Source of the DNA: an uncultured Clostridia bacterium | GTDB lineage: Bacteria > Bacillota > Clostridia > Oscillospirales > Oscillospiraceae | Direction: 5' to 3' | Assembly: GCA_945948535.1 (NCBI GenBank) | Contig: CAMFBN010000002.1 | Span: forward strand, 240 to 64,239 | Length of the DNA: 64,000 nucleotides | The notes under the pieces: generated by a model | The model's input: the letters and a program-made list of their open reading frames with translations, nothing else | Databases searched by the model: none | Told to the model about the DNA's origin: nothing | Program-made: the position numbers and the translations under genes | Shown: in pieces, positions 1-64,000 of the stretch | Position numbering within the stretch: the first letter of the stretch is position 1 | How the letters are laid out: each line of letters opens with the position of its first letter

Positions 1-51
1 CCCGATATTATTTTGTGGTATATTATAAACAAAAGAGAAAGGGGTGTATGT

Positions 52-249
52 ATGCCGGTATCGAAAGCGCAGCAAAAAGCGGTTTCTAAATACATGAAGG
101 AGAATTACGACGAACTGAAAGCCAGAATTCCCAAGGGGCAGAAGGAGACAATTAAGGCCCACGCAGAGGCCAAGGGCGAGAGCCTGAACGCCTTTATTAA
201 TCGGGCCATATCCGAGACCATGGAGCGCGACAACGCCGCCACAGAATAA
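52..249 (+). CDS. Small ribbon-helix-helix/Arc-like DNA-binding protein (antitoxin-like)
   Basis: MPVSKAQQKAVSKYMKENYDELKARIPKGQKE...GESLNAFINRAI; SD AAGGGG; extended -10 TGgTATATT at 16-24. Confidence 0.8.
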   Translation: MPVSKAQQKAVSKYMKENYDELKARIPKGQKETIKAHAEAKGESLNAFINRAISETMERDNAATE

Positions 250-272
250 AAAGTCCCGCCGTGGTGGCGGGA
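250..272 (-). terminator. GC hairpin with A-run on the + strand side (terminator on the minus strand, possibly bidirectional)
   Basis: AAAAG-TCCCGCC-gtggt-GGCGGGA. Confidence 0.55.
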
Positions 273-275
273 GCA

Positions 276-304
276 TTGACACTTCATATCCGTGGTATTA
301 CAAT
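276..304 (+). promoter_or_regulatory. Near-consensus sigma-A promoter
   Basis: TTGACA (276-281), 17 nt spacer, TACAAT (299-304). Confidence 0.75.
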
Positions 305-310
305 ATCGAT

Positions 311-570
311 AGAAGCACCGGCGGGCGCACAAAGATAACTGGCATCGGTGGACTGCATAGCCGCTTTTGTGGTAACTGTAGACTCCGCTTCGGGCGTTGC
401 ATCGGGGCCAGTTGTATTTGTGGTTGCGGGACTTCGTTGGGAGCAGAGCTGATGGGCGTGGCAAGAGAGCCGTTTACGGTGACTCCCCTGCCGGAGTAGG
501 CTATGCTCCCAATTTCATACATCACACAGCCGGGAGCTGCTTTCAACAGTTGTTCCCGGCTGTTCCTGTT
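311..570 (+). ncRNA. Candidate structured noncoding RNA (unassigned)
   Basis: Downstream of the promoter; stems 328-343/407-422, 347-357/377-389, 437-445/504-512, 526-535/554-563; no ORF with a good SD. Confidence 0.45.
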
Positions 571-1048
571 CTGTCTGTGTTATGTATGTGGTGGTGCCCC
601 CCCCTGCAGGGCAGGCCAATAAAGGACGGCGGGGCGGTGCTGTACTATCAATCAATCAATCGTTCCCCTTGAAGATACCCCCCCACCGGGGGATAGCGGA
701 AAAACGGGCGGGTCGCTCTCTATATGTATAGATATATACGAAACATACACGCTTCCATATTTTACATTTTACCGCAATAAACATGTAATTTCAGAATAAA
801 TTACGCCAATACCTACATAGGGGGTGGCGGAAAAAGAGCCGGGGTGCTTTCGCATTTCCCGGCTCAAATAAATAATTCAGGAGAAAAATATTCTGGGTGC
901 TACAACTGTGCCAGCAGTCCAGTTTCCTTTCTGACGCATGAAAACACAACTATCCTATGCGTTTTCCATTTTTTCTGTGTGCGGTAATGAAAGTGTACCA
1001 CCCGTTTTTTCTCCGCTCAGAAAGCCGCCTACGGCCTCATGTAGCGCA

Positions 1049-1249
1049 TCAAATATCCACGGAGGTGCATTTCTCCCGTTCCAGCAGCTCCCGGACTGCC
1101 TGAATAATCAGGCCAGACATAGACCTCCCTGTGGAGTATGCGTACTCCTTAAGCCGCTGCCGCTGTCCGGCTGGTAAGCGTACCGCTGTGAAATCGTAGT
1201 GCCTGCGCTTGTACTCCTCTGTGGCGAATTTCTGAGCCGGTGATACCAA
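1049..1249 (-). CDS. Second RHH/Arc-like protein, paralog of 52-249
   Basis: TTG start after SD GAAGGAGG; VSPAQKFATEEYKRRHYD...RLPAGQRQRLKEYAYSTGRSMSGLIIQAVRE aligns with ORF 52-249. Confidence 0.7.
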   Translation of the reverse strand: MVSPAQKFATEEYKRRHYDFTAVRLPAGQRQRLKEYAYSTGRSMSGLIIQAVRELLEREKCTSVDI

Positions 1250-1534
1250 TGCTATCCCTCCTTCTGTGGTTGCTTGCTCCCCCCCTTTTCTACCCATTGT
1301 TCACAGTGTTCACAGTATATTCCTCTACGGGTAAATACCATTTAGAATCCGTTCTCCCGTGGGAATCTATGCGCATGGTGGCCTGTTTTGAATTTTCTTT
1401 TCTGGGGTGGTATAAAGTGCTGTCTTATTATTTGTGGCGGGAAATCGTGCGCTACCGCTTGTTTTTTGAAATGTCCGTTTTGGTGGACTAATACACACAG
1501 CGCACGGTCTGCGCCTGCAAAAAGAATTGCCGCG

Positions 1535-1708
1535 CTACTTTTTCCGCTCAATCGCCTTAGTGGCGGCGTTCAGAACTTCCCGGAGTTGGTCAATGTCCAT
1601 GCGGTTCAGCTTGTAAGAAATGCTGGCTATGAGGGTGTGCTTCAGATCGTCGGCTCGTTCGTCCTTTGGCGGGTATTTCCGTGGCTTGGTCGTCATGGTC
1701 GTTCTCAT
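1535..1708 (-). CDS. Small hypothetical phage protein (57 aa)
   Basis: SD AGGAGG before ATG at 1708; MRTTMTTKPRKYPPKDERADDLK... Confidence 0.6.
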   Translation of the reverse strand: MRTTMTTKPRKYPPKDERADDLKHTLIASISYKLNRMDIDQLREVLNAATKAIERKK

Positions 1709-1797
1709 GTGTGTCCTCCTGTGGTAGGGTTGCGGTGGCGGAAAAATGGGTGGTGTGCCTTGAAATAGGGCACCCCGAAAAATTATGAAACCCCAAA

Positions 1798-1968
1798 TTA
1801 TTCCGGGTCTGTATCCGTCAGCTCTGTGGCCTTCTTCTCGTTGCCAAGACGATACCGCCAAAGCGGGCAGTTGGTAGCGGGACAGCGGCGAACCTCTGCG
1901 CGAATGCCGCCGGAACAGTCCAAACATTTTTCCTGGATTGCCTTTTTTCGGGTGATTCTCTCGTCCAT
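1798..1968 (-). CDS. Small Cys-rich (putative Zn-binding) phage protein
   Basis: KAIQEKCLDCSGG...VRRCPATNCPLWRYR; SD GGAGG; TAATG coupling with the upstream gene. Confidence 0.75.
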   Translation of the reverse strand: MDERITRKKAIQEKCLDCSGGIRAEVRRCPATNCPLWRYRLGNEKKATELTDTDPE

Positions 1969-2201
1969 TAGATATCCTCCATAGCGTTGAGGAACGCCCG
2001 CAGATCCAGAAGCTCCTCCCGGGTCATGGTGAGGCCCTTTTGCATAGAGCGGGTTCCATCCACTTTGGCGCGCCACTTCCGCAAGTCGTATTTTGCGGGT
2101 GCGCCGTTGAAAGAAATCAAATGCAGCTCCAGCGGCAGGGAACCGGCAGTGCTCACAACGCCGCATTCCTTTTCGATTTCGTAATTAAATGCTTTTTTCA
2201 T
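1968..2201 (-). CDS. PC4/YdbC-family ssDNA-binding protein
   Basis: LELHLISFNGAPAKYDLRKW...KGLTMTREEL matches the YdbC/PC4 pattern; SD GGAGG. Confidence 0.75.
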   Translation of the reverse strand: MKKAFNYEIEKECGVVSTAGSLPLELHLISFNGAPAKYDLRKWRAKVDGTRSMQKGLTMTREELLDLRAFLNAMEDI

Positions 2202-2238
2202 GTATAAACCTCCATTTTGTGTTCCAGTGAAACAAATA

Positions 2239-3081
2239 TTATCCTTTTAGCAGCTGGGCCGCCAATTTCATTTTCTCGCTGGCAATAGTTGCCCGTCTCC
2301 CGTTGTTTCCGAAATTCACCGGCTGGCACATCTCCAAAATGCGGTCATAAATTCGCGCATGGTCGCGTGACTTTGGGTTTTTCAGTTCTGCAACAGAAAG
2401 ATTTGTGGTGACGATCAGCGGTTTTTCAGAACGATACCGTGCATCAACTACGTTGAAAATCTGCTCAAGGGCGTATTCTGTCTGCCGTTCCATTCCGAAA
2501 TCATCCAGAATCAGCAGTGGATATTGCATGAGGTCTGAAATGAACGCATTGCGTTCCTCCCGCTGAAAACCGCCCACGGTGTTCAGAATACCGGAAAGGT
2601 TTGTCATGCACACCGGGATTTTACGCTCAATCAGATAGTTGGCAAGACACGCAGCGGCGTAGCTCTTGCCCGTTCCCACTCCGCCATATAACAGCAAACC
2701 GATATTTTCACGGTAAAAATCGTCCCATTTATCCGCATATCGGCGAAGAGTGCGCATTGGTTCCGGGTTTTTCCCGTCATCCGCTTCAAAACGAGCGCCA
2801 CGGTATGCCTGTGAAGCAATCCCAGAACTCCGCAGGCGCATGATCTTGTCTGCATCTTCCTGTTTGCGCCGCTCTGTATCTTCTTCCTCCGCTTTTTCTT
2901 TTGCACACTGGCACATACATGAAACAACCCGCTCATTTCCTAAAATATGTACACGGCATTGCTTCGCGGTTTTGCACTTTCCGCAGTACAAAAGGCCGTC
3001 TTGCATGAAATCTCCCGGATTCATGGGGTTTGCTGCTGCCGATGCCGTGATAATCGGTTCCAATAAAGTCAAAGACTGCAA
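2239..3081 (-). CDS. DnaC/IstB-like AAA+ helicase loader
   Basis: N-terminal CxxC...CxC; Walker A GGVGTGKS; Walker B LLILDDFG; IVTTNL. Confidence 0.9.
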   Translation of the reverse strand: MQSLTLLEPIITASAAANPMNPGDFMQDGLLYCGKCKTAKQCRVHILGNERVVSCMCQCAKEKAEEEDTERRKQEDADKIMRLRSSGIASQAYRGARFEADDGKNPEPMRTLRRYADKWDDFYRENIGLLLYGGVGTGKSYAAACLANYLIERKIPVCMTNLSGILNTVGGFQREERNAFISDLMQYPLLILDDFGMERQTEYALEQIFNVVDARYRSEKPLIVTTNLSVAELKNPKSRDHARIYDRILEMCQPVNFGNNGRRATIASEKMKLAAQLLKG

Positions 3082-3662
3082 TTCAATTCACCTCCGTAAT
3101 CCGGCATTGGGGTGGAAAGACGTCCATTTTCATCCTTCCTGTTCCAATTCCGCACCGCCGCTCTCCAGTCCTTCATCTTGCTTCTGCCCACCATCCAACC
3201 ATTGGATGTGTAGTGATCAACAAACCGCTCTGGGTCAACATGATAGCCCTTCTCCGCACAGTATGCCCGCACATCATCCACACTTGGAGGGGAAAACAGG
3301 TGGCGGGTGGGCGGCTTGTCCGCCTTACTCTCATAGGACTGGATAGGATATGGATAGGACATGGATTGGATAGGAGTGTCACTTTGCGGCGTTTTGCTGT
3401 CATTTGCTGCATTTTGCTGACCTTTGCTCACCTTAGCATTCTTTGATAGTGTATTGCAATACTCCTGGTATCTGTCAATCTGGTTTGCAACTGCCTGAAA
3501 TGCCACATCTACCGCCGCATCATCCCCGGAATACACATCACCGCCGAATCGATACGAGAAAGCGGCACGCATGAGAATACCAAATTGTTCATCTGAGAAT
3601 TTCCGGGTGATAGCCATGACTTCCGGGAACAGTACCAGCGTTTCCTGTTTCTTCCGTGCCGT
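3069..3662 (-). CDS. Phage replication initiator (DUF6291-like N-terminus, DnaD-like C-terminus); apparent ACG start
   Basis: RKKQETLVLFPE...FSDEQFGILMRAAFSY and FSPPSVDDVRAYC...FVDHYTSNGW..GRSKMKDWRAAVRNW; SD GGAGGTGA is followed 5 nt later by ACG. Confidence 0.8.
   Translation of the reverse strand, partial: TARKKQETLVLFPEVMAITRKFSDEQFGILMRAAFSYRFGGDVYSGDDAAVDVAFQAVANQIDRYQEYCNTLSKNAKVSKGQQNAANDSKTPQSDTPIQSMSYPYPIQSYESKADKPPTRHLFSPPSVDDVRAYCAEKGYHVDPERFVDHYTSNGWMVGRSKMKDWRAAVRNWNRKDENGRLSTPMPDYGGELNCSL
3337..3440. promoter_or_regulatory. Putative replication origin (iterons) inside the initiator gene
   Basis: TTTGC at 3383, 3393, 3403, 3413, 3423 and TTAGC at 3433 (exact 10-bp period); GGATAGGA repeats at 3342-3375. 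Confidence 0.6.
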
Positions 3663-3667
3663 ACCGC

Positions 3668-3880
3668 TCACCTCCCAGAGATGGAATACCGGGCAAATGT
3701 GACCGTTTCGCCGTAGCGGTTTTTCTGGGTGATCATGTCCCGGTGAATGGGAATGCCTGCCTTTTTGAGGTCTGTAATTCTGGAAGCGAGCCGCAGAATG
3801 TGGTATTCCTGCATCGCTTCCAGACTGGTGATACTGCCGTATTCTTCCATGTGGCGGAGAATCTTTTCGCATTGTGTCAT
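3668..3880 (-). CDS. Phage helix-turn-helix protein (HTH_39-like)
   Basis: MTQCEKILRHMEEYGSITSLEAMQEYHILRLASRITDLKKAG. Confidence 0.8.
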   Translation of the reverse strand: MTQCEKILRHMEEYGSITSLEAMQEYHILRLASRITDLKKAGIPIHRDMITQKNRYGETVTFARYSISGR

Positions 3881-3897
3881 ATGTAGCACCTCCGAGA

Positions 3898-4077
3898 TTA
3901 GCCCGCCACGGTGGCGGGAGCGTTCAAAAATTCCACCAGCTTTTCAAGATTGACAAGGTACTTTGTGCCAACCATAACGTAGTAGGGAAATTGCCCACTC
4001 TTTATCCATCGACGAATTGCGCTATACGGTACACCTGTAAGTTCTGCCGCCTTGTTCATCGTTACCATTGTAGGCAT
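3898..4077 (-). CDS. xis: Excisionase-like HTH protein (59 aa, not in ORF track)
   Basis: Hand translation MPTMVTMNKAAELTGVPYSAIRRWIKSGQFPYYVMVGTKYLVNLEKLVEFL; SD AAGGAGG. Confidence 0.75.
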   Translation of the reverse strand: MPTMVTMNKAAELTGVPYSAIRRWIKSGQFPYYVMVGTKYLVNLEKLVEFLNAPATVAG

Positions 4078-4256
4078 GAGCTGGCCTCCTTTGATAGTTC
4101 AGCAATGATCTCCATTACCCGCGCCCTGTCATTCTCTGATAGTTCCCGGCGGAGTTTCCGGGAAAAGTTTCCGTCATTCATTCCGAGACGTTCGGCAATT
4201 TGCCAGAGGCATACACCCGCTTGCTTGGCGGCTTCCCGAATTTCTTTATTACACAT
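4062..4256 (-). CDS. Cro-like HTH regulator
   Basis: MCNKEIREAAKQAGVCLWQIAERLGMNDGNFSRKLRREL; SD GAAGGAGG; divergent from the cI-like gene. Confidence 0.8.
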   Translation of the reverse strand: MCNKEIREAAKQAGVCLWQIAERLGMNDGNFSRKLRRELSENDRARVMEIIAELSKEASSCLQW

Positions 4257-4449
4257 ATGTCCTCCTTCAAGTAAAATTGTTGTTGACTTCCGATCGTAAC
4301 CGTGGTATTCTGTATTCGGAATAAACAACAACATCTTTCTGTTTACAGTATAACATATTTTTGATGTTGTGCCATATGTTCGAAAATAAATCTGAAATCA
4401 GATTTAAGAAATTTATTATTCTGTTTCCAGAAATAGGAGGAATGTTCAA

Positions 4450-5160
4450 ATGTCGGAAGAAAAAATCGGAAAAGCTAGCGTTTCTGAGGAAAAAACGAGA
4501 AAATATAAGCTGACAATTGGGGAACGACTTAAAGACGCTCGCGTAGATTTCAACAAACACAAAAAGCAGACAATCAAAGAAGTGTCCGATGCAACCGGCA
4601 TCCCGCAGTCAACATTATCTGAAATAGAGAATGATAAACGAGAACCAGGAGCCGGAATCATCAGAAAGCTGGCTGAGCATTACGGTGTTTCGGCTGACTT
4701 TCTGCTTGGGTTGTCTGATATAAAGACTTCCGATGTAACAGCTCAGTCGGTCATTGAATACACTGGACTCTCAGAAAAAACTGTGGGTGTGTTGAACAGT
4801 TTGGCCAAAGGTAAAATAAATCATTTAACAGAAGACGGTGAAACTATTAACGGGAATATGCCGCTTCTTGACTGCCTAGATGATTTCTTGAGTATCGCGT
4901 TTAGAAAAGACGTGCTTAAATTCTATATTGCGTTGCGGCAGAACTCGGTGAAACACTTTAATGGTACATCACGCAACTATTTAGATTGGTGGAACGTTGT
5001 TGATGGTGAGGCTCATTGGCATATTAACGGAATGTGTGAATATGCGTGTTTGAAAATTGGAAAAGAAGTGGAGTTGGCATTGCGTGAGAAATATTACAAA
5101 GAAGAACAAAGTGGATTTGTATATATGAATGCTGATGGGAAAGTCGTTGACAACGATTGA
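4450..5160 (+). CDS. XRE-family (cI-like) repressor with non-peptidase C-terminal domain
   Basis: IGERLKDAR...TIKEVSDATGIPQSTLSEIENDKREPG...LAEHYGVSADFLLGLSD. Confidence 0.85.
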   Translation: MSEEKIGKASVSEEKTRKYKLTIGERLKDARVDFNKHKKQTIKEVSDATGIPQSTLSEIENDKREPGAGIIRKLAEHYGVSADFLLGLSDIKTSDVTAQSVIEYTGLSEKTVGVLNSLAKGKINHLTEDGETINGNMPLLDCLDDFLSIAFRKDVLKFYIALRQNSVKHFNGTSRNYLDWWNVVDGEAHWHINGMCEYACLKIGKEVELALREKYYKEEQSGFVYMNADGKVVDND

Positions 5161-5311
5161 TTAAGAACGCAGGTATAACATATGCAAAAAACCGCCACCG
5201 TGGCGGCAACCACGATGGCGGAGATGTAAACCAGCAGAAACCACTCAAACCGATTTACCCGGATATCATACCACATTCGGCGGATCGGTGCAAGCAAAGA
5301 AAGGAATGAAT

Positions 5312-6685
5312 ATGGCAACAATTAAAAAGCGTGGCAATTCCTACCTTATCCGCTGCTATGACGGTTACGATCAGACCGGCAGGCAAATCGAACGGACTAT
5401 GACATGGAAAATTCCGGCTGGAATGTCCGAGAAGAAAGCAGAGCGGGAGGCCCGCCACCAAGCGGGACTGTTTGAGGAAAAAGTGCGGACTGGCCAGAGC
5501 GCAGAGCAGAAGATCAAGTTTGCGGATTTCTGCGACCTCTGGATGAAGGACTACGCAGAAACCCAGCTTCGCCCAAAAACTGTAACCCGCTACCGTGGCC
5601 TGTTGGAGCGGATAAAGCCCGCTCTTGGCAGCATCTACCTTGACCGCCTACGGCCCACCCATCTGACCGCCTTTTACCGGGAGCTTGCTCAGGTTCGGAA
5701 GGTGTCCACTTACACCGCGAAAATGGATCTGAAAGCATATCTCAAAGAGCACAAGATCACCCAAACGAAGCTGGCCGAAGATTCCGGTATCTGCACCGCC
5801 ACAATCCGCTCTATCATCATCGGCAACGCCGCCACCGAAGAAACGGCGCAAAAAATAGCCGATGCCTTGCACATCGACTTTGACAAGCTGTTCCAGCCCT
5901 CCGGGGAGCCTCAGCCGCTGTCCGGGCAGACGATCCTGCACTATCACCGGCTCATTTCCGTCATCCTGCAAACCGCCGTGGAATGGCAGTACATCCCCGC
6001 CAATGCCGCGGAGCGGGTCAAGCCTCCAAAAGCCGAAGCCAACGAAGCGGTATATCTGGATGACAAGCAGGCGATTCACCTTCTTGAGCTGCTGGAGGAG
6101 CAGCCGATCTATTACCGTACCGCTGTCACGGTGTTGCTGTTCACAGGTATGCGCCGGGGTGAATTGATGGGCCTTGTGTGGAGTGACATTGATTTCGACA
6201 ATAACACAATCACGATCCATCGGTCTTTGCAGTATCTCCCGGATATGGGCGTGTTCACATCCGACACCAAAACCAAATCCAGCCGCCGCGTTATCAAAGC
6301 ACCGGCTACCGCCATTCAGTCCCTGAAGGTGTACCGTGCATGGCAGAAGAAAACATTCCTGAGCATCGGTCAGTCGTGGGAAGAATCCGGGCGGGTATTT
6401 GTCACACAGAACGGAACGCCCATGCACCCGGATACGCTGACAAGCTGGTTCGGCAGCTTCATCAAAACAACCGATCTTCCGCAGATTCATATTCACAGCC
6501 TGCGGCACACAAACGCCACCTTGCAGATTGCAAACGGTGTGGCGGCCACTACCGTGGCGGGAACACTGGGCCACAGCACAGCCAATACCACGACAAAGGT
6601 TTACGCCCATGCCATTCAGAGTGCCGCCGCAGCCTCCGCCGAAATGATGGATAACCTTCTGAACCCCATGAAAAAACAGGCGTAA
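5312..6685 (+). CDS. int: Tyrosine recombinase/integrase with internal XRE-HTH insertion
   Basis: Catalytic motifs TGMRRGE, HIHSLRH, LGH, TTKVY; N-terminal arm-binding-like MATIKKRGNSYLIR. Confidence 0.95.
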   Translation: MATIKKRGNSYLIRCYDGYDQTGRQIERTMTWKIPAGMSEKKAEREARHQAGLFEEKVRTGQSAEQKIKFADFCDLWMKDYAETQLRPKTVTRYRGLLERIKPALGSIYLDRLRPTHLTAFYRELAQVRKVSTYTAKMDLKAYLKEHKITQTKLAEDSGICTATIRSIIIGNAATEETAQKIADALHIDFDKLFQPSGEPQPLSGQTILHYHRLISVILQTAVEWQYIPANAAERVKPPKAEANEAVYLDDKQAIHLLELLEEQPIYYRTAVTVLLFTGMRRGELMGLVWSDIDFDNNTITIHRSLQYLPDMGVFTSDTKTKSSRRVIKAPATAIQSLKVYRAWQKKTFLSIGQSWEESGRVFVTQNGTPMHPDTLTSWFGSFIKTTDLPQIHIHSLRHTNATLQIANGVAATTVAGTLGHSTANTTTKVYAHAIQSAAAASAEMMDNLLNPMKKQA

Positions 6686-6781
6686 CGGACAAATAACGGA
6701 CAATCCATTTTTTGAGATTTTGAAAATGTTCGCAAAAATTCAGAAAACACCGGGTTTCGTACTGAAACTCGGTGTTTTTAC

Positions 6782-6857
<76 letters not shown>

Positions 6858-6891
6858 ATACATTATATGAAAGGCGAAGGCCTGAGCATCT

Positions 6892-6968
6892 TGGTGGGCC
6901 TTCAGGGACTCGAACCCGGGACTATCCGGTTATGAGCCGGAGGCTCTGACCAACTGAGCTAAAGGCCC
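6892..6968 (-). tRNA. trnI: tRNA with CAT anticodon, most likely tRNA-Ile2 (lysidine type)
   Basis: 77-nt cloverleaf GGGCCTTTAGCTCAGTTGG...GGCTCATAACCGG...GGCCCACCA; anticodon arm resembles Bacillota Ile2 rather than Met. Confidence 0.88.
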
Positions 6969-7112
6969 ATAGATATCACGGTGAACTCGTCACCACGCAG
7001 AACATTATAGCATTGATGCCGCATTCTGTCAAGAAAATTCTTCGGCAGGGAGGAAGGAATCTGCTGCTTCAAGGAAATGACCCGGGAGACTACAGTCTCC
7101 CGGGGATTTGGG

Positions 7113-7352
7113 TCAGATTTCCTTGTACATTCCGGCGGCGTCGTCCTTGCGGACGTTGTCGGAAACCTCCAGAACCTCCACAGCCACCGTGCGGGCGCCC
7201 ATGGAGATTTCAATGCGGTCGCCTACCTTCACATCGTAGCTGGCCTTGACTACTCTGCCGTTTACGCTGATGCGCCCGTTATCGCAGGCTTCGTTGGCAA
7301 CGGTGCGGCGCTTGATGAGCCGGGAAACCTTCAGAAATTTGTCCAGACGCAT
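7113..7352 (-). CDS. yabO: S4-domain RNA-binding protein (YabO/RqcP family)
   Basis: MRLDKFLKVSRLIKRRTVANEACDNGRI. Confidence 0.93.
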   Translation of the reverse strand: MRLDKFLKVSRLIKRRTVANEACDNGRISVNGRVVKASYDVKVGDRIEISMGARTVAVEVLEVSDNVRKDDAAGMYKEI

Positions 7353-7355
7353 GGC

Positions 7356-7631
7356 TTATTTCGCAACGCTGTCCTTCAGCGCCTTGCTGGCCTTAAACCC
7401 GGGCACCCGGGTGGCGGGGATTTCGATGGTTTCCTTGGTGTGGGGGTTACGGCCGATGCGGGCCTCCCGATCCTTGGTCTCGAAAATACCAAAGCCGGAA
7501 ATCTGCACCTTCTCACCCTTCACAAGAGCAGCGGTAATGGCATCGATGGCGGCGTTCAGAACACGCTCGGAATCCTTCTTGGACAGGCCGGTGCTCTCGG
7601 CACAGGCAGTGATCAATTCAGTTTTATTCAT
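7356..7631 (-). CDS. hup: DNA-binding protein HU
   Basis: MNKTELI...VQISGFGIF...GRNPHTKETIEIPA. Confidence 0.97.
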   Translation of the reverse strand: MNKTELITACAESTGLSKKDSERVLNAAIDAITAALVKGEKVQISGFGIFETKDREARIGRNPHTKETIEIPATRVPGFKASKALKDSVAK

Positions 7632-7715
7632 AATGGTAATCCTCTTTTCTACGGAAAAATCGTCACTAGCTTAACATAACTTCCCGAAAAATGCAAGATA
7701 TTTTTGCGGAATTCC

Positions 7716-9311
7716 TCACAATTTGAGGAACTTCGCGATTTTTGCTCCCTTGGGCAGAAGCAGGCAGTCGGACCGGGTAATGGCTTTCAGCTTTACGGCG
7801 GCGAAGGCGTATACGCACACGCCGACGATCACTGGCAGAGCGCACAGCATCAGGCGGCTTCCCAGGCCCAGCAGAGTTAGGCCCCGATAAACGCCGTATA
7901 CGGCTACACCCATGATTGCCGCCGCGAGGAAGGGACGCAGCAAATTTTTCAGCACGGCGGGGGGATTGTCCAGCAGCGCGTGCAGGGAGTAGAGATTCAG
8001 AATGCCAATGGAAACGTAGCACACCAGAATGCCGATGGGAGTACCCAGAATGTTAATGTGGGGATTGCCGGTGAGAATATACACGGCGATGAGATTCAGC
8101 ACGCCGCCGATGAGCATATTCGTCACGGGACGGCCGGCGTGCCCGTGGGCCTGCATGATGGCGGTGGTGACCATGACCACGGCATTGAAGGCGATAGCAA
8201 CGGCAAGTACGAACATGAGCCGGGTGGCAAGGTCCAGATTGGCCCCGGAGTACCGGCCCAGCAGGGCGGTGATGGGCCGGGCCAGCAGGGCCAGGCCAAA
8301 GGCACAGGGCATGGAGATCAGGCCGGTGATGCGCACGGCGGATTCTTCGGTATTTCTGGCCTCAACGTCATTGCACAGGGTCAGCTGGGCGGTAATGGCG
8401 GGGATGATGCTGATGGTGATGGGGGTGATGAAGGCGCAGGGCATATTGAAGATGGTCAGGCACATGCCGTAAATACCCCGCATGGTATCGGCGGCGCCTT
8501 GCGTGTAGCCCAGATTCAGCAGCTGGCCCATGTAAATTTTGGTCTCCATCATGGTGAAGAACTGCAAAATCGCGGAGCCGACGGTGATGGGCACGGCAAT
8601 CATCATCAGGCCCTTGGCGGTGTCCCAGTAGGAACGGGGCTCCTCGGTGGTCACCGGCAGCAAGACGTAGCTCTTGCGGAAGCACAGCCCCAGATAGATG
8701 GAGGACACCAGACAGCTGGCGGTGACGCCCAAGATGGCGCCGCCCGCTGCCAGCGGTACGCTGCCGGTGGTTCTCAGCAGGAACAGAGCGGCGATCATGC
8801 CCACAATCAGCTTCACCACTGCCTCAATGACCTGAGAGATGGAGGTGGGGATCATGTTGCTCTGGCCCTGGAAGAAGCCCCGGAAGGTGCTCATAATGCA
8901 GATGAGCAGCACGCAGGGGCCAAGACAGCCAATGGCGGCCCAGGCGTCGGGCTGGTTCTGGAACTGAGCCAGCTGCCGGCAGAAGACGGTCATCAGCAGG
9001 GTGCCCGCTATGCCAAGGCCGAGGAAAATACCTCTGGCGGTGTGATAAATGCGGCGCACCTGATTGTAGTGCTTTAAAGAGCTGGCCTGGGAGATCATGC
9101 GGCTCATGGCAACGGGCAGGCCCGCCGTGGAGATCATCAGCAGCACGTTATAGATATCGTAGGCGGTGTTGAAGTAGCCGAAGCCCTGCTCGCCAATGAT
9201 GGCGTTCAGGGGAATCTTATACAGGGCACCGATGACCTTGACAATGGCGGTTGCCATGGCAAGCAAGGCCGTACCGTGGAGAAAATTCTGTTTTTTCTGA
9301 GCGTCAGACAT
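7716..9311 (-). CDS. MOP-superfamily flippase (YabM/SpoVB/MurJ-like)
   Basis: KVIGALYKIPL...STAGLPVAMS...RGFFQG...SQVIE; many transmembrane segments; start MSDAQKKQ at 9311. Confidence 0.9.
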   Translation of the reverse strand: MSDAQKKQNFLHGTALLAMATAIVKVIGALYKIPLNAIIGEQGFGYFNTAYDIYNVLLMISTAGLPVAMSRMISQASSLKHYNQVRRIYHTARGIFLGLGIAGTLLMTVFCRQLAQFQNQPDAWAAIGCLGPCVLLICIMSTFRGFFQGQSNMIPTSISQVIEAVVKLIVGMIAALFLLRTTGSVPLAAGGAILGVTASCLVSSIYLGLCFRKSYVLLPVTTEEPRSYWDTAKGLMMIAVPITVGSAILQFFTMMETKIYMGQLLNLGYTQGAADTMRGIYGMCLTIFNMPCAFITPITISIIPAITAQLTLCNDVEARNTEESAVRITGLISMPCAFGLALLARPITALLGRYSGANLDLATRLMFVLAVAIAFNAVVMVTTAIMQAHGHAGRPVTNMLIGGVLNLIAVYILTGNPHINILGTPIGILVCYVSIGILNLYSLHALLDNPPAVLKNLLRPFLAAAIMGVAVYGVYRGLTLLGLGSRLMLCALPVIVGVCVYAFAAVKLKAITRSDCLLLPKGAKIAKFLKL

Positions 9312-9331
9312 GAAAAACGTCCTTTCGGGGC

Positions 9332-9426
9332 GGCCCGCAAGGCGGGCGGCTAATGCGTTACGAACACTGGCGGTCAATGTTACACCATTGGGCACTGCTC
9401 GGTATCGCTTTCTGGTACTGTTAATT
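9332..9426. repeat. REP-like element C, copy 1
   Basis: Hairpin GCCCGC-AAG-GCGGGC, then AATGCGT...GTTACACCATTGGG...CTCGGTATCGCTTTCTGG, shared with 18126-18216. Confidence 0.75.
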
Positions 9427-9429
9427 AGA

Positions 9430-9615
9430 TAAATTGTTCTTTAGTTGACAATTGACAGTTGACAATTTAGGAGTCCCTGCGGGACAATTAAAAAATGTCA
9501 TAACTGGCAGGTTCCTTTGGGAAACCCACTGGTATTTCGTGCTTGTAGTTTATTTTAATTCATCCCGAAGGGATACCACAATTGTCAATTGTTCATTGTT
9601 AATTGTCAATTCAAT
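9430..9615 (+). repeat. Heptamer-arm element, long type, copy 1
   Basis: (TTGACAA)n left arm, hairpins 9473-9485 and 9562-9574, inverted (TTGTCAA)n right arm; near-identical to 18221-18412 and 40203-40396. Confidence 0.92.
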
Positions 9616-9629
9616 TCTTGTTTACCGGA

Positions 9630-10946
9630 TTATTTGGTTTCCTCAAACAATTTGGGAATTGCGTAGGTGGTCAGTTCCTCCACCACTTCCTTTAAGTCGA
9701 TGGTGGGGAAGGTGCCGTTCTGGTACAGAATTCTGCCCCGAACCATGGTCATGGCCACATCGCCGCCCTTGGCGGACCACAGAAGGCCGTTCAGCACATT
9801 GTGGCAGGGCATCAGGTGGGGAGCGGTGAAATCCACGAGAACAATGTCCGCGTCCATGCCCACCTGCAGCATCCCGCATTCCTTGCTCCTGCCCTGGGCC
9901 TGCGCGCCGGTGACGGTGGCCATCATCAGGGCGGCGGAAGCGGGAAGGGTGGCGCTGTCGCCGCTTTCCTTCCGGGCGTCCATGGCGGCAAAGCGCATGA
10001 CCTCGAACAGATCCAGGTTGCCGCACTCGATAGCGCCGCCGGTGCCGAGCGCCACATTCATGCCGGCCTTTACGGACTCCAGAATGGGGGTGGTAGCCTC
10101 CCCGGATTTGTAGGCGGCAACGGGAGTCGCCACGGCAGTAACGTGCTTTTTCCCTAACAGTTTACGCTCATGGGGCTCCAGATATGTACAGCTGGCGGCG
10201 GTGGTGGGGACGCAGAACAGCCTGTGGCAGTCCAGAAGCTCCCCGGGGCCCATGCCGGTGCGCTCCAGACAGGATTCCACCTCGCCCTTTGTCTCTGCCA
10301 GATGCAGCTGCATTCCGATGCCTTTCTCGAAGGCGTAGCCGGCAAGCCCTTCCCAGAGACGGTAGTTGCTGGTGTACTCGGCGTAGATGCCCGCGTCGAT
10401 TTTGATGCGCCCCTCGTCAAAGCCGTTCCACCGGTCAACCACCCGGACAAGCTCCTGACACTGCTCGTCGGTTTCAAAATCGAATTCCTCGTTGGGGTCG
10501 ATGAAGCGGTAGCTGGAAAGGGCCAGATTGGCCTTGATGCCGGACTGGGCCACGGCCTCGGCGGTGGCGTTGGGGTAATAGTACAGGTCGGAAACCGAGG
10601 TCACGCCAAAACGCAGACATTCGGCGATGGCGAGAAGCGCGGCGGATTTCGCACTGCGGGAGTCCATTTTGGCTTCCTTTTGGAGCAATGCCTGCAGGGC
10701 TTCCGTGTTGCCTAAATCATCGGTGTAACTGCGTAGTCCGGCGGTGGCCAGGTGGGTGTGGCAGTTCACAAGACCGGGAATCGCCACCATGCCGGTGCCG
10801 TCAATGATGGTTTTTGGCGGCTGGGCCGGGGCGGATTTGCTGATGGAGACGATTTTGCCGCCGTCGATGCCGATGTACGCACCGAAAATGACCTCCATCC
10901 GGGGATTCATGGTCACGGCGGTGACGTTGGAGATTAAAGTGTCCAA
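9630..10946 (-). CDS. Amidohydrolase family (MtaD-like), with altered metal-ligand motifs
   Basis: PGLVNCHTH, HLAET, ADIVLVD; TTG start after AGGAAAGG; LGTGG instead of the usual LGTDG. Confidence 0.85.
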   Translation of the reverse strand: MDTLISNVTAVTMNPRMEVIFGAYIGIDGGKIVSISKSAPAQPPKTIIDGTGMVAIPGLVNCHTHLATAGLRSYTDDLGNTEALQALLQKEAKMDSRSAKSAALLAIAECLRFGVTSVSDLYYYPNATAEAVAQSGIKANLALSSYRFIDPNEEFDFETDEQCQELVRVVDRWNGFDEGRIKIDAGIYAEYTSNYRLWEGLAGYAFEKGIGMQLHLAETKGEVESCLERTGMGPGELLDCHRLFCVPTTAASCTYLEPHERKLLGKKHVTAVATPVAAYKSGEATTPILESVKAGMNVALGTGGAIECGNLDLFEVMRFAAMDARKESGDSATLPASAALMMATVTGAQAQGRSKECGMLQVGMDADIVLVDFTAPHLMPCHNVLNGLLWSAKGGDVAMTMVRGRILYQNGTFPTIDLKEVVEELTTYAIPKLFEETK

Positions 10947-10966
10947 AGATAACAACCTTTCCTAAA

Positions 10967-11030
10967 AAATGCAGAATGCAGGACAAATTGTACGGAACAA
11001 TTCTGCATTCATCATTTATCATTTTGCATT
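10967..11030. repeat. Heptamer-arm element, minimal copy overlapping the hemZ 3' end
   Basis: AATGCAGAATGCAG arm, small hairpin, then TTCTGCATT CATCATT TATCATT TTGCATT; same arms as 31880-32000. Confidence 0.7.
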
Positions 11031-12442
11031 AGCAGGAACAGTTCCTGTTTCTGCTGAAGCACGGAGTCGATCATTTCGATGTACTGTTCCGGGAATTTGG
11101 GGTTATGGAAGCGCTGAAGGGTGCCGTCGGGCAGATTGACCTTGTTCATCCCGCCGCCGCCCAGAGAGACGATGGTGTGCAGCTCCTCCATCATATAAAT
11201 ATTGTACAGGCAGTCCAGGCCATCCCGGCTCCAGCCTACGTTTTCAAAGCTGCCGGACATATATTTCTGCCGGTACAGGTAGTAGGGCTTGTAGCCGAGA
11301 CTGCGCAGCGTCAGATTGGCGTAGTCCACCATCCGGGCCACCTCCTCTGCCGTGGACAGGCCCTCCCGTTTTTCGAACAAATCCGCTCCTTTTTTCAGCG
11401 CCAGAGTGTGGACGGTGATGTTGGCGGGATTCAGGCCGGCAACCGCGTCCAGAGAGCGGCGGAAGCCGTCAAAATCATCCTGAGGCAGTCCGGCAATCAA
11501 ATCCATGTTGATGGCGGCGAAGCCCGCGTCAACGGCTTCCCGGTAGGCCCGAAGCACATCCTCGGCTTTATGGGGCCGTCCGCAGGCATGGAGCACATGG
11601 TCTTCCATGGTCTGGGGGTTGATGCTCATGCGGTCGGCACCGTGCTCCCGAATGGCCCGGAGCTTTTCCGCGTCCAGTGTGTCCGGGCGTCCGCCCTCCA
11701 CGGTAAATTCGATGCAGCGGTCAAAATTAAAGGAGGAACGCAGAGTGTCCAGCAGCCGAATCATTTGGGGCGTAGACAGGGTAGTGGGCGTACCGCCGCC
11801 GATGTACAGGGTGCGAAGATGCCTGCCGCTTTTTTCCATAAGTTCTGCCGTAACCCGGATTTCCTGCTCCAATGCGGCGAGATACGGCTCCAAAAGCTCG
11901 GTTTTCTTGCCGATGGTGCGGCTGACAAAGCTGCAATAGGTGCACCGGGTGGGGCAGAAGGGAATGCCTACATAGACAGACACATCCTCCGGCTCCATGC
12001 GCTTCACGGCATTCACGGTGGACAGCGAGCAGTCTACCGCCAGCTTCCGCCGATCCTCCGTCACAAAGTATACATCCTTCATGAGCTTTTCCGCGGATTT
12101 CGGCGTGCCGCCCTCCAGAAGGTGCTTTGTGGTGATTTTGGTGGGCCGAACACCTGCCAGCGCGCCCCATGCCGGAACCTTTGGCAGCAGCTGAACGGCG
12201 GCAAGGTAGTAGCTTTGCTGTAAAATCCGGCGGCGTAAGCGCACGGTTTCCTCCGATGCTTTCAGGCGGCGGGAAGAGTGGACGGTCTTCCCGTTCAGGG
12301 TGATTCTCGCGGTGGCGGTAAGGTATGTTCCTCCCCGATGGAGGGCGGATTCTGCCGTGCCCTCCGGGTTATCCGGGAACAGCGCCATTTGCAGCTGCTC
12401 CACGGCGTAACGGTCGTCATGACCGATGAGTGTCAAGTTCAT
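11012..12442 (-). CDS. hemZ: Radical SAM protein, HemZ family
   Basis: WGALAGVRPTK, YVGIPFCPTRCTYCSF, YIGGGTPT, KPYYLYRQK. Confidence 0.92.
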   Translation of the reverse strand: MNLTLIGHDDRYAVEQLQMALFPDNPEGTAESALHRGGTYLTATARITLNGKTVHSSRRLKASEETVRLRRRILQQSYYLAAVQLLPKVPAWGALAGVRPTKITTKHLLEGGTPKSAEKLMKDVYFVTEDRRKLAVDCSLSTVNAVKRMEPEDVSVYVGIPFCPTRCTYCSFVSRTIGKKTELLEPYLAALEQEIRVTAELMEKSGRHLRTLYIGGGTPTTLSTPQMIRLLDTLRSSFNFDRCIEFTVEGGRPDTLDAEKLRAIREHGADRMSINPQTMEDHVLHACGRPHKAEDVLRAYREAVDAGFAAINMDLIAGLPQDDFDGFRRSLDAVAGLNPANITVHTLALKKGADLFEKREGLSTAEEVARMVDYANLTLRSLGYKPYYLYRQKYMSGSFENVGWSRDGLDCLYNIYMMEELHTIVSLGGGGMNKVNLPDGTLQRFHNPKFPEQYIEMIDSVLQQKQELFLLMQNDK

Positions 12443-12481
12443 AGCGGTTCCTCGTATGCGGCAGGGCAAGCCCACAGAGTG

Positions 12482-13072
12482 TCAGTGCAGATAAGGGTTA
12501 TACTTCTTTTCACTTTCCAGCATGGTGGATTCTCCGTGACCGGGAAGCACCCACAGGTTGGCTTCGATTTCAGACAGCCGCTTCAGGGAGGCGCGCATCT
12601 GCTCCCAGCTGCCGCCGGGCAGATCGGTGCGTCCGCAGCTTCCCGCGAACAGGGTATCGCCGGAGAACAGCGTGTTTTCCGTCAGCAGACACACGGAGCC
12701 GGGGGTATGGCCCGGGGTTTGCAGGACAGAGATATCCAGCCCCGCAAAGTGCAGCTCTGTCCCTTCAGCGTAGGTATTCGTGTAGTAGAGCGGCCCGGCG
12801 GTGAGATTCGTTGGCAGAGCCAAGTCGTCCGCGCACAGCCAGACCTGACAGCCGGTGTCTGCCGCCAGATCCCGGACAGCCCCCACGTGGTCAAAATGCC
12901 CGTGGGTCAGCAAAATGGCTTCCAACGTCAGCCCCAGCTCGCTGAGCTTATCCACAATGGTATCCGCCTCATAGCCGGGGTCGATGACGCAGCAGAAAGG
13001 GCTTTTTTCGTCGTGGATGATGTAGCAGCTGACCTGATAGGCCCCCAAAGTCAGGGCGTGAACCTTTAACAT
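12482..13072 (-). CDS. MBL-fold metallo-hydrolase (glyoxalase II-like)
   Basis: THGHFDH, TPGHTPGS, FSGDTLF, PGHG. Confidence 0.92.
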   Translation of the reverse strand: MLKVHALTLGAYQVSCYIIHDEKSPFCCVIDPGYEADTIVDKLSELGLTLEAILLTHGHFDHVGAVRDLAADTGCQVWLCADDLALPTNLTAGPLYYTNTYAEGTELHFAGLDISVLQTPGHTPGSVCLLTENTLFSGDTLFAGSCGRTDLPGGSWEQMRASLKRLSEIEANLWVLPGHGESTMLESEKKYNPYLH

Positions 13073-13082
13073 GGGTTTCTCC

Positions 13083-13547
13083 TTATCTTCTCGGCGTGTC
13101 CATCAGCTGCTCGGTGTCCAGAATCAGGGTCACTGGGCCATCGTTGATGGATTCCACCTTCATGTCCGCGCCGAACCGTCCGTGCTGGGGCGGATAGCCC
13201 AACTCAGCGCAGTCCGACAGGAATTTTTCGTACAAAGCGCTACCCAGCTCCGGATTTGCCGCGTCGGTGAAGCTGGGGCGGCGGCCCTTGCGGCAATTGC
13301 CGTAAAGGGTGAACTGGCTGACAATGAGCACCTCGCCGTTTACAGCGTCCAGTCCCAGATTCATTTTTCCGTTTTCGTCCTCGAAAACCCGCAGTCCCAG
13401 AGCCTTTTCCGCCAGATACCGGCATTCTTTTTCCGTATCGTTGGGGCCGACCCCCAGCAGAATCAGAAAGCCCTGACCGATTTTTCCGACGATTTCGCCG
13501 TCAATGGCGACAGAGGCGGATTTGACTCTTGTGAGTACAGCTCGCAT
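13083..13547 (-). CDS. dtd: D-aminoacyl-tRNA deacylase
   Basis: MRAVLTRV...SQFTLY...GRRPSF...NDGPVT. Confidence 0.96.
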   Translation of the reverse strand: MRAVLTRVKSASVAIDGEIVGKIGQGFLILLGVGPNDTEKECRYLAEKALGLRVFEDENGKMNLGLDAVNGEVLIVSQFTLYGNCRKGRRPSFTDAANPELGSALYEKFLSDCAELGYPPQHGRFGADMKVESINDGPVTLILDTEQLMDTPRR

Positions 13548-13551
13548 GGCG

Positions 13552-13779
13552 TCACTCCTCGTCCTCTGCTTCGTCTGCGTCAGACGGAAGCGCAACGCCG
13601 TTGCCGGAATTGTTGCTGCCGTTGTTGCTGCCGATGCAGACGTTCTTTTTGGGGCTGAGCATGATACCTGTCACAATGCCGGCAAGGGTGCAGACTGCCA
13701 GTCCCAGCACCAGCTCCCGCTGATTGACGATAATTCTGCGATCCAGAGACTTCCAGCAGGCTTTGATTTTTTCTGTCAT
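13552..13779 (-). CDS. Small single-TM hypothetical protein
   Basis: Fills the relA-dtd gap exactly; hydrophobic segment followed by SPKK...GSNNGSNN and an acidic tail. Confidence 0.7.
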   Translation of the reverse strand: MTEKIKACWKSLDRRIIVNQRELVLGLAVCTLAGIVTGIMLSPKKNVCIGSNNGSNNSGNGVALPSDADEAEDEE

Positions 13780-13792
13780 AACCCATTCCTCC

Positions 13793-15985
13793 TTAATTCT
13801 GACCTCTCCGGGAATTGGTCACATCCCGGATATTCAGCAGTTTTTTGCGGATGGAATCCAGCTCCGCCACATTTTTGACCTCAAAGCGAATGATGATGGT
13901 GCTGCGTCCGCCGGGAAGGTCCTTGGCGTTCAGCTCCTTGACCCGAACCCGGGCGGTGGTCATCACCGTTGCCACGTCCAGCACCAGACCGTCCCGCGTG
14001 ATGCAGTCCAGCTCCAGCGTGGTCTCGAAGGGCTGCTCCTCCTGGGTGGCCCAGCGCACCCGCACCCAGCGGGCGGCCTGCCGGGGGTCGTCCCGGTTCG
14101 CGGCGTTGGGGCAGTCGGCCCGGTGGATGCTGACGCCGAAGCCCTTGGTGATGAAGCCCACGATGGCGTCGCCGGGAACGGGGGTGCAGCACTTGGCGAA
14201 TTTAATCATGCAGGAGTCGATGTCCTCCACGATGACGCCGTTGACCGCGTGGCGGTTGAGAAGGTCTGCGTCGGAGTCGGGGCGCACCCGCAGGGGGCTG
14301 ACGGGCAGCTTCTCGGCGGCCTGGGCCTTCACCGCCTTGTTCACATCGTCCCGAATGCGGCCCACGGCCTTGGTGGCGGTAAGGCCGCCGTAGCCGATGG
14401 CGGCGTACATATCGTCCCAGCTGTCAAAGGCCAGCTTTTTCAGCAGGTGGGGTTCCAGCTCCGGATCGGCGACGGCGGTCAGCGGCAGGCCCACCCGCTT
14501 CATTTCCGCCTCGAAGGAGGCCCGGCCGTGGAGAATATTCTCCTCCCGCTTTTCCTTCTTGAACCACTGCTTGATCTTGGTGCGGGCCTGATTGGACTTG
14601 CAGATGGTCAGCCAGTCCCGGCTGGGGCCCTTGGCGGATTTGGAGGTCAGCACCTCCACAATGTCGCCGTTGCGCAGCTTGGTGTCGATGTTGGCGATGC
14701 GGTTGTTGACCTTTGCGCCGATCATGGCGTTGCCCACGCCGGAGTGGATGGCATAGGCAAAGTCGATGGGGGTGGAACCGGCGGGCAGGGAGACGATGCG
14801 GCCCTTGGGGGTGTAGACGAAGACCTCGTCGTCGAACATATCGATCTTCATATCCTGCACGAATTCCTCGGCGTCGGAATCCTGCTGGGTTTCCAGCAAT
14901 CGGCGAACCCATTCAAAGTCCTTCTCCGTGCCGGCGCCGGTGCCCTGCTTGTACTTCCAGTGGGCGGCGATGCCGTATTCGGCGGTTTCGTGCATTTCCC
15001 AGGTGCGAATCTGCACCTCAAAGGGGATGCCCTGAGAGCCGATAACGGTGGTGTGCAGAGACTGGTACATATTGGGCTTGGGGGTGGAGATATAGTCCTT
15101 GAAACGTCCGGGCACCAGATTGAACAGGTCGTGGACATGGCCCAGCACATTGTAGCAGTCGGGAATGGAATCCACGATTACCCGGAAGGCGTAGATGTCA
15201 TACAGCTCGTCGATGGTCTTGCCCTGAGACTGCATCTTGCGGTAGATGGAGTAGACGTGCTTAATGCGTCCATAGGTCTTGTTGTGGATGCCCACGGAGG
15301 ACAGGCGCCGGGTGATTTTGTCCTGAATGGTGCGCATGAACACCTCGTCCTGTTCCTTGTGGGCGTTCAGGTAATTCATAATCTCGTTGTAGGAATCCGG
15401 CGCCAGATACCGCAGGGCGATATCCTCCAGCTCCCACTTGATCTTCTGCATACCTAACCGGTGGGCCAGAGGGGCGTAGATATCCATGGTCTCCCGGCAC
15501 TTTTTGATCTGCTTTTCCGGGGTCTGGTACTGCATGGTGCGCATATTGTGAAGCCGGTCGGCAATTTTGATGAGCACCACCCGGATGTCCTTGGACATGG
15601 CCATGAACATTTTCCGCAGATTCTCCATCTGCTCCTGCTCGGAGGTGGAGAAATTGGCCCGGGTCAGCTTGGTGACACCCTCCACCAGCTCCGCTACCGT
15701 GGTACCGAAGATCTTCTCGATTTCCTCGTGGGAGGCGTCGGTATCCTCAATGCAGTCGTGGAGCAGCGCGCCCAGCACGGCGTCCTGGTCCAGACCCATT
15801 TCCGCTACGATTTGGGCCACAGCAAGAGGGTGGATGATGTAGGGGGAGCCGTCCTTGCGCTTTTGCAGCTTGTGCTTAACGTTTGCGTAGTCCACCGCCT
15901 TGTCAATGAGCTGCATATCCGCGCCGGGCATCCGCTTCAAAATCGCGGCGTGCATGGCGGCATAGTGTTCTTCAAAGGTTTCCAT
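13793..15985 (-). CDS. relA: Bifunctional (p)ppGpp synthetase/hydrolase
   Basis: HD motif LLHDCIED, KIADRLHNMRT, YQSLHT, EVQIRT, TGS, KCCTP, C-terminal ACT. Confidence 0.97.
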   Translation of the reverse strand: METFEEHYAAMHAAILKRMPGADMQLIDKAVDYANVKHKLQKRKDGSPYIIHPLAVAQIVAEMGLDQDAVLGALLHDCIEDTDASHEEIEKIFGTTVAELVEGVTKLTRANFSTSEQEQMENLRKMFMAMSKDIRVVLIKIADRLHNMRTMQYQTPEKQIKKCRETMDIYAPLAHRLGMQKIKWELEDIALRYLAPDSYNEIMNYLNAHKEQDEVFMRTIQDKITRRLSSVGIHNKTYGRIKHVYSIYRKMQSQGKTIDELYDIYAFRVIVDSIPDCYNVLGHVHDLFNLVPGRFKDYISTPKPNMYQSLHTTVIGSQGIPFEVQIRTWEMHETAEYGIAAHWKYKQGTGAGTEKDFEWVRRLLETQQDSDAEEFVQDMKIDMFDDEVFVYTPKGRIVSLPAGSTPIDFAYAIHSGVGNAMIGAKVNNRIANIDTKLRNGDIVEVLTSKSAKGPSRDWLTICKSNQARTKIKQWFKKEKREENILHGRASFEAEMKRVGLPLTAVADPELEPHLLKKLAFDSWDDMYAAIGYGGLTATKAVGRIRDDVNKAVKAQAAEKLPVSPLRVRPDSDADLLNRHAVNGVIVEDIDSCMIKFAKCCTPVPGDAIVGFITKGFGVSIHRADCPNAANRDDPRQAARWVRVRWATQEEQPFETTLELDCITRDGLVLDVATVMTTARVRVKELNAKDLPGGRSTIIIRFEVKNVAELDSIRKKLLNIRDVTNSRRGQN

Positions 15986-15992
15986 TTTCTTT

Positions 15993-18050
15993 TCAGCTCT
16001 CTTTCGCGCGCAGCAGGCGCTGCATGGTTTGGCTGGTGGCCAGGTCAGCCTTTTGGGTTCCGGGGGTCAGCCGGATGGAAATGTACTTGTGCAGCCGTGT
16101 GATTTCCAGCAGCCCCACATCCCGGAAAATATCCAGACAGATGCTCAGCTGCCCTAAGCTCATGGGCTTGCCGGTCCAGCGGACAATCTTGCGGCACAGG
16201 CACAGGGGAGATTCCTGAATGTCCGTGCCCACAGAGGCAAGATACCGCCACACCATCGCCAGCATGGCCCGGTCAGGGAGCGCCGCGGCAGCTTCCTTCG
16301 ACAGGTGCCGTCCCTTCTGAAGGGCATGGTAGAGGGAGGTCTCGGGGGAGCACTCCGCCCGGCAGCTGGGCCGGATGTCCAGCACGTTCATCTGCACGGT
16401 GCGCTCACCGCGGTATTCGTTCACCTGGGGGTTGAAGGCCACATCCACCACATCGCCCGCCGCGATGGAGACGCTCTGGGGCGTGGCGGAGAAGTAGATC
16501 GCGTTAAAGACCTGCCGCCCGACCCGCAGACGCAGGCGCATATGCCGCCCGCCGCCCACCATGCTGATGCGCTCGATGGTCAGATTGTTCATCGCCAGCA
16601 CCGGCTTGGGGCAGCCGTTGCCGCAAGGCTCCAGTACCCGCAGAGAATCGATGCCCGAAATGGTCAGCAGCTCCGGCGGAATCGCGCAGTCGATGTCCAA
16701 GCTGGTTCGGGGCACGTCGTCCTGATAGAAATTTGCCGCCAGCGCGCAGACCTGTTTGCGAAATTCGGGAATATTCTCCCGGCTGATGGTAAAGCCCGCC
16801 GCCAGCTCGTGCCCGCCGTAGCTTTCAAGAAGCGGGGACAGGGCGGTAAGGGAAGTGAAGAGATTGAAGCCGCCGTGACTGCGGGAGCTGGCCTTGCCGT
16901 GGTCGCCGTCCAGGCAGATGAGGAAGGCAGGGCAGGCGTATTCCTCCGCGATGCGGCTGGCGACGATGCCCACCACGCCCTGATGCCAGCTTTCGTCCGC
17001 CAAAACGATTGCCTCCGGGGGCTTGCCCCCCGGCAGCATGGCCACGGCCTGCTGGTAGATTTCCGATTCCACCGCCTGCCGCTGCCGGTTCAGATTGCAC
17101 AGGGCTTTGGCCACCTCCGAGGCCCGCTGGGGGTCGTCGGTGAGAAACAGCTCCAGAGCCAGATCGATCTGGCCCATCCGTCCCGCGGCGTTGATGCGGG
17201 GAGCCAGCATGAAGCCGATGGAGGAGGAATTGACCGTGGCGGGGTCACAGCCGCACTCTTCCATCAGGGCGGCAATGCCGGGACGGCGGGTGTGGGCCAG
17301 AGACTCCAGCCCCCGGGCAGCAAAGACCCGGTTTTCGCCCTGTAAAGGCATCACGTCCGCCACGGTACCAAGACATACCATGTCGGCGTAATCCGAAAGA
17401 ACCGCATCCTGATCGCCGCAGAGAGCGGCGGCCAGCTTGAAAGCGATGCCCACGCCGGAGAGATTCTTGTGAGGGTAACCGCCGTCGGGCCGGTGGGGGT
17501 CCACCACGGCCACGGCCTGGGGCAGGGTGTCCTTGCATTCGTGATGGTCGGTGATGACCAGCTCCATGCCCAGCTCCCGGCACAGCTTGGCCTCCTCAAC
17601 GGCGGTAATGCCGCAGTCCACGGTGACAATGAGCTTGACCTCCTCCGCGTGGAGCTGGTTCAGGGCGATGGCATTCAGGCCGTAGCCCTCCTCCAGCCGC
17701 CCGGGGATGTAGCTGACGCAATCCGCTCCGTGGCGGCGCAGAAAATCCGTCAGAAGACAGGTGGCGGTAATACCGTCCACATCATAGTCGCCGAAAACGG
17801 CAATTTTTTCCTTTTTTTCAATAGCCAGCGCCACCCGCCCGGCGGCAAGGTCCATATCCGTCATCAGAAACGGGTCGAGCAGCGGAGCGTTACAATCCAG
17901 ATACTTTTTTGCCTGGCTGCCGTTTTCGATTCCCCGGCAGGCCAGCACCATAGCGGACAGCGGCGCGTAGCCCGCGCCCACCAGCGCGTTCACAGCCCCC
18001 ATATCCGGCTGCTTCACATTCCAAATTCCGTATTTCACCTTAGCACACAT
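15993..18050 (-). CDS. recJ: Single-stranded DNA exonuclease RecJ
   Basis: GDYDVDG, ITDHHE, GTVADV, PRINAAGR, GGHELAAG, PCGNGCPKP; exact start uncertain (18050 or GTG 18038). Confidence 0.96.
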   Translation of the reverse strand: MCAKVKYGIWNVKQPDMGAVNALVGAGYAPLSAMVLACRGIENGSQAKKYLDCNAPLLDPFLMTDMDLAAGRVALAIEKKEKIAVFGDYDVDGITATCLLTDFLRRHGADCVSYIPGRLEEGYGLNAIALNQLHAEEVKLIVTVDCGITAVEEAKLCRELGMELVITDHHECKDTLPQAVAVVDPHRPDGGYPHKNLSGVGIAFKLAAALCGDQDAVLSDYADMVCLGTVADVMPLQGENRVFAARGLESLAHTRRPGIAALMEECGCDPATVNSSSIGFMLAPRINAAGRMGQIDLALELFLTDDPQRASEVAKALCNLNRQRQAVESEIYQQAVAMLPGGKPPEAIVLADESWHQGVVGIVASRIAEEYACPAFLICLDGDHGKASSRSHGGFNLFTSLTALSPLLESYGGHELAAGFTISRENIPEFRKQVCALAANFYQDDVPRTSLDIDCAIPPELLTISGIDSLRVLEPCGNGCPKPVLAMNNLTIERISMVGGGRHMRLRLRVGRQVFNAIYFSATPQSVSIAAGDVVDVAFNPQVNEYRGERTVQMNVLDIRPSCRAECSPETSLYHALQKGRHLSKEAAAALPDRAMLAMVWRYLASVGTDIQESPLCLCRKIVRWTGKPMSLGQLSICLDIFRDVGLLEITRLHKYISIRLTPGTQKADLATSQTMQRLLRAKES

Positions 18051-18125
18051 CCAGTAATAAGCATTTTCCTTACATTATAGCAAAAAGAAGCCGGATGCAC
18101 AATAGGAAGATGGAATTTTCTTTTG

Positions 18126-18216
18126 GTCCGCAGGGCGGACAGCCAATGCGTGCACGGCGTTGTGTATTCGTTACACCATTGGGTACCGCTCGGTATCGCT
18201 TTCTGGTGTTGTTAAT
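18126..18216. repeat. REP-like element C, copy 2
   Basis: GTCCGC-AGG-GCGGAC hairpin plus GTTACACCATTGGG...CTCGGTATCGCTTTCTGG as at 9332-9426. Confidence 0.75.
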
Positions 18217-18220
18217 TAAC

Positions 18221-18412
18221 TATATTGTCCTTTAGTTGACAATTGACAATTGACAGTTGACAATTTAGGAGTCCCTGCGGGACAATTAAAAAATGTCATA
18301 ACTGGCGGTTCCTTTGGAAAAACCGCAGGTATTTCGTACTTGTAGTTTATTTTAATTCATCCCGAAGGGATACCACAATTGTCAATTGTTCATTGTCAAT
18401 TGTCAATTCAAT
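18221..18412 (+). repeat. Heptamer-arm element, long type, copy 2
   Basis: Hairpins 18271-18283 and 18359-18371; one more left-arm heptamer than copy 1. Confidence 0.92.
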
Positions 18413-18428
18413 TTTGCTTTTGCTGATT

Positions 18429-19478
18429 TTAAATCGATCTGTTATCCTCCCGCCGAAGCTGCAAAGCGGCAACGGTGAGCAGGGGAGCCAGGATCATCCC
18501 GCCCACGCCCCAGAGCCGGTAGCCGATATACAGCGCGAGAAGTGTCACCAGCGGGTCGAGGCCCAGATGCTTGCCCAGCAGCTTCGGTTCCAGCATGGAG
18601 CGGGTCATGGCGGCGGCAACGTAGATGCCGAGAATGCCCAGCGCCCGGGGCGTGTCCCCCTGCAAAAAGCACACCACGCTCCAGGGCACCAGCACGGTGC
18701 CGGTGCCGAGGACCGGTAGAGCATCCACCAGCGCAATCAGCACTGCCCACAGTAGGCTGCTGGGAATCCGCAGCAGGGTCAGCCCTGCCGCCACGATGCC
18801 GAAGGTCACGCTCATGAGCTTGCACTGGGCGAGAAACCATTTGCCCAGCACCCGGCGCATCCGGCGGGCGGTTTCCAGCGCGGAGCGCAGCTGCTGCCTG
18901 GGCACCCGCCGAATCAGCCACCGGCGTATCTGGGGGAGCCTTGCGGAGATCAGGAAGGCGGAAAGAATGGCGGTGCCGAGGCCCAGCGCACTGTCCGGCA
19001 CATGGCTGAGCAGGCCCCCCGCCAGTCCCAGCAGCCAGGCGGTGACTTTTCCCAGCAGGGTGCTTCCATCGGCAAGCAGCGTCCTCACATTCTCCTCCAG
19101 CAGGGGCCGGATTCCCCGGGGGGCGTGGGAGGCCAGCTCCAGCAGCCGGTTCTGCGCCAGCGCCAGTCCGGAACGGGCGGTACTCTCCAAATCCGGTAAA
19201 ACGCCCGCGAGGTTTTTCAGCTGCCGCAGGGCGAAGGCGCACAGAATCAGCAGGAGCATAGCCAGGAAGCAGAAGGCCATGCTGACGCCGATGGCGGTGC
19301 TCACCGCCCGGGGCGTGTGAACCTTCTGGCTCAGGAATCGGACCATTGGCTCCGCCGCCAGGGCCAGCAGGGCGCCCAGCAGGAAGGGGGACAGCAGCGG
19401 CAGCAGAAATTTCGCGGCCAGCCAGACGGCGGCGAAAACTGCCAGTACAGAGAAAACGGTTTTGCGGGGGGAACCCAT
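18429..19478 (-). CDS. ytvI: Sporulation integral membrane protein YtvI (AI-2E family)
   Basis: LSPFLLG...AEPMVRFL; DALPVLGTGTVLVPW; LEPKLLG...GLDPL...G..GMILAP. Confidence 0.9.
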   Translation of the reverse strand: MGSPRKTVFSVLAVFAAVWLAAKFLLPLLSPFLLGALLALAAEPMVRFLSQKVHTPRAVSTAIGVSMAFCFLAMLLLILCAFALRQLKNLAGVLPDLESTARSGLALAQNRLLELASHAPRGIRPLLEENVRTLLADGSTLLGKVTAWLLGLAGGLLSHVPDSALGLGTAILSAFLISARLPQIRRWLIRRVPRQQLRSALETARRMRRVLGKWFLAQCKLMSVTFGIVAAGLTLLRIPSSLLWAVLIALVDALPVLGTGTVLVPWSVVCFLQGDTPRALGILGIYVAAAMTRSMLEPKLLGKHLGLDPLVTLLALYIGYRLWGVGGMILAPLLTVAALQLRREDNRSI

Positions 19479-19603
19479 GCCGGAATGCTCCTTTCGTATG
19501 GTAAGATAGGGGTTGCATTTTCTAAAAAGTATGCTACAATACATTATTGGAGAACATATGTTGCTCCATTGCGTACAAAAGCAGAAATTTCAGGAGGTAG
19601 GAC

Positions 19604-20044
19604 ATGTCAACCAAACCCAAATATTATATAGTGGAAGCGTCCGCGCTGCCGGAAGTATTTCTGAAGGTGGCGGAGGCCAAGCGCCTGCTTTCCACGGGCG
19701 AGGCGGCGACCGTCAACGAGGCGACCCGCATGACCGACATCAGCCGCAGTGCCTTCTATAAATATCGTGATGCCGTTCTGCCCTTTCAGAATATGATGAC
19801 CGGGCGGATTATCACCTTCCAGCTGCTGCTCCACGATGAGCCGGGACTGCTGTCCCAGATTCTGGGGGTGTTCGCAGTGGCGAAGGCCAATATTATCACC
19901 ATCAACTCCATCGTGCCCACCAACGGCACAGCGGTGGTCACCATTTCCGCGGAGACCATGGATCTGACGGTGTCGCTGGAGGAGCTTTTGCAGCAGCTTT
20001 CCGCCACCCACGGCGTGGTCAAGGCGGAGGTTTTGGCAGGTTAG
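19604..20044 (+). CDS. ACT-domain protein UPF0735 (ThrR/PheB-like)
   Basis: YYIVEASALPEVFLKV...ISRSAFYKYRD...HDEPGLLS...NIITINS. Confidence 0.9.
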   Translation: MSTKPKYYIVEASALPEVFLKVAEAKRLLSTGEAATVNEATRMTDISRSAFYKYRDAVLPFQNMMTGRIITFQLLLHDEPGLLSQILGVFAVAKANIITINSIVPTNGTAVVTISAETMDLTVSLEELLQQLSATHGVVKAEVLAG

Positions 20045-20075
20045 TCCGCAGGGCGGACGAACAATGCGTTACGGG
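20044..20075. repeat. Partial REP-like element C, copy 3
   Basis: GTCCGCAGGGCGGAC identical to 18126, followed by AATGCGTTACG as at 9352. Confidence 0.6.
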
Positions 20076-20154
20076 CACTGCGCAGATAACGCACATCCTT
20101 AGGGCCCCCCGAACGAAATGTCATCAACGAAAGCGTTAGGGTACTGTCTACCAC

Positions 20155-20266
20155 TGTCATTGCGAGGAGCGCAGCGACGTGGCAATCCGTACGCCTCTTG
20201 GTTCGGGTACATTATGAAAAGGGGAACGGATTGCCACACCAGTCTGATGACTGGTTCGCAATGACA
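20155..20266. repeat. Nested palindromic REP-like element
   Basis: TGTCATTGCGA/TCGCAATGACA outer IR; GTGGCAATCCGT/ACGGATTGCCAC inner IR; ACCAGTC-tgat-GACTGGT hairpin. Confidence 0.8.
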
Positions 20267-20376
20267 TGATTTTTTCGGCAGTTTCAGGGGAGGGTCATTG
20301 ACCCTCCCGCTTTTTACGTCATTCCTTCGTCACGTTCTGTGCCCAACTGACATAGAATGTGCCGGGAGGGATGGCA

Positions 20377-21114
20377 ATGCTGTATGTGCAGAAATACGGA
20401 GGAACCTCCCTGCAGGATGCCGAGCGCATCCGTACCGCTGCCCGGCGGTCGGCGGAGCTGGCCCGGCAGGGGCACGGGGTGGTCGTGGTGGTTTCCGCAC
20501 AGGGGGATACCACCGATGAGATGATTGAAAAAGCCGCTCAGATCAACAGGCGCCGGGCGGCAAGGGAAATGGATGCGTATCTCGCGGCAGGGGAGCAGAT
20601 GTCCGCTGGCCTCATGGCGATGGCCATCGGCGCGCTGGGCTGTCCCGCGGTGAGCCTGACGGGCTGGCAGGCGGGAATCCATACCGACGGCAACCACGGC
20701 GGCGCCCGCATTCTGGAGGTGGACACCACCCGCGTCCGGCGGGAGCTAGGACAGGGAAAGATCGTTGTTGTGGCAGGCTTTCAGGGCGTTGATCCGGAGG
20801 GGGATATCACCACTCTGGGCCGGGGCGGTTCGGATACCACGGCGGTGGCGCTGGCAGCCTGGCTGAAGGCGGATATCTGCCAGATTTTCACGGATGTAGA
20901 CGGGGTCTACGACCGGGATCCCAGGCTGTTCCCGGATGCCCGCCGGTTCCGGCAGATTCGCTATGATACCATGATGGCGCTGGTGGAAAACGGAGCCCAG
21001 GTGCTCCATGACCGCAGCGTGGAGCTGGCAAGGCAGCACGGTATCCGGCTGGAGGTTCTGGCGGCAGCTACTGGCGACCCGGGAACCATTGTTGGGGAGT
21101 TGGAATCATTCTAA
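20377..21114 (+). CDS. Aspartate kinase, catalytic domain only (no ACT)
   Basis: VQKYGGTS, VVSAQGDTTD, AGFQG, TLGRGGSDTTA, TDVDGVY; stops at 245 aa. Confidence 0.9.
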   Translation: MLYVQKYGGTSLQDAERIRTAARRSAELARQGHGVVVVVSAQGDTTDEMIEKAAQINRRRAAREMDAYLAAGEQMSAGLMAMAIGALGCPAVSLTGWQAGIHTDGNHGGARILEVDTTRVRRELGQGKIVVVAGFQGVDPEGDITTLGRGGSDTTAVALAAWLKADICQIFTDVDGVYDRDPRLFPDARRFRQIRYDTMMALVENGAQVLHDRSVELARQHGIRLEVLAAATGDPGTIVGELESF

Positions 21115-21147
21115 CCGGGTTGGGCATAAGATATTCCATGGCAGTGT

Positions 21148-21260
21148 GGAGTTTGAAGTGTGGAATGTGGAGTGAAGGAGTCCGCTTCGCGGACAAATTG
21201 CAATCATTTCCGAAGGAAATACCACTTTTTTGTATTTTGCATTCATCATTTTGCATTTCA
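21148..21260 (+). repeat. Heptamer-arm element, short type, with non-matching arms
   Basis: GTGTGGA-type left arm, hairpins 21179-21193 and 21205-21219, TTTGCAT-type right arm. Confidence 0.8.
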
Positions 21261-21270
21261 TAAAAAGTTC

Positions 21271-21299
21271 TTGACAAGATAGAAAACCTGTGCTAAAAT
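21271..21299 (+). promoter_or_regulatory. sigma-A promoter of infC-rpmI-rplT
   Basis: TTGACA-17-TAAAAT with TG extension. Confidence 0.8.
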
Positions 21300-21306
21300 G
21301 CACGGG

Positions 21307-21425
21307 TAATAAAGAAGGCTGAACATCCGCCTCACCGTAAGCTTTAGGCGAAACGGTTTATATTCCTCTTCCCTTTGGGGAAAATGCGGGAATTGCGCGG
21401 ATGCTCTGGCATCCGCTTTTTTGTT
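21307..21425 (+). promoter_or_regulatory. Ribosomal protein L20 leader (inferred)
   Basis: Structured 5' UTR of infC-rpmI-rplT ending in GCGGATGC...GCATCCGC-TTTT. Confidence 0.6.
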
Positions 21426-21446
21426 GTTTATTTGGAGGTGCTTACC

Positions 21447-21965
21447 ATCGCAAAGTTAGATCATCAGCTCAATGAGGAGATTCGGGACAAAGAGGTTCGT
21501 CTGATCGGAGCCGACGGCGCCCAGCTGGGCATCGTGTCCTCCGCCGAGGCCAACGCCATGGCTGAGGAGCAGGGCTTGGACCTGGTGAAGATCTCTCCCA
21601 ACGCGGTCCCTCCCGTCTGCAAGATCATGGACTATTCTAAATTCTGCTACGACCAGAAGAAGCGGGAGAAGGATGCCAGAAAGAACCAGCGGGTCGTGGA
21701 GATCAAGGAAATCCGCATGAGCCCCAGCATCGACACCAATGACCTGAACACCAAGGTCAAGTCCGCCCAGAAGTTCCTGGCAGACGGCAACCGGGTGAAG
21801 GTCAGCGTCCGTTTCCGCGGCCGCGAGATGGCGCATACCAACCTTGGTGAGAAGCTGCTTCTGGATTTTGCCGCCAGTTGTGCTGAGATCGCCAGCATGG
21901 AAAAAAGCCCCAAGCTGGAAGGCCGCTTCATGGCGATCTTCCTGACCCCCAAAAATAGCAAGTAA
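21447..21965 (+). CDS. infC: Translation initiation factor IF-3 (ATC start)
   Basis: GGAGGTG SD then ATC; [28 protein letters not shown]. Confidence 0.96.
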
Positions 21966-22003
21966 GTCATTCATTACCAAAGATAACGGAAGGAGAACCA
22001 CCT

Positions 22004-22201
22004 ATGCCCAAGCTGAAGACCCATAGCGGCGCTAAGAAGAGATTCAACCTGACCGCCAGCGGTAAGGTTAAGAGAGCCCGCGCTTTCAAGAGCCACATCC
22101 TGACCAAGAAGACCACCAAGCGTACCCGCCATCTGCGTGAGACCGCTTACGCTGACCAGACCAATGTCAGCGCAATCAAGAAAATGATTCCCTACAAGTA
22201 A
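22004..22201 (+). CDS. rpmI: 50S ribosomal protein L35
   Basis: [14 protein letters not shown]. Confidence 0.98.
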
Positions 22202-22223
22202 GGCAGAAGGAGGATACTGAAAA

Positions 22224-22580
22224 ATGGCAAGAGTGAAAGGCGCGATGATGACGCGCAAGAGAAGAAACGCTACCCTGAAGCTGGCCAAGGGCTACTGGGG
22301 TTCCAAGTCCAAGCACTTCAAGATGGCCAAGCAGCAGGTCATGAAGTCCGGCAATTACGCTTTCAAGGGCCGCAAGCAGAAGAAGCGTGATTTCCGCCGC
22401 CTGTGGATCGCCCGTATCAGCGCTTCCGTCGCTCCCTACGGCATGAACTACTCCACCTTCATGAACGGCGTCAAGAAGGCCGGCATCGAGATGAACCGCA
22501 AGAGCCTGTCCGAGATGGCCATTCAGGACTCCGCCGCGTTCGCCGCGGTTGTGGAGAAGGCCAAGGCTGCTTTGAACTAA
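22224..22580 (+). CDS. rplT: 50S ribosomal protein L20
   Basis: MARVKG...[16 protein letters not shown]. Confidence 0.98.
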
Positions 22581-22590
22581 GTTCAAAAAT

Positions 22591-22620
22591 GAGACCCTGC
22601 CGTTTCGGCGGGGTCTTTTC
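22591..22620 (+). terminator. Intrinsic terminator after rplT
   Basis: AGACCCTGCCG-tttc-GGCGGGGTCT followed by TTT. Confidence 0.75.
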
Positions 22621-22637
22621 CGTTAGGGGGGAGAAAT

Positions 22638-23501
22638 GTGGTACTGAAATGGACTGCCGACCGGGCGGGGAGATTGTCCTCTTTCCTGCTGGGGGAGCTG
22701 AAAATGTCCGCAGGCCTCATGAACAAGCTGAAATGGGGCGATTCCCTCCGGGTCAATGGAGTCCCTCAGCGGACGAATTACCCGGTTCAGCCCGGTGACG
22801 TGATTACCGTGGCGCTGGCGGAGGAAACGCCGGAGTACCCGGCGGAGGACGGGGAACTGTCGATTCTCTACGAGGACGACGCCCTGCTGGCGGTGGACAA
22901 GCCCGCCGGAATGCTGATTCACCCCTCCCGGGCGAGAAATACGGGGACGCTGGCGAATTTTGTGGCAGGGTACTATCAGAAAACAGGACAGAATTGCGCC
23001 TTCCACCCCATGACCCGGCTGGACCGGGACACCTTCGGCATCGTGCTGCTGGCGAAAAACGCCCATGTCCACAGTTTGCTGCAAAGCGGCGGCGCGAAAA
23101 AGATCTATCACGCGCTGGTGTACAGCGGCCCAAATGAGGTAAGCGGCACCATTGATGCCCCCATTGCCCGCCGCCCGCTGCCGAGCCTTCTGCGTTATGT
23201 AAACCCGGAGGGGAAACCTTCCGTGACCGAGTGGCAGATTTTGAAGCGGGATAAAAAGTTATGTAAACTAGCCTTACGGCCCGTCACCGGAAGAACCCAC
23301 CAGCTTCGGGTGCACTGCGCCTACATGGGCTTTCCCATACTGGGAGACCCCCAGTACGGAAGCCCGGAATCTCAGGCGTATTCTGCCGAACTGGGGCTGA
23401 CCCACCAGATGCTCTGCGCCAGAAAACTGGAATTTTCCCATCCCCTCACCGGGCAGGCCATGGTGCTGGAATCCGCCATGGATGTACAGGGAAGAAAATG
23501 A
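22638..23501 (+). CDS. RluA-family pseudouridine synthase
   Basis: VDKPAGMLIHP, TRLDRDTFG, TGRTHQLRVH, GDPQYG. Confidence 0.93.
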   Translation: MVLKWTADRAGRLSSFLLGELKMSAGLMNKLKWGDSLRVNGVPQRTNYPVQPGDVITVALAEETPEYPAEDGELSILYEDDALLAVDKPAGMLIHPSRARNTGTLANFVAGYYQKTGQNCAFHPMTRLDRDTFGIVLLAKNAHVHSLLQSGGAKKIYHALVYSGPNEVSGTIDAPIARRPLPSLLRYVNPEGKPSVTEWQILKRDKKLCKLALRPVTGRTHQLRVHCAYMGFPILGDPQYGSPESQAYSAELGLTHQMLCARKLEFSHPLTGQAMVLESAMDVQGRK

Positions 23502-23544
23502 CTGCGCCTGCCCGGATGGGCAGACGCAGTTTTTCTTTACGGCA

Positions 23545-24309
23545 TTATTCTTCCTCGGCGACGGTTTCCTCTGCGGAGAAGGTTAGATCCGCGATCATGG
23601 TTTCCACCCGCTTCATGCCCTCGGCACCGTCCTCACAGAAGGTGTAGACCTCAATGAGCTTCCCGTTGGTAAAGTGGTTGTAGACCACAAACCCGTAATC
23701 CTTTGCCAGATTGAAAGCAATGTACTGGTTTTCTCCAACGGTTTTGACCAGAGCGGGACTGCCGCCGTACCAGTTTTTGGACAGGTAGTCCGCAATCTGC
23801 TTTACGGAGGCATCCTCCAGCGTGTTCATATCCCCCACCAGCGCCGCCAGCGTATTGCCGGACTCGGCAACGTAGGTGGAGACGCCGGCGCAGTAATCGA
23901 AGATGTCCATATGGATGCCGTTATTGCTGTAGTTCTGCACAGCGGCGCTGATGTCGCTGTACAGATCCATGTAGATTTCCAGCTGCTGATACACGTCCTG
24001 CGTGATGCAGTAGGCGCCGAAGGGCACCGTCAAGGACAGCTCCGTGCCGGCGGCGGTGACCACGGTAAACACGCCGTTGTCCTGATCGATCGTCACCGTG
24101 TCCGCGGTCTGGCTGGCGGAGGCAGGCTCACGGCTGCTGCTGATGGGCTTTTTCCCGATTTCCGGGGCCACCACCGCGGTATCGAGAATGGTATACTTCT
24201 CGGTTTTATCTGTTTTGGCGGTTTTGTCATCCTTCGCGGCGTCCACGCGGACAGTGCCGAGGCTCACCACAAGAAGCAGCGCCAGCGTAACAGCAATCCA
24301 TTTTTTCAT
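23545..24309 (-). CDS. Hypothetical secreted protein
   Basis: Signal peptide MKKWIAVTLALLLVVSLG; SD AAGGAGAG; no family recognised. Confidence 0.8.
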   Translation of the reverse strand: MKKWIAVTLALLLVVSLGTVRVDAAKDDKTAKTDKTEKYTILDTAVVAPEIGKKPISSSREPASASQTADTVTIDQDNGVFTVVTAAGTELSLTVPFGAYCITQDVYQQLEIYMDLYSDISAAVQNYSNNGIHMDIFDYCAGVSTYVAESGNTLAALVGDMNTLEDASVKQIADYLSKNWYGGSPALVKTVGENQYIAFNLAKDYGFVVYNHFTNGKLIEVYTFCEDGAEGMKRVETMIADLTFSAEETVAEEE

Positions 24310-24508
24310 AGTATTCTCTCCTTTGAGACGGTATAGGAAAAGTATAGCAAACACGGGACATTTTTTCAAGGGCAGCACCGCATAATGGGGCAAAAGATCC
24401 GCCGAAGCCCGCTGTCCCCATTGTGCGGTGTTGCCCAAGATTTTGGGTATGATTTTCATACTTGCCGCGTCAAGCGTGCGGGGTGCCGCCATTGGAAGCC
24501 GTGAAGCG

Positions 24509-25048
24509 TCACAGGACGGCAATTTTCCTCAGGGTATTGGCTGTTCGGATTGTAATCCATTCTCCAATTCCCGGACTTGCGGTTTTTTTCCACCAGTTCG
24601 CTTTCGCGTACTTCTTCCTGTCAAAGGACCAGAAAATCGCGTTTTCGCAGATGAATACCTGTTCCAGCTCCTTTGTCGGTTCGCCGATTTTCTCACGGAT
24701 GCTTTGGGCGGCAGCGGGAGGAATCACAAAAATCAAATTATCGTATTTGTCTTTGTCAGCTGTTCCCCACCAATCAGGCGCTTTGCCCAATAAAGCCTCC
24801 AGCTTTTCCTGCGGCATGACAAAAACCGGAATATCCAAGCCAAACCGTTCCCGTATCATGGATCGGATGGTATTTGCCAGAATGCTTTCCTCATTTTCAC
24901 AAGCCGTGAAAATCACATTTCCGCTATTGAGATAGGTAAGAACATCGGTATAACCAAGTTCAATCAAACGGGATTTCAGCTCCGGCATGGATAGTTTGTT
25001 TTTTCCGCTTATGTTGATCCCTCTTAACAAGGCAACGTATCGTTTCAT
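24509..25048 (-). CDS. DUF1697 family protein
   Basis: MKRYVALLRGINISGKNKLSM...TYLNSGNVIF...TIRTANT. Confidence 0.88.
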   Translation of the reverse strand: MKRYVALLRGINISGKNKLSMPELKSRLIELGYTDVLTYLNSGNVIFTACENEESILANTIRSMIRERFGLDIPVFVMPQEKLEALLGKAPDWWGTADKDKYDNLIFVIPPAAAQSIREKIGEPTKELEQVFICENAIFWSFDRKKYAKANWWKKTASPGIGEWITIRTANTLRKIAVL

Positions 25049-25237
25049 AACAATTCCTCCTGTCGGCTGCTTTGGCTGCCCAGGCACTGGATGAGCCGGG
25101 TGGATTTTCCAACGGTTTTTCCTGCTGACAGCGCTTTCGTGAAAAAAGTATACCACATTTCCGGAACGACTGCAACCGAAAGACAAACGCCCGCAAGGGG
25201 CGAAATCCCCCTGCGGGCGTGGAAATGCATTTTCGGG

Positions 25238-26035
25238 TCAGGAAAGCAGCAGCTTGTCGTCGGCTTCGTCGGAGCCGGAGGCCTGGCTGAACAGGTTCAG
25301 CAGCTGCTCCACGGTCAGGTGCTTCTTTTCCTCGCCGGATACATCCACGACGATATGTCCATCGTACATCATGACCAATCGGTTGCCGTAGGCGATGGCG
25401 TCACGCATATTGTGGGTAATCATCATGGTGGTCAGGTGATCCTTCTCCACAATGCGCTGGGTGGCATCCAGCACCTTGGCGGCGGTCTTGGGGTCAAGAG
25501 CGGCAGTGTGCTCGTCCAGCAGAAGCAGCTTCGGCTTTTTGAGGGTCGCCATCAGCAGGGTCAGCGCTTGGCGCTGACCGCCGGACAGCAGGCCTACCTT
25601 GGTGGTCATCCGGTCCTCCAGACCAAGATCCAGCGTTTTCAGGAGCTCCCGGTAGGTCTCGTACTCGGCCTTGGGTACGCCCCACTTGAGGAACGAGCGG
25701 CGGCTGCCCCGCCGGGCTGCCAGCGCCAGATTTTCCACGATCTGCATATCGGCGGCGGTGCCGGTCATGGGGTCCTGGAACACACGGCCCAGCATGGAGG
25801 CACGCTGATGCTCGCACAGGCCGGAAATGTCCACACCGTCCACCAGAATCGCGCCGCTGTCCACGGGCCACACACCGGCTACCGCATTCATCATGGTGGA
25901 TTTGCCTGCACCGTTGCCGCCGATGACCGTGCAGAACTCGCCGTCCTTCAGAGTCAGGCTCAGGCCCTGAAGGGCCTTTTTTTCGTTAATAGTACCGGCG
26001 TTGAAGGTTTTGTAAATATTTTTGATTTCCAGCAT
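25238..26035 (-). CDS. ABC transporter ATP-binding protein
   Basis: GGNGAGKST, VFQDP, LSGGQRQAL, LLLDEH. Confidence 0.95.
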   Translation of the reverse strand: MLEIKNIYKTFNAGTINEKKALQGLSLTLKDGEFCTVIGGNGAGKSTMMNAVAGVWPVDSGAILVDGVDISGLCEHQRASMLGRVFQDPMTGTAADMQIVENLALAARRGSRRSFLKWGVPKAEYETYRELLKTLDLGLEDRMTTKVGLLSGGQRQALTLLMATLKKPKLLLLDEHTAALDPKTAAKVLDATQRIVEKDHLTTMMITHNMRDAIAYGNRLVMMYDGHIVVDVSGEEKKHLTVEQLLNLFSQASGSDEADDKLLLS

Positions 26036-26037
26036 AC

Positions 26038-27000
26038 TTACTTTCCCTCCTTCTCAAGTTTGGCGTTTTCCTTGGCGATGCGGCTGAAGGAATTCTTACT
26101 GGCACCCCGCAGGTAAGGAATGGCCAGGAAGATAGCCACCACCACGGCGGTCAGAAGCTTCATATCGTCCGCAGGGAACTTGAGCCACAGAACGAAGACA
26201 TAGACCACATAGTAGATCACACCGCCCAGAACCACGAACACCAGACGCATCATGAAATTCAGGTACTTGCCCAGAAAGGCCTCGCCCAGAACCTCGCCGA
26301 TGATCACGGCGGCCAGACCGATGACGATGGCGCCCCGGCCCATGTTGATGTCGGCAAAGCCCTGATACTGGCTGAGCACGCCGCCGGCCAGCGCAACGAG
26401 ACCGTTGCTCAGGGCCAAGCCGATGACCTTCATGCTGCCCGTGTTGATGCCCTGTGCCCGGGCCATGGCGCCGTTGATGCCAGTAGCCCGGAGAGCGGAG
26501 CCGTGTTCGGTGCCCAGATACAGATACAGCAAAACAACCAGCAAGAAGCATACGATGCCGGTCAGAAGAATGGTCCGGGGCAGGAACTTGGCATTGGAGG
26601 AAAACAGGAAATTTACCTTGTTAACATTCACTGCCTGGTTGGCTTTTCCCATGATATTCAGGTTGATGGAGTACAGGGAAATCTGGGTGAGAATACCCGC
26701 AAGAATGTCGGGAATCCCCAGCTTGGTGTGCAGAAAGCCGGTAATCAGGCCTGCCGCGACACCGGCAATAAAGGAAATGAGCAGGGCGAGCTGGGGATTC
26801 CAGCCAGCCAGCACCAGCATAATACACACGGCGCCGCCGGTGGCAAGGCTTCCGTCCACGGTCAGGTCGGCAAGGCCCAGCATCCGGTAGGTCATGTAGA
26901 CGCCCAGGGCCATAATACCCCAGATCAGTCCCTGAGCGATGCCGCCGGGACAGGCCCGCAGCAGTGCCGCGGGATTCAGCGAAGCAAAATAGGCAAACAT
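26038..27000 (-). CDS. ABC transporter permease (BPD_transp_2-like)
   Basis: QGLIWGIMALGVY...DLTVDGS...GAIVIGLAAVIIGE. Confidence 0.92.
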   Translation of the reverse strand: MFAYFASLNPAALLRACPGGIAQGLIWGIMALGVYMTYRMLGLADLTVDGSLATGGAVCIMLVLAGWNPQLALLISFIAGVAAGLITGFLHTKLGIPDILAGILTQISLYSINLNIMGKANQAVNVNKVNFLFSSNAKFLPRTILLTGIVCFLLVVLLYLYLGTEHGSALRATGINGAMARAQGINTGSMKVIGLALSNGLVALAGGVLSQYQGFADINMGRGAIVIGLAAVIIGEVLGEAFLGKYLNFMMRLVFVVLGGVIYYVVYVFVLWLKFPADDMKLLTAVVVAIFLAIPYLRGASKNSFSRIAKENAKLEKEGK

Positions 27001-27107
27001 GAAATTAACCCTCCGATTATCTGTCTTTTGCGTTTTCGGTTTCCATAGGAAAAAATCCCGGCAAAGGATTGGCATTGCCGGGATTTTATTTCCTAATGAT
27101 ATGTGTT

Positions 27108-28145
27108 TTACTCGGTGATGGCCTCGTAGCCCTCGGGCAGGGTGAAGCCAATGGCGGCAGCGTAGTCGGCATTGTACTTCTTCACCGGGTTCTGGGAGTA
27201 GCCAACGGGAATCTTGGAGATGTCCGCGCCGTTCACCAGAATGTCATAGGCCATCTCGCCGCAGGCGGTGCCGATGTCGTAGTAGCTGATGGAGACGGTA
27301 GCCAGACCGCCGCCGGAGCACATACCCTCTTCACCGCAGATCACGGGGATGCCGGCAGGCTCGCAGACACCGCTGACGATGGTCATGTTGGAAGCGGCAG
27401 TGTTGTCGGTGGGGATGTACAGAGCGTCCGCCCCATCCACGGCTGCATTGGTAACAGACTGGATATCGTTGGAATCGGAGAAGGTGAACACCTCGGTGGC
27501 CACGCCGATGGCATCCATGCAGGCGATGAACTGGTCAGCCTGCAGCACGGAGTTGGGCTCGGCGGAGCAGTACAGGATGGAGACCTTCTTGGCGTCGGGA
27601 ACCAGCTCCATGACGCAGTCCGCGTAGAGCTGAGCGGGAACGCCGTCGGAGGTGCCGGAGACATTCATACCCAGAGAGCCGTCAGCAGCAGCGTCAACAG
27701 CCAGAGCGGAGGCGAAGTCGGTGACGGAGGTGCCCAGAATGGGAATGGTGTCGGTGGCGGAAACCGCGGCCAGCAAAGCGGGGGTGGCGTTGGCCATAAT
27801 CAGGTCATACTGGTTGGAGACGAAGCCGGTGGTAATGACGGAGCAGGTAGCGGAGTCGCCCTGGGCGTTCTGCTCGTCGAAGACAACGCTGTCGCCCAGC
27901 TTGGCTACAAGGGCGTCCTTAAAGCCCTGCGTAGCGGCATCCAGAGCGGGATGCTGCACCAGCTGGCAGATACCGATGTTGTAGACCTTGGCGGGAGCGG
28001 CGGCCTCGGTGGCAGCGGGGGCTTCCGTTGCGGCAGGGGCCTCAGTGGCGGGGGCGGCGGTAGCGGCAGGGGCGGAGGAAGCGCCGCAGGCTGCCAGAGA
28101 CAGCACCATCAGCGCAGCCAGAAGAGCCGCGAGCATCTTTTTCAT
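27108..28145 (-). CDS. ABC substrate-binding lipoprotein (ABC_sub_bind type, putative aromatic amino acid)
   Basis: Lipobox LAAC; Ala/Pro/Thr/Glu linker; QLVQHPALDAATQGF; PTDNT. Confidence 0.9.
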   Translation of the reverse strand: MKKMLAALLAALMVLSLAACGASSAPAATAAPATEAPAATEAPAATEAAAPAKVYNIGICQLVQHPALDAATQGFKDALVAKLGDSVVFDEQNAQGDSATCSVITTGFVSNQYDLIMANATPALLAAVSATDTIPILGTSVTDFASALAVDAAADGSLGMNVSGTSDGVPAQLYADCVMELVPDAKKVSILYCSAEPNSVLQADQFIACMDAIGVATEVFTFSDSNDIQSVTNAAVDGADALYIPTDNTAASNMTIVSGVCEPAGIPVICGEEGMCSGGGLATVSISYYDIGTACGEMAYDILVNGADISKIPVGYSQNPVKKYNADYAAAIGFTLPEGYEAITE

Positions 28146-28317
28146 ACAAAATCTCTCCTTTTTCTATTTCCGGATACGCACACCTGTACGCACACGAAAT
28201 ACTGATGGCACACAATATATCACTTTTTGTCATGTGTGTCAATTCGTTTTTATGAATCTATCATAAGCATTTAAAAATTAAATACTGAGCCTGCAAGGAG
28301 GGGCGAAGCCCGCCTAT

Positions 28318-28430
28318 TCTTCTGAGTATATATCTATTTCTTTTTCTGTTTCTTCTTCTGTATCTGTATAGGGAGGGTATAGGGGGGCTACAAGTTGTAT
28401 TCTGCTGCATCCTCTTGCATCCGGCGTTTG
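28318..28430 (-). pseudogene. Possible relic of a phage replication-initiator linker
   Basis: Minus strand translates YPPYTDTEEETEKEIDIYSEE*; no start or full ORF. Confidence 0.3.
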
Positions 28431-28477
28431 CGGCTGGACACAGGCATATCCTGTAACGTTGTTGGACTTATCTGCTG

Positions 28478-28508
28478 CGTAGGGCGGGGTCATGACATAA
28501 GCCCTACG
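28478..28508. repeat. REP-like palindrome
   Basis: CGTAGGGC...GCCCTACG. Confidence 0.5.
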
Positions 28509-28544
28509 AAAATAGCCATTTGATGAGAAAATCTATATTTCCTA

Positions 28545-28590
28545 TTGACAACGCTGTATGAATGTGTTATTGTACTAATGCACTAATACA
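28545..28590 (+). promoter_or_regulatory. Promoter and GntR/YtrA-type operator
   Basis: TTGACA-17-TATTGT overlapped by the IR TGTACTA-N6-TAATACA. Confidence 0.7.
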
Positions 28591-28610
28591 GTAGCGCAGA
28601 GGAGGTGCCT

Positions 28611-28985
28611 ATGAACTGGAAATTTTCAGGGGATCGCCCGGTGTACCAGCAAATCATGGAGAACATCCGAGGCGCGGTACTGCGGGGGGAGCTGCCCCCG
28701 GGAGGAAAGATCCCTTCCGTCCGGGATCTTGCCGCGGCGGCCCAGGTCAATCCCAATACGATGCAGCGGGCAATGACGGAGCTGGAGCGGGAGGGCCTGC
28801 TGGTGGGCGGCGGCACCAGCGGCCGCACCGTCACGGAGAATCCGGAGGTTTTGGAGGAAATGAAAGAGCGGATTTTGGAGGAACTGGCGCGGGAATGTGC
28901 CGAAAAATTCATGGTATTCGGCATTACCCCATCTCAGGCGGCGCGGCTGCTGCTTGAATTGGACAAAGAGAAGGAGGAATCGTAA
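28611..28985 (+). CDS. GntR (YtrA subfamily) regulator
   Basis: PVYQQI...IPSVRDLA...VNPNTMQRAMTELEREG. Confidence 0.93.
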   Translation: MNWKFSGDRPVYQQIMENIRGAVLRGELPPGGKIPSVRDLAAAAQVNPNTMQRAMTELEREGLLVGGGTSGRTVTENPEVLEEMKERILEELARECAEKFMVFGITPSQAARLLLELDKEKEES

Positions 28986-29696
28986 ATGGAAGAAGTGTTG
29001 AAAGCCACGGGCCTGACCAAGCGCTACCACGGAAATCCGGCGCTGGACGGCCTGAATCTGGAGCTGCCGGCGGGCAAAATCATCGGCCTGCTTGGCCCCA
29101 ACGGAAGCGGCAAGACCACCTTTATCAAAATCGCGGCGGGGCTGCTGACCCCCACCGCCGGGGAAGTCACCATCTGCGGCGAGAAAATCGGCCCCAAAAG
29201 TAAGGCCTTGGTGTCCTACCTGCCGGACAGAACTTGTTTCAGCAAACAGAGAAAAGTCACGGAGCTGCTGGACTTCTTTGGCGACTTCTACACCGATTTT
29301 GACCGTCAGCGGGCAGAGCAGATGCTCACCGCTCTGGGCATCGACCCGGACGCCCGGTTTCGCACCCTGTCCAAGGGTACGCAGGAAAAGGTGCAGCTGG
29401 TGCTGACCATGTCCCGCCGGGCGCGGCTGTATCTGCTGGACGAGCCTATCGGCGGTGTGGACCCCGCTGCCCGGGACTACATATTAAATACCATTATCAA
29501 TAACTACGACCCCAGCGCCACGGTGCTGATCTCCACCCACCTGATTTCCGATGTGGAGCGGGTGCTGGATGAATTCCTGTTCCTGTATCAGGGCAAAGTG
29601 ATTCAGAAGGGAGAAGCCGATGCCGTCCGGGAGGAGACCGGAAAATCGCTGGATGAACTGTTCCGGGAGGTGTTCAAATGTTTACCAAACTGTTAA
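28986..29696 (+). CDS. ABC-2-type exporter ATP-binding protein
   Basis: GPNGSGKTT, LSKG, YLLDEPIGGVD. Confidence 0.94.
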   Translation: MEEVLKATGLTKRYHGNPALDGLNLELPAGKIIGLLGPNGSGKTTFIKIAAGLLTPTAGEVTICGEKIGPKSKALVSYLPDRTCFSKQRKVTELLDFFGDFYTDFDRQRAEQMLTALGIDPDARFRTLSKGTQEKVQLVLTMSRRARLYLLDEPIGGVDPAARDYILNTIINNYDPSATVLISTHLISDVERVLDEFLFLYQGKVIQKGEADAVREETGKSLDELFREVFKCLPNC

Positions 29697-30469
29697 AGCA
29701 TGAGTGGCGGGCCACCCGGGGGATGCTGGGAACCCTGTGCCTTGTCTGCCTGGGGGCCGGCCTGCTGGGCGGCGGCACCATGCGCTATCTGATGATCGCC
29801 GCCCAGCAAAGTGCGATTGATATTTTAATTGTTCTTGCCATGGTGGCGGCTATGATTGCCGTGGGGGTGGCGGCACTGCTGCTGTACATCGGCAGGTTTT
29901 ACAAGAGCCGATTCACCGATGAGGGCTACCTGACCTTCACCCTGCCGGTGAATACCCATCAGAATTTGCTGGCCAGCATGGCAAACTCCGCCATCGGCAT
30001 GGTCATCATATTCTTCGTCATCTGCGCCGCGCTGATGCTGTGGCTGATGATCGGTCTGCCGGGCATGGGGGACTTTATAAAGATGGTCTGGGAGAAGTTC
30101 CCCGAGCTGTGGGATAGCCTCAAGCGGGTCTGGTCGACGATTCCCTGGAAGTTTGTCTGGATGTTCCTTCTGAATGTCCTGACCGGCTGTGTGTGCGAAC
30201 TGGTGCTGCTGATGCTGTCCGTGACCATCGGCTCCATCATTGCGAAAAAGCACAAAATTCTGGCAGCCGTGGGCGTATACTACGGCATCCATGTGGCACT
30301 GTCCATGGTGACCAGCTTCACCATGGTCATGGGCGTCTTCTCCGGCGCCGACGAGAAAGTGTGGATGCTGCGCTACTTCAGTGGCATGGCGTTGTTGATG
30401 GCTGCGGTTTCCGTTGCCGGCTACTTCCTCATGTACGCTCTGGTGGACAGAAAGCTGAATCTGAACTGA
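29678..30469 (+). CDS. ABC exporter permease
   Basis: MFTKLLKHEW; FTDEGYLTFTLPV; about 6 TM segments. Confidence 0.88.
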   Translation: MFTKLLKHEWRATRGMLGTLCLVCLGAGLLGGGTMRYLMIAAQQSAIDILIVLAMVAAMIAVGVAALLLYIGRFYKSRFTDEGYLTFTLPVNTHQNLLASMANSAIGMVIIFFVICAALMLWLMIGLPGMGDFIKMVWEKFPELWDSLKRVWSTIPWKFVWMFLLNVLTGCVCELVLLMLSVTIGSIIAKKHKILAAVGVYYGIHVALSMVTSFTMVMGVFSGADEKVWMLRYFSGMALLMAAVSVAGYFLMYALVDRKLNLN

Positions 30470-30683
30470 CCGGCACATGGCTCCCCTTTCAGGGGGGCCA
30501 CAATCCGCTCCGCCTTCTCTGGCGGGGCGGTTTTTCTTTGGGAAAATGCCCACGAAATCAATAAAACTCTATCGATTTTTCGGACAGTTTTTCATATTGT
30601 ATTATGAAGGAAGAAATGGTACTATTTAATGTACACAATTGTCTTTGGAACGCGGACGAACACAAGACGTTAGGAGAGAGACT

Positions 30684-31883
30684 ATGAAGTATATCGTAGT
30701 ATTGGGCGACGGAATGTCGGATGAACCCATCGAGGCTCTCGGCGGAAAGACTCCGCTGGAATACGCCAGCACCCCCGCCATGGACGCGCTGGCCTGCGGC
30801 GGGCAGATGGGCATGGTGCAGAACGTGCCGGAGGGAATGCACCCGGGCAGCGAGGTTGCCAACCTGTCCGTCATGGGCTATGACCCGAAGACGGACTTTA
30901 CCGGACGATCTCCCCTGGAAGCCCTCAGCGTGGGCGTGAAGATGGAGCCGGATGACATTATTTTCCGCTGCAACGTGGTGACTCTGACGGAAAAGGAACC
31001 TTACCCGGAAAAGACCATCCTTGACCACAGCTCCGGCGAGATTTCCACGGAGGAAGCTGACAAGCTGATGGACGCCATCCGGGAACAGTTTAATAATGAG
31101 GAATTTCAGTTCTACACCGGCACCAGCTACCGCCACATCATGGTATGGAAGCACGGCCGTCTTGCAAAACTGGAGCCGCCCCACGACCACCTGACTCAGG
31201 TCATCGGCCCCTACCTTCCGGAGGAGCTGGTGCTGCGCAGCTTCATGGAGCGCAGCTTCGACATTCTCAACAACCATCCCGTGAACCTCAGACGGGCAGC
31301 AGAGGGCAAGAACAAGGCCAACTCCCTGTGGTACTGGGGCGCGGGCACGAAACCCAGCCTTGGCAGCTTTACGGAGAAAACCGGCCTGAAGGGCGCCATG
31401 ATCTCCGCCGTTGACCTGCTCAAGGGCATCGCCGTGGGCGCGGGCATGAAAATCTGCCATGTAGAGGGCGCCACCGGGTCTCTGGACACCAACTGGGAGG
31501 GCAAGGCCCAGGCCGCCATCGACGCGCTGCTAAAAGACGGCTGCGACTTCGCCTACATCCACGTGGAGGCCCCCGACGAAATGGGCCATCAGGGTCTTGT
31601 GAAGGAAAAGGTGCAGTCCATTGAGTATCTGGACACCCGGGTCATCGGCCCCATCATGCAGGCCATGGAGGAAGCGGGGGAGGACTACCGGATGCTGGTG
31701 CTGCCGGATCATCCCACCCCTATCCGCATCCGCACCCACAGCTCTGACCCGGTGCCCTATGTGCTCTATGACAGCACCCGGCAGACGAAGAAGAAAGCCC
31801 GCTACACCGAAGCGGAAGCCAAAGCCACCGGCACCTTTGTGCCCCACGGCTACGTACTTCTGAAGCAGCTGCTTCAGGAATGA
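30684..31883 (+). CDS. apgM: Cofactor-independent phosphoglycerate mutase family (ApgM-like)
   Basis: GDGMSD, PGSEVANLS, HVEAPDEMGH, LPDHPTP. Confidence 0.88.
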   Translation: MKYIVVLGDGMSDEPIEALGGKTPLEYASTPAMDALACGGQMGMVQNVPEGMHPGSEVANLSVMGYDPKTDFTGRSPLEALSVGVKMEPDDIIFRCNVVTLTEKEPYPEKTILDHSSGEISTEEADKLMDAIREQFNNEEFQFYTGTSYRHIMVWKHGRLAKLEPPHDHLTQVIGPYLPEELVLRSFMERSFDILNNHPVNLRRAAEGKNKANSLWYWGAGTKPSLGSFTEKTGLKGAMISAVDLLKGIAVGAGMKICHVEGATGSLDTNWEGKAQAAIDALLKDGCDFAYIHVEAPDEMGHQGLVKEKVQSIEYLDTRVIGPIMQAMEEAGEDYRMLVLPDHPTPIRIRTHSSDPVPYVLYDSTRQTKKKARYTEAEAKATGTFVPHGYVLLKQLLQE

Positions 31884-32000
31884 ATGCAAAATGCAGAATG
31901 ATGAATGCAAAAGGAAGGTATTTCCTTCGGAAATGGTTATAAATTGTCCGCGAAGCGGACACCTCAATTCTGCATTTTGCATTTTGCATTCTGCATTCCC
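31880..32000 (-). repeat. Heptamer-arm element, short type
   Basis: (AATGCAR)n arm, hairpins 31920-31934 and 31946-31960, (TGCATT)n inverted arm. Confidence 0.85.
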
Positions 32001-32023
32001 ATTGAATTTTGGAGGTAAGAATT

Positions 32024-33103
32024 GTGAATCGCGTTTATAACTTTTCCGCCGGCCCGGCGGTGCTGCCGGAGAGCGTTTTGAAAGAGGCCGCTGAGGAAAT
32101 GCTGGACTACCGGGGAACCGGTATGTCCGTCATGGAAATGAGCCACCGCTCCAAGGCCTACCAGACCATCATCGATGAGGCGGAGGCCGATCTGCGCACC
32201 CTGATGGGGATTCCCGACAACTACAAGGTGCTGTTTATGCAGGGCGGCGCTTCCCAGCAGTTCGCCATGATTCCCATGAACCTGATGAAGAACAAGGTTG
32301 CCGACTATATCATCACCGGTCAGTGGGCCAAGAAGGCTTATCAGGAGGCCCAGATGTACGGGCAGGCCAATGCTGTGGCGTCCTCCGCCGACAAGACCTT
32401 CTCCTATATTCCCGACTGCTCTGACCTGCCCATCAGCGAGAACGCGGATTATGTCTATATCTGCGAGAACAACACAATTTATGGCACCAAGTTCTGGAAC
32501 CTGCCCAATACCAAGGGTAAGGATTTGGTGGCGGATGTTTCCAGCTGCTTCCTCAGTGAGCCGGTGGACGTAACCAAGTACGGTATGCTCTACGGCGGCG
32601 CGCAGAAGAATGTAGGCCCTGCCGGTGTGGTGATCGCCATTATCCGGGAAGACCTGATTACGGAAGATGTGCTCCCCGGCACCCCCACCATGCTGCGCTA
32701 CAAGACCCACGCCGACCACGGCTCCATGTACAATACGCCCCCTGCCTACGGCATCTACATCTGCGGCAAGGTGTTCAAGTGGCTGCTGCGTAACGGCGGA
32801 TTGGAGGAAATGAAGGCTTATAACGAAAAGAAAGCCGCCATTCTCTACGATTATCTGGACAGTAGCAAATTGTTCCACGGCACCGTGGTGAAGAAGGATC
32901 GCTCCCTGATGAACGTGCCCTTCGTCACCGGGGACGCAGATATGGACGCGAAATTTGTGGGGGCCGCAACGGAAGCCGGCTTTGTGAACCTGAAGGGCCA
33001 CCGCACCGTGGGTGGAATGCGGGCCAGTATCTACAATGCCATGCCCATGGAGGGCGTGGAAAAGCTGGTGGCCTTCATGGAGCACTACGAAAAAACGGTA
33101 TAA
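32024..33103 (+). CDS. serC: Phosphoserine aminotransferase
   Basis: NFSAGPAVLP, MEMSHRS, GAQKNVGPAGV, GHRTVGGMRAS. Confidence 0.97.
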   Translation: MNRVYNFSAGPAVLPESVLKEAAEEMLDYRGTGMSVMEMSHRSKAYQTIIDEAEADLRTLMGIPDNYKVLFMQGGASQQFAMIPMNLMKNKVADYIITGQWAKKAYQEAQMYGQANAVASSADKTFSYIPDCSDLPISENADYVYICENNTIYGTKFWNLPNTKGKDLVADVSSCFLSEPVDVTKYGMLYGGAQKNVGPAGVVIAIIREDLITEDVLPGTPTMLRYKTHADHGSMYNTPPAYGIYICGKVFKWLLRNGGLEEMKAYNEKKAAILYDYLDSSKLFHGTVVKKDRSLMNVPFVTGDADMDAKFVGAATEAGFVNLKGHRTVGGMRASIYNAMPMEGVEKLVAFMEHYEKTV

Positions 33104-33116
33104 GGAAGGAAAGAAA

Positions 33117-34280
33117 ATGTTCCAGATTCATTATTTGAATAAGATTTCCCAGCAGGGCACCGCCCTGTGGACGGAGGATTTTGCCCTGACCGACGACATG
33201 GAGAAGGCTGACGGCATCGTTCTGCGCAGCGCCAATATGCACGACATGGTGCTGCCGGAGAACCTGCTGGCGGTGGCTCGGGCAGGCGCAGGTGTCAACA
33301 ACATCCCCCTGACCAGCTGTGCCGACAAGGGCATCGTGGTGTTCAACACCCCCGGCGCCAACGCCAGAAGCGTCATGGAGCTGACCCTGTGCGGAATGCT
33401 GCTGGGCAGCCGGGACGTCATCGGCGGCGTCAACTGGGTGCAGTCCATCAAGGATGACCCCGACATTGCCAAGAAGGTGGAAAAGGGTAAGTCCCGGTTT
33501 GCCGGTCATGAGATTGCCGGAAAAAAGCTGGGTATCATCGGTCTGGGCAACATCGGCGGCCCCCTTGCCAACCGGGCAAGAAAACTGGGCATGGAGGTCT
33601 ACGGCTGTGACCCCCACATCTCCGTGGAAGCGGCCTGGAATCTGGACGGTCATGTCCAGCGGGTCAAGACCCCCGAGGAAATCTACGCCCTGTGCGACAT
33701 CATCGCCGTCCATGTGCCCCTTCTCAAGGACACCGAGAAGATGATCAACGCCTCCGCTCTGGCGAAGATGAAGGACGGCGTGATTATTTTGAACTTTGCC
33801 CGGGACCTGCTGGTGGACGATGATGCCATGGCGGACGCGCTGAGCAGCGGCAAGGTTGCCCGGTATGTCACCGACTTCCCCAATCCCAAGACCGCCAATA
33901 TGCCCGGCTGTATTGCCATTCCCCATCTGGGTGCCTCCACCGAGGAGTCCGAGGACAACTGCGCCCGGATGGCCGTCCGGGAAATGATGGACTATCTGGA
34001 AAACGGCAACATCGTGAATTCCGTGAACTACCCCAACTGCGACATGGGCGTGTGCCAGAGCGAGGGCCGTATCACCATCCTGCACCACAACATTCCCGGC
34101 TCTCTGGGCCGGTTCACCGCCGCCATCGCCAGCGAGAACGTGAACATCGCGGGCCTGATGAACAAGAGCCGGGGCGAGTACGCCTACACCATGCTGGACC
34201 TTGACCACCACCCCTCCGCCGAAGCGGTGGAGCACCTGAAGGGAATCGAGGGTGTCGTTCGGGTTCGGGTAATCCGGTAA
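33117..34280 (+). CDS. serA: D-3-phosphoglycerate dehydrogenase
   Basis: ARAGAGVNN, GLGNIG, NFAR, PHLGAST, C-terminal ACT. Confidence 0.93.
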   Translation: MFQIHYLNKISQQGTALWTEDFALTDDMEKADGIVLRSANMHDMVLPENLLAVARAGAGVNNIPLTSCADKGIVVFNTPGANARSVMELTLCGMLLGSRDVIGGVNWVQSIKDDPDIAKKVEKGKSRFAGHEIAGKKLGIIGLGNIGGPLANRARKLGMEVYGCDPHISVEAAWNLDGHVQRVKTPEEIYALCDIIAVHVPLLKDTEKMINASALAKMKDGVIILNFARDLLVDDDAMADALSSGKVARYVTDFPNPKTANMPGCIAIPHLGASTEESEDNCARMAVREMMDYLENGNIVNSVNYPNCDMGVCQSEGRITILHHNIPGSLGRFTAAIASENVNIAGLMNKSRGEYAYTMLDLDHHPSAEAVEHLKGIEGVVRVRVIR

Positions 34281-34394
34281 AGCATCAGCAATCACGTCTT
34301 CCCTCCGGGAGGGCGTGAAACTTTATATCACCACTTTATTTTACAGGCGGTTGATGGTATAATGATTCCAGTTTCAAGGCGCGGAGGAATGCCT

Positions 34395-35165
34395 ATGCGT
34401 ATCGTTGTAAAAATCGGAACATCCACATTGGCCTACGCCACCGGGCAGCTGAATATCCGGCGGGTGGAGGCCCTGTGCAAGACCATGAGTGATATCCGCA
34501 ACGCCGGGCACGAGCTGATTCTGGTTTCCTCCGGCGCCATCGGCATGGGGGTGGGCAAGCTGGGTTTGCGAAACCGGCCGCAGGATATCCCCACCAAGCA
34601 GGCAGCGGCGGCAGTGGGCCAGTGTGAGCTGATGTACATTTACGACAAGCTGTTCAGCGAGTACCATCATACCGTTGCCCAGCTGCTGATTACGGCGGAC
34701 AATCTGACCCATGAGATACGCCACGCCAATTTCACCAACACCCTGACCCGGCTTCTGGAGCTGGGCGTGGTGCCTGTCATCAACGAAAACGACACCGTGG
34801 CTACGGAGGAAATCGTCATCGGCGACAATGACACCCTTGCGGCGGAGGTGGCCCGGAGCGTGGGGGCGCAGCTGCTGATTTTGCTGTCGGATATTGACGG
34901 TCTGTACACCGCCGACCCCCACACTGACCCCAACGCCAAGCTGCTCCCGGTGGTAAACCGGATAGACGAGGATATCAAAAAACTGGCGGGCGTCAGCAGC
35001 ACCACGCAGGGCACCGGCGGCATGGTGACCAAGCTTCGGGCGGCGGAAATCTGCCTGGACTGCGGCTGTGAAATGGTGATTGCCAACGGGAACAACCCCG
35101 CTGCCCTCTATGACATCGTAGAAGGGCTGCCGGTGGGCACCAGATTTGTGGGGGAAAAGACATGA
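34395..35165 (+). CDS. proB: Glutamate 5-kinase (no PUA domain)
   Basis: [34 protein letters not shown]. Confidence 0.96.
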
Positions 35166-36391
35166 AGGAAATGCTGGAAGCGGCAAAAGCTGCGAAATCA
35201 AAAATTGCCTGCCTGACGGCGCAGGAGAAAAATGCTGCCCTGAACGCCATGGCGGACAGCCTGATAAGCTGTGAAGAAGCCATTCTTGACGCAAACGCTT
35301 TGGATTTGAAAGCCGCCAAGGGGCATGTGTCCGATGTGATGCTGGATCGTCTCCGCCTGACCACTGACCGAATCGCCGGGATGGCCCGGGGCATCCGGGA
35401 GGTGGCGGGGCTTCCCGACCCGGTGGGGCTGACGCTGGAAAGCCATACCCGCCCGGACGGGCTGAAAATCGACAAGGTTTCCGTTCCCATGGGTGTGATT
35501 GCAATAATTTACGAGAGCCGGCCCAACGTCACCAGCGACGCGGAGGCGCTGGCCTTAAAAAGCGGCAACGTCTGCATCCTCCGGGGCGGCAAGGAGGCCT
35601 TCCGTAGCGCGAACGCCATTGTGAATGCACTGAGAATGGGACTGAAATCCGTCGGAATCCCGGAAACGGCGGTCAATTTGGTGCAGGACACCAGCCGGGA
35701 CAGTGCGGTTGCGCTCATGACGGCAAACGGCTATGTAGACCTACTGATTCCCCGGGGCGGCGCGGGTCTGATTTCCGCCTGTGTCCGCAATGCCACGGTG
35801 CCCTGCATCGCCACCGGCACGGGCATCTGCCACGTCTATGTGGAGAAAACCGCCGATCAGAACATGGCTCTGAATATCATCGAGAACGCCAAAACCAGCC
35901 GCCCCAGCGTGTGCAACGCCGAGGAGGTGCTGCTCATTGACAGGGCAATCGCCGCCGAATTTCTGCCAAAGCTCCACGCACGCATTGGGCAAAAGGTGGA
36001 GCTGCGGCTGGATGAAGAAGCGGCAAAGTACATTCCCGGCACCCCGGCGGGGGAGAAGGACTTCGACACGGAATTTTTGGACTACATCCTTGCGGTCAAA
36101 TGCGTGGAGAACGTTCAGCAAGCCGTGGCCCACATTTCCGCCCACTCCACAGGCCACAGCGAGGCCGTCGTCACCACCGACCCGGCGGCGGAGCAGTACT
36201 TTACCGCCAATGTGGACAGCGCGGCGGTGTATGTCAACGCCTCCACCCGGTTCACCGACGGCGGCGAATTTGGCTTAGGCTGCGAAATGGGCATCTCCAC
36301 CCAGAAGCTCCACGCCCGTGGGCCCATGGGTCTGCGGGAGCTGACCACCTATAAGTACATCATTCACGGAAACGGACAGGTGAGAGTATGA
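35162..36391 (+). CDS. proA: Gamma-glutamyl phosphate reductase
   Basis: [37 protein letters not shown]. Confidence 0.97.
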
Positions 36392-37173
36392 AATATGGAT
36401 TTTTAGGCTGCGGCAACATGGGCGGGGCCATTGCCCGGGCGCTGAGCGGGAAAACGAAGGACATCGCCGTGTCGGACCGCTCCGGCAAGGCAAAGCAGCT
36501 TGCACAGGAGTTGGGGGTTGCGTATTCGGATAATGCTTCCATTGCGTCAAGCTGTGACCGGATTTTTCTCGCGGTGAAGCCCCATATGATGAAGGATATG
36601 CTTGCGCCGCTTCAGGATGCGCTGGCAGAACGGAAGCCTCTGCTCATCACCATGGCGGCGGGTCTGGAAATCCGGCAGATCGAGGAATTTGCGGGCACCC
36701 ATCTGCCGGTGATCCGTATTATGCCCAACACGCCCACCTCCGTGGGCAAGGGCGTGATTCCCTACTGCGCAAACGAACTGGTGACGGAGGACATGAAAGC
36801 GGACTGGCTGGCAGATATGTCAGAATGCGGCCTGCTGGATGCGTTGGAGGAACGGCTGATGGACGCTGCCAGCGCCCTGTCCGGCAGCGGCCCGGCGTAT
36901 CTCTATCTCATGCTGGAAGCCATGGCGGACGGCGGCGTTGCCTGCGGCCTGCCCCGGGCGAAGGCTCTGGACTACGCCGCCATGACCATGGCAGGGGCGG
37001 CGGAAATCTACCTTTCCACCCACACCCACCCCGGCGCGTTGAAGGACGCGGTGTGCTCCCCCGGCGGCAGCACCATCGCGGGAGTTCGGGTGCTGGAAGA
37101 GCGGGGCTTCCGGGGGGCGGCGATGAACTGCGTCTGCGCCGCGTATGCGAAAAATAAGGAATTGGGGAAATAA
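36388..37173 (+). CDS. proC: Pyrroline-5-carboxylate reductase
   Basis: [29 protein letters not shown]. Confidence 0.96.
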
Positions 37174-37175
37174 CG

Positions 37176-38183
37176 ATGGAATACAGAATTTTAGGAAAAA
37201 CCGGCTTGAAGATTTCCCGCATGGGCTTTGGGGGCATTCCCATCCAGCGCATTGACGCGGAAGGGGCGAAGACGCTGATTCACGAATTGAAGGACGCCGG
37301 TGTGAATTTTATCGACACCGCCCGGGGCTATACCGTCAGCGAGGAATACTTAGGCTACGCTCTGGAGGGCATCCGGGAGAATTTTGTCGTCGCCACCAAG
37401 AGTATGTCCCGGACGAAGGAGGCCATGGCGGCGGATATTGACATAAGCCTGAAAAATTTAAGAACGGGCTACATCGACCTGTACCAGCTTCACAACCTGC
37501 CCCCGGAGCAGCTGGCGGTGGTCACGGCCCCCGGCGGCGCGCTGGAAGCGCTGTTGGAAGCGAAGGCCGCCGGAAAGATCCGCCACATTGGCATGACCTC
37601 CCATTCTCTGGACACCTTCCGCATGGCGCTGGAGCTGCCCTGGGTGGAGACCTTCATGTTCCCTTATAATATTGTAGAGACTCAGGCGGAAGACCTGATT
37701 GCAAAAGCGGCGGAAAAGAACATCGGCTTTATCTGCATGAAGCCCCTGGCCGGCGGCGCCATCGAGGAAGCCACCCTGGCGCTGCGCTACGTCTGCGCCA
37801 ACCCCAACGTCACCGTGGTGATTCCCGGCATGGCAGAGCCAAAGGAACTGCAGCAGAATCTGGCGGCGGCTTCCGACACTTCCGAGCTGACACAGGAGGA
37901 GAAGGCGGGCTTCCAGAAAATCCGCAGCGCGCTTGGCACCCAGTTCTGCCGCCGGTGCAACTACTGCCAGCCCTGCAGCGCGGGCATCAACATTTCCGGC
38001 GCCTTCCTGTTTGACGGCTACCTGCAGCGTTACGGCCTGGCGGACTGGGCCAGGAGCCGCTACATGGCCATGGAGAAAAAAGCCTCCGACTGCATCGGCT
38101 GCGGCGCCTGCGAGCAGCGGTGTCCGTACCAGCTGCCTATCCGGAAGATGCTTTCCAAGGTTGCCGAGCATTTTGGGGAATGA
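37176..38183 (+). CDS. Aldo/keto reductase with C-terminal 4Fe-4S domain
   Basis: IDTARGY, IDLYQLH, CRRCNYCQPC, CIGCGACEQRCP. Confidence 0.92.
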   Translation: MEYRILGKTGLKISRMGFGGIPIQRIDAEGAKTLIHELKDAGVNFIDTARGYTVSEEYLGYALEGIRENFVVATKSMSRTKEAMAADIDISLKNLRTGYIDLYQLHNLPPEQLAVVTAPGGALEALLEAKAAGKIRHIGMTSHSLDTFRMALELPWVETFMFPYNIVETQAEDLIAKAAEKNIGFICMKPLAGGAIEEATLALRYVCANPNVTVVIPGMAEPKELQQNLAAASDTSELTQEEKAGFQKIRSALGTQFCRRCNYCQPCSAGINISGAFLFDGYLQRYGLADWARSRYMAMEKKASDCIGCGACEQRCPYQLPIRKMLSKVAEHFGE

Positions 38184-38193
38184 GGAAATCGCC

Positions 38194-39123
38194 ATGAAGA
38201 AATACAGATTGATCTTGCTCCACGTAGTTGTGCTGATGCTGCTGGCGGTCCTGACACTGAAGTTTACGGAAGAAATTCAAGTGCTGAAGAAGACAGTCAA
38301 GGCTGCGGTGACACATAGGATCGAAGCGACACAAAGCGATGGAAGCCTGCTGGCGGATGTGGAGCCTGCGGTGAACAATGCGGATGCTTGGTATAATAGA
38401 TGCCGCATAATCTATCATGCCGGAGGCGGAATCAACGGTCACACCTATACAAATTCTGCTGAGGCGGTGGAAAAGACCCTTGCAGAGAACCCGGGTGTGT
38501 GCTTTATCGAAATGGATTTCCGCATGACCAGCGATAATGTGCTTGTATGCGTGCATGAATGGAGTGATGCGTGTCTGAATCAGACGAAGGCGCCTTCATT
38601 GCAGGAGTTCCTTTCGTGGAAAATTCTGGGGGAGTATTCGCCGCTGACTGCGGAAGACTTCCTGCGGATTATGGCTGAAAACGCGGATTTGTACCTGATT
38701 ACGGATTTCAAGGGCACATCGGCGCACCCGCTGCCGGAGATGGCCGCGGAACTTGTCAGATTGAGCGGACGGGACGAGTCAATTTTGAACCGAGTGATTA
38801 TCGAACTGCACGGGGAAAATGATAAAGAGGAAATCCTGAAGATGTACCCCTTCGATGATGACCAATTCATTTTTTCACCTTATGCAATCGGCGGATGGAG
38901 GCCTGAAATCGCATCCTTATGCAGCCGGCAGAATATCACGGTAATTGCAACGGACCGTTATGAAATTCCCGATGATGAATTGGCGGCGCTGCGGGAACTG
39001 GGATATGTGGTGTACGAGTTTACAGTAAACCGCTTGGATGAGGCCCGTATCAGGATGGAGCAGGGAGTCTGCGGGTTTTACACAGATTATCTGACGCCGG
39101 AGGATTTGCTGCCGCCATCGTAA
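38194..39123 (+). CDS. Exported glycerophosphodiester-phosphodiesterase-like protein
   Basis: N-terminal TM; YHAGGG...YTNSAEA, IEMDFRMTSD..LVCVHEW, LITDFK, GFYTD. Confidence 0.7.
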   Translation: MKKYRLILLHVVVLMLLAVLTLKFTEEIQVLKKTVKAAVTHRIEATQSDGSLLADVEPAVNNADAWYNRCRIIYHAGGGINGHTYTNSAEAVEKTLAENPGVCFIEMDFRMTSDNVLVCVHEWSDACLNQTKAPSLQEFLSWKILGEYSPLTAEDFLRIMAENADLYLITDFKGTSAHPLPEMAAELVRLSGRDESILNRVIIELHGENDKEEILKMYPFDDDQFIFSPYAIGGWRPEIASLCSRQNITVIATDRYEIPDDELAALRELGYVVYEFTVNRLDEARIRMEQGVCGFYTDYLTPEDLLPPS

Positions 39124-39198
39124 CAAAATTGCGGTATGATTGTCTGTGGCAATCATACCGCAATTATTCTGTGACGTTTACAGCGCCGCATTTTCGTA

Positions 39199-39918
39199 TC
39201 AGGAACGAATACCAAACAGAGGCCGGGCAACCCGTTTGTAGAGCAGCAGCGTCAGCACGGAAACCATGGCACCCTTCACCACGTTCAGGGGAGCCACGCA
39301 CATGACCACGAAGGTGGTCACGTTGTGGATGCTGGGATGAATGGCAGCGCCCATGCCGATGATGGCATCCAGGGGCATTCCGTACAGCTCCGCAAACTTG
39401 GGCAGCAGGTACACAGCATTGAAGGCGGTGCCGAACACGGACATGCACACGGTGCCTAAAATCAGGCCGATGATGGCGCTGTGCTTGCTTTTATGCACAT
39501 GATACCAGATGGCAGCGGGCAGGACGAAGGAGCAGCCCACCACGAAATTGGCAAGATCGCCCACGAAAGCGGTGGAGGTGCCCTTGAGCAGCAGCTTCAG
39601 CAGAATCTTGATGCCCTCGCAGACCACCGTGGCGGAGGGCCCCAGATAGAAGCCGCACAGCAGCACCGGCAATTCGGAAAAGTCCAGCTTGTAGAAGCCG
39701 GGGGCGAGGAAGGGAATGGCAAAATCCAGAACGTGCAGCACCGTGGCGATGGCGGCGCAGATGCCGATGATGCTGACCCGGCGGGCGGGGGTTACCTTAC
39801 GCCGTTCCGGCAGGAAATGCTCCGCCAGCTTGGCAAGCAAAGCAAGTCCCACCACAAGGGCGATGCAGGTCATAACAAAAGTGAGATTTTCCGCGATTTG
39901 TGTCCAAAGAGTAGCCAT
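39199..39918 (-). CDS. ribU: ECF transporter S component, riboflavin (RibU-like)
   Basis: KLDFSELP...GFYLGP...GDLANF; lies under an FMN riboswitch. Confidence 0.88.
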   Translation of the reverse strand: MATLWTQIAENLTFVMTCIALVVGLALLAKLAEHFLPERRKVTPARRVSIIGICAAIATVLHVLDFAIPFLAPGFYKLDFSELPVLLCGFYLGPSATVVCEGIKILLKLLLKGTSTAFVGDLANFVVGCSFVLPAAIWYHVHKSKHSAIIGLILGTVCMSVFGTAFNAVYLLPKFAELYGMPLDAIIGMGAAIHPSIHNVTTFVVMCVAPLNVVKGAMVSVLTLLLYKRVARPLFGIRS

Positions 39919-40002
39919 AATTACCGTCTCCTGTGCAAAAAAATGCGCCCCGGGAATGGACCCAGGGCGTGAAAATAAACGCAAGTATGATCTTTCCTTG
40001 CG

Positions 40003-40119
40003 TATCTTCTTCCATCCAGACTATACTGTCGGTATCGGAGTTTCACCGATTCGGCACGTTTTCACGCGCTCGCGGACTTTACCGCCGGTGGGGAATTGCG
40101 CCCCGCCCTGAAGATACTG
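40003..40119 (-). ncRNA. FMN riboswitch (RFN element)
   Basis: TATCTTCAGGGCGGGGCGCAATTCCCCACCGGCGGTAAAGTCCGCGAG...GACAGTATAGTCTGGATGGAAGAAG. Confidence 0.96.
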
Positions 40120-40202
40120 TTCAGTTCCCCTACACCATAGCACGTATGCAGTGGCTTGTCAAGGGGCAGATGACGTGGTATACTAAAAAAACGCTAAAGG
40201 AG

Positions 40203-40396
40203 AATTGAATTGACAATTGACAATGAACAATTGACAATTGTGGTATCCCTTCGGGATGAATTAAAATAAACTACAAGCACGAAATACCTGCGGTTTTTCC
40301 ATAGGAACCTGCCAGTTATGACATTTTTTAATTGTCCCGCAGGGACTCCTAAATTGTCAACCGTCAATTGTCAATTGTCAACTAAAGGACAATTTA
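40203..40396 (-). repeat. Heptamer-arm element, long type, copy 3 (inverted)
   Basis: Reverse complement of copies 1 and 2; hairpins 40245-40257 and 40334-40346. Confidence 0.92.
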
Positions 40397-40402
40397 TCGG
40401 CC

Positions 40403-40945
40403 TTACCGGGCGGTGTCCGGCTGGGAGGCCTGGGTGGGGGCGGTTGTTACGGAGGGGACGGTGGACGGCGTGACCGGCTTTGCGGTCTTTTCCGGCATTT
40501 TGAAGCCCCGAATCTGCCCGTTTGGCGCGGAATCCGTCACGTCTCCGCCGATAATTTCGTTTTTGTAGATCAGCAGCGTGGCGTACACCGGCTCTGTGGC
40601 CCCGGGGTAGTTGCTGACTTTATAGACGTAGCGCATGACCTTTTTTCCGGCGAATTTGCTCAGGTCATAGCCCTGACTTTTTTGCAGATTGTTGTACCGC
40701 TCAAACACCGGACTGCTTTCACTGGGGATTTTCACCTGACTGGACTCCACCGGAGAAGTGGTGACCTCCCAGCCGAAATCCGTGAGGAACTTCACCCGCG
40801 CGTCATTGCTGCTCACGGCGGGGGCGGAGGTCTGGGTGCTTTTATTCCCGCCCAGCAGGGCGATCAGCGCCAGAATCAGGGCGGCCACCGCCGCCAGGGC
40901 CAGCAATACTTTTTTCAGATTGACCTTTGCGGTCATAACCATCAT
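40403..40945 (-). CDS. DUF4830-like membrane-anchored protein
   Basis: RVKFLTDFGWEV...IPSE...YNNLQKSQGYDL...YPGA...IIGGDV. Confidence 0.75.
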   Translation of the reverse strand: MMVMTAKVNLKKVLLALAAVAALILALIALLGGNKSTQTSAPAVSSNDARVKFLTDFGWEVTTSPVESSQVKIPSESSPVFERYNNLQKSQGYDLSKFAGKKVMRYVYKVSNYPGATEPVYATLLIYKNEIIGGDVTDSAPNGQIRGFKMPEKTAKPVTPSTVPSVTTAPTQASQPDTAR

Positions 40946-41014
40946 AATAATCCCTCCCGGTTTGCTTTGTGCTAAAGCCTATGCCGGGACGGGGCCGGGT
41001 AGAACGGAGGAACC

Positions 41015-41716
41015 ATGGACAGGTTGGACAAATTTCTGTGCGGCAGCGGTGCGGGCACCCGCTCTCAGGTGAAGACCATTCTGAAAGCGGGCCGGGTCAC
41101 GGTGGACGGCGCTGTGGAAAAGGACGGCAGCCGGAAAATAGACCCCGACACCCAGGCGGTGACTTTGGATGGAAGTATTCTCGGCGGGAAACGCCGCCTT
41201 GTGGTCATGCTGAACAAACCGGCGGGCTACGTGACCGCTACGGAGGATGCCCGGCAGAAAACGGTGATGGAGCTGCTTCCAAAGCAGTGGGCGCACCTGA
41301 ATCTCAAGCCCGTGGGGCGGCTGGACAAGGACACCGAGGGCCTGCTGCTGTTTACCAATGACGGGGAACTCCTGCACCGGCTGATTTCTCCAAAGCAGGC
41401 GGTGCCCAAGGTCTACTACGCCCGGCATGAGGGTCAGGCAGGGGCGGCGGACGTGACCGCTTTTGCGGAGGGCCTGACGCTGGGGGATGGAACCGTGTGC
41501 CTCCCGGCGGTTTTGCAGCCGCTGGGGCCGGGAGAAAGTCTCATTACCGTCTGCGAGGGAAAATACCATCAGGTGCGCCGGATGATGGCATCCCGGAATA
41601 TGACCGTGTCGTACCTTGAGCGGCGGCAGGAAGGCCAGCTCTCGCTGGACGGCCTGCCCAGAGGACAGGCCCGGGAGCTGCTGCCGGAGGAGGTTCTGGC
41701 TCTGGAGGGCAAATAG
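41015..41716 (+). CDS. RsuA-family pseudouridine synthase
   Basis: RLDKFL (S4), NKPAGYV, VGRLDKDTEGLLL, EGKYHQVRRM. Confidence 0.93.
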   Translation: MDRLDKFLCGSGAGTRSQVKTILKAGRVTVDGAVEKDGSRKIDPDTQAVTLDGSILGGKRRLVVMLNKPAGYVTATEDARQKTVMELLPKQWAHLNLKPVGRLDKDTEGLLLFTNDGELLHRLISPKQAVPKVYYARHEGQAGAADVTAFAEGLTLGDGTVCLPAVLQPLGPGESLITVCEGKYHQVRRMMASRNMTVSYLERRQEGQLSLDGLPRGQARELLPEEVLALEGK

Positions 41717-41949
41717 ACCGGAAGTGTTTGTGAACCGGGGACGGATGCCCGGCAGCGGTCAATTTGCTGGTGGTTTTGGCCCGTACGGCTGGAGGAATTT
41801 GGCAGTAGTTGGTATAATACCTAAAAAATCGAACAGATTTTGCAGTAAAATGTCAAAAGGTACTTGCAATGTGCGCAAAAGCTGTGTATAATAACAATGC
41901 AATTTTGTGAAATGCGCATTTGTGCAAGATACTAAGGAGTGACAGAAAG

Positions 41950-43038
41950 ATGTCCAATAGTGTTTTTCAGAGCGTCATCGTCCAGCTGAGGGATATTTCC
42001 GACCGTGTTTTCGGTGTGATCGACACGGAGGGCTGTGTGATCTCCTGCACCGATGTGTCCATGCTCGGCGAGCGCTGGGCGGACGCGGCGCTGAAGGTCG
42101 GCAACGCCTCTGACGGCATCGTCACCTTTGCGCAGAAGAGCTTCAAGGCCATCATGGGCAGTTCCAACTACTTTGAGTATGCCGTGTTCTGCTCCGGTGA
42201 TGACGAGACGGCGAAAAGCTTCTGCCAGATGGCGTTCATTGCCCTGAACGACGCCAAGACCTTCTATGAGGAAAAGCACGACCGGGGCACCTTTGTCAAG
42301 AATATTATCATGGACAACATCCTGCCCGGCGATATTTACATCCGGGCCAAGGAGCTGCACTTTGCCACGGACTCGCCCCGGGCGGTGTTCCTGATCCGTC
42401 AGGTGGGCCACAGCGATGTGGCGACGGTGGACGTGCTGACCGCCATGTTCCCGGACAAGATGCAGGATTTCGTCCTGTCCATCAATGAGACGGACGTGGC
42501 GGTGGTCAAGCAGGTCAGCGGCAACGTCACCGCCGAGGACATGGAAAAGGTTGCCCAGAGCATGGAGGAGACGCTGAAGAACGAGCTTCGCATCAAGACC
42601 ATCATCGGCATCGGCACCGTGGCGGAGCATCTGCGGGAGCTGGCGGATTCCTACAAGGAAGCCCAGACCGCCATCGAGGTGGGCAAGGTTTTTGACACCG
42701 AGAAGAGCATCATGCACTATGAGAATCTGGGCATCGGGCGTCTTATCTACCAGCTGCCCACCACCCTGTGCGAAATTTTCCTGAAGGAAGTTTTCAAGAA
42801 GAATTCTCTGGATTCTCTGGATCAGGAAACCCTGTTCACCATCAACAAGTTCTTTGAGAACAGCCTGAATGTGTCCGAGACCTCCCGGAAGCTGTTCGTC
42901 CACCGCAACACTCTGGTGTACCGCCTGGAAAAGATCCGCAAGCTGACGGGACTTGACCTGCGGCAGTTCGACCACGCCATTGTCTTCCGGGTCGCGCTGA
43001 TGGTTCGCCAGTACCTGGCTTCCCGGGAAAACCGGTAA
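41950..43038 (+). CDS. CdaR/PucR-family transcriptional regulator
   Basis: GGDEF-like centre; C-terminal NLNVSETSRKLFVHRNTLVYRLEKI. Confidence 0.92.
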   Translation: MSNSVFQSVIVQLRDISDRVFGVIDTEGCVISCTDVSMLGERWADAALKVGNASDGIVTFAQKSFKAIMGSSNYFEYAVFCSGDDETAKSFCQMAFIALNDAKTFYEEKHDRGTFVKNIIMDNILPGDIYIRAKELHFATDSPRAVFLIRQVGHSDVATVDVLTAMFPDKMQDFVLSINETDVAVVKQVSGNVTAEDMEKVAQSMEETLKNELRIKTIIGIGTVAEHLRELADSYKEAQTAIEVGKVFDTEKSIMHYENLGIGRLIYQLPTTLCEIFLKEVFKKNSLDSLDQETLFTINKFFENSLNVSETSRKLFVHRNTLVYRLEKIRKLTGLDLRQFDHAIVFRVALMVRQYLASRENR

Positions 43039-43191
43039 ACTGCATACCAACGCGGAGCCGCCTTGCGCGGCTCCGTTTTCCTGATGCCGGAATGGTTTCC
43101 ATAACTCCCGGAAATTTCCAATTTTCCTGTGTTGAAACTATGGATTATTTGTGAATTCTTGCGGGCAGCAGTCAAAAATGACGGTTAGTCA

Positions 43192-43220
43192 TTGACAACA
43201 GTTGCACAATGTGTTACAAT
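43192..43220 (+). promoter_or_regulatory. sigma-A promoter of ftsEX
   Basis: TTGACA-17-TACAAT with TG extension. Confidence 0.7.
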
Positions 43221-43282
43221 TCGGTTACATGCGAGCAGACTCGGGTGCGCCCGGGGCTGCCTGAATACAGGAGATTATACAT

Positions 43283-43972
43283 ATGATTGAATTTAACAAT
43301 GTAGTAAAATCCTACGAACAGGGAAATAAAGCGCTGAACGGCGTTTCCATGCAGATTGAGGACGGGGAGTTCTGCTTCCTCATTGGCCCCTCCGGCTCCG
43401 GCAAGTCTACCATCATCAAGCTGATTACCGGCGAGCTGAAGCCTACCTCGGGCACCGTCCATGTCAACGGCTACTCTCTGGAGCGGATCCGCAAGCGGGA
43501 GATTCCCTACCTGCGCCGTACCGTCGGCGTTGTGTTTCAGGACTACCGCCTGATCGATAAGATGACCGTCTATGAGAACGTGGCCTTCGCCATGCGGGTT
43601 GTGGGCGCCCGGGAGAAGGAAATCAAGGATCGTGTGCCCTATGTGCTGGAGCTGGTTGGCCTGGAGAGCAAAATGAACCGCCATCCCCATGAGATGTCCG
43701 GTGGTGAGCAGCAGAGACTGGCCATTGCCCGTGCTCTGGTGAACAATCCCTCCACCATTATCGCCGACGAGCCCACCGGTAACCTGGACCCGGAACGCTC
43801 CTTTGAAATCATGGCGCTGCTGCAGGAAATCAACAACCTGGGCACCACCATGCTGGTGGTTACCCACGACCAGAATCTGGTGGAACTGTTCAACAAGCGG
43901 GTCATCAGCATCAACGAGGGCCTGGTTGTCAGCGACGGAACAGAGGAGGAGCAGACAGATGAAGCTGAATAA
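43283..43972 (+). CDS. ftsE: Cell division ATP-binding protein FtsE
   Basis: GPSGSGKST, VFQDYRL, SGGEQQR, ADEPTGNLD. Confidence 0.95.
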   Translation: MIEFNNVVKSYEQGNKALNGVSMQIEDGEFCFLIGPSGSGKSTIIKLITGELKPTSGTVHVNGYSLERIRKREIPYLRRTVGVVFQDYRLIDKMTVYENVAFAMRVVGAREKEIKDRVPYVLELVGLESKMNRHPHEMSGGEQQRLAIARALVNNPSTIIADEPTGNLDPERSFEIMALLQEINNLGTTMLVVTHDQNLVELFNKRVISINEGLVVSDGTEEEQTDEAE

Positions 43973-44846
43973 TCTTGGATATCTGCTGAAGGAAGGCTTC
44001 CGCGGCATCTTCCTTCATGGATTTATGTCCTTTGCCGCCGTGTGTGTGACGGTGGCGTGCCTGGTCATCGTGGGCAGCTTCTCCGCGCTGGCCTACAATC
44101 TGGACGAGATGGTGCAGGAGCTGAACCAGACCAGTGAAATCCTTGTCTACATAGACGCGGACCTGTCCGATGCCGAGGCAAGAAGCATCGGAACCAAAAT
44201 TAACCTTCTTGACAATGTGCTGCAGGCCACCTTCGTCTCCCGGGAGGAGGCCCTGCAGGACTTTGTCGCCGATCATGACGGCGACAGCGCATTCAGCGGC
44301 GTGCAGGCCAGCGACCTGCGCCACCGCTATGTGGTGACCCTTGAGGACAACACCAAGATGAAGGAGACGGACGCCCTGCTCAAGCAGCTGCCCGGCGTGG
44401 CGAAGACCAACGCGGCCTATGAGCTGGCGGAGGGCTTTACCACCATTCAGAACGTGCTGCACATGGTGTCCGCGGCGGTCATTGTGGTGCTGCTCATCGT
44501 GTCGCTGCTGATTATTTCCAACACGGTTAAGCTTGCCATGTACGACCGGAAGGACGAAATCGCCATCATGAAGATGGTGGGCGCTACCAACGGCTTTATC
44601 CGCCTGCCCTTCGTGGTGGAGGGCTTTACGCTGGGCATGATGGGCGCCATTCTGGCCTTCGGTCTGGAATGGGTGGGCTACGACGCGCTGATTCAGAAAA
44701 TCGCCGCGGTGGATGCCCTGCAGCTGTTCAACTTTGTCCCCTTCCAGGAACTGCTGATTCCCATGGTGATTGTCTTTGCCGCCGCCGGTATGTTTGTCGG
44801 CATCGTGGGCAGCTGGACCTCCATCCGGAAGTTTATGAACGTGTAA
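43959..44846 (+). CDS. ftsX: Cell division permease FtsX
   Basis: EIAIMKMVGATNGFIRLPF; follows ftsE. Confidence 0.94.
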   Translation: MKLNNLGYLLKEGFRGIFLHGFMSFAAVCVTVACLVIVGSFSALAYNLDEMVQELNQTSEILVYIDADLSDAEARSIGTKINLLDNVLQATFVSREEALQDFVADHDGDSAFSGVQASDLRHRYVVTLEDNTKMKETDALLKQLPGVAKTNAAYELAEGFTTIQNVLHMVSAAVIVVLLIVSLLIISNTVKLAMYDRKDEIAIMKMVGATNGFIRLPFVVEGFTLGMMGAILAFGLEWVGYDALIQKIAAVDALQLFNFVPFQELLIPMVIVFAAAGMFVGIVGSWTSIRKFMNV

Positions 44847-44908
44847 GCGTCTCTTCGGGTGGAGCCGAACCGGCTCAGACAGAAATCTTGTTTAAGGAAC
44901 CACTTTTT

Positions 44909-46126
44909 ATGCGTACACACAGATTTGCAGCCAACCTGCTGTCCCTGCTTTTGACTGCGGCGCTGACCCTCAGCCTGCTCCCGGTGGAGACCCACGCGGC
45001 GTCCTCCGCGGAGATACAGAAGGAGATTGACGCGCTGGAAGCCAAAAACGCGGAGATTCAGAAGCAGATCGATGCCGTTCAAAGCCAGTACAATGCCAAT
45101 TACAACGATATGAAGAGCATTGTGGAGCAGAAAAGCGCCATCGATCAGGAGATCACCCTTCTGAACAGCAAGGTGGATACCACCAATGAACAAATTGCCG
45201 CCTACAGTCAGCTGATCGCGGACACCCAGGAAGAGCTGGACGCCGCCCAGGAGGATCTGCGCAAGCTCAGTGAGGAACACCGGGAACGGGTTCGGGTCAT
45301 GGAGGAGCAGGGCAAGATGACCTACTGGCAGGTCATCTTCGAGGCCAACAGCTTCACGGACCTCCTGGACCGCATCAACATGGTGGAGGAGATCAACGCC
45401 TCCGACCGGAAGCGCATTGAGGAAATGCGCATCGCGGCGGATATTGTCACCGCCACCCAGATGAATCTGGAGATGGAGAAAAGTCAGCTGGAGGAGGTTC
45501 GGGTTCAGCTGGCAGCCGACGAGGCGGCTTTGCAGGAAAAGCGGACGGAATCCGATGATGTTCTCCGGGAGCTGGAAGCAAAGTCGGAGGAATATGAAAT
45601 CCTGATGGCGGAGTCCGAGATTCTTCAGGAAGACCTGATGCAGGAGATTGCCGCCAAGGAAAAGGAACTCAAGGAAGCCAAATATGATGAATATTTGGCA
45701 AAGCTGGCCCTTCAGGGCGAGAATCCGCCATCGGATGCCACCTGGATCACCCCGGTGTCCGGCTGGAAGCTGACCAGCCCCTTCGGTATGCGAACCCACC
45801 CCATTCTGAAGACCCAGCGGATGCACAACGGCATTGATATGGCCTGTGCCCAGGGTACGCCCATTTACGCCACCCGGGCCGGCAAGGTTACAAGGACGGC
45901 CTATCAGGCCGGCGGCGCGGGCAACTATGTCAGCATCAACCATCTGGATGGCTTTTCCTCCATTTATATGCACATGACCCACTATGTTGTCACTGCGGGA
46001 CAGACTGTCTCCGCCGGACAGCTCATCGGCTATGTGGGCAGCACCGGCCTGTCCACCGGCCCTCATCTGCATTTCGGCATTTCCTATGCCGGTACTTACG
46101 TCAACCCCCTTGCGTACATCCGCTGA
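44909..46126 (+). CDS. Coiled-coil + M23 peptidase (EnvC/CwlO-like), paralog 1
   Basis: Signal peptide, long coiled coil, HNGID, YMH, STGPHLHF. Confidence 0.92.
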   Translation: MRTHRFAANLLSLLLTAALTLSLLPVETHAASSAEIQKEIDALEAKNAEIQKQIDAVQSQYNANYNDMKSIVEQKSAIDQEITLLNSKVDTTNEQIAAYSQLIADTQEELDAAQEDLRKLSEEHRERVRVMEEQGKMTYWQVIFEANSFTDLLDRINMVEEINASDRKRIEEMRIAADIVTATQMNLEMEKSQLEEVRVQLAADEAALQEKRTESDDVLRELEAKSEEYEILMAESEILQEDLMQEIAAKEKELKEAKYDEYLAKLALQGENPPSDATWITPVSGWKLTSPFGMRTHPILKTQRMHNGIDMACAQGTPIYATRAGKVTRTAYQAGGAGNYVSINHLDGFSSIYMHMTHYVVTAGQTVSAGQLIGYVGSTGLSTGPHLHFGISYAGTYVNPLAYIR

Positions 46127-46163
46127 AAAAGGGTGTATGCCGCCTCTTGAAAAGGAGTATACT

Positions 46164-47450
46164 ATGAAGAATCGCAAACGTTTGGTATCCATCCTGTCCG
46201 GCGTCATGGCGGCAATCATGCTGCTGACGCTGCTCATGAGCATTCTGCCCTCCCGTGCCAGCGCGGCTTCTTCTTCTGAGATTCGGAAGCAGATCAACCA
46301 GCTGAAGAAGGAAAAGGCAGAGCTGAAGGATAAGATCGACGACGTCAAGGAGCAGTATAAAGAGAATGAAAATGAGATCGCGGACATTATTGCCCGAAAG
46401 AATGTCATCGATCAGGAGATTCAGCTGCTCAGCGAGCAGATTACCAATATGAACGACCAGCTGTCCGCCTACAACCTTCTGATTGCGGACAAGCAGGACG
46501 AGCTGGACAACGCCGAGGGGCTGTATGACCAGCTGAACGAGGAAAACAAGGTTCGTGTCCGCACCATGGAGGAGGAAGGCGAAATCTCCTACTGGGAGGT
46601 GCTGTTCAAGGCCAACAGCTTTTCCGACCTTCTGGACCGGCTGAACATGGTGGAGGAAATCGCCGCTTCCGATAACCGGCGCTTAAAACAGCTCAGCGAC
46701 GCCGCCGACGCGGTGGAAGTGGCGCAGGTCGACCTCCAGGCGGAGAAGGCCGAGATGGAGGAGACCAAGAAGGAGCTGGACGCGGCCCAGGAAGAAATGA
46801 ACGCCAAGCGGAAGGAAGCGGAAGACCTTTTGCAGGAGCTTCTGAGCAAGGCGGACGACCTGGAAGCGCTGGAAGCGGAGTTCCAGGCCATGGACGAGGA
46901 ATTCCTGAAGCAGATTGCCACCAAGGAAGAGGAGTACAGCGCTGCCAAGCAGGCGGAGTGGGAGGCCTATATGGCGACCTATGTCCCGCCTACCACTGCC
47001 GGTGCAGGCGAATCCATTGATAAGCCCACCAGCGGCGGCACCGGCGGTACGGCGGTGGGCGGCGGCTGGGTACGGCCCTGCAGCTATACCTCCATTACCT
47101 CTCCCTTTGGTTACCGGGTTTCTCCCACCACCGGCGCTTCTACTTACCATCAGGGTGTTGACCTGGACACCGGCACGGGCTGGCCCGTGGTGGCGGCGAA
47201 AGCCGGGCGGGTGGTCGTTGCCGGCTACGGCAGCGCCGCCGGCAACTATGTGAAAATCGACCACGGCGACGGCGTGTCCTCCATCTATATGCATCTGAGC
47301 AACTACTGTGTCTCGGCGGGCCAGATGGTCAGCGCGGGCCAGCAGATCGGCACCACCGGTGCCACCGGCGTGGCAACCGGCGACCACCTGCATTTCGGTA
47401 TCGCTGTGAACGGTGTTTATGTAAACCCCTGCAACTATGTAGCGCTGTAA
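46164..47450 (+). CDS. Coiled-coil + M23 peptidase, paralog 2
   Basis: Signal peptide, coiled coil, HQGVD, YMH, ATGDHLHF. Confidence 0.92.
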   Translation: MKNRKRLVSILSGVMAAIMLLTLLMSILPSRASAASSSEIRKQINQLKKEKAELKDKIDDVKEQYKENENEIADIIARKNVIDQEIQLLSEQITNMNDQLSAYNLLIADKQDELDNAEGLYDQLNEENKVRVRTMEEEGEISYWEVLFKANSFSDLLDRLNMVEEIAASDNRRLKQLSDAADAVEVAQVDLQAEKAEMEETKKELDAAQEEMNAKRKEAEDLLQELLSKADDLEALEAEFQAMDEEFLKQIATKEEEYSAAKQAEWEAYMATYVPPTTAGAGESIDKPTSGGTGGTAVGGGWVRPCSYTSITSPFGYRVSPTTGASTYHQGVDLDTGTGWPVVAAKAGRVVVAGYGSAAGNYVKIDHGDGVSSIYMHLSNYCVSAGQMVSAGQQIGTTGATGVATGDHLHFGIAVNGVYVNPCNYVAL

Positions 47451-47508
47451 TGCTTTCCCACAGCCCGGGCCTCGGGCTGTGGGAACCTTTCTATGGGAGT
47501 GTTGGAAC

Positions 47509-48651
47509 ATGAAAAAGAAACTGCTCACAATTGGCTCCTATGTGCTGGTAGCCATGCTGGCAACGGTCATCACGCTGGCGCTGGTGTGTGAGAATCCCCC
47601 CTCCAAGCTGGACCGGCTGGAAGCGCTGATTGAGAACCGCTTTATCGGTGAGGCGGACAGCCAGACGCTGGAGGATGCCGCTGCCGTCGCCATGGTGAAG
47701 GCCACCGGTGACCGCTGGAGCTACTACATTTCCGCCAAGGACTATGATGCCCACCGGGAGCAGGAGGAGAATGCCTACGTGGGCGTGGGCATTACCATCC
47801 AGCCGGAGGAGGACGATTCCGGTTTCCTGATTATCATGGTCGCGGACGGCGGCCCCGCAAAGGAGGCGGGCATCGAGGTAAACGACCTGCTGATTGGTGT
47901 GGAGGATCAGGACATTCGAGGGATGACCACCGATGAGGTGGGCACGCTGGTGAAGGGCGAAGAGGGCACCAAGGTGTCCCTCACCGTTATGCGCAAGGGT
48001 GAGCATATGACCCTCTCCGTGGAGCGCCGCCGGATCGAGCAGCCCGTGGCGGAAGGCGAGATGCTGGAGGACGGAATCGGTCTGGTGAAAATCAGCAACT
48101 TTGACGCCCGCTGCGCCGAGGAAACCATTGCCGCCATTGAAAAGCTGCGGACGGAGGGCGCGAAAAAGCTGATTCTGGATGTGCGGAATAATCCCGGCGG
48201 CTTTGCGGACGAGTTGGTGAAGCTCCTTGACTATCTGCTGCCCGAGGGCGACCTGTTCCGCAGCGTCAGCTTTGACGGAAAAGAACAGGTGGATACTTCC
48301 GATGAGAATTTCCTGGATATGCCCATGGCGGTGCTGGTCAACGGCGACAGCTATTCCGCGGCGGAATTCTTTGCCGCCGCTTTGCAGGAGTACGAAGCGG
48401 CGGTGGTGGTGGGAGAGCCGACAGTGGGCAAGGGCTATTACCAGCAGACCATCCCGCTGGGCGACGGCTCTGCCGTGGCCCTGTCCACCGGCAAGTATTT
48501 TACCCCCAAGGGCAATTCTCTGGCGGACAAAGGCGTTATCCCCACCGTCCGGGTGGACGTGGACGAGGAAACGGCCTCCGCCATCTATTACGGTACCCTT
48601 AGCGCCGGGGAGGACCCCCAGCTTCAGGCGGCAATTAAAGCTCTGAAATAA
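47509..48651 (+). CDS. S41 C-terminal processing protease (CtpA/Prc-like)
   Basis: PDZ domain, LDVRNNPGG, SYSAAE, GKGYYQ. Confidence 0.92.
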   Translation: MKKKLLTIGSYVLVAMLATVITLALVCENPPSKLDRLEALIENRFIGEADSQTLEDAAAVAMVKATGDRWSYYISAKDYDAHREQEENAYVGVGITIQPEEDDSGFLIIMVADGGPAKEAGIEVNDLLIGVEDQDIRGMTTDEVGTLVKGEEGTKVSLTVMRKGEHMTLSVERRRIEQPVAEGEMLEDGIGLVKISNFDARCAEETIAAIEKLRTEGAKKLILDVRNNPGGFADELVKLLDYLLPEGDLFRSVSFDGKEQVDTSDENFLDMPMAVLVNGDSYSAAEFFAAALQEYEAAVVVGEPTVGKGYYQQTIPLGDGSAVALSTGKYFTPKGNSLADKGVIPTVRVDVDEETASAIYYGTLSAGEDPQLQAAIKALK

Positions 48652-48670
48652 GAAATACGCCCCGATTCGA

Positions 48671-49843
48671 TTAAGAATCGGGGCATATTTTGTCAAGCAG
48701 TTCGGAAAGGGAAAGGTCTTGTGCTTTCGCGATTTTCGCAAGATCGTCATATTCGAGCTTTTCCCTGCGGACACCGTAGCCGGAACTGACTTTCTTCCGG
48801 ATGGGGCCGTAGGGCGTATCCACGGTTTCCACAGTGCGGTTCAGGGTATACCGCTGGCAGGGGAACTCCCGGACGCCCAGCGTGGTGGTGTGCTTCAGCA
48901 GCAGGCGAACCATGGCGTCTTTCCGGTCTTCCCGGCAGAGCACGGTAATCAGAACACCGGGCCGGGACTTTTTCATGCCGATGGGGACGGTAAAGGCATC
49001 CAGCGCGCCGCTCCCAAGAAGCTGTTCCAGCGCAAAGCCCATGGTCTCGCCGGTCATGTCGTCCACATTGCAGCGAAGCTCCACGATTTCGTCAGCCGGG
49101 TCTTCCGATTCCCCCAGCAGCGCCCGGACGCAGTTGGCCCGGGGGAAATCCTTTTTGCCCATGCCGTAACCGATGGCCTGAACCTTCATGACGGGCATCT
49201 CCCCAAATTCCGAGGCAAAGTGCCGGATGAGCGCCGCCCCTGTGGGGGTGCACAGCTCTCCGGCGATGGAACCGCCGTAAATGGGGATGTCCCGCAGCAG
49301 GTACGCCGTGGCAGGGGCGGGCACCGGCAGAATGCCGTGGGCGCAGCGCACCTGCCCGCTGCCCACGTGGACAGGGGAGACGATGATTTTGTCGGGAGCC
49401 AGCCGGTGCAGCAGCAGGCACACGGCGGTCACGTCGGCAATGGCGTCCATGGTTCCCACTTCATGAAAGTGAATCTGCTCCACGGGAACGCCGTGGACGT
49501 GGCTTTCCGCCTGGGCGATTTCCTCATAAACCGAGAGAATATCCAGCTTGACCATGGTAGGAACGGGCAGGCCGCTGACAATGCCGCGGATATCCCCCAA
49601 ATGACCGTGGTGGTGATGGTGGGGGTGGCCGGAATCCTCTTCCTCCCCATAAACGGTTACTGCCATATGGGTGCCCTGAATTCCGCATTTTTCGCACTTC
49701 TCCGCTGAAAAACTCACGCCGGGAATGCCCAATGCGTTGAGTTCCTCCACAAAGGCGTCGCTGTCCGGCAGCAGCTCCAGCAGGGCGGCGGTGAGCATAT
49801 CCCCGGCGGCGCCCATGCCGCAGTCGAGATATAAGGTTTTCAT
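48671..49843 (-). CDS. larC: Nickel-pincer cofactor Ni insertase
   Basis: LDCGMGAAGDM, HPHHHHHGH, HFHEVG, CNVDD, KKSRPG, EYDD. Confidence 0.93.
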   Translation of the reverse strand: MKTLYLDCGMGAAGDMLTAALLELLPDSDAFVEELNALGIPGVSFSAEKCEKCGIQGTHMAVTVYGEEEDSGHPHHHHHGHLGDIRGIVSGLPVPTMVKLDILSVYEEIAQAESHVHGVPVEQIHFHEVGTMDAIADVTAVCLLLHRLAPDKIIVSPVHVGSGQVRCAHGILPVPAPATAYLLRDIPIYGGSIAGELCTPTGAALIRHFASEFGEMPVMKVQAIGYGMGKKDFPRANCVRALLGESEDPADEIVELRCNVDDMTGETMGFALEQLLGSGALDAFTVPIGMKKSRPGVLITVLCREDRKDAMVRLLLKHTTTLGVREFPCQRYTLNRTVETVDTPYGPIRKKVSSGYGVRREKLEYDDLAKIAKAQDLSLSELLDKICPDS

Positions 49844-50595
49844 TTTTTGACCTCCATGTGGTTGATGCGGTTGGCGAGGAAGCCCGCGCCAAAGCCGTTG
49901 TCGATATTCACCACGCTGACGCCGCTGGCACAGGAATTGAGCATACTGAGCAGGGCGGAGATGCCGCCGAAGGAAGCGCCGTAGCCCACGCTGGTGGGCA
50001 CCGCGATCACGGGACAGTCCGCCAGCCCCCCCACCACGCTGGCAAGAGCCCCCTCCATACCGGCGATGGCGATCACCACGCTGGCCTCCATAATCATATC
50101 CATGTGGGCCAGCAGCCGGTGCACCCCCGACACGCCCACGTCGTACAGCCGCACCACACGGCTGCCCAGAATTTCCGCCGTCAGGGCCGCTTCCTCGGCA
50201 ACGGGGATATCGCTGGTGCCGCCGGTGGCGATGACCACCTTGCCGATGCCGTCGGGTTCCGGAAAGCCGCCTACAATGCCCACCTTCGCGTCCTTGCGGT
50301 AGTCCAGATCGGTGGTTTTGGCGACAAATTCTGCCGCTTCGGGGGACATCCGGGTAATCAGAATGCGGTTCTGTCCGTGGCGGCACATGGTGTCGATGAT
50401 TCCGGCAATCTGCTCCGGAGTTTTCCCCGCGCCGTAGATCACCTCCGCCGCGCCCTGACGCACCCGGCGGTGCAGGTCCACCTTGGCATAGCCAATGTCC
50501 TCGAAAGGGGACATTTTGATTTTCAGCAGAGCGTCATCCACGCTGACCGCACCGGACTGAACGTCCTCCAAAAGCTTGCGGATATCGGAATTCAT
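49840..50595 (-). CDS. larB: Nickel-pincer cofactor carboxylase/hydrolase
   Basis: GTSDIPVAEEA, DVGVSGVHRL, AVPTSVGYG, VVNIDNGFGA. Confidence 0.95.
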   Translation of the reverse strand: MNSDIRKLLEDVQSGAVSVDDALLKIKMSPFEDIGYAKVDLHRRVRQGAAEVIYGAGKTPEQIAGIIDTMCRHGQNRILITRMSPEAAEFVAKTTDLDYRKDAKVGIVGGFPEPDGIGKVVIATGGTSDIPVAEEAALTAEILGSRVVRLYDVGVSGVHRLLAHMDMIMEASVVIAIAGMEGALASVVGGLADCPVIAVPTSVGYGASFGGISALLSMLNSCASGVSVVNIDNGFGAGFLANRINHMEVKK

Positions 50596-51338
50596 GGGCG
50601 CACCTCCAAATCCAGCACAACGCCGGAATACAGCTTCTTCAAATGGGAGAGAATGACCTCCCTGTTTTTCAAGACGGTTTCCAAATCCGATTCTGTGACC
50701 TGAATCCGGGCAATGTCCCCCAGTGTTCGCACCCGGAAGTCCCGCAGGCCGAGACTGTGCAGATAGGTTTCCGCGTCCTCCGTCCGGGAAAGCTTTCCCG
50801 GGGTGATGGTGTCCCCGGTGGGAATCCGGGTGGCAAGGCAGGCGTAGGCGGGCTTATCGTGGGTGAACAGCCCGGCTTCTTTGGAAAGACGGCGGATTTC
50901 CTTCTTTGTCAGGCCGCACTCCCGCAGGGGTGAGCGGACGGAAAGTTCCAGCAGAGCCTGCATTCCGGGCCGGTCGGCAGCTTCATCGGAAGCGTTGGTG
51001 CCGTCCAGCAGAAGGGAATAGCCATCCGCTTTTGCAGTGGCGGAAAGGACGGAAAACAGAGCTGTTTTGCAGTAATAGCAGCGATTTGCCGGGTTTTCCG
51101 CCACATTTGGAACACTGAGAACATCAATAGAGAGAATCTCCATCTGCGCCCCCAGCTGAGCCGCCAGCTTCTTTGCGTCCTCCAGCTCGAAAGCAGGCTG
51201 AAAGGCGGTTTTCGCGTAATAGGCCTTGACATCCGCGCCGGACTGGACGGCGGAATAGAGCAGATACGCCGAGTCCACGCCGCCGGAAAAAGCAATGGCG
51301 GCCTTTGGGTTCGCTTGCCAAAATTGGGTCAGATTCAT
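50592..51338 (-). CDS. larE: ATP-dependent sulfur transferase
   Basis: SGGVDS, RCYYCK, DGTNASD, ACLATR. Confidence 0.92.
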   Translation of the reverse strand: MNLTQFWQANPKAAIAFSGGVDSAYLLYSAVQSGADVKAYYAKTAFQPAFELEDAKKLAAQLGAQMEILSIDVLSVPNVAENPANRCYYCKTALFSVLSATAKADGYSLLLDGTNASDEAADRPGMQALLELSVRSPLRECGLTKKEIRRLSKEAGLFTHDKPAYACLATRIPTGDTITPGKLSRTEDAETYLHSLGLRDFRVRTLGDIARIQVTESDLETVLKNREVILSHLKKLYSGVVLDLEVRP

Positions 51339-51368
51339 AGGGCCCTCCACAGGTGAGATTTTTGTCAT

Positions 51369-51485
51369 ATTATAGCATTTCCGGAGACAGTTATCAATAG
51401 GCCGAACATTTAACGATTTGGTTAAATAAACGCTTGACAAACGGCGCACCTTGTGTTACACTTCATTTAACAGTTAAGTTAAATG
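51369..51485. promoter_or_regulatory. Divergent promoters with two palindromic operators
   Basis: Minus: TTGATA-17-TATAAT (51397-51369). Plus: TTGACA-17-TACACT (51434-51462). CATTTAAC-N6-GTTAAAT at 51407-51427 and 51464-51485. Confidence 0.75.
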
Positions 51486-51509
51486 TTAAATATGGAAGGA
51501 GGAAGTACA

Positions 51510-51785
51510 ATGGGCTTGCAGCAGACCCTGAAAGCGTTGGCAGACCCCACCCGGCGGGAAATTTTGAATCTGCTGAAAAATGGGAAGCGCTCCGCCGGAG
51601 AAATCGCCGAGCAGTTCGACATCACCGCCGCTGCCGTGTCACGGCACCTGTCGGTGCTGAAGGAAGCAGACCTGATTGAGGACACCCGGAACGGTAAGTA
51701 TATTTACTACGAATTGAATGCTTCGGTTTTGGAGGAAATCCTGCTGTGGATTTCGGATTTGAAAGGGGAGGACCCCCATGAGTAA
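51510..51785 (+). CDS. ArsR-family autorepressor (SdpR-like)
   Basis: KALADPTRREIL...SAGEIA...AVSRHLSVLK..DLI...RNGKYIYYELN. Confidence 0.9.
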   Translation: MGLQQTLKALADPTRREILNLLKNGKRSAGEIAEQFDITAAAVSRHLSVLKEADLIEDTRNGKYIYYELNASVLEEILLWISDLKGEDPHE

Positions 51786-52620
51786 CCTATCTGTCGTATG
51801 TATCATTTTGACTTTTGTCGTCAGCCTGCTTCTGCCGCCGGCGTTTTTGGTATTCTACGCCCTTCGCCATAAAAAGCAGGGCATCTGGAGCGCATGGCTG
51901 CTGGGTGCCGCCGGATTCTTTGTGCCCCAGATTCTGATTCGCTTTCCAATTCTGGCCGCTCTGTCCCGGACGGACGGTTTTGTGGCTTTCGCGCAGGCCC
52001 ACCCCCTGATCTACGGCTTTGCGCTGGCTTTTACCGCAGGGTTGTTTGAGGTGGTCGGACGGTATGCCGTGGCCCGTGTCCTGAAAAAGAACCTGACTTA
52101 CCGCCGGGCATTGGCAGCCGGACTGGGCCATGGCGGCATCGAAGCCATCCTCATTACCGGCCTTGCTTATGTCAGTAATCTGGTCTTTCTCGTGATGCTC
52201 CAGACCGGTGGCTTTGAAGCCGCGATTGCCCAAACCACTGCCGCAGGCGGAGATGTGACGGCGCTACTGAGCGCAAAGGACGCGCTGATGAACACGCCCT
52301 GGACAATGTTCCTGCTGGCGGGCTTTGAGCGGCTTTTGGCTATGACCTGCCACGCCGCCTTGAGTATGCTGGTCTGCTACGGTGTCCACAGCGGAAAAAC
52401 GGCCCCAACCATCTTTGCCTTTGCCATGCACGTGGGCATGGACTGCGTGGCGAGCATCAGCCTGATGATCGGCAAGGGCCTGTCTCAGGCCACAGCCTAT
52501 ACCATTATCTACACGCTTTTGACAGCATTTACCGTCTTGGCCATTGTTATTTTGAAGAACATCCGCGCCCGCTGGGCGGCGGAAGAAGCACAGGAGGTGC
52601 CTTATGATTCGCAAGCATAA
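51778..52620 (+). CDS. YhfC-family intramembrane metalloprotease-like protein
   Basis: AGLFEVVGR, GLGHGGIEA, FERL...H..LS, H...D motifs. Confidence 0.8.
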   Translation: MSNLSVVCIILTFVVSLLLPPAFLVFYALRHKKQGIWSAWLLGAAGFFVPQILIRFPILAALSRTDGFVAFAQAHPLIYGFALAFTAGLFEVVGRYAVARVLKKNLTYRRALAAGLGHGGIEAILITGLAYVSNLVFLVMLQTGGFEAAIAQTTAAGGDVTALLSAKDALMNTPWTMFLLAGFERLLAMTCHAALSMLVCYGVHSGKTAPTIFAFAMHVGMDCVASISLMIGKGLSQATAYTIIYTLLTAFTVLAIVILKNIRARWAAEEAQEVPYDSQA

Positions 52621-53680
52621 ATTGGAACTGATTATTTCCTCTCTGGTCATTTTGATTCCCGTTCTGGTGGGCCTGATTCTCTGGAACCGGCTCCCCGAAA
52701 CCCTCGCCACCCACTGGGGCTTTGACGGTCAGCCCGACGGCTACGGCAGCATTCCCTTCGCGGTGTTCGTGCCCTATCTGTGCCTGCTGGCGGGCCACTG
52801 GCTCTGCTTTTTTGTCACGGCTAAGGACCCCCACAACCAGGACCGGAACTGGAAGCCCATCCGGCTGGTGTTGTGGATTATGCCGGTGCTGTCCAATGTT
52901 TGCGGTGCGATTATGTATTCTCTGGCGCTGGGAGTTCAGGTGTCCGTCAGCGGGATTATGATTGCCGCTCTGGGCCTGATGTTCGTTGCCATCGGCAACT
53001 ATCTGCCCAAGTGCCGCCAGAACTATACCATCGGCATCAAGGTGCCGTGGACCTATACCAGCGAGGAGAACTGGAATGCCACCCACCGCTTTGGCGGCAG
53101 AGTGTGGATGGTGGGCGGCGTGGTGATGATGCTTGCTGCCTTCCTGCCTGCCGGATGGAGTGCGGGGGTGACTGTGGCGGCGGCGGTGATTCTGTCGGTG
53201 GTGCCAATTGTCTACTCGTATTGCTACTACCGCAAACAGGTACAGCGTGGGGACGAACTGAAGCCCATTCCCAGCGCTCACACCCGGGCGGGCAAAGTGG
53301 GCATGGCTGTCGGCGTGCTGATTTTGGTATTCGTGCTGGCGATGCTGTTCAGCGGCAAGGTGGAAACCACCTTCTCCGATGACTCTTTTACCATAAAGGC
53401 CAGCTACTATGATGACCTGACGGTGTCCTACGACCGTGTGGAGTTCGTGGAATACCGGGACGGCAATGTGCCGGGCAGCCGGGTCTTCGGCTTGGGCAGC
53501 TTCCGGCTGCTGCTGGGTACTTTCGAGAATGAAGAGTTTGGAAACTATACCCGCTATACCTACTACAATCCCGAGGCCTGTGTGGTGCTGAGGGTGAACG
53601 GAAAAACACTGGTGCTCAGTGGCAGGGGCGCGGCGGAAACCCAAAGTATTTATCAGCAGCTGCTGGATAAGACGCAATAA
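52604..53680 (+). CDS. SdpI-family immunity protein (DUF1648 + SdpI) with extra C-terminal domain
   Basis: LPETLATHW..DGQPDG, GNYLPK..QNYTIGIKVPWT..SEENW..THR..G. Confidence 0.85.
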   Translation: MIRKHKLELIISSLVILIPVLVGLILWNRLPETLATHWGFDGQPDGYGSIPFAVFVPYLCLLAGHWLCFFVTAKDPHNQDRNWKPIRLVLWIMPVLSNVCGAIMYSLALGVQVSVSGIMIAALGLMFVAIGNYLPKCRQNYTIGIKVPWTYTSEENWNATHRFGGRVWMVGGVVMMLAAFLPAGWSAGVTVAAAVILSVVPIVYSYCYYRKQVQRGDELKPIPSAHTRAGKVGMAVGVLILVFVLAMLFSGKVETTFSDDSFTIKASYYDDLTVSYDRVEFVEYRDGNVPGSRVFGLGSFRLLLGTFENEEFGNYTRYTYYNPEACVVLRVNGKTLVLSGRGAAETQSIYQQLLDKTQ

Positions 53681-53824
53681 AACAGCAAACAATCCGGGGT
53701 GTGTGATCACCCCGGATTTTCTCTTGCAAATCCCCAGTTTTGCGAAAAATTCCTTGACTGTGCGGAAAGAATCCACTATAATATTCGGAGCTATGGATAT
53801 TTTATCTGAGAAAGGATTTTAAAT

Positions 53825-54301
53825 ATGGCTAAGGAATACAAAATTACCAGTCTGCGCCTTTCCGATCTGGAGAAGGAACTGAATTATCTGAAGACCACCC
53901 GTGAGCGCGAGATTGCCGCCATGATCGCGGAAGCCCGCTCCTACGGCGACTTGTCCGAAAACTCCGAGTACGATGCCGCCAAGAACGAGCAGGCAAAGCT
54001 CTACGGCCGCATTGCCGAGATCGAGGACATCCTGTCCCACGCCGTCATCATCGAGGACGAGAATGAAGCCAGCGGTCGTGTGGGTCTGGGCTGCACCGTG
54101 GTTGTGGAGGACGAGAAGGGCAAGCAGACCACCTACCGCATCACCGGTTCTCAGGAGGCCAACCCCATGGAGGGCAAGCTGTCCGACGACTCCCCCTTCG
54201 GCCGCAGCATCGTAGGCAAGGCTGCCGGCGAGACCTTCACCGTCAACGCGCCTGTTGGTTCCTTCACCATGAAGGTCATCAGCGTCACCCGTGAGGGCTG
54301 A
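53825..54301 (+). CDS. greA: Transcription elongation factor GreA
   Basis: ARSYGDLSENSEYDAAK, SDDSPFG. Confidence 0.97.
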   Translation: MAKEYKITSLRLSDLEKELNYLKTTREREIAAMIAEARSYGDLSENSEYDAAKNEQAKLYGRIAEIEDILSHAVIIEDENEASGRVGLGCTVVVEDEKGKQTTYRITGSQEANPMEGKLSDDSPFGRSIVGKAAGETFTVNAPVGSFTMKVISVTREG

Positions 54302-54305
54302 TTCT

Positions 54306-55799
54306 ATGGCAAAATTCGTACCCCAGGCAGAAATGCCCCTGTCCGACCAGGTGCGGGTTCGTCGGGAAAAGCTGGAGAATCTCCGGGCCGAGGGCTTCGA
54401 CCCCTTTGTGCAGACCCGTTTTGAAGTGACCTCCGATTCTGCCGCAATTAAGGCGAATTTTGAAGCCATGGAGGGGCAGACTGTCCGTCTGGCGGGCCGT
54501 ATCATGAGCAAGCGGGGCATGGGCAAGGTGTCCTTCTGCGATTTGCAGGACAGCACCGGCCGGATTCAGCTCTATGTCCGGTTTGACGAAATGGAGGAAA
54601 GCTCCTTCCAGCGCTTTAAGAAGAACGACATCGGCGATATCGTGGGTGTGGTTGGCGACGTGTTCAAGACAGAGCGGGGCGAGATTTCCGTCCGTGTCCA
54701 CGAGGCCACGCTGCTTTCGAAATCCCTGCTGCCCCTGCCCGAAAAGTTCCACGGCCTGACCGACAAGGAGATTCGCTTCCGTCAGCGTTATGTTGACCTG
54801 ATGGTGAATCCCGAGGTCAAGCAGAACTTCGTTATCCGCTCCAAATTCATCAAGCATCTGCGCAATTATCTGGACAATATGGGTTATATTGAAGTGGAGA
54901 CCCCGGTGCTGAACACCATTGCCGGCGGCGCGGCTGCCCGTCCCTTCGTCACCCACCACAATACTCTGGACATCGATATGTATATGCGTATCGCCACGGA
55001 GCTGCCCCTGAAGCGGCTGATTGTGGGCGGCATGGACCGGGTTTACGAGGTGGGCCGCATCTTCCGCAACGAGGGCATGGACCCTAAGCATAACCCTGAG
55101 TTTACCTCTGTGGAGCTGTATCAGGCCTACGCCGACTTCCATGACATGATGGATATTGCGGAGGGAATCTATACCTCCTTCGCAAAAGAGGTGATGGGTA
55201 CCTATGAACTGGAATGGATGGGCGAGAAAATCGACCTGACGCCCGGCTGGCCCCGTCTGACCATGGTGGAAGCCGTTAAGAAGTATGTGGGCATTGACTT
55301 CGGTGCCATCACCGATGATGCCGAAGCGGTTGCCGCAGCCAAGGCTAAAGGCGTGGAGCTGGCGGATGCCGCCGAAAAGACCTGGGGCAACGCCCTGTAC
55401 GCCTGCTTCGATCAGAAGGTGGAGGAGCATCTGATTCAGCCCACCTTCATCACCATGTATCCTGTGGAGGTTTCTCCCCTGACCAAACGTTCTCCAGAGG
55501 ATCCCCGGCTGACCGAGCGCTTTGAATTCTTTATCAACCGCAGCGAAATGGGCAACGCTTACTCCGAACTGAACGACCCCATCGACCAGCGGGAACGTTT
55601 CCAGAAGCAGGTGGAGCAGCGGGAGCGGGGCGACGACGAGACCGAGATGCTGGATGAGGATTTCCTGACTGCTCTGGAATACGGTATGCCCCCCACGGGC
55701 GGCATGGGTATGGGTATCGATCGTGCTGTCATGCTCTTCACCGGTGCCGATACCATCCGCGAAGTCATTTTGTTCCCCACGATGAAGCCCCTCGACTAA
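54306..55799 (+). CDS. lysS: Lysyl-tRNA synthetase (class II)
   Basis: RFRQRYVDL, EVETP, FRNEG...HNPEF, GMPPTGGMGMGIDR. Confidence 0.98.
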   Translation: MAKFVPQAEMPLSDQVRVRREKLENLRAEGFDPFVQTRFEVTSDSAAIKANFEAMEGQTVRLAGRIMSKRGMGKVSFCDLQDSTGRIQLYVRFDEMEESSFQRFKKNDIGDIVGVVGDVFKTERGEISVRVHEATLLSKSLLPLPEKFHGLTDKEIRFRQRYVDLMVNPEVKQNFVIRSKFIKHLRNYLDNMGYIEVETPVLNTIAGGAAARPFVTHHNTLDIDMYMRIATELPLKRLIVGGMDRVYEVGRIFRNEGMDPKHNPEFTSVELYQAYADFHDMMDIAEGIYTSFAKEVMGTYELEWMGEKIDLTPGWPRLTMVEAVKKYVGIDFGAITDDAEAVAAAKAKGVELADAAEKTWGNALYACFDQKVEEHLIQPTFITMYPVEVSPLTKRSPEDPRLTERFEFFINRSEMGNAYSELNDPIDQRERFQKQVEQRERGDDETEMLDEDFLTALEYGMPPTGGMGMGIDRAVMLFTGADTIREVILFPTMKPLD

Positions 55800-55970
55800 A
55801 GAAAACACAAGATATGGTGCTGATTTCAGAAACAAATCACTATATAATGTGGCTTTCTGTGGTGCCATCCTCCCTTTGACAGCAATTTGACAGCAAATTC
55901 TTGAGGAATAACGCATCAACACGAAGCGTTGTGAATTTCAGGCAATACGGTGTCAGGTATGAACAGACCA

Positions 55971-56012
55971 AAGAGCACTTCTTAGAGTAACTCTGAGAAG
56001 TGCTCTTTTTTC
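55971..56012 (+). terminator. Long hairpin terminator
   Basis: AAGAGCACTTCTTAGAG-taa-CTCTGAGAAGTGCTCTT followed by a T-run. Confidence 0.75.
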
Positions 56013-56065
56013 GTTTTGCGGTCAACTTCTGTCTACACCCAAATCATTTTTAGGAGGATACCACA

Positions 56066-56332
56066 ATGAAAGACAACTATGAACCGATCAAGAGCATGAA
56101 GGAAGTTCCGGTACAGCTGCGGAAGCTGCGCAGAGAGTATGTCCGCTATCAACAGGCAGAGCTGATTTACAGTCTGTCACACAAAAAACTGCTGGAGCTT
56201 GCCAGCGACGCGGGCGCGATTTACCGCTTTGACAGCACCGTTTTGATCAACAGAGATATTTTTGATGCTTACTTGGAGCGGTTCCATGAGCCTGCTACCA
56301 GCAAGTACAGAAATGGAGGCGATGCAGAATGA
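56066..56332 (+). CDS. DUF6462-like small protein (excisionase-like fold inferred)
   Basis: EYVRYQQAELIYSLSHKKLLELASDAGAIYR...VLINRDIFDAYLE; SD AGGAGG. Confidence 0.75.
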   Translation: MKDNYEPIKSMKEVPVQLRKLRREYVRYQQAELIYSLSHKKLLELASDAGAIYRFDSTVLINRDIFDAYLERFHEPATSKYRNGGDAE

Positions 56333-56574
56333 GCGGAAATGTATGGATGTTCTCCGACCAGATTGACGATGAAGACGTGGAATTTATGACCCACGACTTT
56401 GTAACATACAACATGGCGTGTGATTATTGCCGCCTGGGTCTCAAGCCCGTCACTCGTATAGCACATGAAGCCGGAGCGGTTTACAAGATTGGCAAAAAGG
56501 TACTGATTCGCAGAAGCATTTTTGAAGCATATCTGCGAGAACAGCGCAGTGTGGAAAGGAGCGAGCAGGAATGA
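56329..56574 (+). CDS. Second DUF6462-like protein
   Basis: FVTYNMAC...IAHEAGAVYKIGKKVLIRRSIFEAYL; paralog of the previous gene; ATGA overlap. Confidence 0.72.
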   Translation: MSGNVWMFSDQIDDEDVEFMTHDFVTYNMACDYCRLGLKPVTRIAHEAGAVYKIGKKVLIRRSIFEAYLREQRSVERSEQE

Positions 56575-56948
56575 ATGACGGTCTTGAATATAGCCTCGAA
56601 TACATCCGTTCAGGTGATTACTTTATCCCGAATTTGACACTACCAGAGGAAACCCGTCCCATTGGCAAGTGGGGGCGGATGCACCGAGAGTATCTGAAAG
56701 AGCATAAACCGATTCAGTATAACTGTCTGTTCCTGTCCGGCAAGCTGTGGACATACCTTGCTGACCTGAATGAGCAGGCTCAGGACAGGCTGGAGCAGAT
56801 GGTCCACCAGATGAAGATGGCCGAGGGAGTGACAGAAGAATTGAAAGCTGCTGACCCGATGGCTTGGGTTCAGCGAATGAACAACATCCGAAACCGGGCA
56901 GAGGAGATTATCCTGCGGGAATTGGTCTACGAGGAGGATAGGGCATGA
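56571..56948 (+). CDS. tnpV: TnpV family protein
   Basis: GDYFIPNL...IGKWGRMHREYLKEH...TEELKAADPMAWVQRMNNIRNRAEEII. Confidence 0.88.
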   Translation: MNDGLEYSLEYIRSGDYFIPNLTLPEETRPIGKWGRMHREYLKEHKPIQYNCLFLSGKLWTYLADLNEQAQDRLEQMVHQMKMAEGVTEELKAADPMAWVQRMNNIRNRAEEIILRELVYEEDRA

Positions 56949-57208
56949 GCATACTGGAAGAGCTTTGGTATGGCAATATCGAGCCAACGGAATATGACAC
57001 TTCTCCCTGTAAGGAATACAAGAAAGCACTCCAGTTGGTCAATCGAAACGAAGAAGAATTGCATGCTACCATGACGGATGCACAGAAAGAATTGTTCTCC
57101 CGGTATGCAGACAGTGTGAGGGAATTTCAGGATATGGCAGAGTGTCTGCTGTTCCAGAACAGTTTCCGTTTAGGTGCAAGAATGATGCTGGAGATTATGG
57201 AAGAATAA
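56945..57208 (+). CDS. DUF6809-like protein
   Basis: MSILEELWYGNIEP...FQNSFRLGARMMLE. Confidence 0.75.
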   Translation: MSILEELWYGNIEPTEYDTSPCKEYKKALQLVNRNEEELHATMTDAQKELFSRYADSVREFQDMAECLLFQNSFRLGARMMLEIMEE

Positions 57209-57416
57209 CGAATGATATTACAGCAGCGCCCACGGCCGGTAACCGATAGGCGCTGCTCTATTTGCTGTTGCAGCCAGTCTTTCATGACGGATAGCGGCGT
57301 TTGTTATGAATGCCGAATGCGTACGCTTGACATGGGGTTATTTCACTGATAAAATTAGCTGTAATCGTACATTTCCAAATTGGAAAAGCGTGACACCATG
57401 GAGATGAGGTGGGGAC

Positions 57417-58430
57417 TTGCCTACAGAGCACGTTGAAAAGAAAATGTATACCCTGAATGATATTGCCAAGGAGCTGGGCGTGAACAAGGCCACGGTATCC
57501 AAAGCAATCTCCGGAAAGGGTAATTTAAGTGCGCAGACGAGAGCCAGAATTCTTGCCTTCATCGACCAGTGCGGTTACCGCCCCAATGCGGTGGCCCAGA
57601 GCCTGGCGAAAAATCAGACCTACAATATCGGGCTGATGATGCCGGACTATGTGGGGGTGCTGGATGAGGCGTTCTTCCGGGAATGTCTGCGGGGCGTGTG
57701 CAAAATTGCGTCCAATAATGGCTATGATGTGCTGATGGTCATGGACAGCGAAAAACCGGTGGAGCATATCGCTCGCCTCATAGACAACAGGAAAATAGAC
57801 GGTGTCATTGCCATGCGCAGCCTGGTGGATTCTCCGGTGGTGGGCTTTCTAAAGGAAAAGCAGGTGCCCTTTGTGATCATCGGGCCAACCTCGGACAAGT
57901 CCGTTCTCAGCGTAGATAATGACAACCGGGGTGCCTGCCGGGATATCACAGCCCTTCTGATTACCAGAGGAATCCGCAAAATGGCGCTGATCGGCGGAGA
58001 CGACAACAACTGTGTTACCCACAGCCGCCTGAAGGGCTTCTGGGATGCCTGCGATCAGGCGGGACTATCCAGAGATGACCAGCTGGTGTATCTGAATGTG
58101 AACCGGGATAACCGGCTGCCGGAGGTCATCGATACGGTATTGCCCCAGAAGCCGGATTGTATTGTCTGCATGGACGATTACATCTGCAACCTGGTGCTGA
58201 TTCAGCTGCGCACCAGCAATGTGCAGGTTCCCCGGGATGTGAAGATTGTCAGCTACTACGACAACATTCTGCTGGAAAACAACATTCCCTCCATTACCAG
58301 CCTGCATTTCGATGCTGCCCAGCTGGGTAAGATTGCCTGTCAGAGACTGATTGACAAACTGGGAGGTAAGGCGGACGGAAATTACATTTTGCCCGGATAT
58401 CAGATGGTCATGCGGGATTCAACAAAATAG
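57417..58430 (+). CDS. LacI-family transcriptional regulator
   Basis: TLNDIAKELGVNKATVSKAISG...GYRPNAVAQSL; periplasmic-binding-protein-like core. Confidence 0.94.
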   Translation: MPTEHVEKKMYTLNDIAKELGVNKATVSKAISGKGNLSAQTRARILAFIDQCGYRPNAVAQSLAKNQTYNIGLMMPDYVGVLDEAFFRECLRGVCKIASNNGYDVLMVMDSEKPVEHIARLIDNRKIDGVIAMRSLVDSPVVGFLKEKQVPFVIIGPTSDKSVLSVDNDNRGACRDITALLITRGIRKMALIGGDDNNCVTHSRLKGFWDACDQAGLSRDDQLVYLNVNRDNRLPEVIDTVLPQKPDCIVCMDDYICNLVLIQLRTSNVQVPRDVKIVSYYDNILLENNIPSITSLHFDAAQLGKIACQRLIDKLGGKADGNYILPGYQMVMRDSTK

Positions 58431-58586
58431 GACTTTGAAAGGGCTGCGGCGGGATGCCGCGGCCCTTCTTGTTTTTGGAATCGCAGGCGGAAGGAAAACG
58501 ATTGCCAGAAAAAGAACACTTTCTGTCACTATGAACAAATGGTGAACGCGAATCTTGGCGCTAATCCCAAATTGACAGGAAAAGTT

Positions 58587-58623
58587 TGCTATAATATACT
58601 TTACTCAGAAAGCAACCGGTTGC
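58587..58623 (+). promoter_or_regulatory. Extended -10 promoter and LacI-type operator
   Basis: TGcTATAAT (58587-58595); perfect palindrome GCAACCGGTTGC (58612-58623). Confidence 0.7.
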
Positions 58624-58663
58624 CACACTGGTTGCGAATTAACAACACTAGGAGGAAAAACAC

Positions 58664-59983
58664 ATGAAAAAACTGATTGCCCTGCTGCTGGCAGCGGTCA
58701 TGGTTCTGTCTCTCGCCGCCTGCGGCGGCAGCGGAAAGACCGCCGAGACCCAGGCCCCTGCTGCCGACGCCAATGCCCCTGCCGCTCCCGCTGCTTCCGG
58801 CGGCCCCATCTCCCTGACCCTGTGGGGTGCGGAGGAGGATCAGGCGCTGCTTGCCGAACTGGTGGAAAAGTTCAAGGCCCAGTACCCCGACCAGACCTTT
58901 GACATCCAGATCGGCGTGGAGTCCGAGTCCACTGCCAAGGACACCGTCCTGACTGACGTAGAGGCTGCTGCCGATGTCTTCGCCTTCGCCAACGACCAGC
59001 TGAACGATCTGGTTGCTGCCGGTGCGCTGCTGGCTCTGGACGGCGATATCGCCCAGGTTCTGCCCGCTTACGCAGGCAAGACCATCGACGATGTGAAGGC
59101 TGCCAACGGCGAAGGCTCCGTGGCTGCCGCATCCAAGGACGGCAAGCTGTACGCCTTCCCCATGGGCGGCGGCAACAACTACTTCCTGTACTATGATTCC
59201 ACCAAGATCACTGCCGAGCAGGCTCAGTCCTGGGACGGTCTGCTGGCCGCTGCTGAGGCTGCCGGCTCCAAGGTCGGCATGACCTACGCCTCCGGCTGGT
59301 ACAACGCTTCCTTCTTCCTGGGCGCAGGCTTCATCACCGACATGAACCCTGACGGCACCACCGTCATGGACTGGAACGGCACCTCTGCAGACGGCTTCAC
59401 CGGTATGGACGTTGTCAAGGGCATGGCTGCCATCGCCGCACACCCCGGCTTCCTGGCCATTGCTGACGGCGATATCTCCAACCAGATTGCTTCCAAGGCT
59501 GTCTGCGCGGTTGTCTCCGGCACCTGGGACGCAGGCGCTGCCGAAACCGCTTTTGGTGAGGGCTACGCTGCTACCAAGCTGCCCACCTTCACCTGCGCTG
59601 ACAAGCAGGTTCAGATGTCCTGCTACTCCGGCTTCAAGCTGATGGGCGTCAACGCCTACTCCAAGAATTCCGGCTGGGCCGTGCTGCTGGCTGAATTCCT
59701 GACCAACGAGGCTTCTCAGACTGCCCGGTTTGCCTCCCGCCAGCTGGCTCCCACCAACCTGAAGGCTGCCGCGGACGAGGCTGTTACATCCAACGTCGCC
59801 ATCGCCGCTTCCGCTGCCCAGGACGTTTATGGCTCCGTGCAGAATGTGGGCGGCAAGTTCTGGGATCCCACTGCCACCTTCGGCCAGATGATTGCCAACG
59901 GCGATCTGAAGGCTGACGATGACGCGGCAATCCAGACCGCGCTGGATACTCTGGTGGAGGGCGTCACTGCTCCTGTGGAATAA
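58664..59983 (+). CDS. Oligosaccharide ABC substrate-binding lipoprotein (MalE/CycB-like)
   Basis: Lipobox LAAC; ADVFAFANDQL; DGKLYAFP; LYYD. Confidence 0.92.
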   Translation: MKKLIALLLAAVMVLSLAACGGSGKTAETQAPAADANAPAAPAASGGPISLTLWGAEEDQALLAELVEKFKAQYPDQTFDIQIGVESESTAKDTVLTDVEAAADVFAFANDQLNDLVAAGALLALDGDIAQVLPAYAGKTIDDVKAANGEGSVAAASKDGKLYAFPMGGGNNYFLYYDSTKITAEQAQSWDGLLAAAEAAGSKVGMTYASGWYNASFFLGAGFITDMNPDGTTVMDWNGTSADGFTGMDVVKGMAAIAAHPGFLAIADGDISNQIASKAVCAVVSGTWDAGAAETAFGEGYAATKLPTFTCADKQVQMSCYSGFKLMGVNAYSKNSGWAVLLAEFLTNEASQTARFASRQLAPTNLKAAADEAVTSNVAIAASAAQDVYGSVQNVGGKFWDPTATFGQMIANGDLKADDDAAIQTALDTLVEGVTAPVE

Positions 59984-60008
59984 TATCACAATACACACCC
60001 CCAATGCT

Positions 60009-60034
60009 ACCCCATATGCGAAAGCATATGGGGT
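60009..60034 (+). promoter_or_regulatory. Intercistronic stem-loop (probable mRNA stabiliser for the SBP gene)
   Basis: Perfect ACCCCATATGC-GAAA-GCATATGGGGT with no U-tract. Confidence 0.6.
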
Positions 60035-60074
60035 GGTTCAAAAAGTAAAAGTAAATTGAGAAAGGAAGCTCTCT

Positions 60075-61538
60075 ATGGAAGCTAAGACTAGCGGACTGAG
60101 TAGGCTCGGCAGCGCCGTATCCGGCTTCTTTGCGGTCATTGCCCGCTTCTTTTCAGAATTCGGTACGGCTATGGCGAAGGGTGATCTCTTTGTCAAGCTG
60201 TCCTTACTCTGGTGGGGCGCCGGTTATTTTCGCAGAAGGCAGTATGTGAAAGCCATCCTGATGACGCTGCTGGAAATCGCGGTCATTGTATTTACCCTTA
60301 ATTTCGCCATGGCCTATGTGCCTAAGTTCGGAACCCTGGGCACGGTTCAGGCAGAGCAGGTCTTCAATATGCAGACCATGCAGACGGAATGGAACGACTA
60401 TGACAATTCCTTCATGATCCTGCTGTTCTCCCTGTTCAGCTTTGTGATCTGGTTTGCCGCAGCCGTTGTGTGCATGCGCAATGTGGTAAACGTCTACGAA
60501 TTGCAGATGCAGGCCCAGCGGGGCAAGCATATCAACACCTTCGTGGAGGATCTGCGGGAATACCTGGACAAGAAGTTCCACATCACTCTGCTGTCCCTGC
60601 CGGTTCTGGGCATTGTGGTATTCACCCTGATCCCCATGCTGCTGCTGATTCTGGTAGCCTTTACAAACTACGACCAGCAGCATATGCCGCCTACCAACCT
60701 CTTTGGCTGGGTCGGTTTTAGCAACTTTGTGACGCTGTTTGGCGGCGGCATCACCACAACCTTCGGCTATGCCTTTGTCCGGATTCTGGGATGGACCATC
60801 ATCTGGTCCTTCTTCGCCACGTTGACCACCTACATAGGCGGTATTCTCATGTCCCTGCTGCTCAACAGCAAGCTGACCCGTGGCACAAAAATCTGGCGCA
60901 CCATGCTGGTGGTCACCATCGCCGTCCCCCAGTTTGTGTCCCTGCTTCTGATGCGCAATTTCTTTGCCAACAGCGGCATCGTCAACACCATCTGCGCCAA
61001 CATCGGTCTGACAGGATTTCTGCGGGATATCGGCCTGATTTCCACCAGCTACATTCCCTTCATGACGGCTCCCGGCTGGGTGCACGTTATGATCATTCTG
61101 ATCAACATCTGGATCGGCATTCCTTATCAGATGCTGATTGCCACCGGCGTGCTGATGAATCTGCCCACGGATCAAATTGAAAGCGCCAAGATTGATGGTG
61201 CAAACCCCTTCCAGGTGTTCAAGTCCATCACCATGCCCTACATGCTTCAGGTCACCGGCCCCGCGCTGATTACCGATTTCGTGAAGAACTTCAACAACTT
61301 CAACGTGATCTACCTGCTGACCCAGAACGTGTTCGTCACCACGAACCAGTTCATGGCCAACTCTCAGGCAAAGGAAACGGACCTGCTGGTCACCTGGCTG
61401 TTTACGCTGACACAGGATTACTACAACTACAAGATGGCCTCCGTCATCGGCATCATGGTATTCATCGTCTGCGCAGTCTTTACCCTGGTCGGCTTCAACT
61501 TTATGATCAGCGGTGATAAGGAGGGAACCTATCAATGA
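60075..61538 (+). CDS. Sugar ABC permease (MalF-like)
   Basis: AFTNYD, AVPQFVSLL, EAA-like loop IESAKIDGANPFQVFKSITMP. Confidence 0.93.
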   Translation: MEAKTSGLSRLGSAVSGFFAVIARFFSEFGTAMAKGDLFVKLSLLWWGAGYFRRRQYVKAILMTLLEIAVIVFTLNFAMAYVPKFGTLGTVQAEQVFNMQTMQTEWNDYDNSFMILLFSLFSFVIWFAAAVVCMRNVVNVYELQMQAQRGKHINTFVEDLREYLDKKFHITLLSLPVLGIVVFTLIPMLLLILVAFTNYDQQHMPPTNLFGWVGFSNFVTLFGGGITTTFGYAFVRILGWTIIWSFFATLTTYIGGILMSLLLNSKLTRGTKIWRTMLVVTIAVPQFVSLLLMRNFFANSGIVNTICANIGLTGFLRDIGLISTSYIPFMTAPGWVHVMIILINIWIGIPYQMLIATGVLMNLPTDQIESAKIDGANPFQVFKSITMPYMLQVTGPALITDFVKNFNNFNVIYLLTQNVFVTTNQFMANSQAKETDLLVTWLFTLTQDYYNYKMASVIGIMVFIVCAVFTLVGFNFMISGDKEGTYQ

Positions 61539-62437
61539 GCAAGTGGAAAACAGATATCGGTACCAGCGCCAGCGAGAGCGCCATTCAGGCCGGTAAGGCA
61601 AGGCAAAAGCGCAGAATTTTCCTGCACAACGCCTTCATTGCACTGCTGTGCGTCATCTGGATCATTCCCATTGTGTGGCTGGTCTGCACCTCCTTCAGCG
61701 CCTATTCCGGCATGAACACCTCCACCTTCTTCCCGGAGAAATGGAGCGCCATCCACTATGTCAAGCTGCTGACACCGGACACGGTGAACCAGTTCCCCAC
61801 ATGGTTCTGGAACACCTTTGTCATCGCCTGCTGGACCTGCGTGATCTCCACGCTGTTTGTGATTATGGTGGCCTACGCCATGTCTGTCACCCGGTTCAAA
61901 TCCCGGAAGGCTCTGATGAACGCAGCGGTGCTCATGAACCTGTTCCCCGGTATGCTGTCCATGATCGCCGTGTACTTCACCCTGAAAACCTTTGGATTGA
62001 CCAACAGCCATATCGGTCTGATTCTGGTCTACTCCGCCTCTGCCGGACTGGGCTATCTGGTTGCCAAGGGCTTCTTTGATACCGTGCCCCGTGCGCTGTG
62101 CGAGGCTGCCCGGATTGACGGCTGCAACGAAGCCATGATTTTCTGGAAGATCGTGATGCCCACCTCCAAGCCCATTATCGTCTACACTGTTATCAGCAGC
62201 TTCCTGGTGCCCTGGATGGACTTTGTGTACGCCAAGATGCTCCTGAACGCCGGTGTGTCCGCCAACTATACCGTTGCAGTGGGCCTGTACCGGATGCTGG
62301 AAAAGAGCCTGATCAACACCTACTTCACCCAGTTCTGCTGCGGCGGCGTGCTGGTCTCCATTCCCATCTCCATTCTGTTCATGATTATGCAGAAGTTCTA
62401 TGTGCAGGGTGTCACCAGCGGCGCTGTGAAGGGCTAA
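61535..62437 (+). CDS. Sugar ABC permease (MalG-like)
   Basis: EAARIDG, PTSKPIIVY, YTVAVGLY, YVQGVTSGAVKG. Confidence 0.93.
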   Translation: MSKWKTDIGTSASESAIQAGKARQKRRIFLHNAFIALLCVIWIIPIVWLVCTSFSAYSGMNTSTFFPEKWSAIHYVKLLTPDTVNQFPTWFWNTFVIACWTCVISTLFVIMVAYAMSVTRFKSRKALMNAAVLMNLFPGMLSMIAVYFTLKTFGLTNSHIGLILVYSASAGLGYLVAKGFFDTVPRALCEAARIDGCNEAMIFWKIVMPTSKPIIVYTVISSFLVPWMDFVYAKMLLNAGVSANYTVAVGLYRMLEKSLINTYFTQFCCGGVLVSIPISILFMIMQKFYVQGVTSGAVKG

Positions 62438-62449
62438 GCATTCCTTTTG

Positions 62450-62485
62450 GCATCGGCGGCTGTCCCATCTGCCACCGATGCTTTT
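62450..62485 (+). terminator. Terminator-like hairpin after the permease genes
   Basis: GCATCGGCGGC...GCCACCGATGC-TTTT. Confidence 0.55.
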
Positions 62486-62521
62486 GCAGAAACATTTCCT
62501 TATGGAAAGGATACAAAACCT

Positions 62522-64000
62522 ATGGATCAATTTGTTGTCAATATTATCCACCGCCCGGAGATGGTTCCCGAGTATGCGGAAAAGGTCACCGGTCAGGGCA
62601 AAACGGAGGACATTGGCCGGAAGGCGCTGCTGACGGAGAGCCTGGACATTTTCAAAATCCAGCAGCAGTGCGCCCATGAAAACGGCCTGAAAACCACCAT
62701 CCAGATGACCTACGCCAGCCTGTTCAACGACGAGGCTGTGGCGCTTGCCAAGGAGCACCATGAAAAATATGGGGATGAGATCGCCCTGAGCCTGCTGGGC
62801 CTGCCCTGCGAGCAGTTCCGGGAAAAATACAAGACCAAGGACTTCTGCATCTGGATGTTCTCCATGGAGGACAAAAAGGCCATCGTCCGGGATGTGTTCG
62901 GCAAATTCTATGAGCGGTTTGGCTTCTATCCCGAATCCACCGGCTCTTACTATATGGACGCCGACCTGATCAACTTCATCAAGGCGGAGTACCCTTCCGT
63001 CAAGTGCGCGGTAGCCACCTGCTGGGAGGAAGGCCCCAAGGCTTACCATACCTGCAACAACTCCTGGTACACCTTCATGGACGGCGGCCCCTGGGCGCCC
63101 TGGATTCCCTCCAAACAGAACACTCACGCCCCCGCTGCCAATGAAGCCGAGGACTCCGGCATCGTCGCCATTCCCCACCTGAGCCGGGATTTGCTTGCCT
63201 GCTACGACGGCAACGGCTCCAATTTCGGCACCCATCCCCAGAACGTGCTGCGGGGCATGATCTATGATACGGAAACCTGGGAATATCCCTATCTGTACAA
63301 CCTGATCGACCAGTACCGGAGCCTTGCCAAGTACAACAACGGCTACGCCTACAACATGATGTTCGTTGGCCCCGGCTGGATGAACAAGATGGGCCGTTGG
63401 GAAGCACCGTATGAGCTGCTGAAAAAGTCCTACTGGGACGGCTGTGCCTACTATGGTCAGCTGAAAAAGGAGGGCAAGCTCACGGACATGACTATGTCCG
63501 AGTTTGCAGACTTTTACCGTCAGAAGAAGACCTACACCGAGCCGGAATGCGCCCTGTGGCGGGATATCCTCTACGGCAGCAACAAGCAGCTGTTCTGGTA
63601 CTGCGACCCCTATATGCGGGCAGGCGTCAACATGGATCAGGGCGGCGCCATCTTCGACCTCCGGCCCTACGTTGCCAAGCTGGAGTGGCCCGTGGGCATC
63701 GGTACGCCCCACATTCAGGACGCCAGCTATCCCTTCCTGATGCAGGAGAAGTACCGCGCCGGTTACTTCACCCACTACGCGGGCGAGGGCACCATTCGCA
63801 GCGCAAAGGTTTGCCACAATGGGGAGGAAGTTGACCTGTGCCTGTGCCGTACCAAAGCCCACTTCTCTCAGGAGGGCAGCCGCCGCATTCTGACCCTGGA
63901 TCCCGTGGAAATCGCGTTCTCCGATCTGACAGTGAAGCTGCAGACGGTGATTACCTTTGCCGAGGGCGAGAGCAGCATCCGCATTGACCGGAACATTCTG
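62522..64000 (+). CDS. Uncharacterised protein, >493 aa, truncated by the window end (putative carbohydrate-active enzyme)
   Basis: Open frame from ATG 62522 (SD AAGGA) to 64000 with host-like codon usage: MDQFVVNIIHRPEMVPEYAEK...FYERFGFYPESTGSYYMD...CWEEGPKAYH; absent from the ORF track because there is no stop. Confidence 0.85.
   Translation, partial: MDQFVVNIIHRPEMVPEYAEKVTGQGKTEDIGRKALLTESLDIFKIQQQCAHENGLKTTIQMTYASLFNDEAVALAKEHHEKYGDEIALSLLGLPCEQFREKYKTKDFCIWMFSMEDKKAIVRDVFGKFYERFGFYPESTGSYYMDADLINFIKAEYPSVKCAVATCWEEGPKAYHTCNNSWYTFMDGGPWAPWIPSKQNTHAPAANEAEDSGIVAIPHLSRDLLACYDGNGSNFGTHPQNVLRGMIYDTETWEYPYLYNLIDQYRSLAKYNNGYAYNMMFVGPGWMNKMGRWEAPYELLKKSYWDGCAYYGQLKKEGKLTDMTMSEFADFYRQKKTYTEPECALWRDILYGSNKQLFWYCDPYMRAGVNMDQGGAIFDLRPYVAKLEWPVGIGTPHIQDASYPFLMQEKYRAGYFTHYAGEGTIRSAKVCHNGEEVDLCLCRTKAHFSQEGSRRILTLDPVEIAFSDLTVKLQTVITFAEGESSIRIDRNIL

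What the first reader, a model, noticed from the sequence alone, without database searches (positions are those of the whole stretch)
276..570. Promoter-driven, highly structured candidate ncRNA inside the element
Seen: TTGACA-17-TACAAT fires into ~260 nt with no well-initiated ORF. By eye this folds into three domains. D1 has closing stem 328-343/407-422 with inner helices 347-357/377-389 and 361-364/369-372. D2 has closing stem 437-445/504-512 with inner hairpin 482-486/493-497. D3 is a hairpin, 526-539/547-563, followed by a T-rich tail. Mismatches are mostly G-U compatible on the + strand. I cannot match it to a family I know. Inference: an element-encoded RNA (antitoxin, anti-phage or regulatory RNA), flanked by two RHH genes that could control it.
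Basis: partly seen in the sequence, partly recalled or inferred. Interest (0 to 1): 0.78.

Follow-up and report, generated by a model that had tools for sequence, protein, structure and literature searches.

The report
New modular RNA on gut mobile elements
The flagged stretch is a real non-coding RNA gene of about 255 bases on a small integrated mobile element of gut Clostridia; it belongs to an undescribed family of modular structured RNAs whose function is still unknown.

Summary
A near-consensus promoter (276-304) precedes a strongly folded + strand region. Three sequence lineages keep 97.7% of 87 predicted pairs, with compensatory and G-U-only changes that fit the + strand. No reading frame is conserved, and Rfam 15 has no match. 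Five gut metatranscriptome assemblies contain this stretch but not the neighbouring genes.

It is a swappable cassette. Sibling elements with the same upstream RHH gene diverge exactly at the -35 box. Most of them carry a type I toxin-antitoxin module in that slot; one carries that module and this RNA in tandem.

The last hairpin (526-563) is the shared backbone terminator, not part of the cassette.

The inner part of domain 2 (450-499) is a roughly 50-nt motif. It recurs with different, covarying closing stems in two viral-contig lineages, one Ruminococcaceae MAG and several gut sequencing runs. Each recovered genomic copy has its own promoter. The junction core of domain 1 recurs as well. 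Domains are gained and lost as units.

I found no toxin ORF and no antisense target, so it is not a classical antitoxin. My best inference, at moderate confidence, is a stable trans-acting RNA that binds a protein or ligand and serves the element's maintenance or conflict cargo.

The parts
52..249 (+). RHH1, a ribbon-helix-helix gene of an antitoxin/repressor-like family. It is the upstream neighbour here, but not in every copy of the cassette.
   Evidence: Weak, sub-threshold Pfam hits to Arc, HicB and TacA1. PF10723 is precomputed for the identical protein. Relatives elsewhere precede zeta toxin and what read by eye as RelE/ParE-like and Uma2-like genes. L189 carries the cassette behind a different gene.
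254..272 (-). GC-rich hairpin with its T-run on the - strand. It would stop leftward transcripts before RHH1. One of four copies of the palindrome CCCGCCrYGGTGGCGGG in the element.
   Evidence: Terminator scan; repeat families D2, D3 and D7. Conserved in all sibling elements.
276..304 (+). Promoter TTGACA-17-TACAAT. The -35 box is the exact breakpoint of similarity between sibling elements.
   Evidence: 11/12 match. Hexamers invariant and spacer variable in window, L029, L032 and L189. Similarity breaks at 281.
311..568 (+). Predicted mature RNA of about 255 nt. The start near 311 is inferred from the -10 box. The 3' end near 565-568 is suggested by contig ends in two metatranscriptomes.
   Evidence: RNA-run contigs cover 282-599, 404-568, 417-565, 62-451 and 185-372, with no near-identical coverage of 1050-3200.
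312..435 (+). Domain 1: closing helices 312-315/432-435 and 316-324/424-431, a long helix 328-352/398-422, and a three-way junction with hairpins 353-381 (nested 360-373) and 386-396.
   Evidence: z = -2.98 on +, -0.53 on -.. With L190 added, 40 pairs of which 7 show compensatory changes.
344..401 (+). Conserved junction core of domain 1: ATCGGTGGACTGCRTAGCC (344-362), a variable hairpin, then GGTAACYGTAGACTCCGCTTCGGGCGTTGCA (371-401).
   Evidence: 84% identical to L190 over 338-401 while the flanks differ. The hairpin changes from GCCGC/GUGGU to GCCUCC/GGAGGU. Found alone in contigs of runs X35 and X37.
436..513 (+). Domain 2: closing stem 436-450/499-513 around the core motif.
   Evidence: Covariance model R2 scores 102 bits on the + strand and 12 bits on the - strand.
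450..499 (+). Core motif: UGAUGGGCGUGGCAAGAGAGCCG, a loop, then CGGUGACUCCCCYGC..NUAG. It is the most conserved unit of the family.
   Evidence: Exact 21-mer found in L190, L191 and L192. A diverged copy in L153 scores 45 bits. The closing stem covaries fully, with 4 compensatory pairs. The motif is cleanly absent in run X39 and stands alone in run X35.
514..525 (+). Single-stranded linker (AUUUCAUACAUCAC). It is the only long unpaired stretch.
   Evidence: No second match of its complement in the 64-kb window.
526..563 (+). Domain 3: terminator hairpin that belongs to the element backbone. A weak U-rich tail follows at 564-590.
   Evidence: Aligns with the hairpin of cassette-less and type-A elements. 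The outer GCCGGG/CCCGGC is kept and the inner stem covaries. z = -6.09. In L189, G.U becomes G-C and A-U.

Best explanation
Shown: window 276-568 is an independent + strand RNA gene. A sigma-70-type promoter (276-304) drives a non-coding RNA of about 255 nt. It has two cassette-specific domains (D1 312-435, D2 436-513) and ends at a terminator hairpin (526-563) that belongs to the element backbone.

The gene is a swappable cargo cassette of a small element (roughly 8-10 kb by my estimate) in gut Clostridia, integrated here next to tRNA genes. The cassette sits in the slot, and under the type of promoter, that sibling elements use for the antitoxin RNA of Hol-Tox-like type I toxin-antitoxin modules.

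It belongs to an undescribed modular RNA family. A roughly 50-nt core motif (450-499) and a three-way-junction core (344-401) recur in other mobile elements, alone or in other combinations. Each copy recovered as a genomic locus has its own promoter and its own covarying closing stem.

Inferred: the conserved nucleotides lie in internal loops and junctions inside freely covarying helices, the terminal loops vary, and whole domains come and go. I also found no ORF, no toxin and no antisense target. The RNA therefore most likely acts in trans as a stable binding platform (decoy, sponge or sensor) for a protein or small ligand. It would serve the element's maintenance or conflict repertoire (TA modules, ArdC, restriction-modification) rather than act as a base-pairing antitoxin.

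My confidence that it is a real non-coding RNA gene of a new family is about 0.85. My confidence in the binding-platform mechanism is about 0.35-0.4.
For: - Promoter and folding.
- Structure kept across lineages: 97.7% of cells paired against 34-48% when the partners are slid; 3 compensatory pairs and about 10 one-sided, wobble-compatible changes. D1 with L190 added has 7 compensatory pairs of 40. The core closing stem has 4 compensatory pairs of 28. Run X36 shows a compensatory G-C to C-G change in the core hairpin.
- Strand: about 15 G.U pairs; D1 folds only on the + strand; model R2 gives 102 against 12 bits.
- Non-coding: indels of 11, 4, 5 and 1 nt; no conserved frame; no protein homologues; no Pfam or NCBIfam hit.
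- Expression: five metatranscriptome assemblies hold 62-599 but have no near-identical contig for 1050-3200.
- Cassette nature: similarity breaks at the -35 box; L029 carries type A and this cassette in tandem.
- Type I TA in the same slot.
- Family and modularity.
- Promoters in every context: TTGACA-17-TAAACT (L190), TTGACT-17-TATACT (L191), TTGCCT-17-TATACT (L153), read.
- Cargo context: ArdC; RHH plus zeta toxin and an N6 methylase.
- No antisense target beyond background.
Against: - No binding partner is identified. The mechanism rests only on the pattern of conservation.
- The whole cassette has only three close lineages (82-93% identical), so the shuffle statistics are weak (9 of 500).
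- The RNA evidence comes from unstranded assembled contigs at 3-6x depth. DNA carry-over and read-through from RHH1 cannot be excluded; contigs 62-451 and 185-372 cross the promoter.
- D2 folds at least as well on the - strand.
- As single-stranded DNA the + strand also folds significantly (z = -3.57).
- In L190 a gene follows on the same strand, which would fit a cis-acting leader.
- The target search covered only the visible part of the element and the toxin RNAs I had in hand.
Confidence: 0.45

Rival explanations
1. It is a base-pairing regulator. One version is an orphan or trans-acting type-I-like antitoxin that neutralises a toxin mRNA encoded elsewhere (in the unseen left part of the element, in the host, or in a competing element). 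Another is an sRNA that uses the 514-525 linker as a seed.
For: The slot, the upstream - strand terminator and the promoter type are the same as for the antitoxin RNAs of type A modules, and the first transcribed bases are similar (AUAGAAG). Type I TA modules on Clostridia prophages stabilise mobile elements (PMC7699646, PMC6563280). The RNA has a hairpin terminator preceded by an unpaired linker.
Against: No SD-led hydrophobic ORF lies on either strand of the cassette or in 1-7000. Duplex energies with the element and with 16 type A toxin and antitoxin RNAs stay within background: best -48 kcal/mol against a background minimum of -53. Terminal loops vary freely (UUUU, GCAGA, CUCG; UUUA, UUUG, UUUU), which is unlike kissing-loop antisense RNAs. 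The conserved bases lie inside helices.
Confidence: 0.2
2. It is a cis-acting leader: a riboswitch-like attenuator, or a put/EAR-like processive antiterminator, that decides whether polymerase passes the 526-563 terminator.
For: The layout is promoter, structured RNA, terminator. In L190 an SD-led 127-aa ORF follows on the same strand. In one run X35 contig the closing stem of the core is followed directly by a U-run. The conserved internal loops would suit an aptamer.
Against: In the window, L029, L189 and L153 no gene follows on that strand; the next genes converge. The L190-type leader exists without the core in runs X39 and X37. RNA contigs stop at 565-568 with nothing beyond. A candidate antiterminator pairing (505-510 with 533-538) is broken by the L189 substitution, by my inspection.
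Confidence: 0.12
3. The structure works as single-stranded DNA. It would be a single-strand origin or ssDNA initiation signal used after conjugative transfer of a mobilisable element.
For: With DNA energy parameters the + strand folds with z = -3.57 and the - strand with z = -1.1. The element family carries ArdC and a PC4-like protein, a family I know as ssDNA-binding.
Against: A canonical double-stranded promoter lies outside the fold and is conserved in every family context. The many G.U pairs are weak as G.T in DNA. The stretch is present in metatranscriptome assemblies. The core motif also occurs in viral contigs and beside theta-type replication genes such as DnaB and DnaC. No relaxase was seen.
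Confidence: 0.07
4. It is a self-cleaving or otherwise catalytic RNA.
For: The internal-loop and junction nucleotides are highly conserved. A CUGAUG element in the core recalls the hammerhead CUGAUGA by memory only.
Against: No match to any Rfam ribozyme model, even at E-value up to 10. The hammerhead GAAA element and its three-helix geometry are absent. RNA contigs run unbroken across D2.
Confidence: 0.04
5. It is a protein-coding region or a chance structure.
For: Mechanical ORFs exist: 82 aa on the - strand, 91, 39 and 34 aa on the + strand, and a 15-aa ORF at 452-499 with an SD-like GGGAG.
Against: Indels that are not multiples of three break every frame. There is no homologue for the 82-aa frame, and only one mis-called ORF on another cassette-bearing contig for the 91-aa frame. 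All three variable sites in the 15-aa ORF are non-synonymous, and its frame and stop are lost in L190 and L191. L189 loses both the SD and the ATG of the 39-aa ORF. Covariation supports RNA structure instead.
Confidence: 0.02

Closest known systems
Antitoxin sRNAs of type I toxin-antitoxin modules on Firmicutes prophages and elements (SR4/bsrG and RatA/txpA in Bacillus subtilis; RCd RNAs in Clostridioides difficile)
   Same: A strong constitutive promoter drives a structured sRNA of 100-250 nt on a mobile element. The cassette sits in exactly the slot, and behind the same - strand terminator and -35 box, where sibling elements carry Hol-Tox-like type I modules (PMC6562991, PMC7699646).
   Different: There is no toxin ORF opposite or nearby, no complementarity to any toxin mRNA tested, and no convergent promoter. 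Conservation lies in internal loops, not in the pairing loops.
Protein-sequestering sRNAs (6S RNA, CsrB/RsmZ; viral decoys such as adenovirus VA RNA). This comparison rests on my own knowledge.
   Same: Abundant, stable, non-coding RNAs built from closed helical modules whose conserved internal loops are the binding sites. The number of modules varies between relatives.
   Different: There is no sequence or model match (6S is in Rfam). There are no GGA-loop repeats. The partner is unknown.
Orphan structured RNA motifs of mobile elements and prophages catalogued in Rfam (from my knowledge of the comparative-genomics motif collections)
   Same: A structured RNA supported by comparative evidence, tied to mobile-element contexts, with no assigned function.
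   Different: None of the 4227 Rfam 15 models matches the window cassette, the L190 RNA or the sibling cassettes.
Processive antitermination RNAs (phage HK022 put, Bacillus EAR), from my own knowledge
   Same: Promoter-proximal structured RNA on a phage-like element, followed by a terminator.
   Different: No downstream operon in most contexts, and the RNA contigs stop at the terminator.
Single-strand origins and ssDNA promoters of rolling-circle plasmids and conjugative elements (ssoA, Frpo), from my own knowledge
   Same: A strand-specific, highly folded non-coding segment of 200-300 nt on a transferable element.
   Different: The canonical duplex promoter lies outside the fold, the segment is found in metatranscriptome assemblies, and it occurs in viral contigs.

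Membership tests
Type I toxin-antitoxin antitoxin RNA | A small SD-led toxin ORF, usually hydrophobic, on the opposite strand or adjacent | tested here: not met
   No such ORF in 250-700 on either strand, and none conserved among the three lineages. No convincing Hol-Tox-like candidate in 1-7000; the two hits lie antisense inside the DUF6291 gene. Type A siblings do have one.
Type I toxin-antitoxin antitoxin RNA | Extended complementarity to a toxin mRNA | tested here: not met
   Duplex energies against 16 type A cassettes on both strands, and against the element 1-7000, stay within background. Toxins outside the sequences I hold were not testable.
Type I toxin-antitoxin antitoxin RNA | Constitutive promoter and genomic position shared with known antitoxin genes | tested here: met
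   Same hairpin plus TTGACA junction as type A antitoxin promoters. The window equals L029 minus the type A cassette, joined at the -35 box.
Any Rfam 15 family (riboswitches, ribozymes, 6S, SRP, tmRNA, T-box, known sRNAs) | Covariance-model score at or near the gathering threshold | tested here: not met
   Nothing at gathering score. The best E-values of 1.9-7.4 are noise. Also nothing for the sibling cassettes or for L190. ARAGORN finds no tRNA or tmRNA here.
Riboswitch or cis-regulatory leader | A regulated gene downstream on the same strand, consistently across members | tested here: not met
   Absent in the window, L029, L189 and L153. Present in L190 only, where the core motif is dispensable.
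Type III toxin-antitoxin antitoxin RNA | Tandem direct repeats followed by a toxin endoribonuclease gene | tested here: not met
   No tandem or direct repeats in 276-620, and no downstream gene.
Single-strand origin (ssoA type) or Frpo ssDNA promoter | Strand-specific ssDNA fold with the promoter elements formed inside the hairpin | tested here: inconclusive
   The + strand folds as ssDNA (z = -3.57) and the - strand does not. But the -35 and -10 boxes lie outside the fold, and by my inspection have no complementary partner. The conserved sso motifs (RSB, CS-6) were not tested.
Protein-coding gene | A reading frame preserved among relatives, with homologues in protein databases | tested here: not met
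   Frames are broken by indels. No homologues and no family hits.
New family proposed here (core motif plus junction core) | Conserved motif enclosed by a covarying closing stem and preceded by its own promoter, in independent genomic contexts | tested here: met
   Four lineages recovered as loci (the window group, L190/L192, L191, L153), plus variants in runs X35 and X36.

The most novel reading that the evidence does not exclude
The cassette is an RNA-only conflict module. Its closed domains would each trap a specific protein, for example a host defence nuclease, an RNA-binding immune sensor, or a toxin from a rival element. That would make it a bacterial counterpart of viral decoy RNAs, carried in the slot where sibling elements carry toxin-antitoxin modules. 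A variant that the data also do not exclude is that the RNA pairs functionally with the recurrently neighbouring RHH protein as a new protein-RNA toxin-antitoxin-like pair.
Probability: 0.2. Interest if true: 0.85.

Novelty: new variant of a known kind. Interest (0 to 1): 0.62.

Why it matters
Mobile elements of gut Clostridia are poorly studied, and few of their non-coding RNAs have any comparative support. This finding defines a promoter-driven structured RNA family from comparative evidence. It has two portable modules, and it sits among toxin-antitoxin, anti-restriction and restriction-modification cargo.

If the modules bind proteins or ligands, they would be a new class of RNA effector in conflicts between elements and hosts or between rival elements. 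The roughly 50-nt core motif is small enough for direct biochemistry.

The work also shows that the slot next to the RHH gene is a hotspot where type I toxin-antitoxin modules and RNA cassettes are exchanged at the -35 box of a promoter.

Tried and rejected
- Known RNA families: Rfam at gathering and at permissive thresholds on the window, the sibling cassettes and L190 gave nothing.
- Phage and plasmid collections: distant-mode BLAST of 250-900 gave no match.
- JGI metagenome scan with an 18-mer from D1 gave only chance matches. The first IMG/VR 16-mer scan also gave only chance matches, as did most hits of the degenerate 17-mer and L202.
- Looking downstream of RHH relatives: the whole cassette is absent from 80 GTDB loci and 26 viral loci.
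- Coding hypotheses: all ORFs rejected.
- Antisense target search within the element, against type A toxin and antitoxin RNAs, and for the linker seed: nothing beyond background.
- Extended pairing of the linker 515-528 with 576-589: not kept in L189, by my inspection.
- A riboswitch-like antiterminator alternative (505-510 with 533-538): broken in L189.
- Paralogy between the D1 inner hairpin and the core motif: model R2 gives no hit on D1.
- K-turn, sarcin-ricin loop and hammerhead readings of the core's internal loop: the required bases are not conserved among lineages. This was inspection only.
- Replication-primer idea: weakened because iteron-like tandem repeats lie inside the DUF6291 gene and cassette-less elements exist.

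Full report
**1. Setting**

Window 1-6700 is the right-hand part of a small integrated element. The annotated parts are:
- a tyrosine integrase (5288-6685) next to tRNA-Trp and tRNA-Met (6782-6968);
- a cI-like HTH gene (4450-5160);
- a leftward replication operon with DUF6291 (3069-3872), a DnaC/IstB-like ATPase (2239-3081), a PC4-like protein (1968-2201) and a ribbon-helix-helix gene RHH2 (1049-1297);
- a rightward ribbon-helix-helix gene RHH1 (52-249).

The window cuts the element at its left end. In the sibling contig L029 the element's left end abuts a host molybdopterin oxidoreductase gene. There the only genes left of RHH1 are ArdC and two small ORFs. By my estimate the whole element is only about 8-10 kb. 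The finding lies between RHH1 and the end of the converging replication operon.

**2.

TTGACA-17-TACAAT at 276-304 matches 11 of 12 consensus positions. Region 311-580 folds to -120.3 kcal/mol on the + strand (z = -4.0; 0 of 200 shuffles as good), against z = -2.7 on the - strand.

By domain:
- D1 (312-435) is strongly strand-specific: -51.0 against -31.3 kcal/mol, z = -2.98 against -0.53.
- D2 (436-513) folds well on both strands.
- D3 (522-568) is a very stable hairpin.

Rfam 15 has no match at gathering or at permissive thresholds. ARAGORN finds no tRNA-like gene.

**3. Relatives and structure**

Exact-protein look-ups of RHH1 and of one mis-called ORF gave the same cassette in L029 (88% identical), L032 and L036 (both partial) and L189 (82%). 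That makes three lineages.

RNAalifold on them predicts 87 pairs in ten helices. Of all cells, 97.7% are standard pairs, against 34-48% when the partners are slid by 1-3 columns. Three pairs show changes on both sides, for example A357-U377 to G-C. About ten pairs show one-sided changes that stay paired only through G.U on the + strand. Roughly fifteen G.U pairs would be C.A mismatches on the other strand. Diversity is low, so the shuffle control is only suggestive (9 of 500).

The inner D2 hairpin 482-486/493-497 is broken in L189 and in more distant relatives. The helix given as 347-357/377-389 is really 353-357/377-381 plus a separate hairpin at 386-396.

**4. Not coding**

L029 has an 11-nt insertion. 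L032 and L189 have a 4-nt deletion. The C-tract at 597-604 varies by 1 nt and L029 has a 5-nt deletion nearby. No ORF on either strand survives in all three lineages.

The + strand 91-aa frame retrieves a single mis-called ORF on another cassette-bearing contig. No ORF matches Pfam or NCBIfam.

The 39-aa ORF at 503-622 has the best SD. It loses both SD (GGAG to GGAT) and ATG in L189, and it would be cut by the terminator. The 15-aa ORF at 452-499 shows only non-synonymous changes and loses its frame in L190 and L191.

**5. Evidence of transcription**

The stretch occurs in contigs of five gut metatranscriptome runs: 282-599, 62-451, 404-568, 417-565 and 185-372. None of these runs yields a near-identical contig for the neighbouring genes at 1050-3200. 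Two independent contigs end at 565 and 568, just after D3.

These contigs are unstranded and shallow (3-6x). Two of them cross the promoter, so read-through from RHH1 or DNA carry-over is possible. This is supportive evidence, not decisive.

**6. It is a cassette**

Contigs that carry an identical RHH1 stay more than 94% identical to the window up to position 281, the last base of the -35 box. They then diverge and become alignable again from about 612-674. Assembly graphs of several runs branch at 281 into at least four different continuations, each reading TTGACA, about 17 nt, then TATAnT.

L029 carries another cassette ('type A') followed by this one, each behind its own TTGACA. The window equals L029 with type A removed between the two -35 boxes. 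L027 and L031 have no cassette, only a short filler.

D3 aligns with a hairpin present in all these backbones. The outer GCCGGG/CCCGGC is kept and the inner stem covaries. D3 is therefore the shared backbone terminator, and the cassette-specific part is 282 to about 517.

**7. What the slot usually holds**

Type A cassettes (18 examined) are type I toxin-antitoxin modules. On the strand opposite the left promoter they have a GGGGG Shine-Dalgarno sequence and a conserved peptide of 20-29 aa. In one subgroup the peptides are of the Hol-Tox kind, for example MVTYSDLIQIGILIVGIIGLFLQTKKK (Pfam PF16935, E = 2.5e-4). In the other subgroup they form an unannotated family, for example MPITLTFHILHWTVTIRVKSRNRHSAK.

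The modules also have a converging TTGACA-17-TATTCT promoter on their right, a central hairpin, and complementary 5' and 3' arms. The left promoter, homologous to the one in the finding, drives the antitoxin RNA. This fits published type I modules on Firmicutes prophages (PMC6562991, PMC6563280, PMC7699646).

The cassette in the window has the promoter but none of the rest. It has no toxin ORF, no recognisable converging promoter, and no complementarity to the type A RNAs or to anything in 1-7000 beyond background.

**8. A wider, modular family**

A 21-mer from the inner part of D2 hits three viral contigs. A covariance model of that region (R2) also finds a diverged copy in a Ruminococcaceae MAG (L153: 45 bits, rough E-value 1.8e-7 in the multi-locus search and 1.8e-9 on L153 alone).

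The shared unit is UGAUGGG..GGCAA.GAG, a hairpin, then CUCCCC..GC..NUAG (window 450-499). Its interior is almost invariant. Its closing stem differs completely in each context and stays complementary:
- window group: GGGAGCAGAGC / GCUAUGCUCCC
- L190: GGGCAAGGU / GCCUUGCCC
- L191: GAAGCAGAAC / GUUCUGCUUC
- L153: GGCGUCGAGC / GUUCGGCGUC

Each genomic copy has its own promoter 7-12 nt upstream of the first helix: TTGACA-17-TAAACT, TTGACT-17-TATACT and TTGCCT-17-TATACT.

L190 also carries the junction core of D1 (84% identity over 338-401). Its hairpin and outer helix show compensatory changes. Adding it to the D1 alignment gives 7 compensatory pairs out of 40.

Sequencing runs show more combinations:
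- the L190-type RNA with the 77-nt core block cleanly missing (X39, and probably X37);
- the D1 core alone and the core motif alone, the latter followed directly by a U-run (X35);
- a metatranscriptome variant with a G-C to C-G swap in the core hairpin (X36).

**9. Genomic company**

All contexts lie at the cargo end of mobile elements:
- In L190 the RNA lies after an RHH plus zeta-toxin pair (the RHH is 49% identical to RHH1) and before an N6 methylase.
- In L153 it lies after a DnaB/PDDEXK replication operon and converges on an RHH that is 75% identical to RHH1.
- In the window group it lies beside RHH1, or beside an HTH-like gene in L189, in elements that also carry ArdC or a pilin-like gene.

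**10. Interpretation**

Shown:
- it is a + strand RNA gene with a conserved promoter and a conserved structure;
- it is non-coding;
- it is a mobile cassette in a toxin-antitoxin slot;
- it belongs to a new modular family.

Inferred mechanism. The conserved bases lie in internal loops and junctions inside helices that are free to covary. The terminal loops drift. Whole closed domains are gained and lost without disturbing their neighbours. I found no base-pairing partner. That pattern is typical of RNAs that present binding sites to a protein or ligand, not of antisense RNAs. I therefore favour a stable trans-acting binding RNA (decoy, sponge or sensor) that works for the element's maintenance or conflict functions, at a probability of about 0.35-0.4.

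The main rivals are:
- an orphan or trans-acting antitoxin, or another base-pairing sRNA (0.2);
- a cis-acting leader or antiterminator (0.12);
- a single-stranded DNA signal for transfer (0.07);
- a ribozyme (0.04);
- a coding region or chance structure (0.02).

**11. Limits**

- Only three close lineages of the full cassette and four of the core motif were recovered.
- The large collections could be scanned only for exact words.
- The RNA evidence has no strand information.
- The left part of the window's own element is not visible.
- No experiment links the RNA to any phenotype.

Noticed in passing
L028:986-1290, L029:4334-4655, L033:1391-1725, L003, L008, L027:3481-3797 and others: The slot next to RHH1 usually holds type I toxin-antitoxin modules of two kinds. 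One encodes Hol-Tox-like peptides. The other encodes a conserved, non-hydrophobic, basic-tailed peptide (M[PR]ITL..H..FTVTI.VKSRNRHSAK) with no Pfam or NCBIfam hit, which may be an undescribed toxin family.
   Followed up: partly
window 256-272, 3903-3917, 5192-5206, 6546-6561: Four copies of a GC palindrome, CCCGCCrYGGTGGCGGG. Two of them are flagged as - strand terminators. They may be insulators, or operators for an element regulator. One abuts the -35 box of the RNA promoter.
   Followed up: partly
window 3377-3428: A 20-nt tandem repeat (2.5 copies) inside the DUF6291 gene, which I take to be a replisome-organiser-like gene. It looks like origin iterons.
   Followed up: no
window 689-720, 820-851, 1731-1762 and the AT-rich stretch 715-800: Three copies of GGCGGAAAAAnnGnCGGG flank an AT-rich block that is 87% conserved between otherwise different elements. 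This could be a second origin-like or protein-binding region. A possible - strand promoter lies at 794-766.
   Followed up: no
window 597-604: A run of eight C just downstream of the RNA differs by one base between sequencing runs (X8, X9). L029 has a 5-nt deletion beside it.
   Followed up: no
window 4283-4311: The promoter upstream of the cI-like gene (TTGACT-17-TATTCT) shares the spacer motif CCGTGGTAT with the RNA promoter (284-299 against 4294-4309). This may be a common operator.
   Followed up: no
window 40000-40119 (- strand): An FMN riboswitch in the host part of the window (119 bits).
   Followed up: no
L190:837-1594: An RHH1 homologue (49% identical) paired with a zeta-toxin gene. 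Other RHH1 relatives in GTDB loci precede what look by eye like RelE/ParE-like, Uma2-like and P-loop kinase genes. The RHH family would then serve as antitoxin for many toxins.
   Followed up: partly
L027 and L031 (filler between RHH1 and the backbone terminator), L028:1290-1400: Elements without the cassette carry a filler of about 100 nt with two small hairpins and a short - strand ORF beginning MTYPEQIARC. Its role is unknown.
   Followed up: no

Follow-up and report, generated by a model that had tools for sequence, protein, structure and literature searches.

We found that the genome of a pig-gut Faecousia (Oscillospiraceae) contains a multi-copy unit that is inserted whole between genes, keeps its stems by compensating changes and is carried into transcripts. 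The window analysed here is a 64,000-nucleotide stretch of that genome, and for wider comparison we used about 130 additional copies, found in genomes of Oscillospiraceae and on phage contigs. Together these copies probably represent a family of mobile fold-back elements, small and non-autonomous, that occurs in Faecousia, other Oscillospiraceae and their phages. A new REPIN/MITE-like non-autonomous mobile family is the best reading, and its design matched no described family in Rfam, in phage and plasmid collections or in the literature. The mobile unit would consist of a tandem heptamer array, GG(A/T)-hairpin 1, an AT-rich spacer able to take additional hairpin inserts, hairpin 2-(A/T)ACC and an inverted heptamer array; in some lineages an outer terminal inverted repeat pair with its own small hairpins would enclose it.

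Six copies, three long, two short and one minimal, were recovered in the window, all at the positions and with the shared motifs and heptamer arms that an initial annotation of the sequence had given:

Long copy 1, 9445-9612, + strand: left arm (TTGACAA)n 9445-9467, right arm of TTGTCAA type 9579-9612; hairpin 1 GTCCC-TGC-GGGAC 9473-9485, hairpin 2 ATCCC-GAA-GGGAT 9562-9574; 64-nt insert 9487-9550 carrying a third hairpin
Minimal copy, about 10964-11031, - strand: AATGCAR arms around GGACAAATTGTACGGAACAATT, without GC hairpins
Long copy 2, 18236-18409, + strand: left arm 18236-18265, right arm 18376-18409; hairpin 1 18271-18283, hairpin 2 18359-18371
Short copy 1, about 21140-21260, + strand: left arm of AGTGTGG/AATGTGG class 21143-21174, right arm of TTTGCAT class 21228-21260; hairpin 1 GTCCGC-TTC-GCGGAC 21180-21194, hairpin 2 ATTTCC-GAA-GGAAAT 21206-21220
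Short copy 2, about 31878-31999, - strand: AATGCAR arms 31883-31912 and 31966-31999; hairpins (reverse complement) 2 at 31920-31934 and 1 at 31946-31960, the latter containing GCGAAGC
Long copy 3, inverted, 40207-40381, - strand: arms 40208-40240 and 40352-40381; hairpin 2 40245-40257, hairpin 1 40334-40346

Elements measure about 70-175 bases in the window and up to about 200 elsewhere. Inverted heptamer arrays form the arms of all six copies and a mirror-symmetric two-hairpin core is present in five; a covariance model search of the window returned no further cored copies. The short copies scored 72.0 (21140) and 71.2 bits (31878) with covariance model R1, at E about 1e-17, and their opposite strands were matched as well, at 43.5 and 28.7 bits. 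The stems of the long and short types listed above differ by compensatory changes in both hairpins, just as the annotation had described, and GCGAAGC occurs at 31950 (+) and 21184 (-). Adding the 64-nt insert to the short type gives the long type, and pig-gut contigs that jump exactly from 9486 to 9551 were found. Long copies are 91-94% identical to one another over 102-190 nt (93% over 190 nt, 94% and 91% in the alignments). Of the extents of about 190 bp first assigned to them, the outermost 12-15 nt (GATAAATTGTYCTTTAG, e.g. 9430-9444) are part of an adjoining module that is also present in a strain without the heptamer-arm element. Boundaries of long copy 1 were set by comparison with the relatives L162 and L165/L166.

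Each of the six copies is flanked by co-directional genes and begins 0-29 nt past the upstream stop codon, a location that the annotation had noted. In two of the six the stop falls inside an arm: the last six codons and TGA stop (11012-11014) of a radical SAM gene lie within an arm of the minimal copy, and the phosphoglycerate mutase stop (31881-31883) lies within the first arm unit of short copy 2. Long copy 3 is neighboured by the stop of a DUF4830 gene (40403-40405) and by the promoter and FMN riboswitch of an ECF transporter gene.

Filled and empty sites in related strains

The elements are insertions that are gained and lost fast between close strains. In relatives whose flanking proteins are 91-97% identical, the orthologous sites were empty (L165/L166) or occupied by unrelated repeats (L161/L162). 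The long copy 1 site is an empty 32-nt spacer in L165/L166 and holds another repeat between the same flanks in L162; the long copy 2 site, in the AI-2E/RecJ spacer, is empty in L165 (83 nt) and carries another repeat family in L162. At the minimal copy site L161 has one unit fewer per arm, L162 has another repeat, and L165 and L106 have no element. Short copy 2 is missing from a related strain in run X14, where 62 nt replace 31853-32038, while at the short copy 1 site L165 shares the right arm, has its core inverted and carries an AATGCAG arm on the left. Conversely, L161 carries a 119-nt insertion directly behind the dtd stop codon, at a site that is empty in the window (13073-13085), L162 and L165. 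In this and three more clean filled/empty pairs, the whole arm-core-arm unit had been inserted. Such empty alleles in close relatives support the reading of a mobile family given in the initial annotation, and from presence and absence among lineages 3-10% apart we infer that the unit is mobile.

A target duplication had been looked for at filled versus empty sites, and none longer than 2-3 bases was seen in the four pairs; nor did the insertion junctions show a common target motif. A link to HUH/RAYT transposases had been proposed, but a heuristic search (a crude regex test) gave no HUH-motif ORF in 1.26 Mb, and no conserved target tetranucleotide was found. Larger, cargo-carrying copies between the same arms were absent from the same 1.26 Mb, in which paired element ends were never more than 183 nt apart. 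The moving enzyme, noted from the start as unseen, did not appear in the regions examined, and the only transposition-related genes of the window were a tRNA-linked integrase and a TnpV remnant.

MITEs of the classical cut-and-paste kind, descended from an insertion sequence that has a DDE transposase and the same terminal inverted repeats, would also be intergenic, 120-200 nt long and high in copy number. Here the arms are inverted repeats, and a goat/yak subfamily has 16-nt terminal inverted repeats AAATTSCCRTTTWTCG. We nevertheless judge this origin improbable: besides the lack of a duplication above 2-3 nt in the four pairs and of a longer copy with the same ends in 1.26 Mb, the termini differ wholly among subfamilies while the internal hairpins are kept.

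The covarying core and its variable arms

A strict-pattern search returned at least 119 loci, nearly all, among the matches listed, in Oscillospiraceae MAGs; two MAGs had at least 17-22 exact matches each. The covariance model gave 187 matches in 661 kb, a count that includes reverse-strand matches to the same copies, and pig-gut metagenome read depth over the elements was 10-40x that of their flanks. At positions left free by the pattern, 122 of 129 unique copies had a hairpin 1 interior with perfect complementarity, and over 10 distinct stems were represented, whereas chance matches to the pattern lacked this complementarity. The fact that pairing was kept in an alignment of copies not chosen by pattern, with 94.9% of cells paired and double changes in 8 of 12 pairs, bears out the original description of a dispersed non-autonomous family with structural covariation. 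None of 500 shuffles was as good, and slid controls reached 32-57%.

A GNA triloop in each hairpin, one per strand, had been proposed. Copies in the window follow this rule; across the family only hairpin 2 does (GNA in 77%), and the hairpin 1 loop is AAA or TTT in 63% of copies. These AAA/TTT loops count against a DNA mini-hairpin signal, for which GNA would be expected. An unpaired, Shine-Dalgarno-like AAGGAG/AAGGTG adjoining hairpin 1 is conserved.

Left and right arms change heptamer class in concert. Their arrays keep a strict 7-nt period, 95% of 591 are intergenic, and core-less arrays also occur directly upstream of phage genes. Such features would suit arrays to which a protein binds as DNA or RNA (in the manner of iterons, of -35-like decoys or of targets of cold-shock/S1-type heptamer binders), the element being a protein-loading site, and four TTGACAA units yield a promoter-like TTGACA-17-GACAAT match. 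More than 15 unrelated heptamer classes were found around the same core, however, so no single sequence-specific binder fits; it is arm complementarity and the hairpins that are conserved, not the unit sequence. We consider this explanation very unlikely.

Placement, transcripts and RNA folding

Of the contexts occupied by copies, 73 were co-directional, 12 convergent and 11 divergent, where the background counts were 556, 61 and 79, and the orientation of copies relative to transcription was unbiased (33/73). Placement is neutral, matching the proportions of intergenic types in the background. Across the family, the median distance from stop to arm was 38 nt and that to the following start 61 nt, a trend that was not significant (p 0.13). 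In a phage, four copies lie in the portal-scaffold-capsid-tape measure module, a structural operon, where they flank portal, scaffold, capsid and tail genes; such dense carriage in a compact phage operon fits a selected RNA role and selfish spread equally.

Metatranscriptome contigs from four runs joined the element to flanking coding sequence, and RNA-run contigs covered 20965-21317, reading through short copy 1. This read-through speaks against repeated intrinsic, possibly bidirectional, transcription terminators, as do the unbiased orientation, the 11 copies in divergent, promoter-side spacers, and a terminator scan that flagged none of the four copies in 9000-22000. The order of A-rich arm, GC hairpins and T-rich arm does resemble a terminator, and in the goat subfamily ATTTTTAAAT follows hairpin 1 (GTCGCC-AAA-GGCGAC), but the U-tracts of most types are not adjacent to the stems. 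Terminators therefore seem to us a most improbable account.

Long copy 1 had an RNA folding energy of -54.3 kcal/mol (z -5.5), and short copy 2 about -48 to -50 kcal/mol on both strands (z about -6). Short copy 1 folded at -37.6 kcal/mol (z -2.3) on the + strand and -21.8 (z -0.4) on the - strand; it is probably a chimera, because its arms pair only via G.U on the + (sense) strand. In 47 copies the sense strand gave the more stable RNA fold, in 26 the other strand did (p 0.006). Sense-strand oppositions comprised 206 G.T versus 167 A.C, a small excess that is confounded by strand-biased deamination and replication direction and comes from non-independent copies; this modest G.U excess fits a selected RNA role and selfish spread equally. 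Given the long-hairpin folds and the position of the element inside metatranscriptome contigs, structures in mRNA are plausible.

If the elements were primarily selected RNA structures, they would act as operon 'punctuation', stabilising the mRNA upstream, offering a cleavage site to RNase III or uncoupling adjacent genes. Benefit to host and phage would drive spread and retention, with mobility merely the delivery. The metatranscriptome contigs, the closeness to stop codons, the sense-strand folding, the phage structural genes and the Shine-Dalgarno-like motif are consistent with such a role. Against it stand the random orientation, the background-like distribution, the same genes without any element in 91%-identical relatives, and the unrelated repeats at the same spots in other strains. 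We regard it as possible but rather unlikely.

Known repeat families and a proposed mechanism

REPINs resemble the present elements in their two small imperfect palindromes, inverted around a spacer, in folding as one long hairpin or a two-hairpin 'clover', in frequent compensatory changes and mosaic, modular composition, and in tens to hundreds of copies placed randomly over extragenic space. Unlike REPINs, the heptamer-arm elements occur in Clostridia and are carried by phages too, no RAYT or other Y1 gene has so far been found, and their spacer takes 10-80 nt inserts; the conserved 16-mers of REPINs are terminal, whereas our elements carry the hairpins centrally and pair through arms made of multi-class heptamer arrays. 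The ERIC/IRU, Correia/NEMIS and RUP/BOX families, which PMC3116915 names, are whole-length palindromic, MITE-like repeats, likewise 100-200 nt, intergenic and co-transcribed into long RNA hairpins, with internal-insertion length variants and strain presence/absence. Their sequences are fixed, and for Correia and RUP both the target duplications and the terminal repeats are defined; our elements end in variable arrays, showed no duplication and conserve only two short hairpins and a few unpaired bases. Non-autonomous, palindrome-associated derivatives of IS200/IS605 share the absence of target duplication, the conservation of hairpins rather than terminal repeats and, plausibly, recognition of single-stranded DNA. 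IS200/IS605 ends, however, carry two different subterminal hairpins on one strand and a fixed 4-5 nt target on one side, while our hairpins lie at the centre as mirror images, and the insertion sites showed no common target.

Cyanobacterial STRR are comparable intergenic heptamer repeats. Intergenic heptamer direct repeats such as TAACTGA occur in Beggiatoaceae, Cyanobacteria and Bacteroidetes (PMC4679880); they too are tandem 7-nt units, almost exclusively intergenic and often few bases from start or stop codons, with related heptamers mixed in one array and a patchy phylogenetic distribution that suggests horizontal spread. Most of them are lone direct arrays that precede ORFs in a single orientation, with an inverted pair in 1 of 170 sets (PMC4679880), whereas here inverted pairs (118 of 198 neighbouring array pairs) enclose conserved hairpins and insert as one unit. 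A minisatellite-containing MITE of Porphyromonas gingivalis (PMC4596501) is also small and non-autonomous, and the number of its tandem repeats varies; they are carried as internal cargo inside ordinary inverted ends, while in the heptamer-arm elements the tandem repeats themselves form the inverted ends.

Under the mobile-element reading that we favour, core hairpins 1 and 2 are mirror images of a single unit, in REP-doublet fashion, and therefore each strand can fold into a long arm stem capped by a two-hairpin junction. Copying or moving would occur in trans, through an enzyme, HUH/RAYT-like or otherwise structure-specific, whose recognition target is the folded single strand and not a fixed terminal sequence. 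The arms may diversify by point mutation, slippage and recombination among family members via the conserved core. The fold in mRNA would be tolerated or mildly useful, and may thereby influence which copies survive.

Architecture and surroundings of the copies in the window

The initial annotation had described six intergenic elements in this DNA, and all six were recovered at the positions it claimed.

Copies of the element family in the window
Long copy 1, 9445-9612, + strand, TTGACAA-type arms
Long copy 2, 18236-18409, + strand, TTGACAA-type arms
Long copy 3, 40207-40381, - strand, TTGACAA-type arms
Short copy 1, about 21140-21260, + strand, plan as in the long type, insert absent
Short copy 2, about 31878-31999, - strand, plan as in the long type, insert absent
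Minimal copy, about 10964-11031, AATGCAR arms enclosing the remnant GGACAAATTG

The long copies are mutually 91-94% identical (I1: 190 nt, 93%; I2: 94%; I3: 91%) and run from a TTGACAA-type left array through GGAG and hairpin 1 (GTCCC-TGC-GGGAC), AATT, a 64-nt AT-rich insert holding a third hairpin, and TCAT with hairpin 2 (ATCCC-GAA-GGGAT) and ACC, to the closing inverted array. Some pig-gut contigs jump exactly from 9486 to 9551, and the 64-nt insert is therefore a separable module. The short copies have longer stems (GTCCGC-TTC-GCGGAC and ATTTCC-GAA-GGAAAT), and their arms belong to heptamer classes other than that of the long type. With R1, a covariance model built on the short core, the short copies scored 72.0 and 71.2 bits (E about 1e-17) and the three long copies gave partial matches; a scan of the whole 64 kb gave no R1 match beyond these two short and three long copies. 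The two-hairpin model also matched both short copies on their reverse strands, at 43.5 and 28.7 bits, which indicates that the core is a mirror pair of one hairpin unit. Both core halves, each on its own strand, read GG(A/T)-stem-loop-stem. The predicted fold consists of long arm stems capped by the two hairpins, with a z-score of about -6 on both strands at 31878-32002; fold z-scores of -5.5 to -6.1 were obtained. For the long type, an alternative predicted fold is one extended hairpin.

The proposed position just after stop codons, mostly between co-directional genes, was borne out: 6/6 copies have co-directional neighbours and lie 0-29 nt 3' of the upstream stop codon; in 2/6 the stop codon falls inside the arm. 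The flanking genes are ordinary housekeeping genes (flippase, amidohydrolase, radical SAM enzyme, recJ, AI-2E transporter, amino-acid kinase, infC, phosphoglycerate mutase and aminotransferase) of a pig-gut bacterium, and orthologues of the amidohydrolase at 91% identity are named Faecousia sp., family Oscillospiraceae. The copy at 40207-40381 is located between a DUF4830 gene and the gene of a riboflavin-type ECF component behind an FMN riboswitch. This riboswitch (119 bits; 40000-40119, - strand) precedes the ECF-transporter S component (39199-39984, - strand), and long copy 3 lies immediately upstream of a TTGACA/TATGGT promoter at about 40150-40180. Four tandem TTGACAA units themselves produce promoter-like matches (TTGACA, 17-18 nt, GACAAT) that face inward from both arms (9459-9488, 9581-9609, 18236-18286 and 18378-18406); these are absent from the other arm classes. 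A second repeat module, which we call M2, adjoins two of the long copies (9290-9444, 18090-18235 and partly 20041-20100) and contains ...GGTCCGCAGGGCGGAC..AATGCGT..GTTACACCATTGGGCACCGCTCGGTATCGCTTTCTGGT..TGTTAATTA.GATAAATTG. It is also present in the related-strain locus L162, next to a different repeat, reaches a metagenome depth 10-40 times that of its flanks and has no Rfam match.

Stem covariation and interchangeable parts across the family

We sought further members with a strict pattern in which neither the stem interiors nor the hairpin 1 loop was constrained (the free positions), using one genome per species, and obtained at least 119 loci. Among the matches listed, nearly all were Oscillospiraceae MAGs from goat, yak, deer, cattle, sheep, buffalo and human gut, two MAGs held at least 17-22 exact matches each, and many matches sat at contig ends. 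Hairpin 1, again among the matches listed, was perfectly complementary at its free interior positions in 122/129 unique copies through more than 10 different stems, and hairpin 2 carried CC/GG in 115 copies, TC/GA in 14 and GC/GC in 2. The few matches in a methanogen, Nostoc and Citrobacter were not palindromic at the free positions and so provide a built-in null. Covariation of the core had been set beforehand as a point on which the proposal could fail. It persisted in a larger alignment of 27 copies taken from a profile search alone, outside the pattern selection, plus one constructed row (a window long copy minus its insert) whose hairpin 1 is misaligned and which could only lower the support for the structure. 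In this alignment 94.9% of cells were paired and 8/12 pairs changed on both sides, with 31 double-change cells; 0/500 shuffles reached the observed pairing, and slid controls gave 32-57%. Chance or an assembly artefact as the origin of the family is ruled out by the R1 E-values, by the recurrence of the family in many independent assemblies and by the chance matches, which are not palindromic.

The claim that each hairpin carries a GNA triloop, one per strand, held for one hairpin and failed for the other. The loop of hairpin 2 was G-N-A, with a free middle base, in 17/22 unselected copies (GAA 8, GCA 6, GGA 2, GTA 1). The hairpin 1 loop was mostly AAA (54 copies) or TTT (27), with TTC in 26, and loops of the TNC type, which equal GNA on the opposite strand, made up 31%. 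One GNA loop per strand is therefore a trait of the window's subfamilies and not of the whole family, and we dropped the GNA triloop as a family-wide rule, retaining it for hairpin 2.

The arms are far more variable than the core. More than 15 heptamer classes surround the same core, including AATTGAC, AATGGAT, AATGCAA, AGTTGAA, AGTGAAT, AATTACA and AATGCTA, and the class of the right arm is the complementary match of that of the left. The 1.26 Mb of sampled loci contained 591 heptamer arrays, 559 (95%) of them outside called genes. Neighbouring arrays formed 158 inverted versus 24 direct pairs; 118 inverted pairs enclosed the core, and between the remaining 40 lay either no core, one hairpin alone, a core of two other hairpins or another, nested repeat. 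When metagenomes were scanned for the long-type hairpin 1, single-hairpin forms appeared, as did quite different inserts in the inter-hairpin spacer of different contigs. A conserved mini-ORF in the long-type insert is ruled out, since the inserts differ and reading frames are not kept. In copies from goat and yak genomes, an extra outer layer is added, consisting of a left hairpin, a right hairpin and 16-nt terminal inverted repeats AAATTSCCRTTTWTCG. Both arms and cores can thus be exchanged, and it is the fold that persists. Copying of one arm from the other had been hinted at by the minimal copy, which in the related-strain locus L161 is one unit shorter in both arms; this templating was ruled out, as the length of one arm shows no correlation with that of the other (r -0.03, 86 copies).

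The same architecture was present in IMG/VR phage contigs. One of these, L017, covers a structural gene module of a phage, encoding portal, scaffold, major head, tape measure and tail proteins, and has four copies in its intergenic spaces. Inverted arrays of phage contigs that lie 250-370 nt apart simply have ordinary small genes between them. Eight further IMG/VR contigs (L005, L013, L019, L022, L026, L032, L035 and L038) carry core-less runs of AATTGAC and the related AATTCAC, AATTCAT, AATTTCT and AATTAGA just upstream of phage genes; their GC content spans 28-55%, and given this wide range they are probably not all from Oscillospiraceae phages. The cultured-phage collection gave no match to the elements, and the plasmid collection gave none other than a 38-nt AATGCAR-like heptamer run on the cyanobacterial plasmid AP018309.1 (Aulosira laxa; 127366-127403), where the annotation places it in a 2OG-Fe(II) oxygenase gene. 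In metagenome contigs that look unrelated to Faecousia, some with long CT-rich tracts (L172, L177, L179, L183 and L173), the exact 20-mer GGAGTCCCTGCGGGACAATT adjoins TTTTCAA/TTTTCAT or AAAATGT heptamer runs and also occurs in tandem TTCTCCGAAGGAGTCCC units. The hairpin module may be more widespread than the family described here.

Filled and empty sites and the search for a possible moving enzyme

The proposal of a non-autonomous mobile family called for empty alleles in close relatives, and these were found. Orthologous loci were fetched through the amidohydrolase gene. The amidohydrolase-flippase spacer measures 318 nt in the window versus 32 nt in the related-strain loci L165 and L166 (flanking protein 91% identical), and the AI-2E-recJ spacer 378 nt versus 83 nt in L165. 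A related strain in run X14 has 62 nt versus the window's 186 nt including the copy at 31878-31999. L161 has the minimal copy, L162 has a replacement in its place, and L165 and a further locus, L106, lack it. The clearest case lies behind dtd: L161 carries a 119-nt AATGCAR-armed copy directly after the dtd TAA, while the window (13073-13085), L162 and L165 have a 10-nt spacer only, GGAGAAACCC. Presence in L161 alone dates this insertion to one lineage, and the comparison places the start and stop of the inserted unit at the arms. Three further filled/empty pairs in goat and yak genomes indicate that the outer inverted repeats belong to the inserted unit. Empty alleles and covariation together support the mobile family. 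Near 21140 and 18236 the metagenome contigs break at the repeats, and precise empty sites were not obtained there.

Across the four filled/empty pairs, no direct repeat longer than 2-3 nt was found at the junctions, and 28 goat-type and 5 Faecousia copies had no flanking motif in common. A 13-nt direct repeat around the long copies (AATTGTCCTTTAG/AATTCTCCTTTAG) was ruled out as a target duplication because it belongs to an adjacent module, also present in a strain that has a different repeat at that place. The infC site of L165 shares its right arm with the window but has the core inverted and another left arm, a difference that fits recombination between family members or flipping between inverted arms.

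Other repeats occupy the same positions. L161 and L162 (93-97% identical) have unrelated palindromic repeats at identical spots with the same flanks. One palindromic repeat of ~115 nt with ends GTCATTGCGAGG...TTCGCAATGAC (window 20150-20265; L161 about 6010-6130) is another abundant family, with a depth about 10 times that of its flanks, and in L161 it occupies the exact site of the window's long copy 1. A third family, with ends like GCCTTCCCC(N4)GGGGAAGGTG, was seen at 11340-11560 and 2560-2800 in L162 and in the phage contigs L017, L018 and L024; it substitutes for the heptamer-armed element at two orthologous sites of this 93%-identical strain and is nested within heptamer-armed copies in the phage contigs.

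The suggestion that larger copies might carry cargo between the same arms found no counterpart in the 1.26 Mb of sampled loci: all 36 paired element ends in these fragments lie 80-183 nt apart and none encloses cargo. An ORF with HUH and the upstream motif was likewise absent from these loci, by a crude regular-expression heuristic applied to fragments, and Pfam found no HUH transposase among the window genes. The only integrase in the window is a tRNA-linked, phage-type tyrosine integrase (5288-6685). It belongs to a low-GC (46-51%) integrated element at 1-6968 with an IstB/DnaC-like ATPase and HTH regulators, adjoining two - strand tRNA genes (6785-6857 and 6895-6968); in L161 the corresponding place is taken by another integrase. 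A small-gene cluster of 49% GC at 56066-57208, with DUF6462 and a homologue of TnpV, a transposon-encoded protein, probably represents what is left of a clostridial mobilisable transposon. A 142-nt direct repeat (45264-45405 and 46531-46672; 75% identity, 1267 nt apart) lies within coding sequence and may reflect a paralogous or internally repeated gene.

Our preferred model is that the element would move as a folded single strand, through an enzyme supplied in trans; the HUH type first suggested would be one candidate.

Placement, transcripts and relation to described repeats

Of 126 unique copies, 73 had co-directional, 12 convergent and 11 divergent neighbouring genes, in line with the 556/61/79 background of the same loci, and no intergenic type was found to be preferred or avoided. 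The core was oriented with transcription in 33/73, and no orientation bias was found. The sense-strand RNA fold was the more stable in 47/73 copies (mean difference -2.2 kcal/mol, p 0.006), a modest bias among non-independent copies, and G.T oppositions in the sense-strand arms numbered 206 versus 167 for A.C. This bias could stem from RNA pairing or lagging-strand-template pairing, and could equally stem from strand-biased deamination. In four metatranscriptome runs, assembled contigs cover the 3' end of the kinase gene, the entire copy at 21140-21260 and ~60 nt beyond. The element is therefore present in transcript assemblies, although DNA carry-over may contribute. An intrinsic terminator (a GC stem and U-tract oriented with transcription) was rejected: a scan of 9000-22000 flagged no element copy, orientation was 33/73, and the RNA contig reads through. 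Under the preferred model, the fold in mRNA would be tolerated or mildly selected.

The nearest described things are REPINs, intergenic heptamer direct repeats and a MITE with a minisatellite inside (PMC3116915, PMC4679880, PMC4596501). Like REPINs, the elements comprise two REP-like palindromes, inverted and separated by a spacer, as the reverse-strand scores indicate; the unit folds as a hairpin with compensatory changes; and many copies are spread at random over extragenic space. The 'hairpin or clover' fold duality of REPINs (PMC3116915) resembles the extended-hairpin alternative of the long type. In REPIN/REP-RAYT systems the same genome also encodes a cognate RAYT (Y1 HUH) as a single-copy gene with repeats on its flanks. 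With DDE MITEs the family shares terminal inverted repeats, here the inverted heptamer arms of all copies and the 16-nt outer repeat of the goat/yak subfamily. MITEs also have an autonomous partner with the same ends and differ in their fixed-length target duplication, the absence of which here speaks against a classical DDE MITE. IS200/IS605 elements have subterminal hairpins at both ends on one strand and a fixed short target by one end, in contrast to the central, mirror-symmetric hairpins and motif-free flanks seen here. Integron attC sites follow cassette ORFs in an array beside intI; this reading was ruled out because the flanking genes are syntenic core genes (recJ, relA, infC and dtd among them); RYYYAAC/GTTRRRY attC core sites were absent from the six window copy sequences.

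TAACTGA/STRR repeats likewise consist of tandem 7-nt units confined to intergenic DNA (559/591 here). Such heptamer direct repeats are described in Beggiatoaceae, Cyanobacteria and Bacteroidetes as single direct arrays, usually of one heptamer, just upstream of start codons (PMC4679880), whereas the arrays here are mostly inverted pairs around hairpins and comprise many unit classes. Rfam gave no gathering-score match on the elements; at E<=1 a first scan returned nothing and a second two chance-level matches (E about 0.5), one overlapping an element. Full-text literature searches found no description in Oscillospiraceae and no paper containing the element sequences. We file the family as a new variant of the REPIN/MITE kind, outside any named family, because it lacks the duplication of MITEs and because the RAYT link that defines REPINs is putative here.

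A further-reaching reading, which we regard as improbable, is that Oscillospiraceae and their phages host a new class of mobile DNA in which a fold, heptamer-zipper arms with a mirror pair of triloop hairpins, is recognised and propagated rather than a sequence. The mover would then belong to an enzyme family so far without a link to transposition (not DDE, possibly not Y1 HUH), and the fold would double as orientation-independent mRNA punctuation used by phages in structural operons.

In the gut communities of animals and humans, Faecousia and its Oscillospiraceae relatives are abundant and almost uncultured. Repeats of this family break Oscillospiraceae assemblies, with many copies at contig ends, and such repeat content has so far been undescribed. 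The family offers a structure-based marker for strain typing and phage-host linking, a starting point toward an enzyme that moves hairpin DNA in Clostridia, and a natural experiment in which fold-back elements hold their shape while every arm sequence changes. Should the RNA fold influence adjacent genes, elements that are quickly gained, lost and exchanged at the same intergenic spots would lead to expression differences between close strains.

Follow-up and report, generated by a model that had tools for sequence, protein, structure and literature searches.

The galactan operon of Bacillus subtilis, ganR-ganSPQAB, shares with the locus described here a LacI-type repressor, a palindromic operator, a GanS-like lipoprotein, and two MalF/MalG-like permeases. 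Our locus occupies positions 57,417–64,000 (+) of a 64,000-nucleotide stretch from a pig-gut Clostridia bacterium (hereafter, the window), and a near-identical contig (L001; 93–96% DNA identity to the window) supplied the downstream genes as well as the full-length sequence of the large protein at its end (hereafter, BIG). Neither operon contains an ATPase gene, and GH53 and GH42 genes lie downstream in both (in L001 for our locus). Unlike the B. subtilis operon, this one has BIG and a zinc-ribbon gene immediately behind the permease genes, where ganA would stand, and galK-galT-galE and TraX are embedded in it. The GH53 galactanase is predicted to be cytoplasmic, whereas GanB of B. subtilis is secreted. 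We give a probability of about 0.6 to a joint interpretation: the locus would be an operon of the GanR/ganSPQ type serving beta-1,4-galactan oligosaccharides, and BIG would form with the zinc-ribbon protein a cytoplasmic carbohydrate-active enzyme of two subunits whose substrates are imported beta-1,4-galacto-oligosaccharides. The activity is inferred, and the reaction is unknown.

The genes follow the order LacI repressor, terminator, promoter, perfect palindrome, binding lipoprotein (SBP), two permeases, and BIG. The GanR-like LacI-family repressor (57,417–58,430, +; 337 aa; Pfam LacI, Peripla_BP_1, and Peripla_BP_3), for which NCBIfam gave only sub-cutoff matches to CcpA/RbsR-type models, is preceded by a promoter-like site (57,327–57,355, +; TTGACA, 17-nt spacer, TG-extended TAAAAT; 11/12 consensus positions) and followed by an intrinsic-terminator-like hairpin (58,439–58,467, +; 13-pair stem, then a T-run). 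The promoter-like site of the operon (58,572–58,600, +) combines TTGACA and TATACT across a 17-nt spacer (11/12 consensus positions), and the candidate LacI operator AGCAACCGGTTGCC (58,611–58,624), a perfect palindrome with no other zero-mismatch copy in the window, starts 11 nt past its -10 hexamer. The GanS-like substrate-binding lipoprotein of a CUT1-type sugar ABC importer (58,664–59,983, +; 439 aa; Pfam SBP_bac_8, E 9e-24) has the lipobox LAAC at its N-terminus and matches the NCBIfam GanS model weakly (E 8e-20, 71 bits; equivalog cutoff 700). Both permeases carry BPD_transp_1 and match their models below cutoff: the MalF/GanP-like protein (60,075–61,538, +; 487 aa) at E 3e-39 for MalF, and the MalG/GanQ-like protein (61,535–62,437, +; 300 aa), whose gene overlaps the end of the first by 4 nt, at E 2e-37 for MalG. 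Pfam, NCBIfam, and a palindrome scan thus placed the repressor, operator, binding protein, and permeases where a first-pass annotation, made from the sequence alone, had put them. Immediately 5' of the LacI gene, the window carries mobile-element genes (DUF6462 twice, TnpV, and DUF6809). The nearest species-level relatives of the locus are labelled mostly as Lachnospiraceae or Oscillospiraceae.

The BIG reading frame opens at ATG 62,522, a start consistent with homologs beginning MDQF or MNQF, and is cut by the window end (62,522–64,000, +; residues 1–492 of about 608). Its absence from the open reading frame track is probably due only to the gene running past that end. The gene is real, as shown by 2,559 matching clusters (90% identity), relatives in no fewer than 594 species genomes, and RNA-derived gut metatranscriptome contigs that cover the operon including BIG and run from the second permease gene into BIG. 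The first-pass annotation had singled out four motifs (FGFYPESTGSYYMD, CWEEGPKAYH, GGPWAPWIP, and FGTHPQN), all of which occur in the 492-aa window translation, and had described a protein rich in aromatic and acidic residues; a full-length relative (P0001; 98.6% identity to the window fragment) bears this out (Y 6.6, F 4.6, W 2.3, and D+E 14.5%; pI 5.05). No hydrophobic stretch or signal peptide is present at the N-terminus, and the adjoining GH53 likewise begins directly with its catalytic domain, so that the intracellular location proposed earlier is upheld as a prediction, with BIG a putative cytoplasmic protein of about 608 aa. Searches of Pfam (E ≤10), NCBIfam, and PDB sequences returned no hits, and a literature search found no paper on the protein, in keeping with the earlier view that BIG defies assignment to known families and is a candidate for a new CAZyme family.

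No protein of the operon evolves more slowly than BIG: in comparisons between pairs of loci its median identity was 82.9%, against 61.7% for GH53 and 60–73% for the transporter, and in 85.5% of the pairs it ranked first in conservation. Across 33 members sharing 22–89% identity, E86, E170, R222, R244, Y257, N272, R366, D379, and R381 are invariant, and the window copy retains them all.

Beyond the window end, L001 encodes a 74-aa CxxC..CxxC zinc-ribbon protein whose gene overlaps BIG, galK-galT-galE, the GH53 galactanase, TraX, and GH42. The zinc-ribbon partner, which is not visible within the window, was absent from that earlier reading. Zinc-ribbon genes (62–105 aa, CxxC..CxxC) follow BIG in near-identical and related contigs, overlapping its last 28 nt in the close clade. 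In the 80 species loci used for synteny counts, the partner is present in every one, with the same overlap offset in 79, and most distant BIG loci with an available 3' end carry it as well (exceptions: L100 and L102). It also accompanies BIG in its other genomic contexts. In some distant members (P0209 and P0218) the zinc ribbon is fused to the C-terminus of BIG, and the small protein matches this fused tail in BLASTP (E 2e-7).

The same 80 loci have a GH53 gene within 10 kb of BIG in 74 cases, mostly directly adjacent. Transporter genes are also frequent (permeases in 50–58 loci and SBP in 47), LacI occurs in 46, and a TraX-family membrane protein follows GH53 in 32. Together with the GH42 and galKTE genes of L001, the GH53 neighbours allow the imported glycan, on which BIG had been proposed to act, to be named as beta-1,4-galactan. 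BIG is not simply a replacement for a beta-galactosidase, because GH42 (18/80) or GH2 (7/80) is present too in 25 loci, including L001. Distant clades adjoin GH26, GH5, GH16, GH36, GH43, GH28, GH2, CE4, YdjC, and sugar symporters. Their contexts include chemically different glycans (galactan, mannan, and alpha-galactosides), which could mean that the chemistry is not linkage-specific. The first-pass annotation would have been refuted by a confident match to a characterised family or by homologs without ties to sugar transport; no such sequence match was found, and homologs, distant clades included, lie in carbohydrate loci. Copies without carbohydrate neighbours are L005 and L041 of the close clade, where the pair is present, and the distant L097.

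The core of the operator, GCAACCGGTTGC, occurs 40 times with ≤1 mismatch in 80 related loci, whereas 59 control palindromes average 2.8. At ≤2 mismatches, its sites lie upstream of the SBP gene (35), LacI (13), and BIG (12). In the 12 loci with an operator-like palindrome 5' of BIG, BIG, the zinc ribbon, and GH53 form a separate unit, and this candidate LacI-type site would link a separately transcribed BIG to the regulon.

The AlphaFold model of BIG, a confident one (pLDDT 91.6, pTM 0.92), comprises a (beta/alpha)7-type barrel (residues ~1–290), a helical linker (297–335), and a galactose-mutarotase-like beta-sandwich (342–606), for which Foldseek also gave mutarotase-like matches. As modelled, the domains succeed one another as in GH57 and GH38 enzymes, and the NodB/GH57/GH38-like barrel suspected earlier was recovered by Foldseek, although the likeness to characterised families is at the level of fold only (identity 13% or less). 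The best match is 3lm3 (BDI_3119 of Parabacteroides distasonis, DUF3863; a structural-genomics 'putative glycoside hydrolase/deacetylase'), with E 3e-15 and TM 0.70 on the target over 437 aligned columns. The BIG family profile (A1) retrieved no other PDB sequence, reaching 3lm3 at E 0.016 through the common loop GGPWxPWyPS..PA. Only 2 of the 33 BIG members touch the DUF3863 model, below threshold (best E 0.0036), and 3lm3 differs in length (434 vs 608 aa), shares 13% identity, lacks the P-H-L-x-R-D motif in the aligned stretch, and has no known zinc-ribbon partner. Its function is unknown, and it therefore provides no mechanism for BIG.

Next in rank is the GH57 4-alpha-glucanotransferase of Thermococcus litoralis (1k1w/1k1x; E about 1e-12, from 7e-13 to 4e-11), which follows the domain order of BIG over its full length (about 760 aligned columns) and, as inferred for BIG, is cytoplasmic and acts on oligosaccharides. 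The N-terminal H-R-P and G-D-E-I of BIG recall what we take to be GH57 conserved regions I (HQP) and II (GQLEIV), a lead only. Identity is 9–10%. The rmsd of about 20 Å shows that the domains are oriented differently, which accounts for the global TM of about 0.28 against GH57/GH38 (0.27–0.29 for 1k1w/1k1x). BIG has no Pfam Glyco_hydro_57 match, and GH57 enzymes need no zinc-ribbon subunit. The GH38 alpha-mannosidases 7ufs and 5jm0 (E 4e-7 and 1e-5) share the succession of barrel, helical bundle, and beta-supersandwich; however, they are much larger (940–1040 aa) and differ in substrate context, BIG has no Pfam GH38 match, and neither their metal site nor their Asp nucleophile could be mapped. 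The CE4/NodB deacetylase HP0310 (3qbu; E 8e-6) belongs to the same barrel superfamily, but the supersandwich of BIG is an extra domain that the single-domain CE4 enzymes do not have.

Under the enzyme interpretation, BIG and the zinc-ribbon protein would assemble at roughly 1:1, the latter as a structural or active-site-capping subunit, and would process imported beta-1,4-galacto-oligosaccharides together with GH53, glycosidic-bond cleavage being the most likely mode. Hydrolysis appears the likeliest reaction, with phosphorolysis or disproportionation possible, and the released galactose or galactose-1-phosphate would feed the downstream Leloir genes. The invariant carboxylates E86 (GD-E) and E170 (C-F/W-E-E-G) are candidate catalytic residues, perhaps aided by D146, H219, and D223, and the aromatic loop GGPWxPWxPS common to BIG and 3lm3 is a likely sugar-binding platform. 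That both glutamates lie in an active-site pocket is inferred from secondary-structure position and conservation, without superposition: the E170 motif is at the C-terminal end of a barrel strand, and DSSP assigns E86 to a strand start, not a strand end. Against an enzyme of any kind, the nearest structure is uncharacterised and catalysis by BIG members is unproven; against a glycosidase on galactan, the substrates of GH57 and GH38 carry alpha linkages (alpha-glucans for GH57), whereas galactan is beta-linked.

The fold superfamily also includes CE4, and BIG could instead be a metal-dependent carbohydrate deacetylase or esterase, or a non-glycosidic sugar modifier (isomerase or epimerase), tidying oligosaccharides before GH53 and GH42 act. 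We consider this unlikely. The 3qbu match, the 'deacetylase' in the title of 3lm3, the TraX gene (a family linked to acetylation) after GH53, and conserved H10, H219, D146, and D223 near barrel strand ends all fit it, as would a decoration common to many plant glycans, given the different glycans of the clades. Yet Pfam Polysacc_deac_1 matches none of the 33 BIG members, H10 is not invariant, and an Asp-His-His metal triad is not apparent. A pair of invariant glutamates would be more expected of a glycosidase, and a barrel with a supersandwich suits GH57/GH38 better than the single domain of CE4. Separate CE4, YdjC, or GDSL genes beside some homologs would make such an activity redundant, and heavy acetylation is not known for the beta-1,4-galactan side chains of pectin.

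Nucleic acid binding and protein contacts are frequent roles of zinc ribbons, and the pair might be a non-enzymatic sensor, regulator, or chaperone in which BIG binds oligosaccharide and the zinc ribbon contacts nucleic acid or protein. The lack of known catalysis in BIG members and 3lm3 and the copies without carbohydrate neighbours (L005 and L097) leave room for this, and very high conservation also fits many interaction partners; the operon, however, is already equipped with a LacI repressor and a matching operator, the barrel motifs are where the invariant acidic and basic residues concentrate, and fold relatives of known function are enzymes. Position in a catabolic operon, overlap with the partner gene, and tight GH53 spacing are typical of a pathway enzyme, and we regard a sensor role as improbable. 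Least credible is that BIG is a housekeeping or mobile passenger at the operon end, unrelated to galactan. The mobile genes 5' of LacI and the BIG pairs without CAZyme genes (L005/L041) could suggest it, but it is largely refuted by synteny, including the usually adjacent GH53. In other genomes the locus is found without those mobile genes, the operator is common to BIG and the transport genes, RNA contigs connect BIG to the permease gene, and conservation of BIG while its neighbours diverge normally argues for selection rather than recent transfer.

BIG, a protein that has never been studied, is accordingly a strong candidate for a new CAZyme family inside a known fold superfamily.

The locus on the forward strand of the window begins with a gene for a LacI-family repressor (57417-58430; Pfam LacI, Peripla_BP_1, and Peripla_BP_3), followed by genes for an SBP_bac_8 lipoprotein with the lipobox LAAC (58664-59983), a MalF-like permease (60075-61538), and a MalG-like permease (61535-62437), the permeases being identified from the ORF listing with Pfam and NCBIfam scans. 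The next open frame (62522-64000), hereafter BIG, encodes 492 residues from ATG 62522 and continues past the window end. This start was preferred because homologs all begin with MDQF or MNQF; a TTG at 62447, 10 nt past the permease stop, has no homolog support and was rejected. The order of repressor, binding protein, two permeases, and unassigned ORF described in the first-pass annotation was confirmed by the ORF listing, Pfam, and NCBIfam, and the four protein motifs that it quoted all occur in the BIG translation. A consensus scan placed a promoter-like site 5' of the LacI gene (57327-57355), a terminator hairpin of 13 pairs 3' of it (58439-58467), and a further site of the promoter type at 58572-58600 (TTGACA, 17-nt spacer, TATACT). 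Starting 11 nt past the -10 hexamer of the latter is the perfect palindrome AGCAACCGGTTGCC (58611-58624), which has a single exact copy within the window. Of the features that mark a gan-type operon, the window has the LacI repressor with its operator as well as the binding protein and permease pair of a CUT1 importer; the match of the binding protein to the NCBIfam GanS model is weak (71 bits; cutoff 700).

Upstream, lysS (54291-55799) is followed by four small forward-strand genes before the LacI gene (56066-57208; DUF6462, DUF6462/Tn916-Xis-like, TnpV, and DUF6809) in a region of lower GC (about 0.48-0.49), which looks like what is left of an integrative or mobilisable element. In 80 related genomes, these mobile genes were absent beside the galactan locus, apart from one TnpV match. 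Because they do not accompany the locus elsewhere, we ruled out the idea that the locus is their cargo.

Genes beyond the window end were read from a near-identical contig (L001), the DNA of which shares 93-96% identity with window positions 57064-64000 and encodes P0001, a full-length 608-aa relative of BIG (98.6% identity to the window fragment over 492 aa). In L001, BIG is followed by a small zinc-ribbon gene (hereafter, ZnR), galK, galT, galE, a GH53 endo-beta-1,4-galactanase, a TraX-family protein, and a GH42 beta-galactosidase of the GanA type. The GH53 protein (368 aa) starts directly with its catalytic domain; its gene does not lie within the window, and that of the GH42 is likewise past the window end. 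Based on this downstream gene content, the window ends with the first half of a locus of the gan type for beta-1,4-galactan and Leloir metabolism. The placement of galK-galT-galE between ZnR and GH53 (L001 7524-11201) is rare, these genes being found within 10 kb of BIG in only 2-3 of 80 related loci. The TraX-family (PF05857) membrane protein, a name that originates from F-pilin acetylation, is encoded 3' of the cytoplasmic GH53 (L001 12330-13085) and recurs in 32 of the 80 loci.

The ZnR gene of L001 is a 74-aa ORF that overlaps the last 28 nt of BIG and carries the zinc ribbon RCPSCF..(19)..YCMRCQF (CxxC..CxxC). The corresponding position in the window genome is past the window end, so that the evidence comes from L001 and from relatives. 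A CxxC..CxxC ORF (62-105 aa) lies after BIG or overlaps its end in each context found by exact protein sequence (L001-L005, L007-L010), in all 80 loci from related species of the close, galactan clade (79 with the same overlap offset), and in most distant-clade loci with an available 3' end. The exceptions are two distant homologs from one metagenome (L100 238-1920 and L102 237-1904), which apparently lack ZnR: three-frame translations downstream of BIG revealed no CxxC..CxxC ORF. In the two most distant family members, P0209 (L006 1382-3412) and P0218, ZnR is fused to the C-terminus of BIG through a linker of about 45 aa; the stand-alone small protein matched this tail in BLASTP at E 2e-7. 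Gene overlap together with natural fusion argues for a putative physical complex of BIG and ZnR, with a predicted stoichiometry of about 1:1.

To survey gene neighborhoods, the 80 loci were probed by tblastn with L001 and L002 proteins over 10 kb on each side of BIG. Besides ZnR (80 loci), GH53 was the most frequent neighbor (74), followed by permease 2 (58), permease 1 (50), the binding protein (47), and LacI (46), with TraX, GH42 (18), GH2 (7), and the gal genes less common. The canonical order is LacI-SBP-P1-P2-BIG-ZnR-GH53-TraX; GH53 lies directly 3' of ZnR in most loci and directly 5' of BIG in about a dozen. The palindrome core GCAACCGGTTGC (at most one mismatch) occurs 40 times in the 80 loci, compared with a mean of 2.8 and a maximum of 24 for 59 composition-matched control palindromes. 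When two mismatches were allowed, it was found upstream of the SBP gene (35 sites), LacI (13), and BIG (12), the last group comprising loci in which BIG-ZnR-GH53 stands apart from the transporter. Given these palindromes upstream of separate BIG-ZnR-GH53 units, BIG is a member of the same LacI regulon, an assignment that rests on an operator-like palindrome.

Among members of other clades (26-45% identity), most neighborhoods were again carbohydrate-related, and the range of genes was wide: GH123, GH36, GH43, GH28, and GH2 (L007); a binding protein, GH36, and a large CBM-bearing protein with a weak GH98 match (L010); CE4 (L009); GH26+CBM11 and GH5+CBM4_9 (L094/L095); a GH16-like protein (L096); sodium:solute symporters (L098, L104); a dehydrogenase and a xylose-isomerase-like barrel (L101); and Apiosidase-like, GDSL, and YdjC genes (L110). 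The association of homologs with sugar loci, the absence of which would have counted against the first-pass annotation, therefore holds, with L005/L041 and L097 (where BIG adjoins SecA) as exceptions without carbohydrate neighbors. The L005/L041 pair (10001-12048) belongs to the close clade (about 85-88% identity) and is flanked by DegV and MgtE genes; neither a CAZyme nor a sugar transporter is encoded within 10 kb of it. The pair could have been relocated, or it could indicate a second role. In L107, L108, and L111, GH53 genes flank the BIG-ZnR pair on both sides, the upstream protein being large and probably secreted and the downstream one cytoplasmic, which suggests a division of labor between extracellular and intracellular galactanases; L105 is flanked in the same way, with the upstream gene cut at the contig end. 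The upstream enzymes are multidomain proteins of 814-915 aa (L107 7190-9937, with a Big_4 domain; L108 2289-4946; L111 7258-9702). That some clades are found next to mannanase, alpha-galactosidase, and other loci hints at a wider role of BIG in intracellular oligosaccharide handling, and given this range of glycans its exact chemistry is open.

Neither the window fragment nor full-length P0001 matched any entry in Pfam (E up to 10), NCBIfam, or PDB sequences, in line with the first-pass statement that no known family could be assigned. The BIG family, characterised by a length of 570-680 aa and five invariant motifs (GD-E, C-F/W-E-E-G, GGPWxPWxPS, P-H-L-x-R-D, and D-L-R-P-Y), is nevertheless large. 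Matches to it form 2559 clusters at 90% identity, with a typical length of 608-613 aa and the name 'hypothetical protein' wherever the source provides one, and there are 574 representatives at 50% identity. Among the species genomes scanned, at least 594 contain relatives. A family alignment (A1; 33 sequences, 22-89% identity) was used for modeling and residue conservation, and was too divergent for the locus scan, for which two tighter alignments (A2 and A3) were used.

The AlphaFold2 model built on the family alignment (mean pLDDT 91.6, pTM 0.92) shows alternating beta/alpha elements to about residue 290, a helical linker (297-335), and an all-beta domain (342-606). A Foldseek search of the PDB matched it to 3lm3, an uncharacterised 'putative glycoside hydrolase/deacetylase' (E 3e-15, TM 0.70 on target, 13% identity). 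Fold and a loop motif are common to the two, indicating remote homology; 3lm3 was also the only hit of the alignment profile among PDB sequences (E 0.016), through the loop GGPWxPWyPS..PA. The DUF3863 model (PF12979) matched two of the 33 members below threshold (best E 0.0036) and did not match P0001. The GH57 4-alpha-glucanotransferase 1k1x/1k1w aligned over both domains (E 7e-13 to 4e-11), sharing a (beta/alpha)7 barrel, a helical region, and a C-terminal beta-sandwich with BIG, although TM was only about 0.28 because the domain orientation differs. Weaker matches were found to the GH38 mannosidases 7ufs and 5jm0 (E 4e-7 and 1e-5), and the C-terminal half matched many galactose-mutarotase-like sandwiches. 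At the level of Pfam models, GH57 (PF03065) matched neither P0001 (E ≤ 10) nor any of the 33 members (E ≤ 1), and GH38 (PF01074) likewise matched none of these, so that the latter likeness is confined to the fold. BIG thus falls in the GH38/GH57/CE4 barrel superfamily, where it is a distant sister of DUF3863, and belongs to no named family; the NodB/GH57/GH38-like barrel guessed in the first-pass annotation was right. Our literature search found no published characterisation of a BIG-type protein or of 3LM3/DUF3863/PF12979/BDI_3119, nor did publications on GH53/galactan in Lachnospiraceae, zinc ribbons with glycoside hydrolases, or new GH families provide one. GH53 loci of Roseburia and E. rectale are listed by Sheridan et al. 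2016 (PMC5320581), and the GH53/galactan passages of that paper do not mention a BIG-like protein.

In all-against-all comparisons of the 38 loci having all six genes, the median pairwise identity was highest for BIG (82.9%, minimum 78.5%), followed by ZnR (75.7%), permease 2 (72.9%), permease 1 (68.8%), GH53 (61.7%), and the binding protein (60.3%), and BIG ranked first in 85.5% of locus pairs. Some bias remains, given that loci were picked by BIG similarity, but the gap is still large and points to strong purifying selection on BIG; recent horizontal transfer is an unlikely explanation because divergence is far greater in the genes that flank BIG at these loci. The locus sequence was recovered mainly from pig-gut metagenomes and also from gut metatranscriptomes, in which RNA-derived contigs cover the operon and run from the permease 2 gene into BIG (X25 record 15: 61643-62874, 98.7% identity; X26 record 21: 62363-62741, one mismatch). 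These are supportive rather than decisive, because they are assembled contigs for which DNA carry-over is possible. In one metatranscriptome contig (run X24), 59 nt of the permease 2-BIG spacer (window 62435-62495) are replaced by 15 other letters, most likely strain variation that leaves the coding sequences unaffected.

Fifteen residues were invariant in all 33 aligned sequences (E86, E170, G171, G188, W191, P196, R222, R244, Y257, N272, R366, D379, R381, G392, and P404), and near-invariant positions include D146, C167, E169, H219, and D223; H10 was not invariant. The C-F/W-E-E-G motif directly follows strand 162-166 and P-H-L-x-R-D directly follows strand 215-218, and the window copy keeps all invariant residues and motifs. 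The two invariant glutamates, E86 and E170, are as expected of a glycosidase, and the four invariant arginines (R222, R244, R366, and R381) would suit an anionic ligand, for example phosphate. Both are inferences without superposition, and equivalence of the two glutamates and of D146 and D223 to the GH57 catalytic Glu nucleophile and Asp acid/base (conserved regions III and IV) is unproven. A non-catalytic sensor or chaperone is a further possible role of BIG, which we regard as improbable. Rather than a glycosidase, BIG could be a CE4-like deacetylase or another sugar-modifying enzyme: Foldseek matched the model to the CE4-like deacetylase 3qbu (E 8e-6), a likeness at the level of fold only, as none of the 33 members matched CE4/NodB (PF01522) and the motifs of the Asp-His-His metal triad were not recognised, H10 being variable in the family; this alternative appears unlikely to us. 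The few loci devoid of sugar genes are what an unrelated passenger gene might leave behind, and the company of GH53 in nearly all close-clade loci stands on the other side; we give this explanation very little credence.

Our main reading, to which we assign a probability of roughly 75%, is that BIG is an enzyme whose function is linked to the use of galactan. BIG and ZnR would form a cytoplasmic two-subunit carbohydrate-active enzyme, with catalysis itself inferred, that may act with the cytoplasmic GH53 to degrade imported beta-1,4-galacto-oligosaccharides, most likely via glycosidic bond cleavage, and the products would enter the Leloir pathway. Whether BIG itself cleaves glycosidic bonds is evenly balanced in our judgment, and it is doubtful, if conceivable, that its chemistry is phosphorolysis or disproportionation. 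Only as a speculative proposal, then, might BIG and ZnR found a new, heteromeric, cytoplasmic CAZy family that, in the galactan clade, carries out phosphorolysis to galactose-1-phosphate or MalQ-like disproportionation of beta-1,4-galacto-oligosaccharides. We know of no enzyme for either reaction on these substrates. Anaerobic Firmicutes use GH94 and GH130 phosphorolytic routes for cello- and manno-oligosaccharides, and galactan phosphorolysis, if true, would be the counterpart of these routes.

Overall, we confirm the first-pass finding, which is more than annotation noise, and our results support its interpretation, with operon anatomy, the partner gene, the GH53 and LacI regulon link, fold class, strong conservation, and the presence of BIG in gut metatranscriptome assemblies shown. 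The suggestion of a new CAZyme family is retained as a candidate, to which an obligate zinc-ribbon subunit has been added. The finding is not categorically new, because it involves a known fold superfamily and a known type of operon, and it will be of interest to specialists in carbohydrate enzymes and the gut microbiome. Pectic galactan ranks among the major dietary fibres, Lachnospiraceae-type Clostridia are dominant gut fibre fermenters, and the usual reading of their galactan operons is 'transporter + GH53 + beta-galactosidase'. Across at least 80 species, the protein that is most conserved in such operons belongs to an unannotated two-gene unit without a Pfam, NCBIfam, or PDB family. If catalytic, BIG would define a new CAZyme family. 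Within the GH38/GH57/CE4 barrel superfamily, this family would be the first to have an obligate zinc-ribbon subunit and the first to be linked to beta-galactan, and it would supply one step that is absent from current pathway models and from CAZyme-based metagenome profiles.
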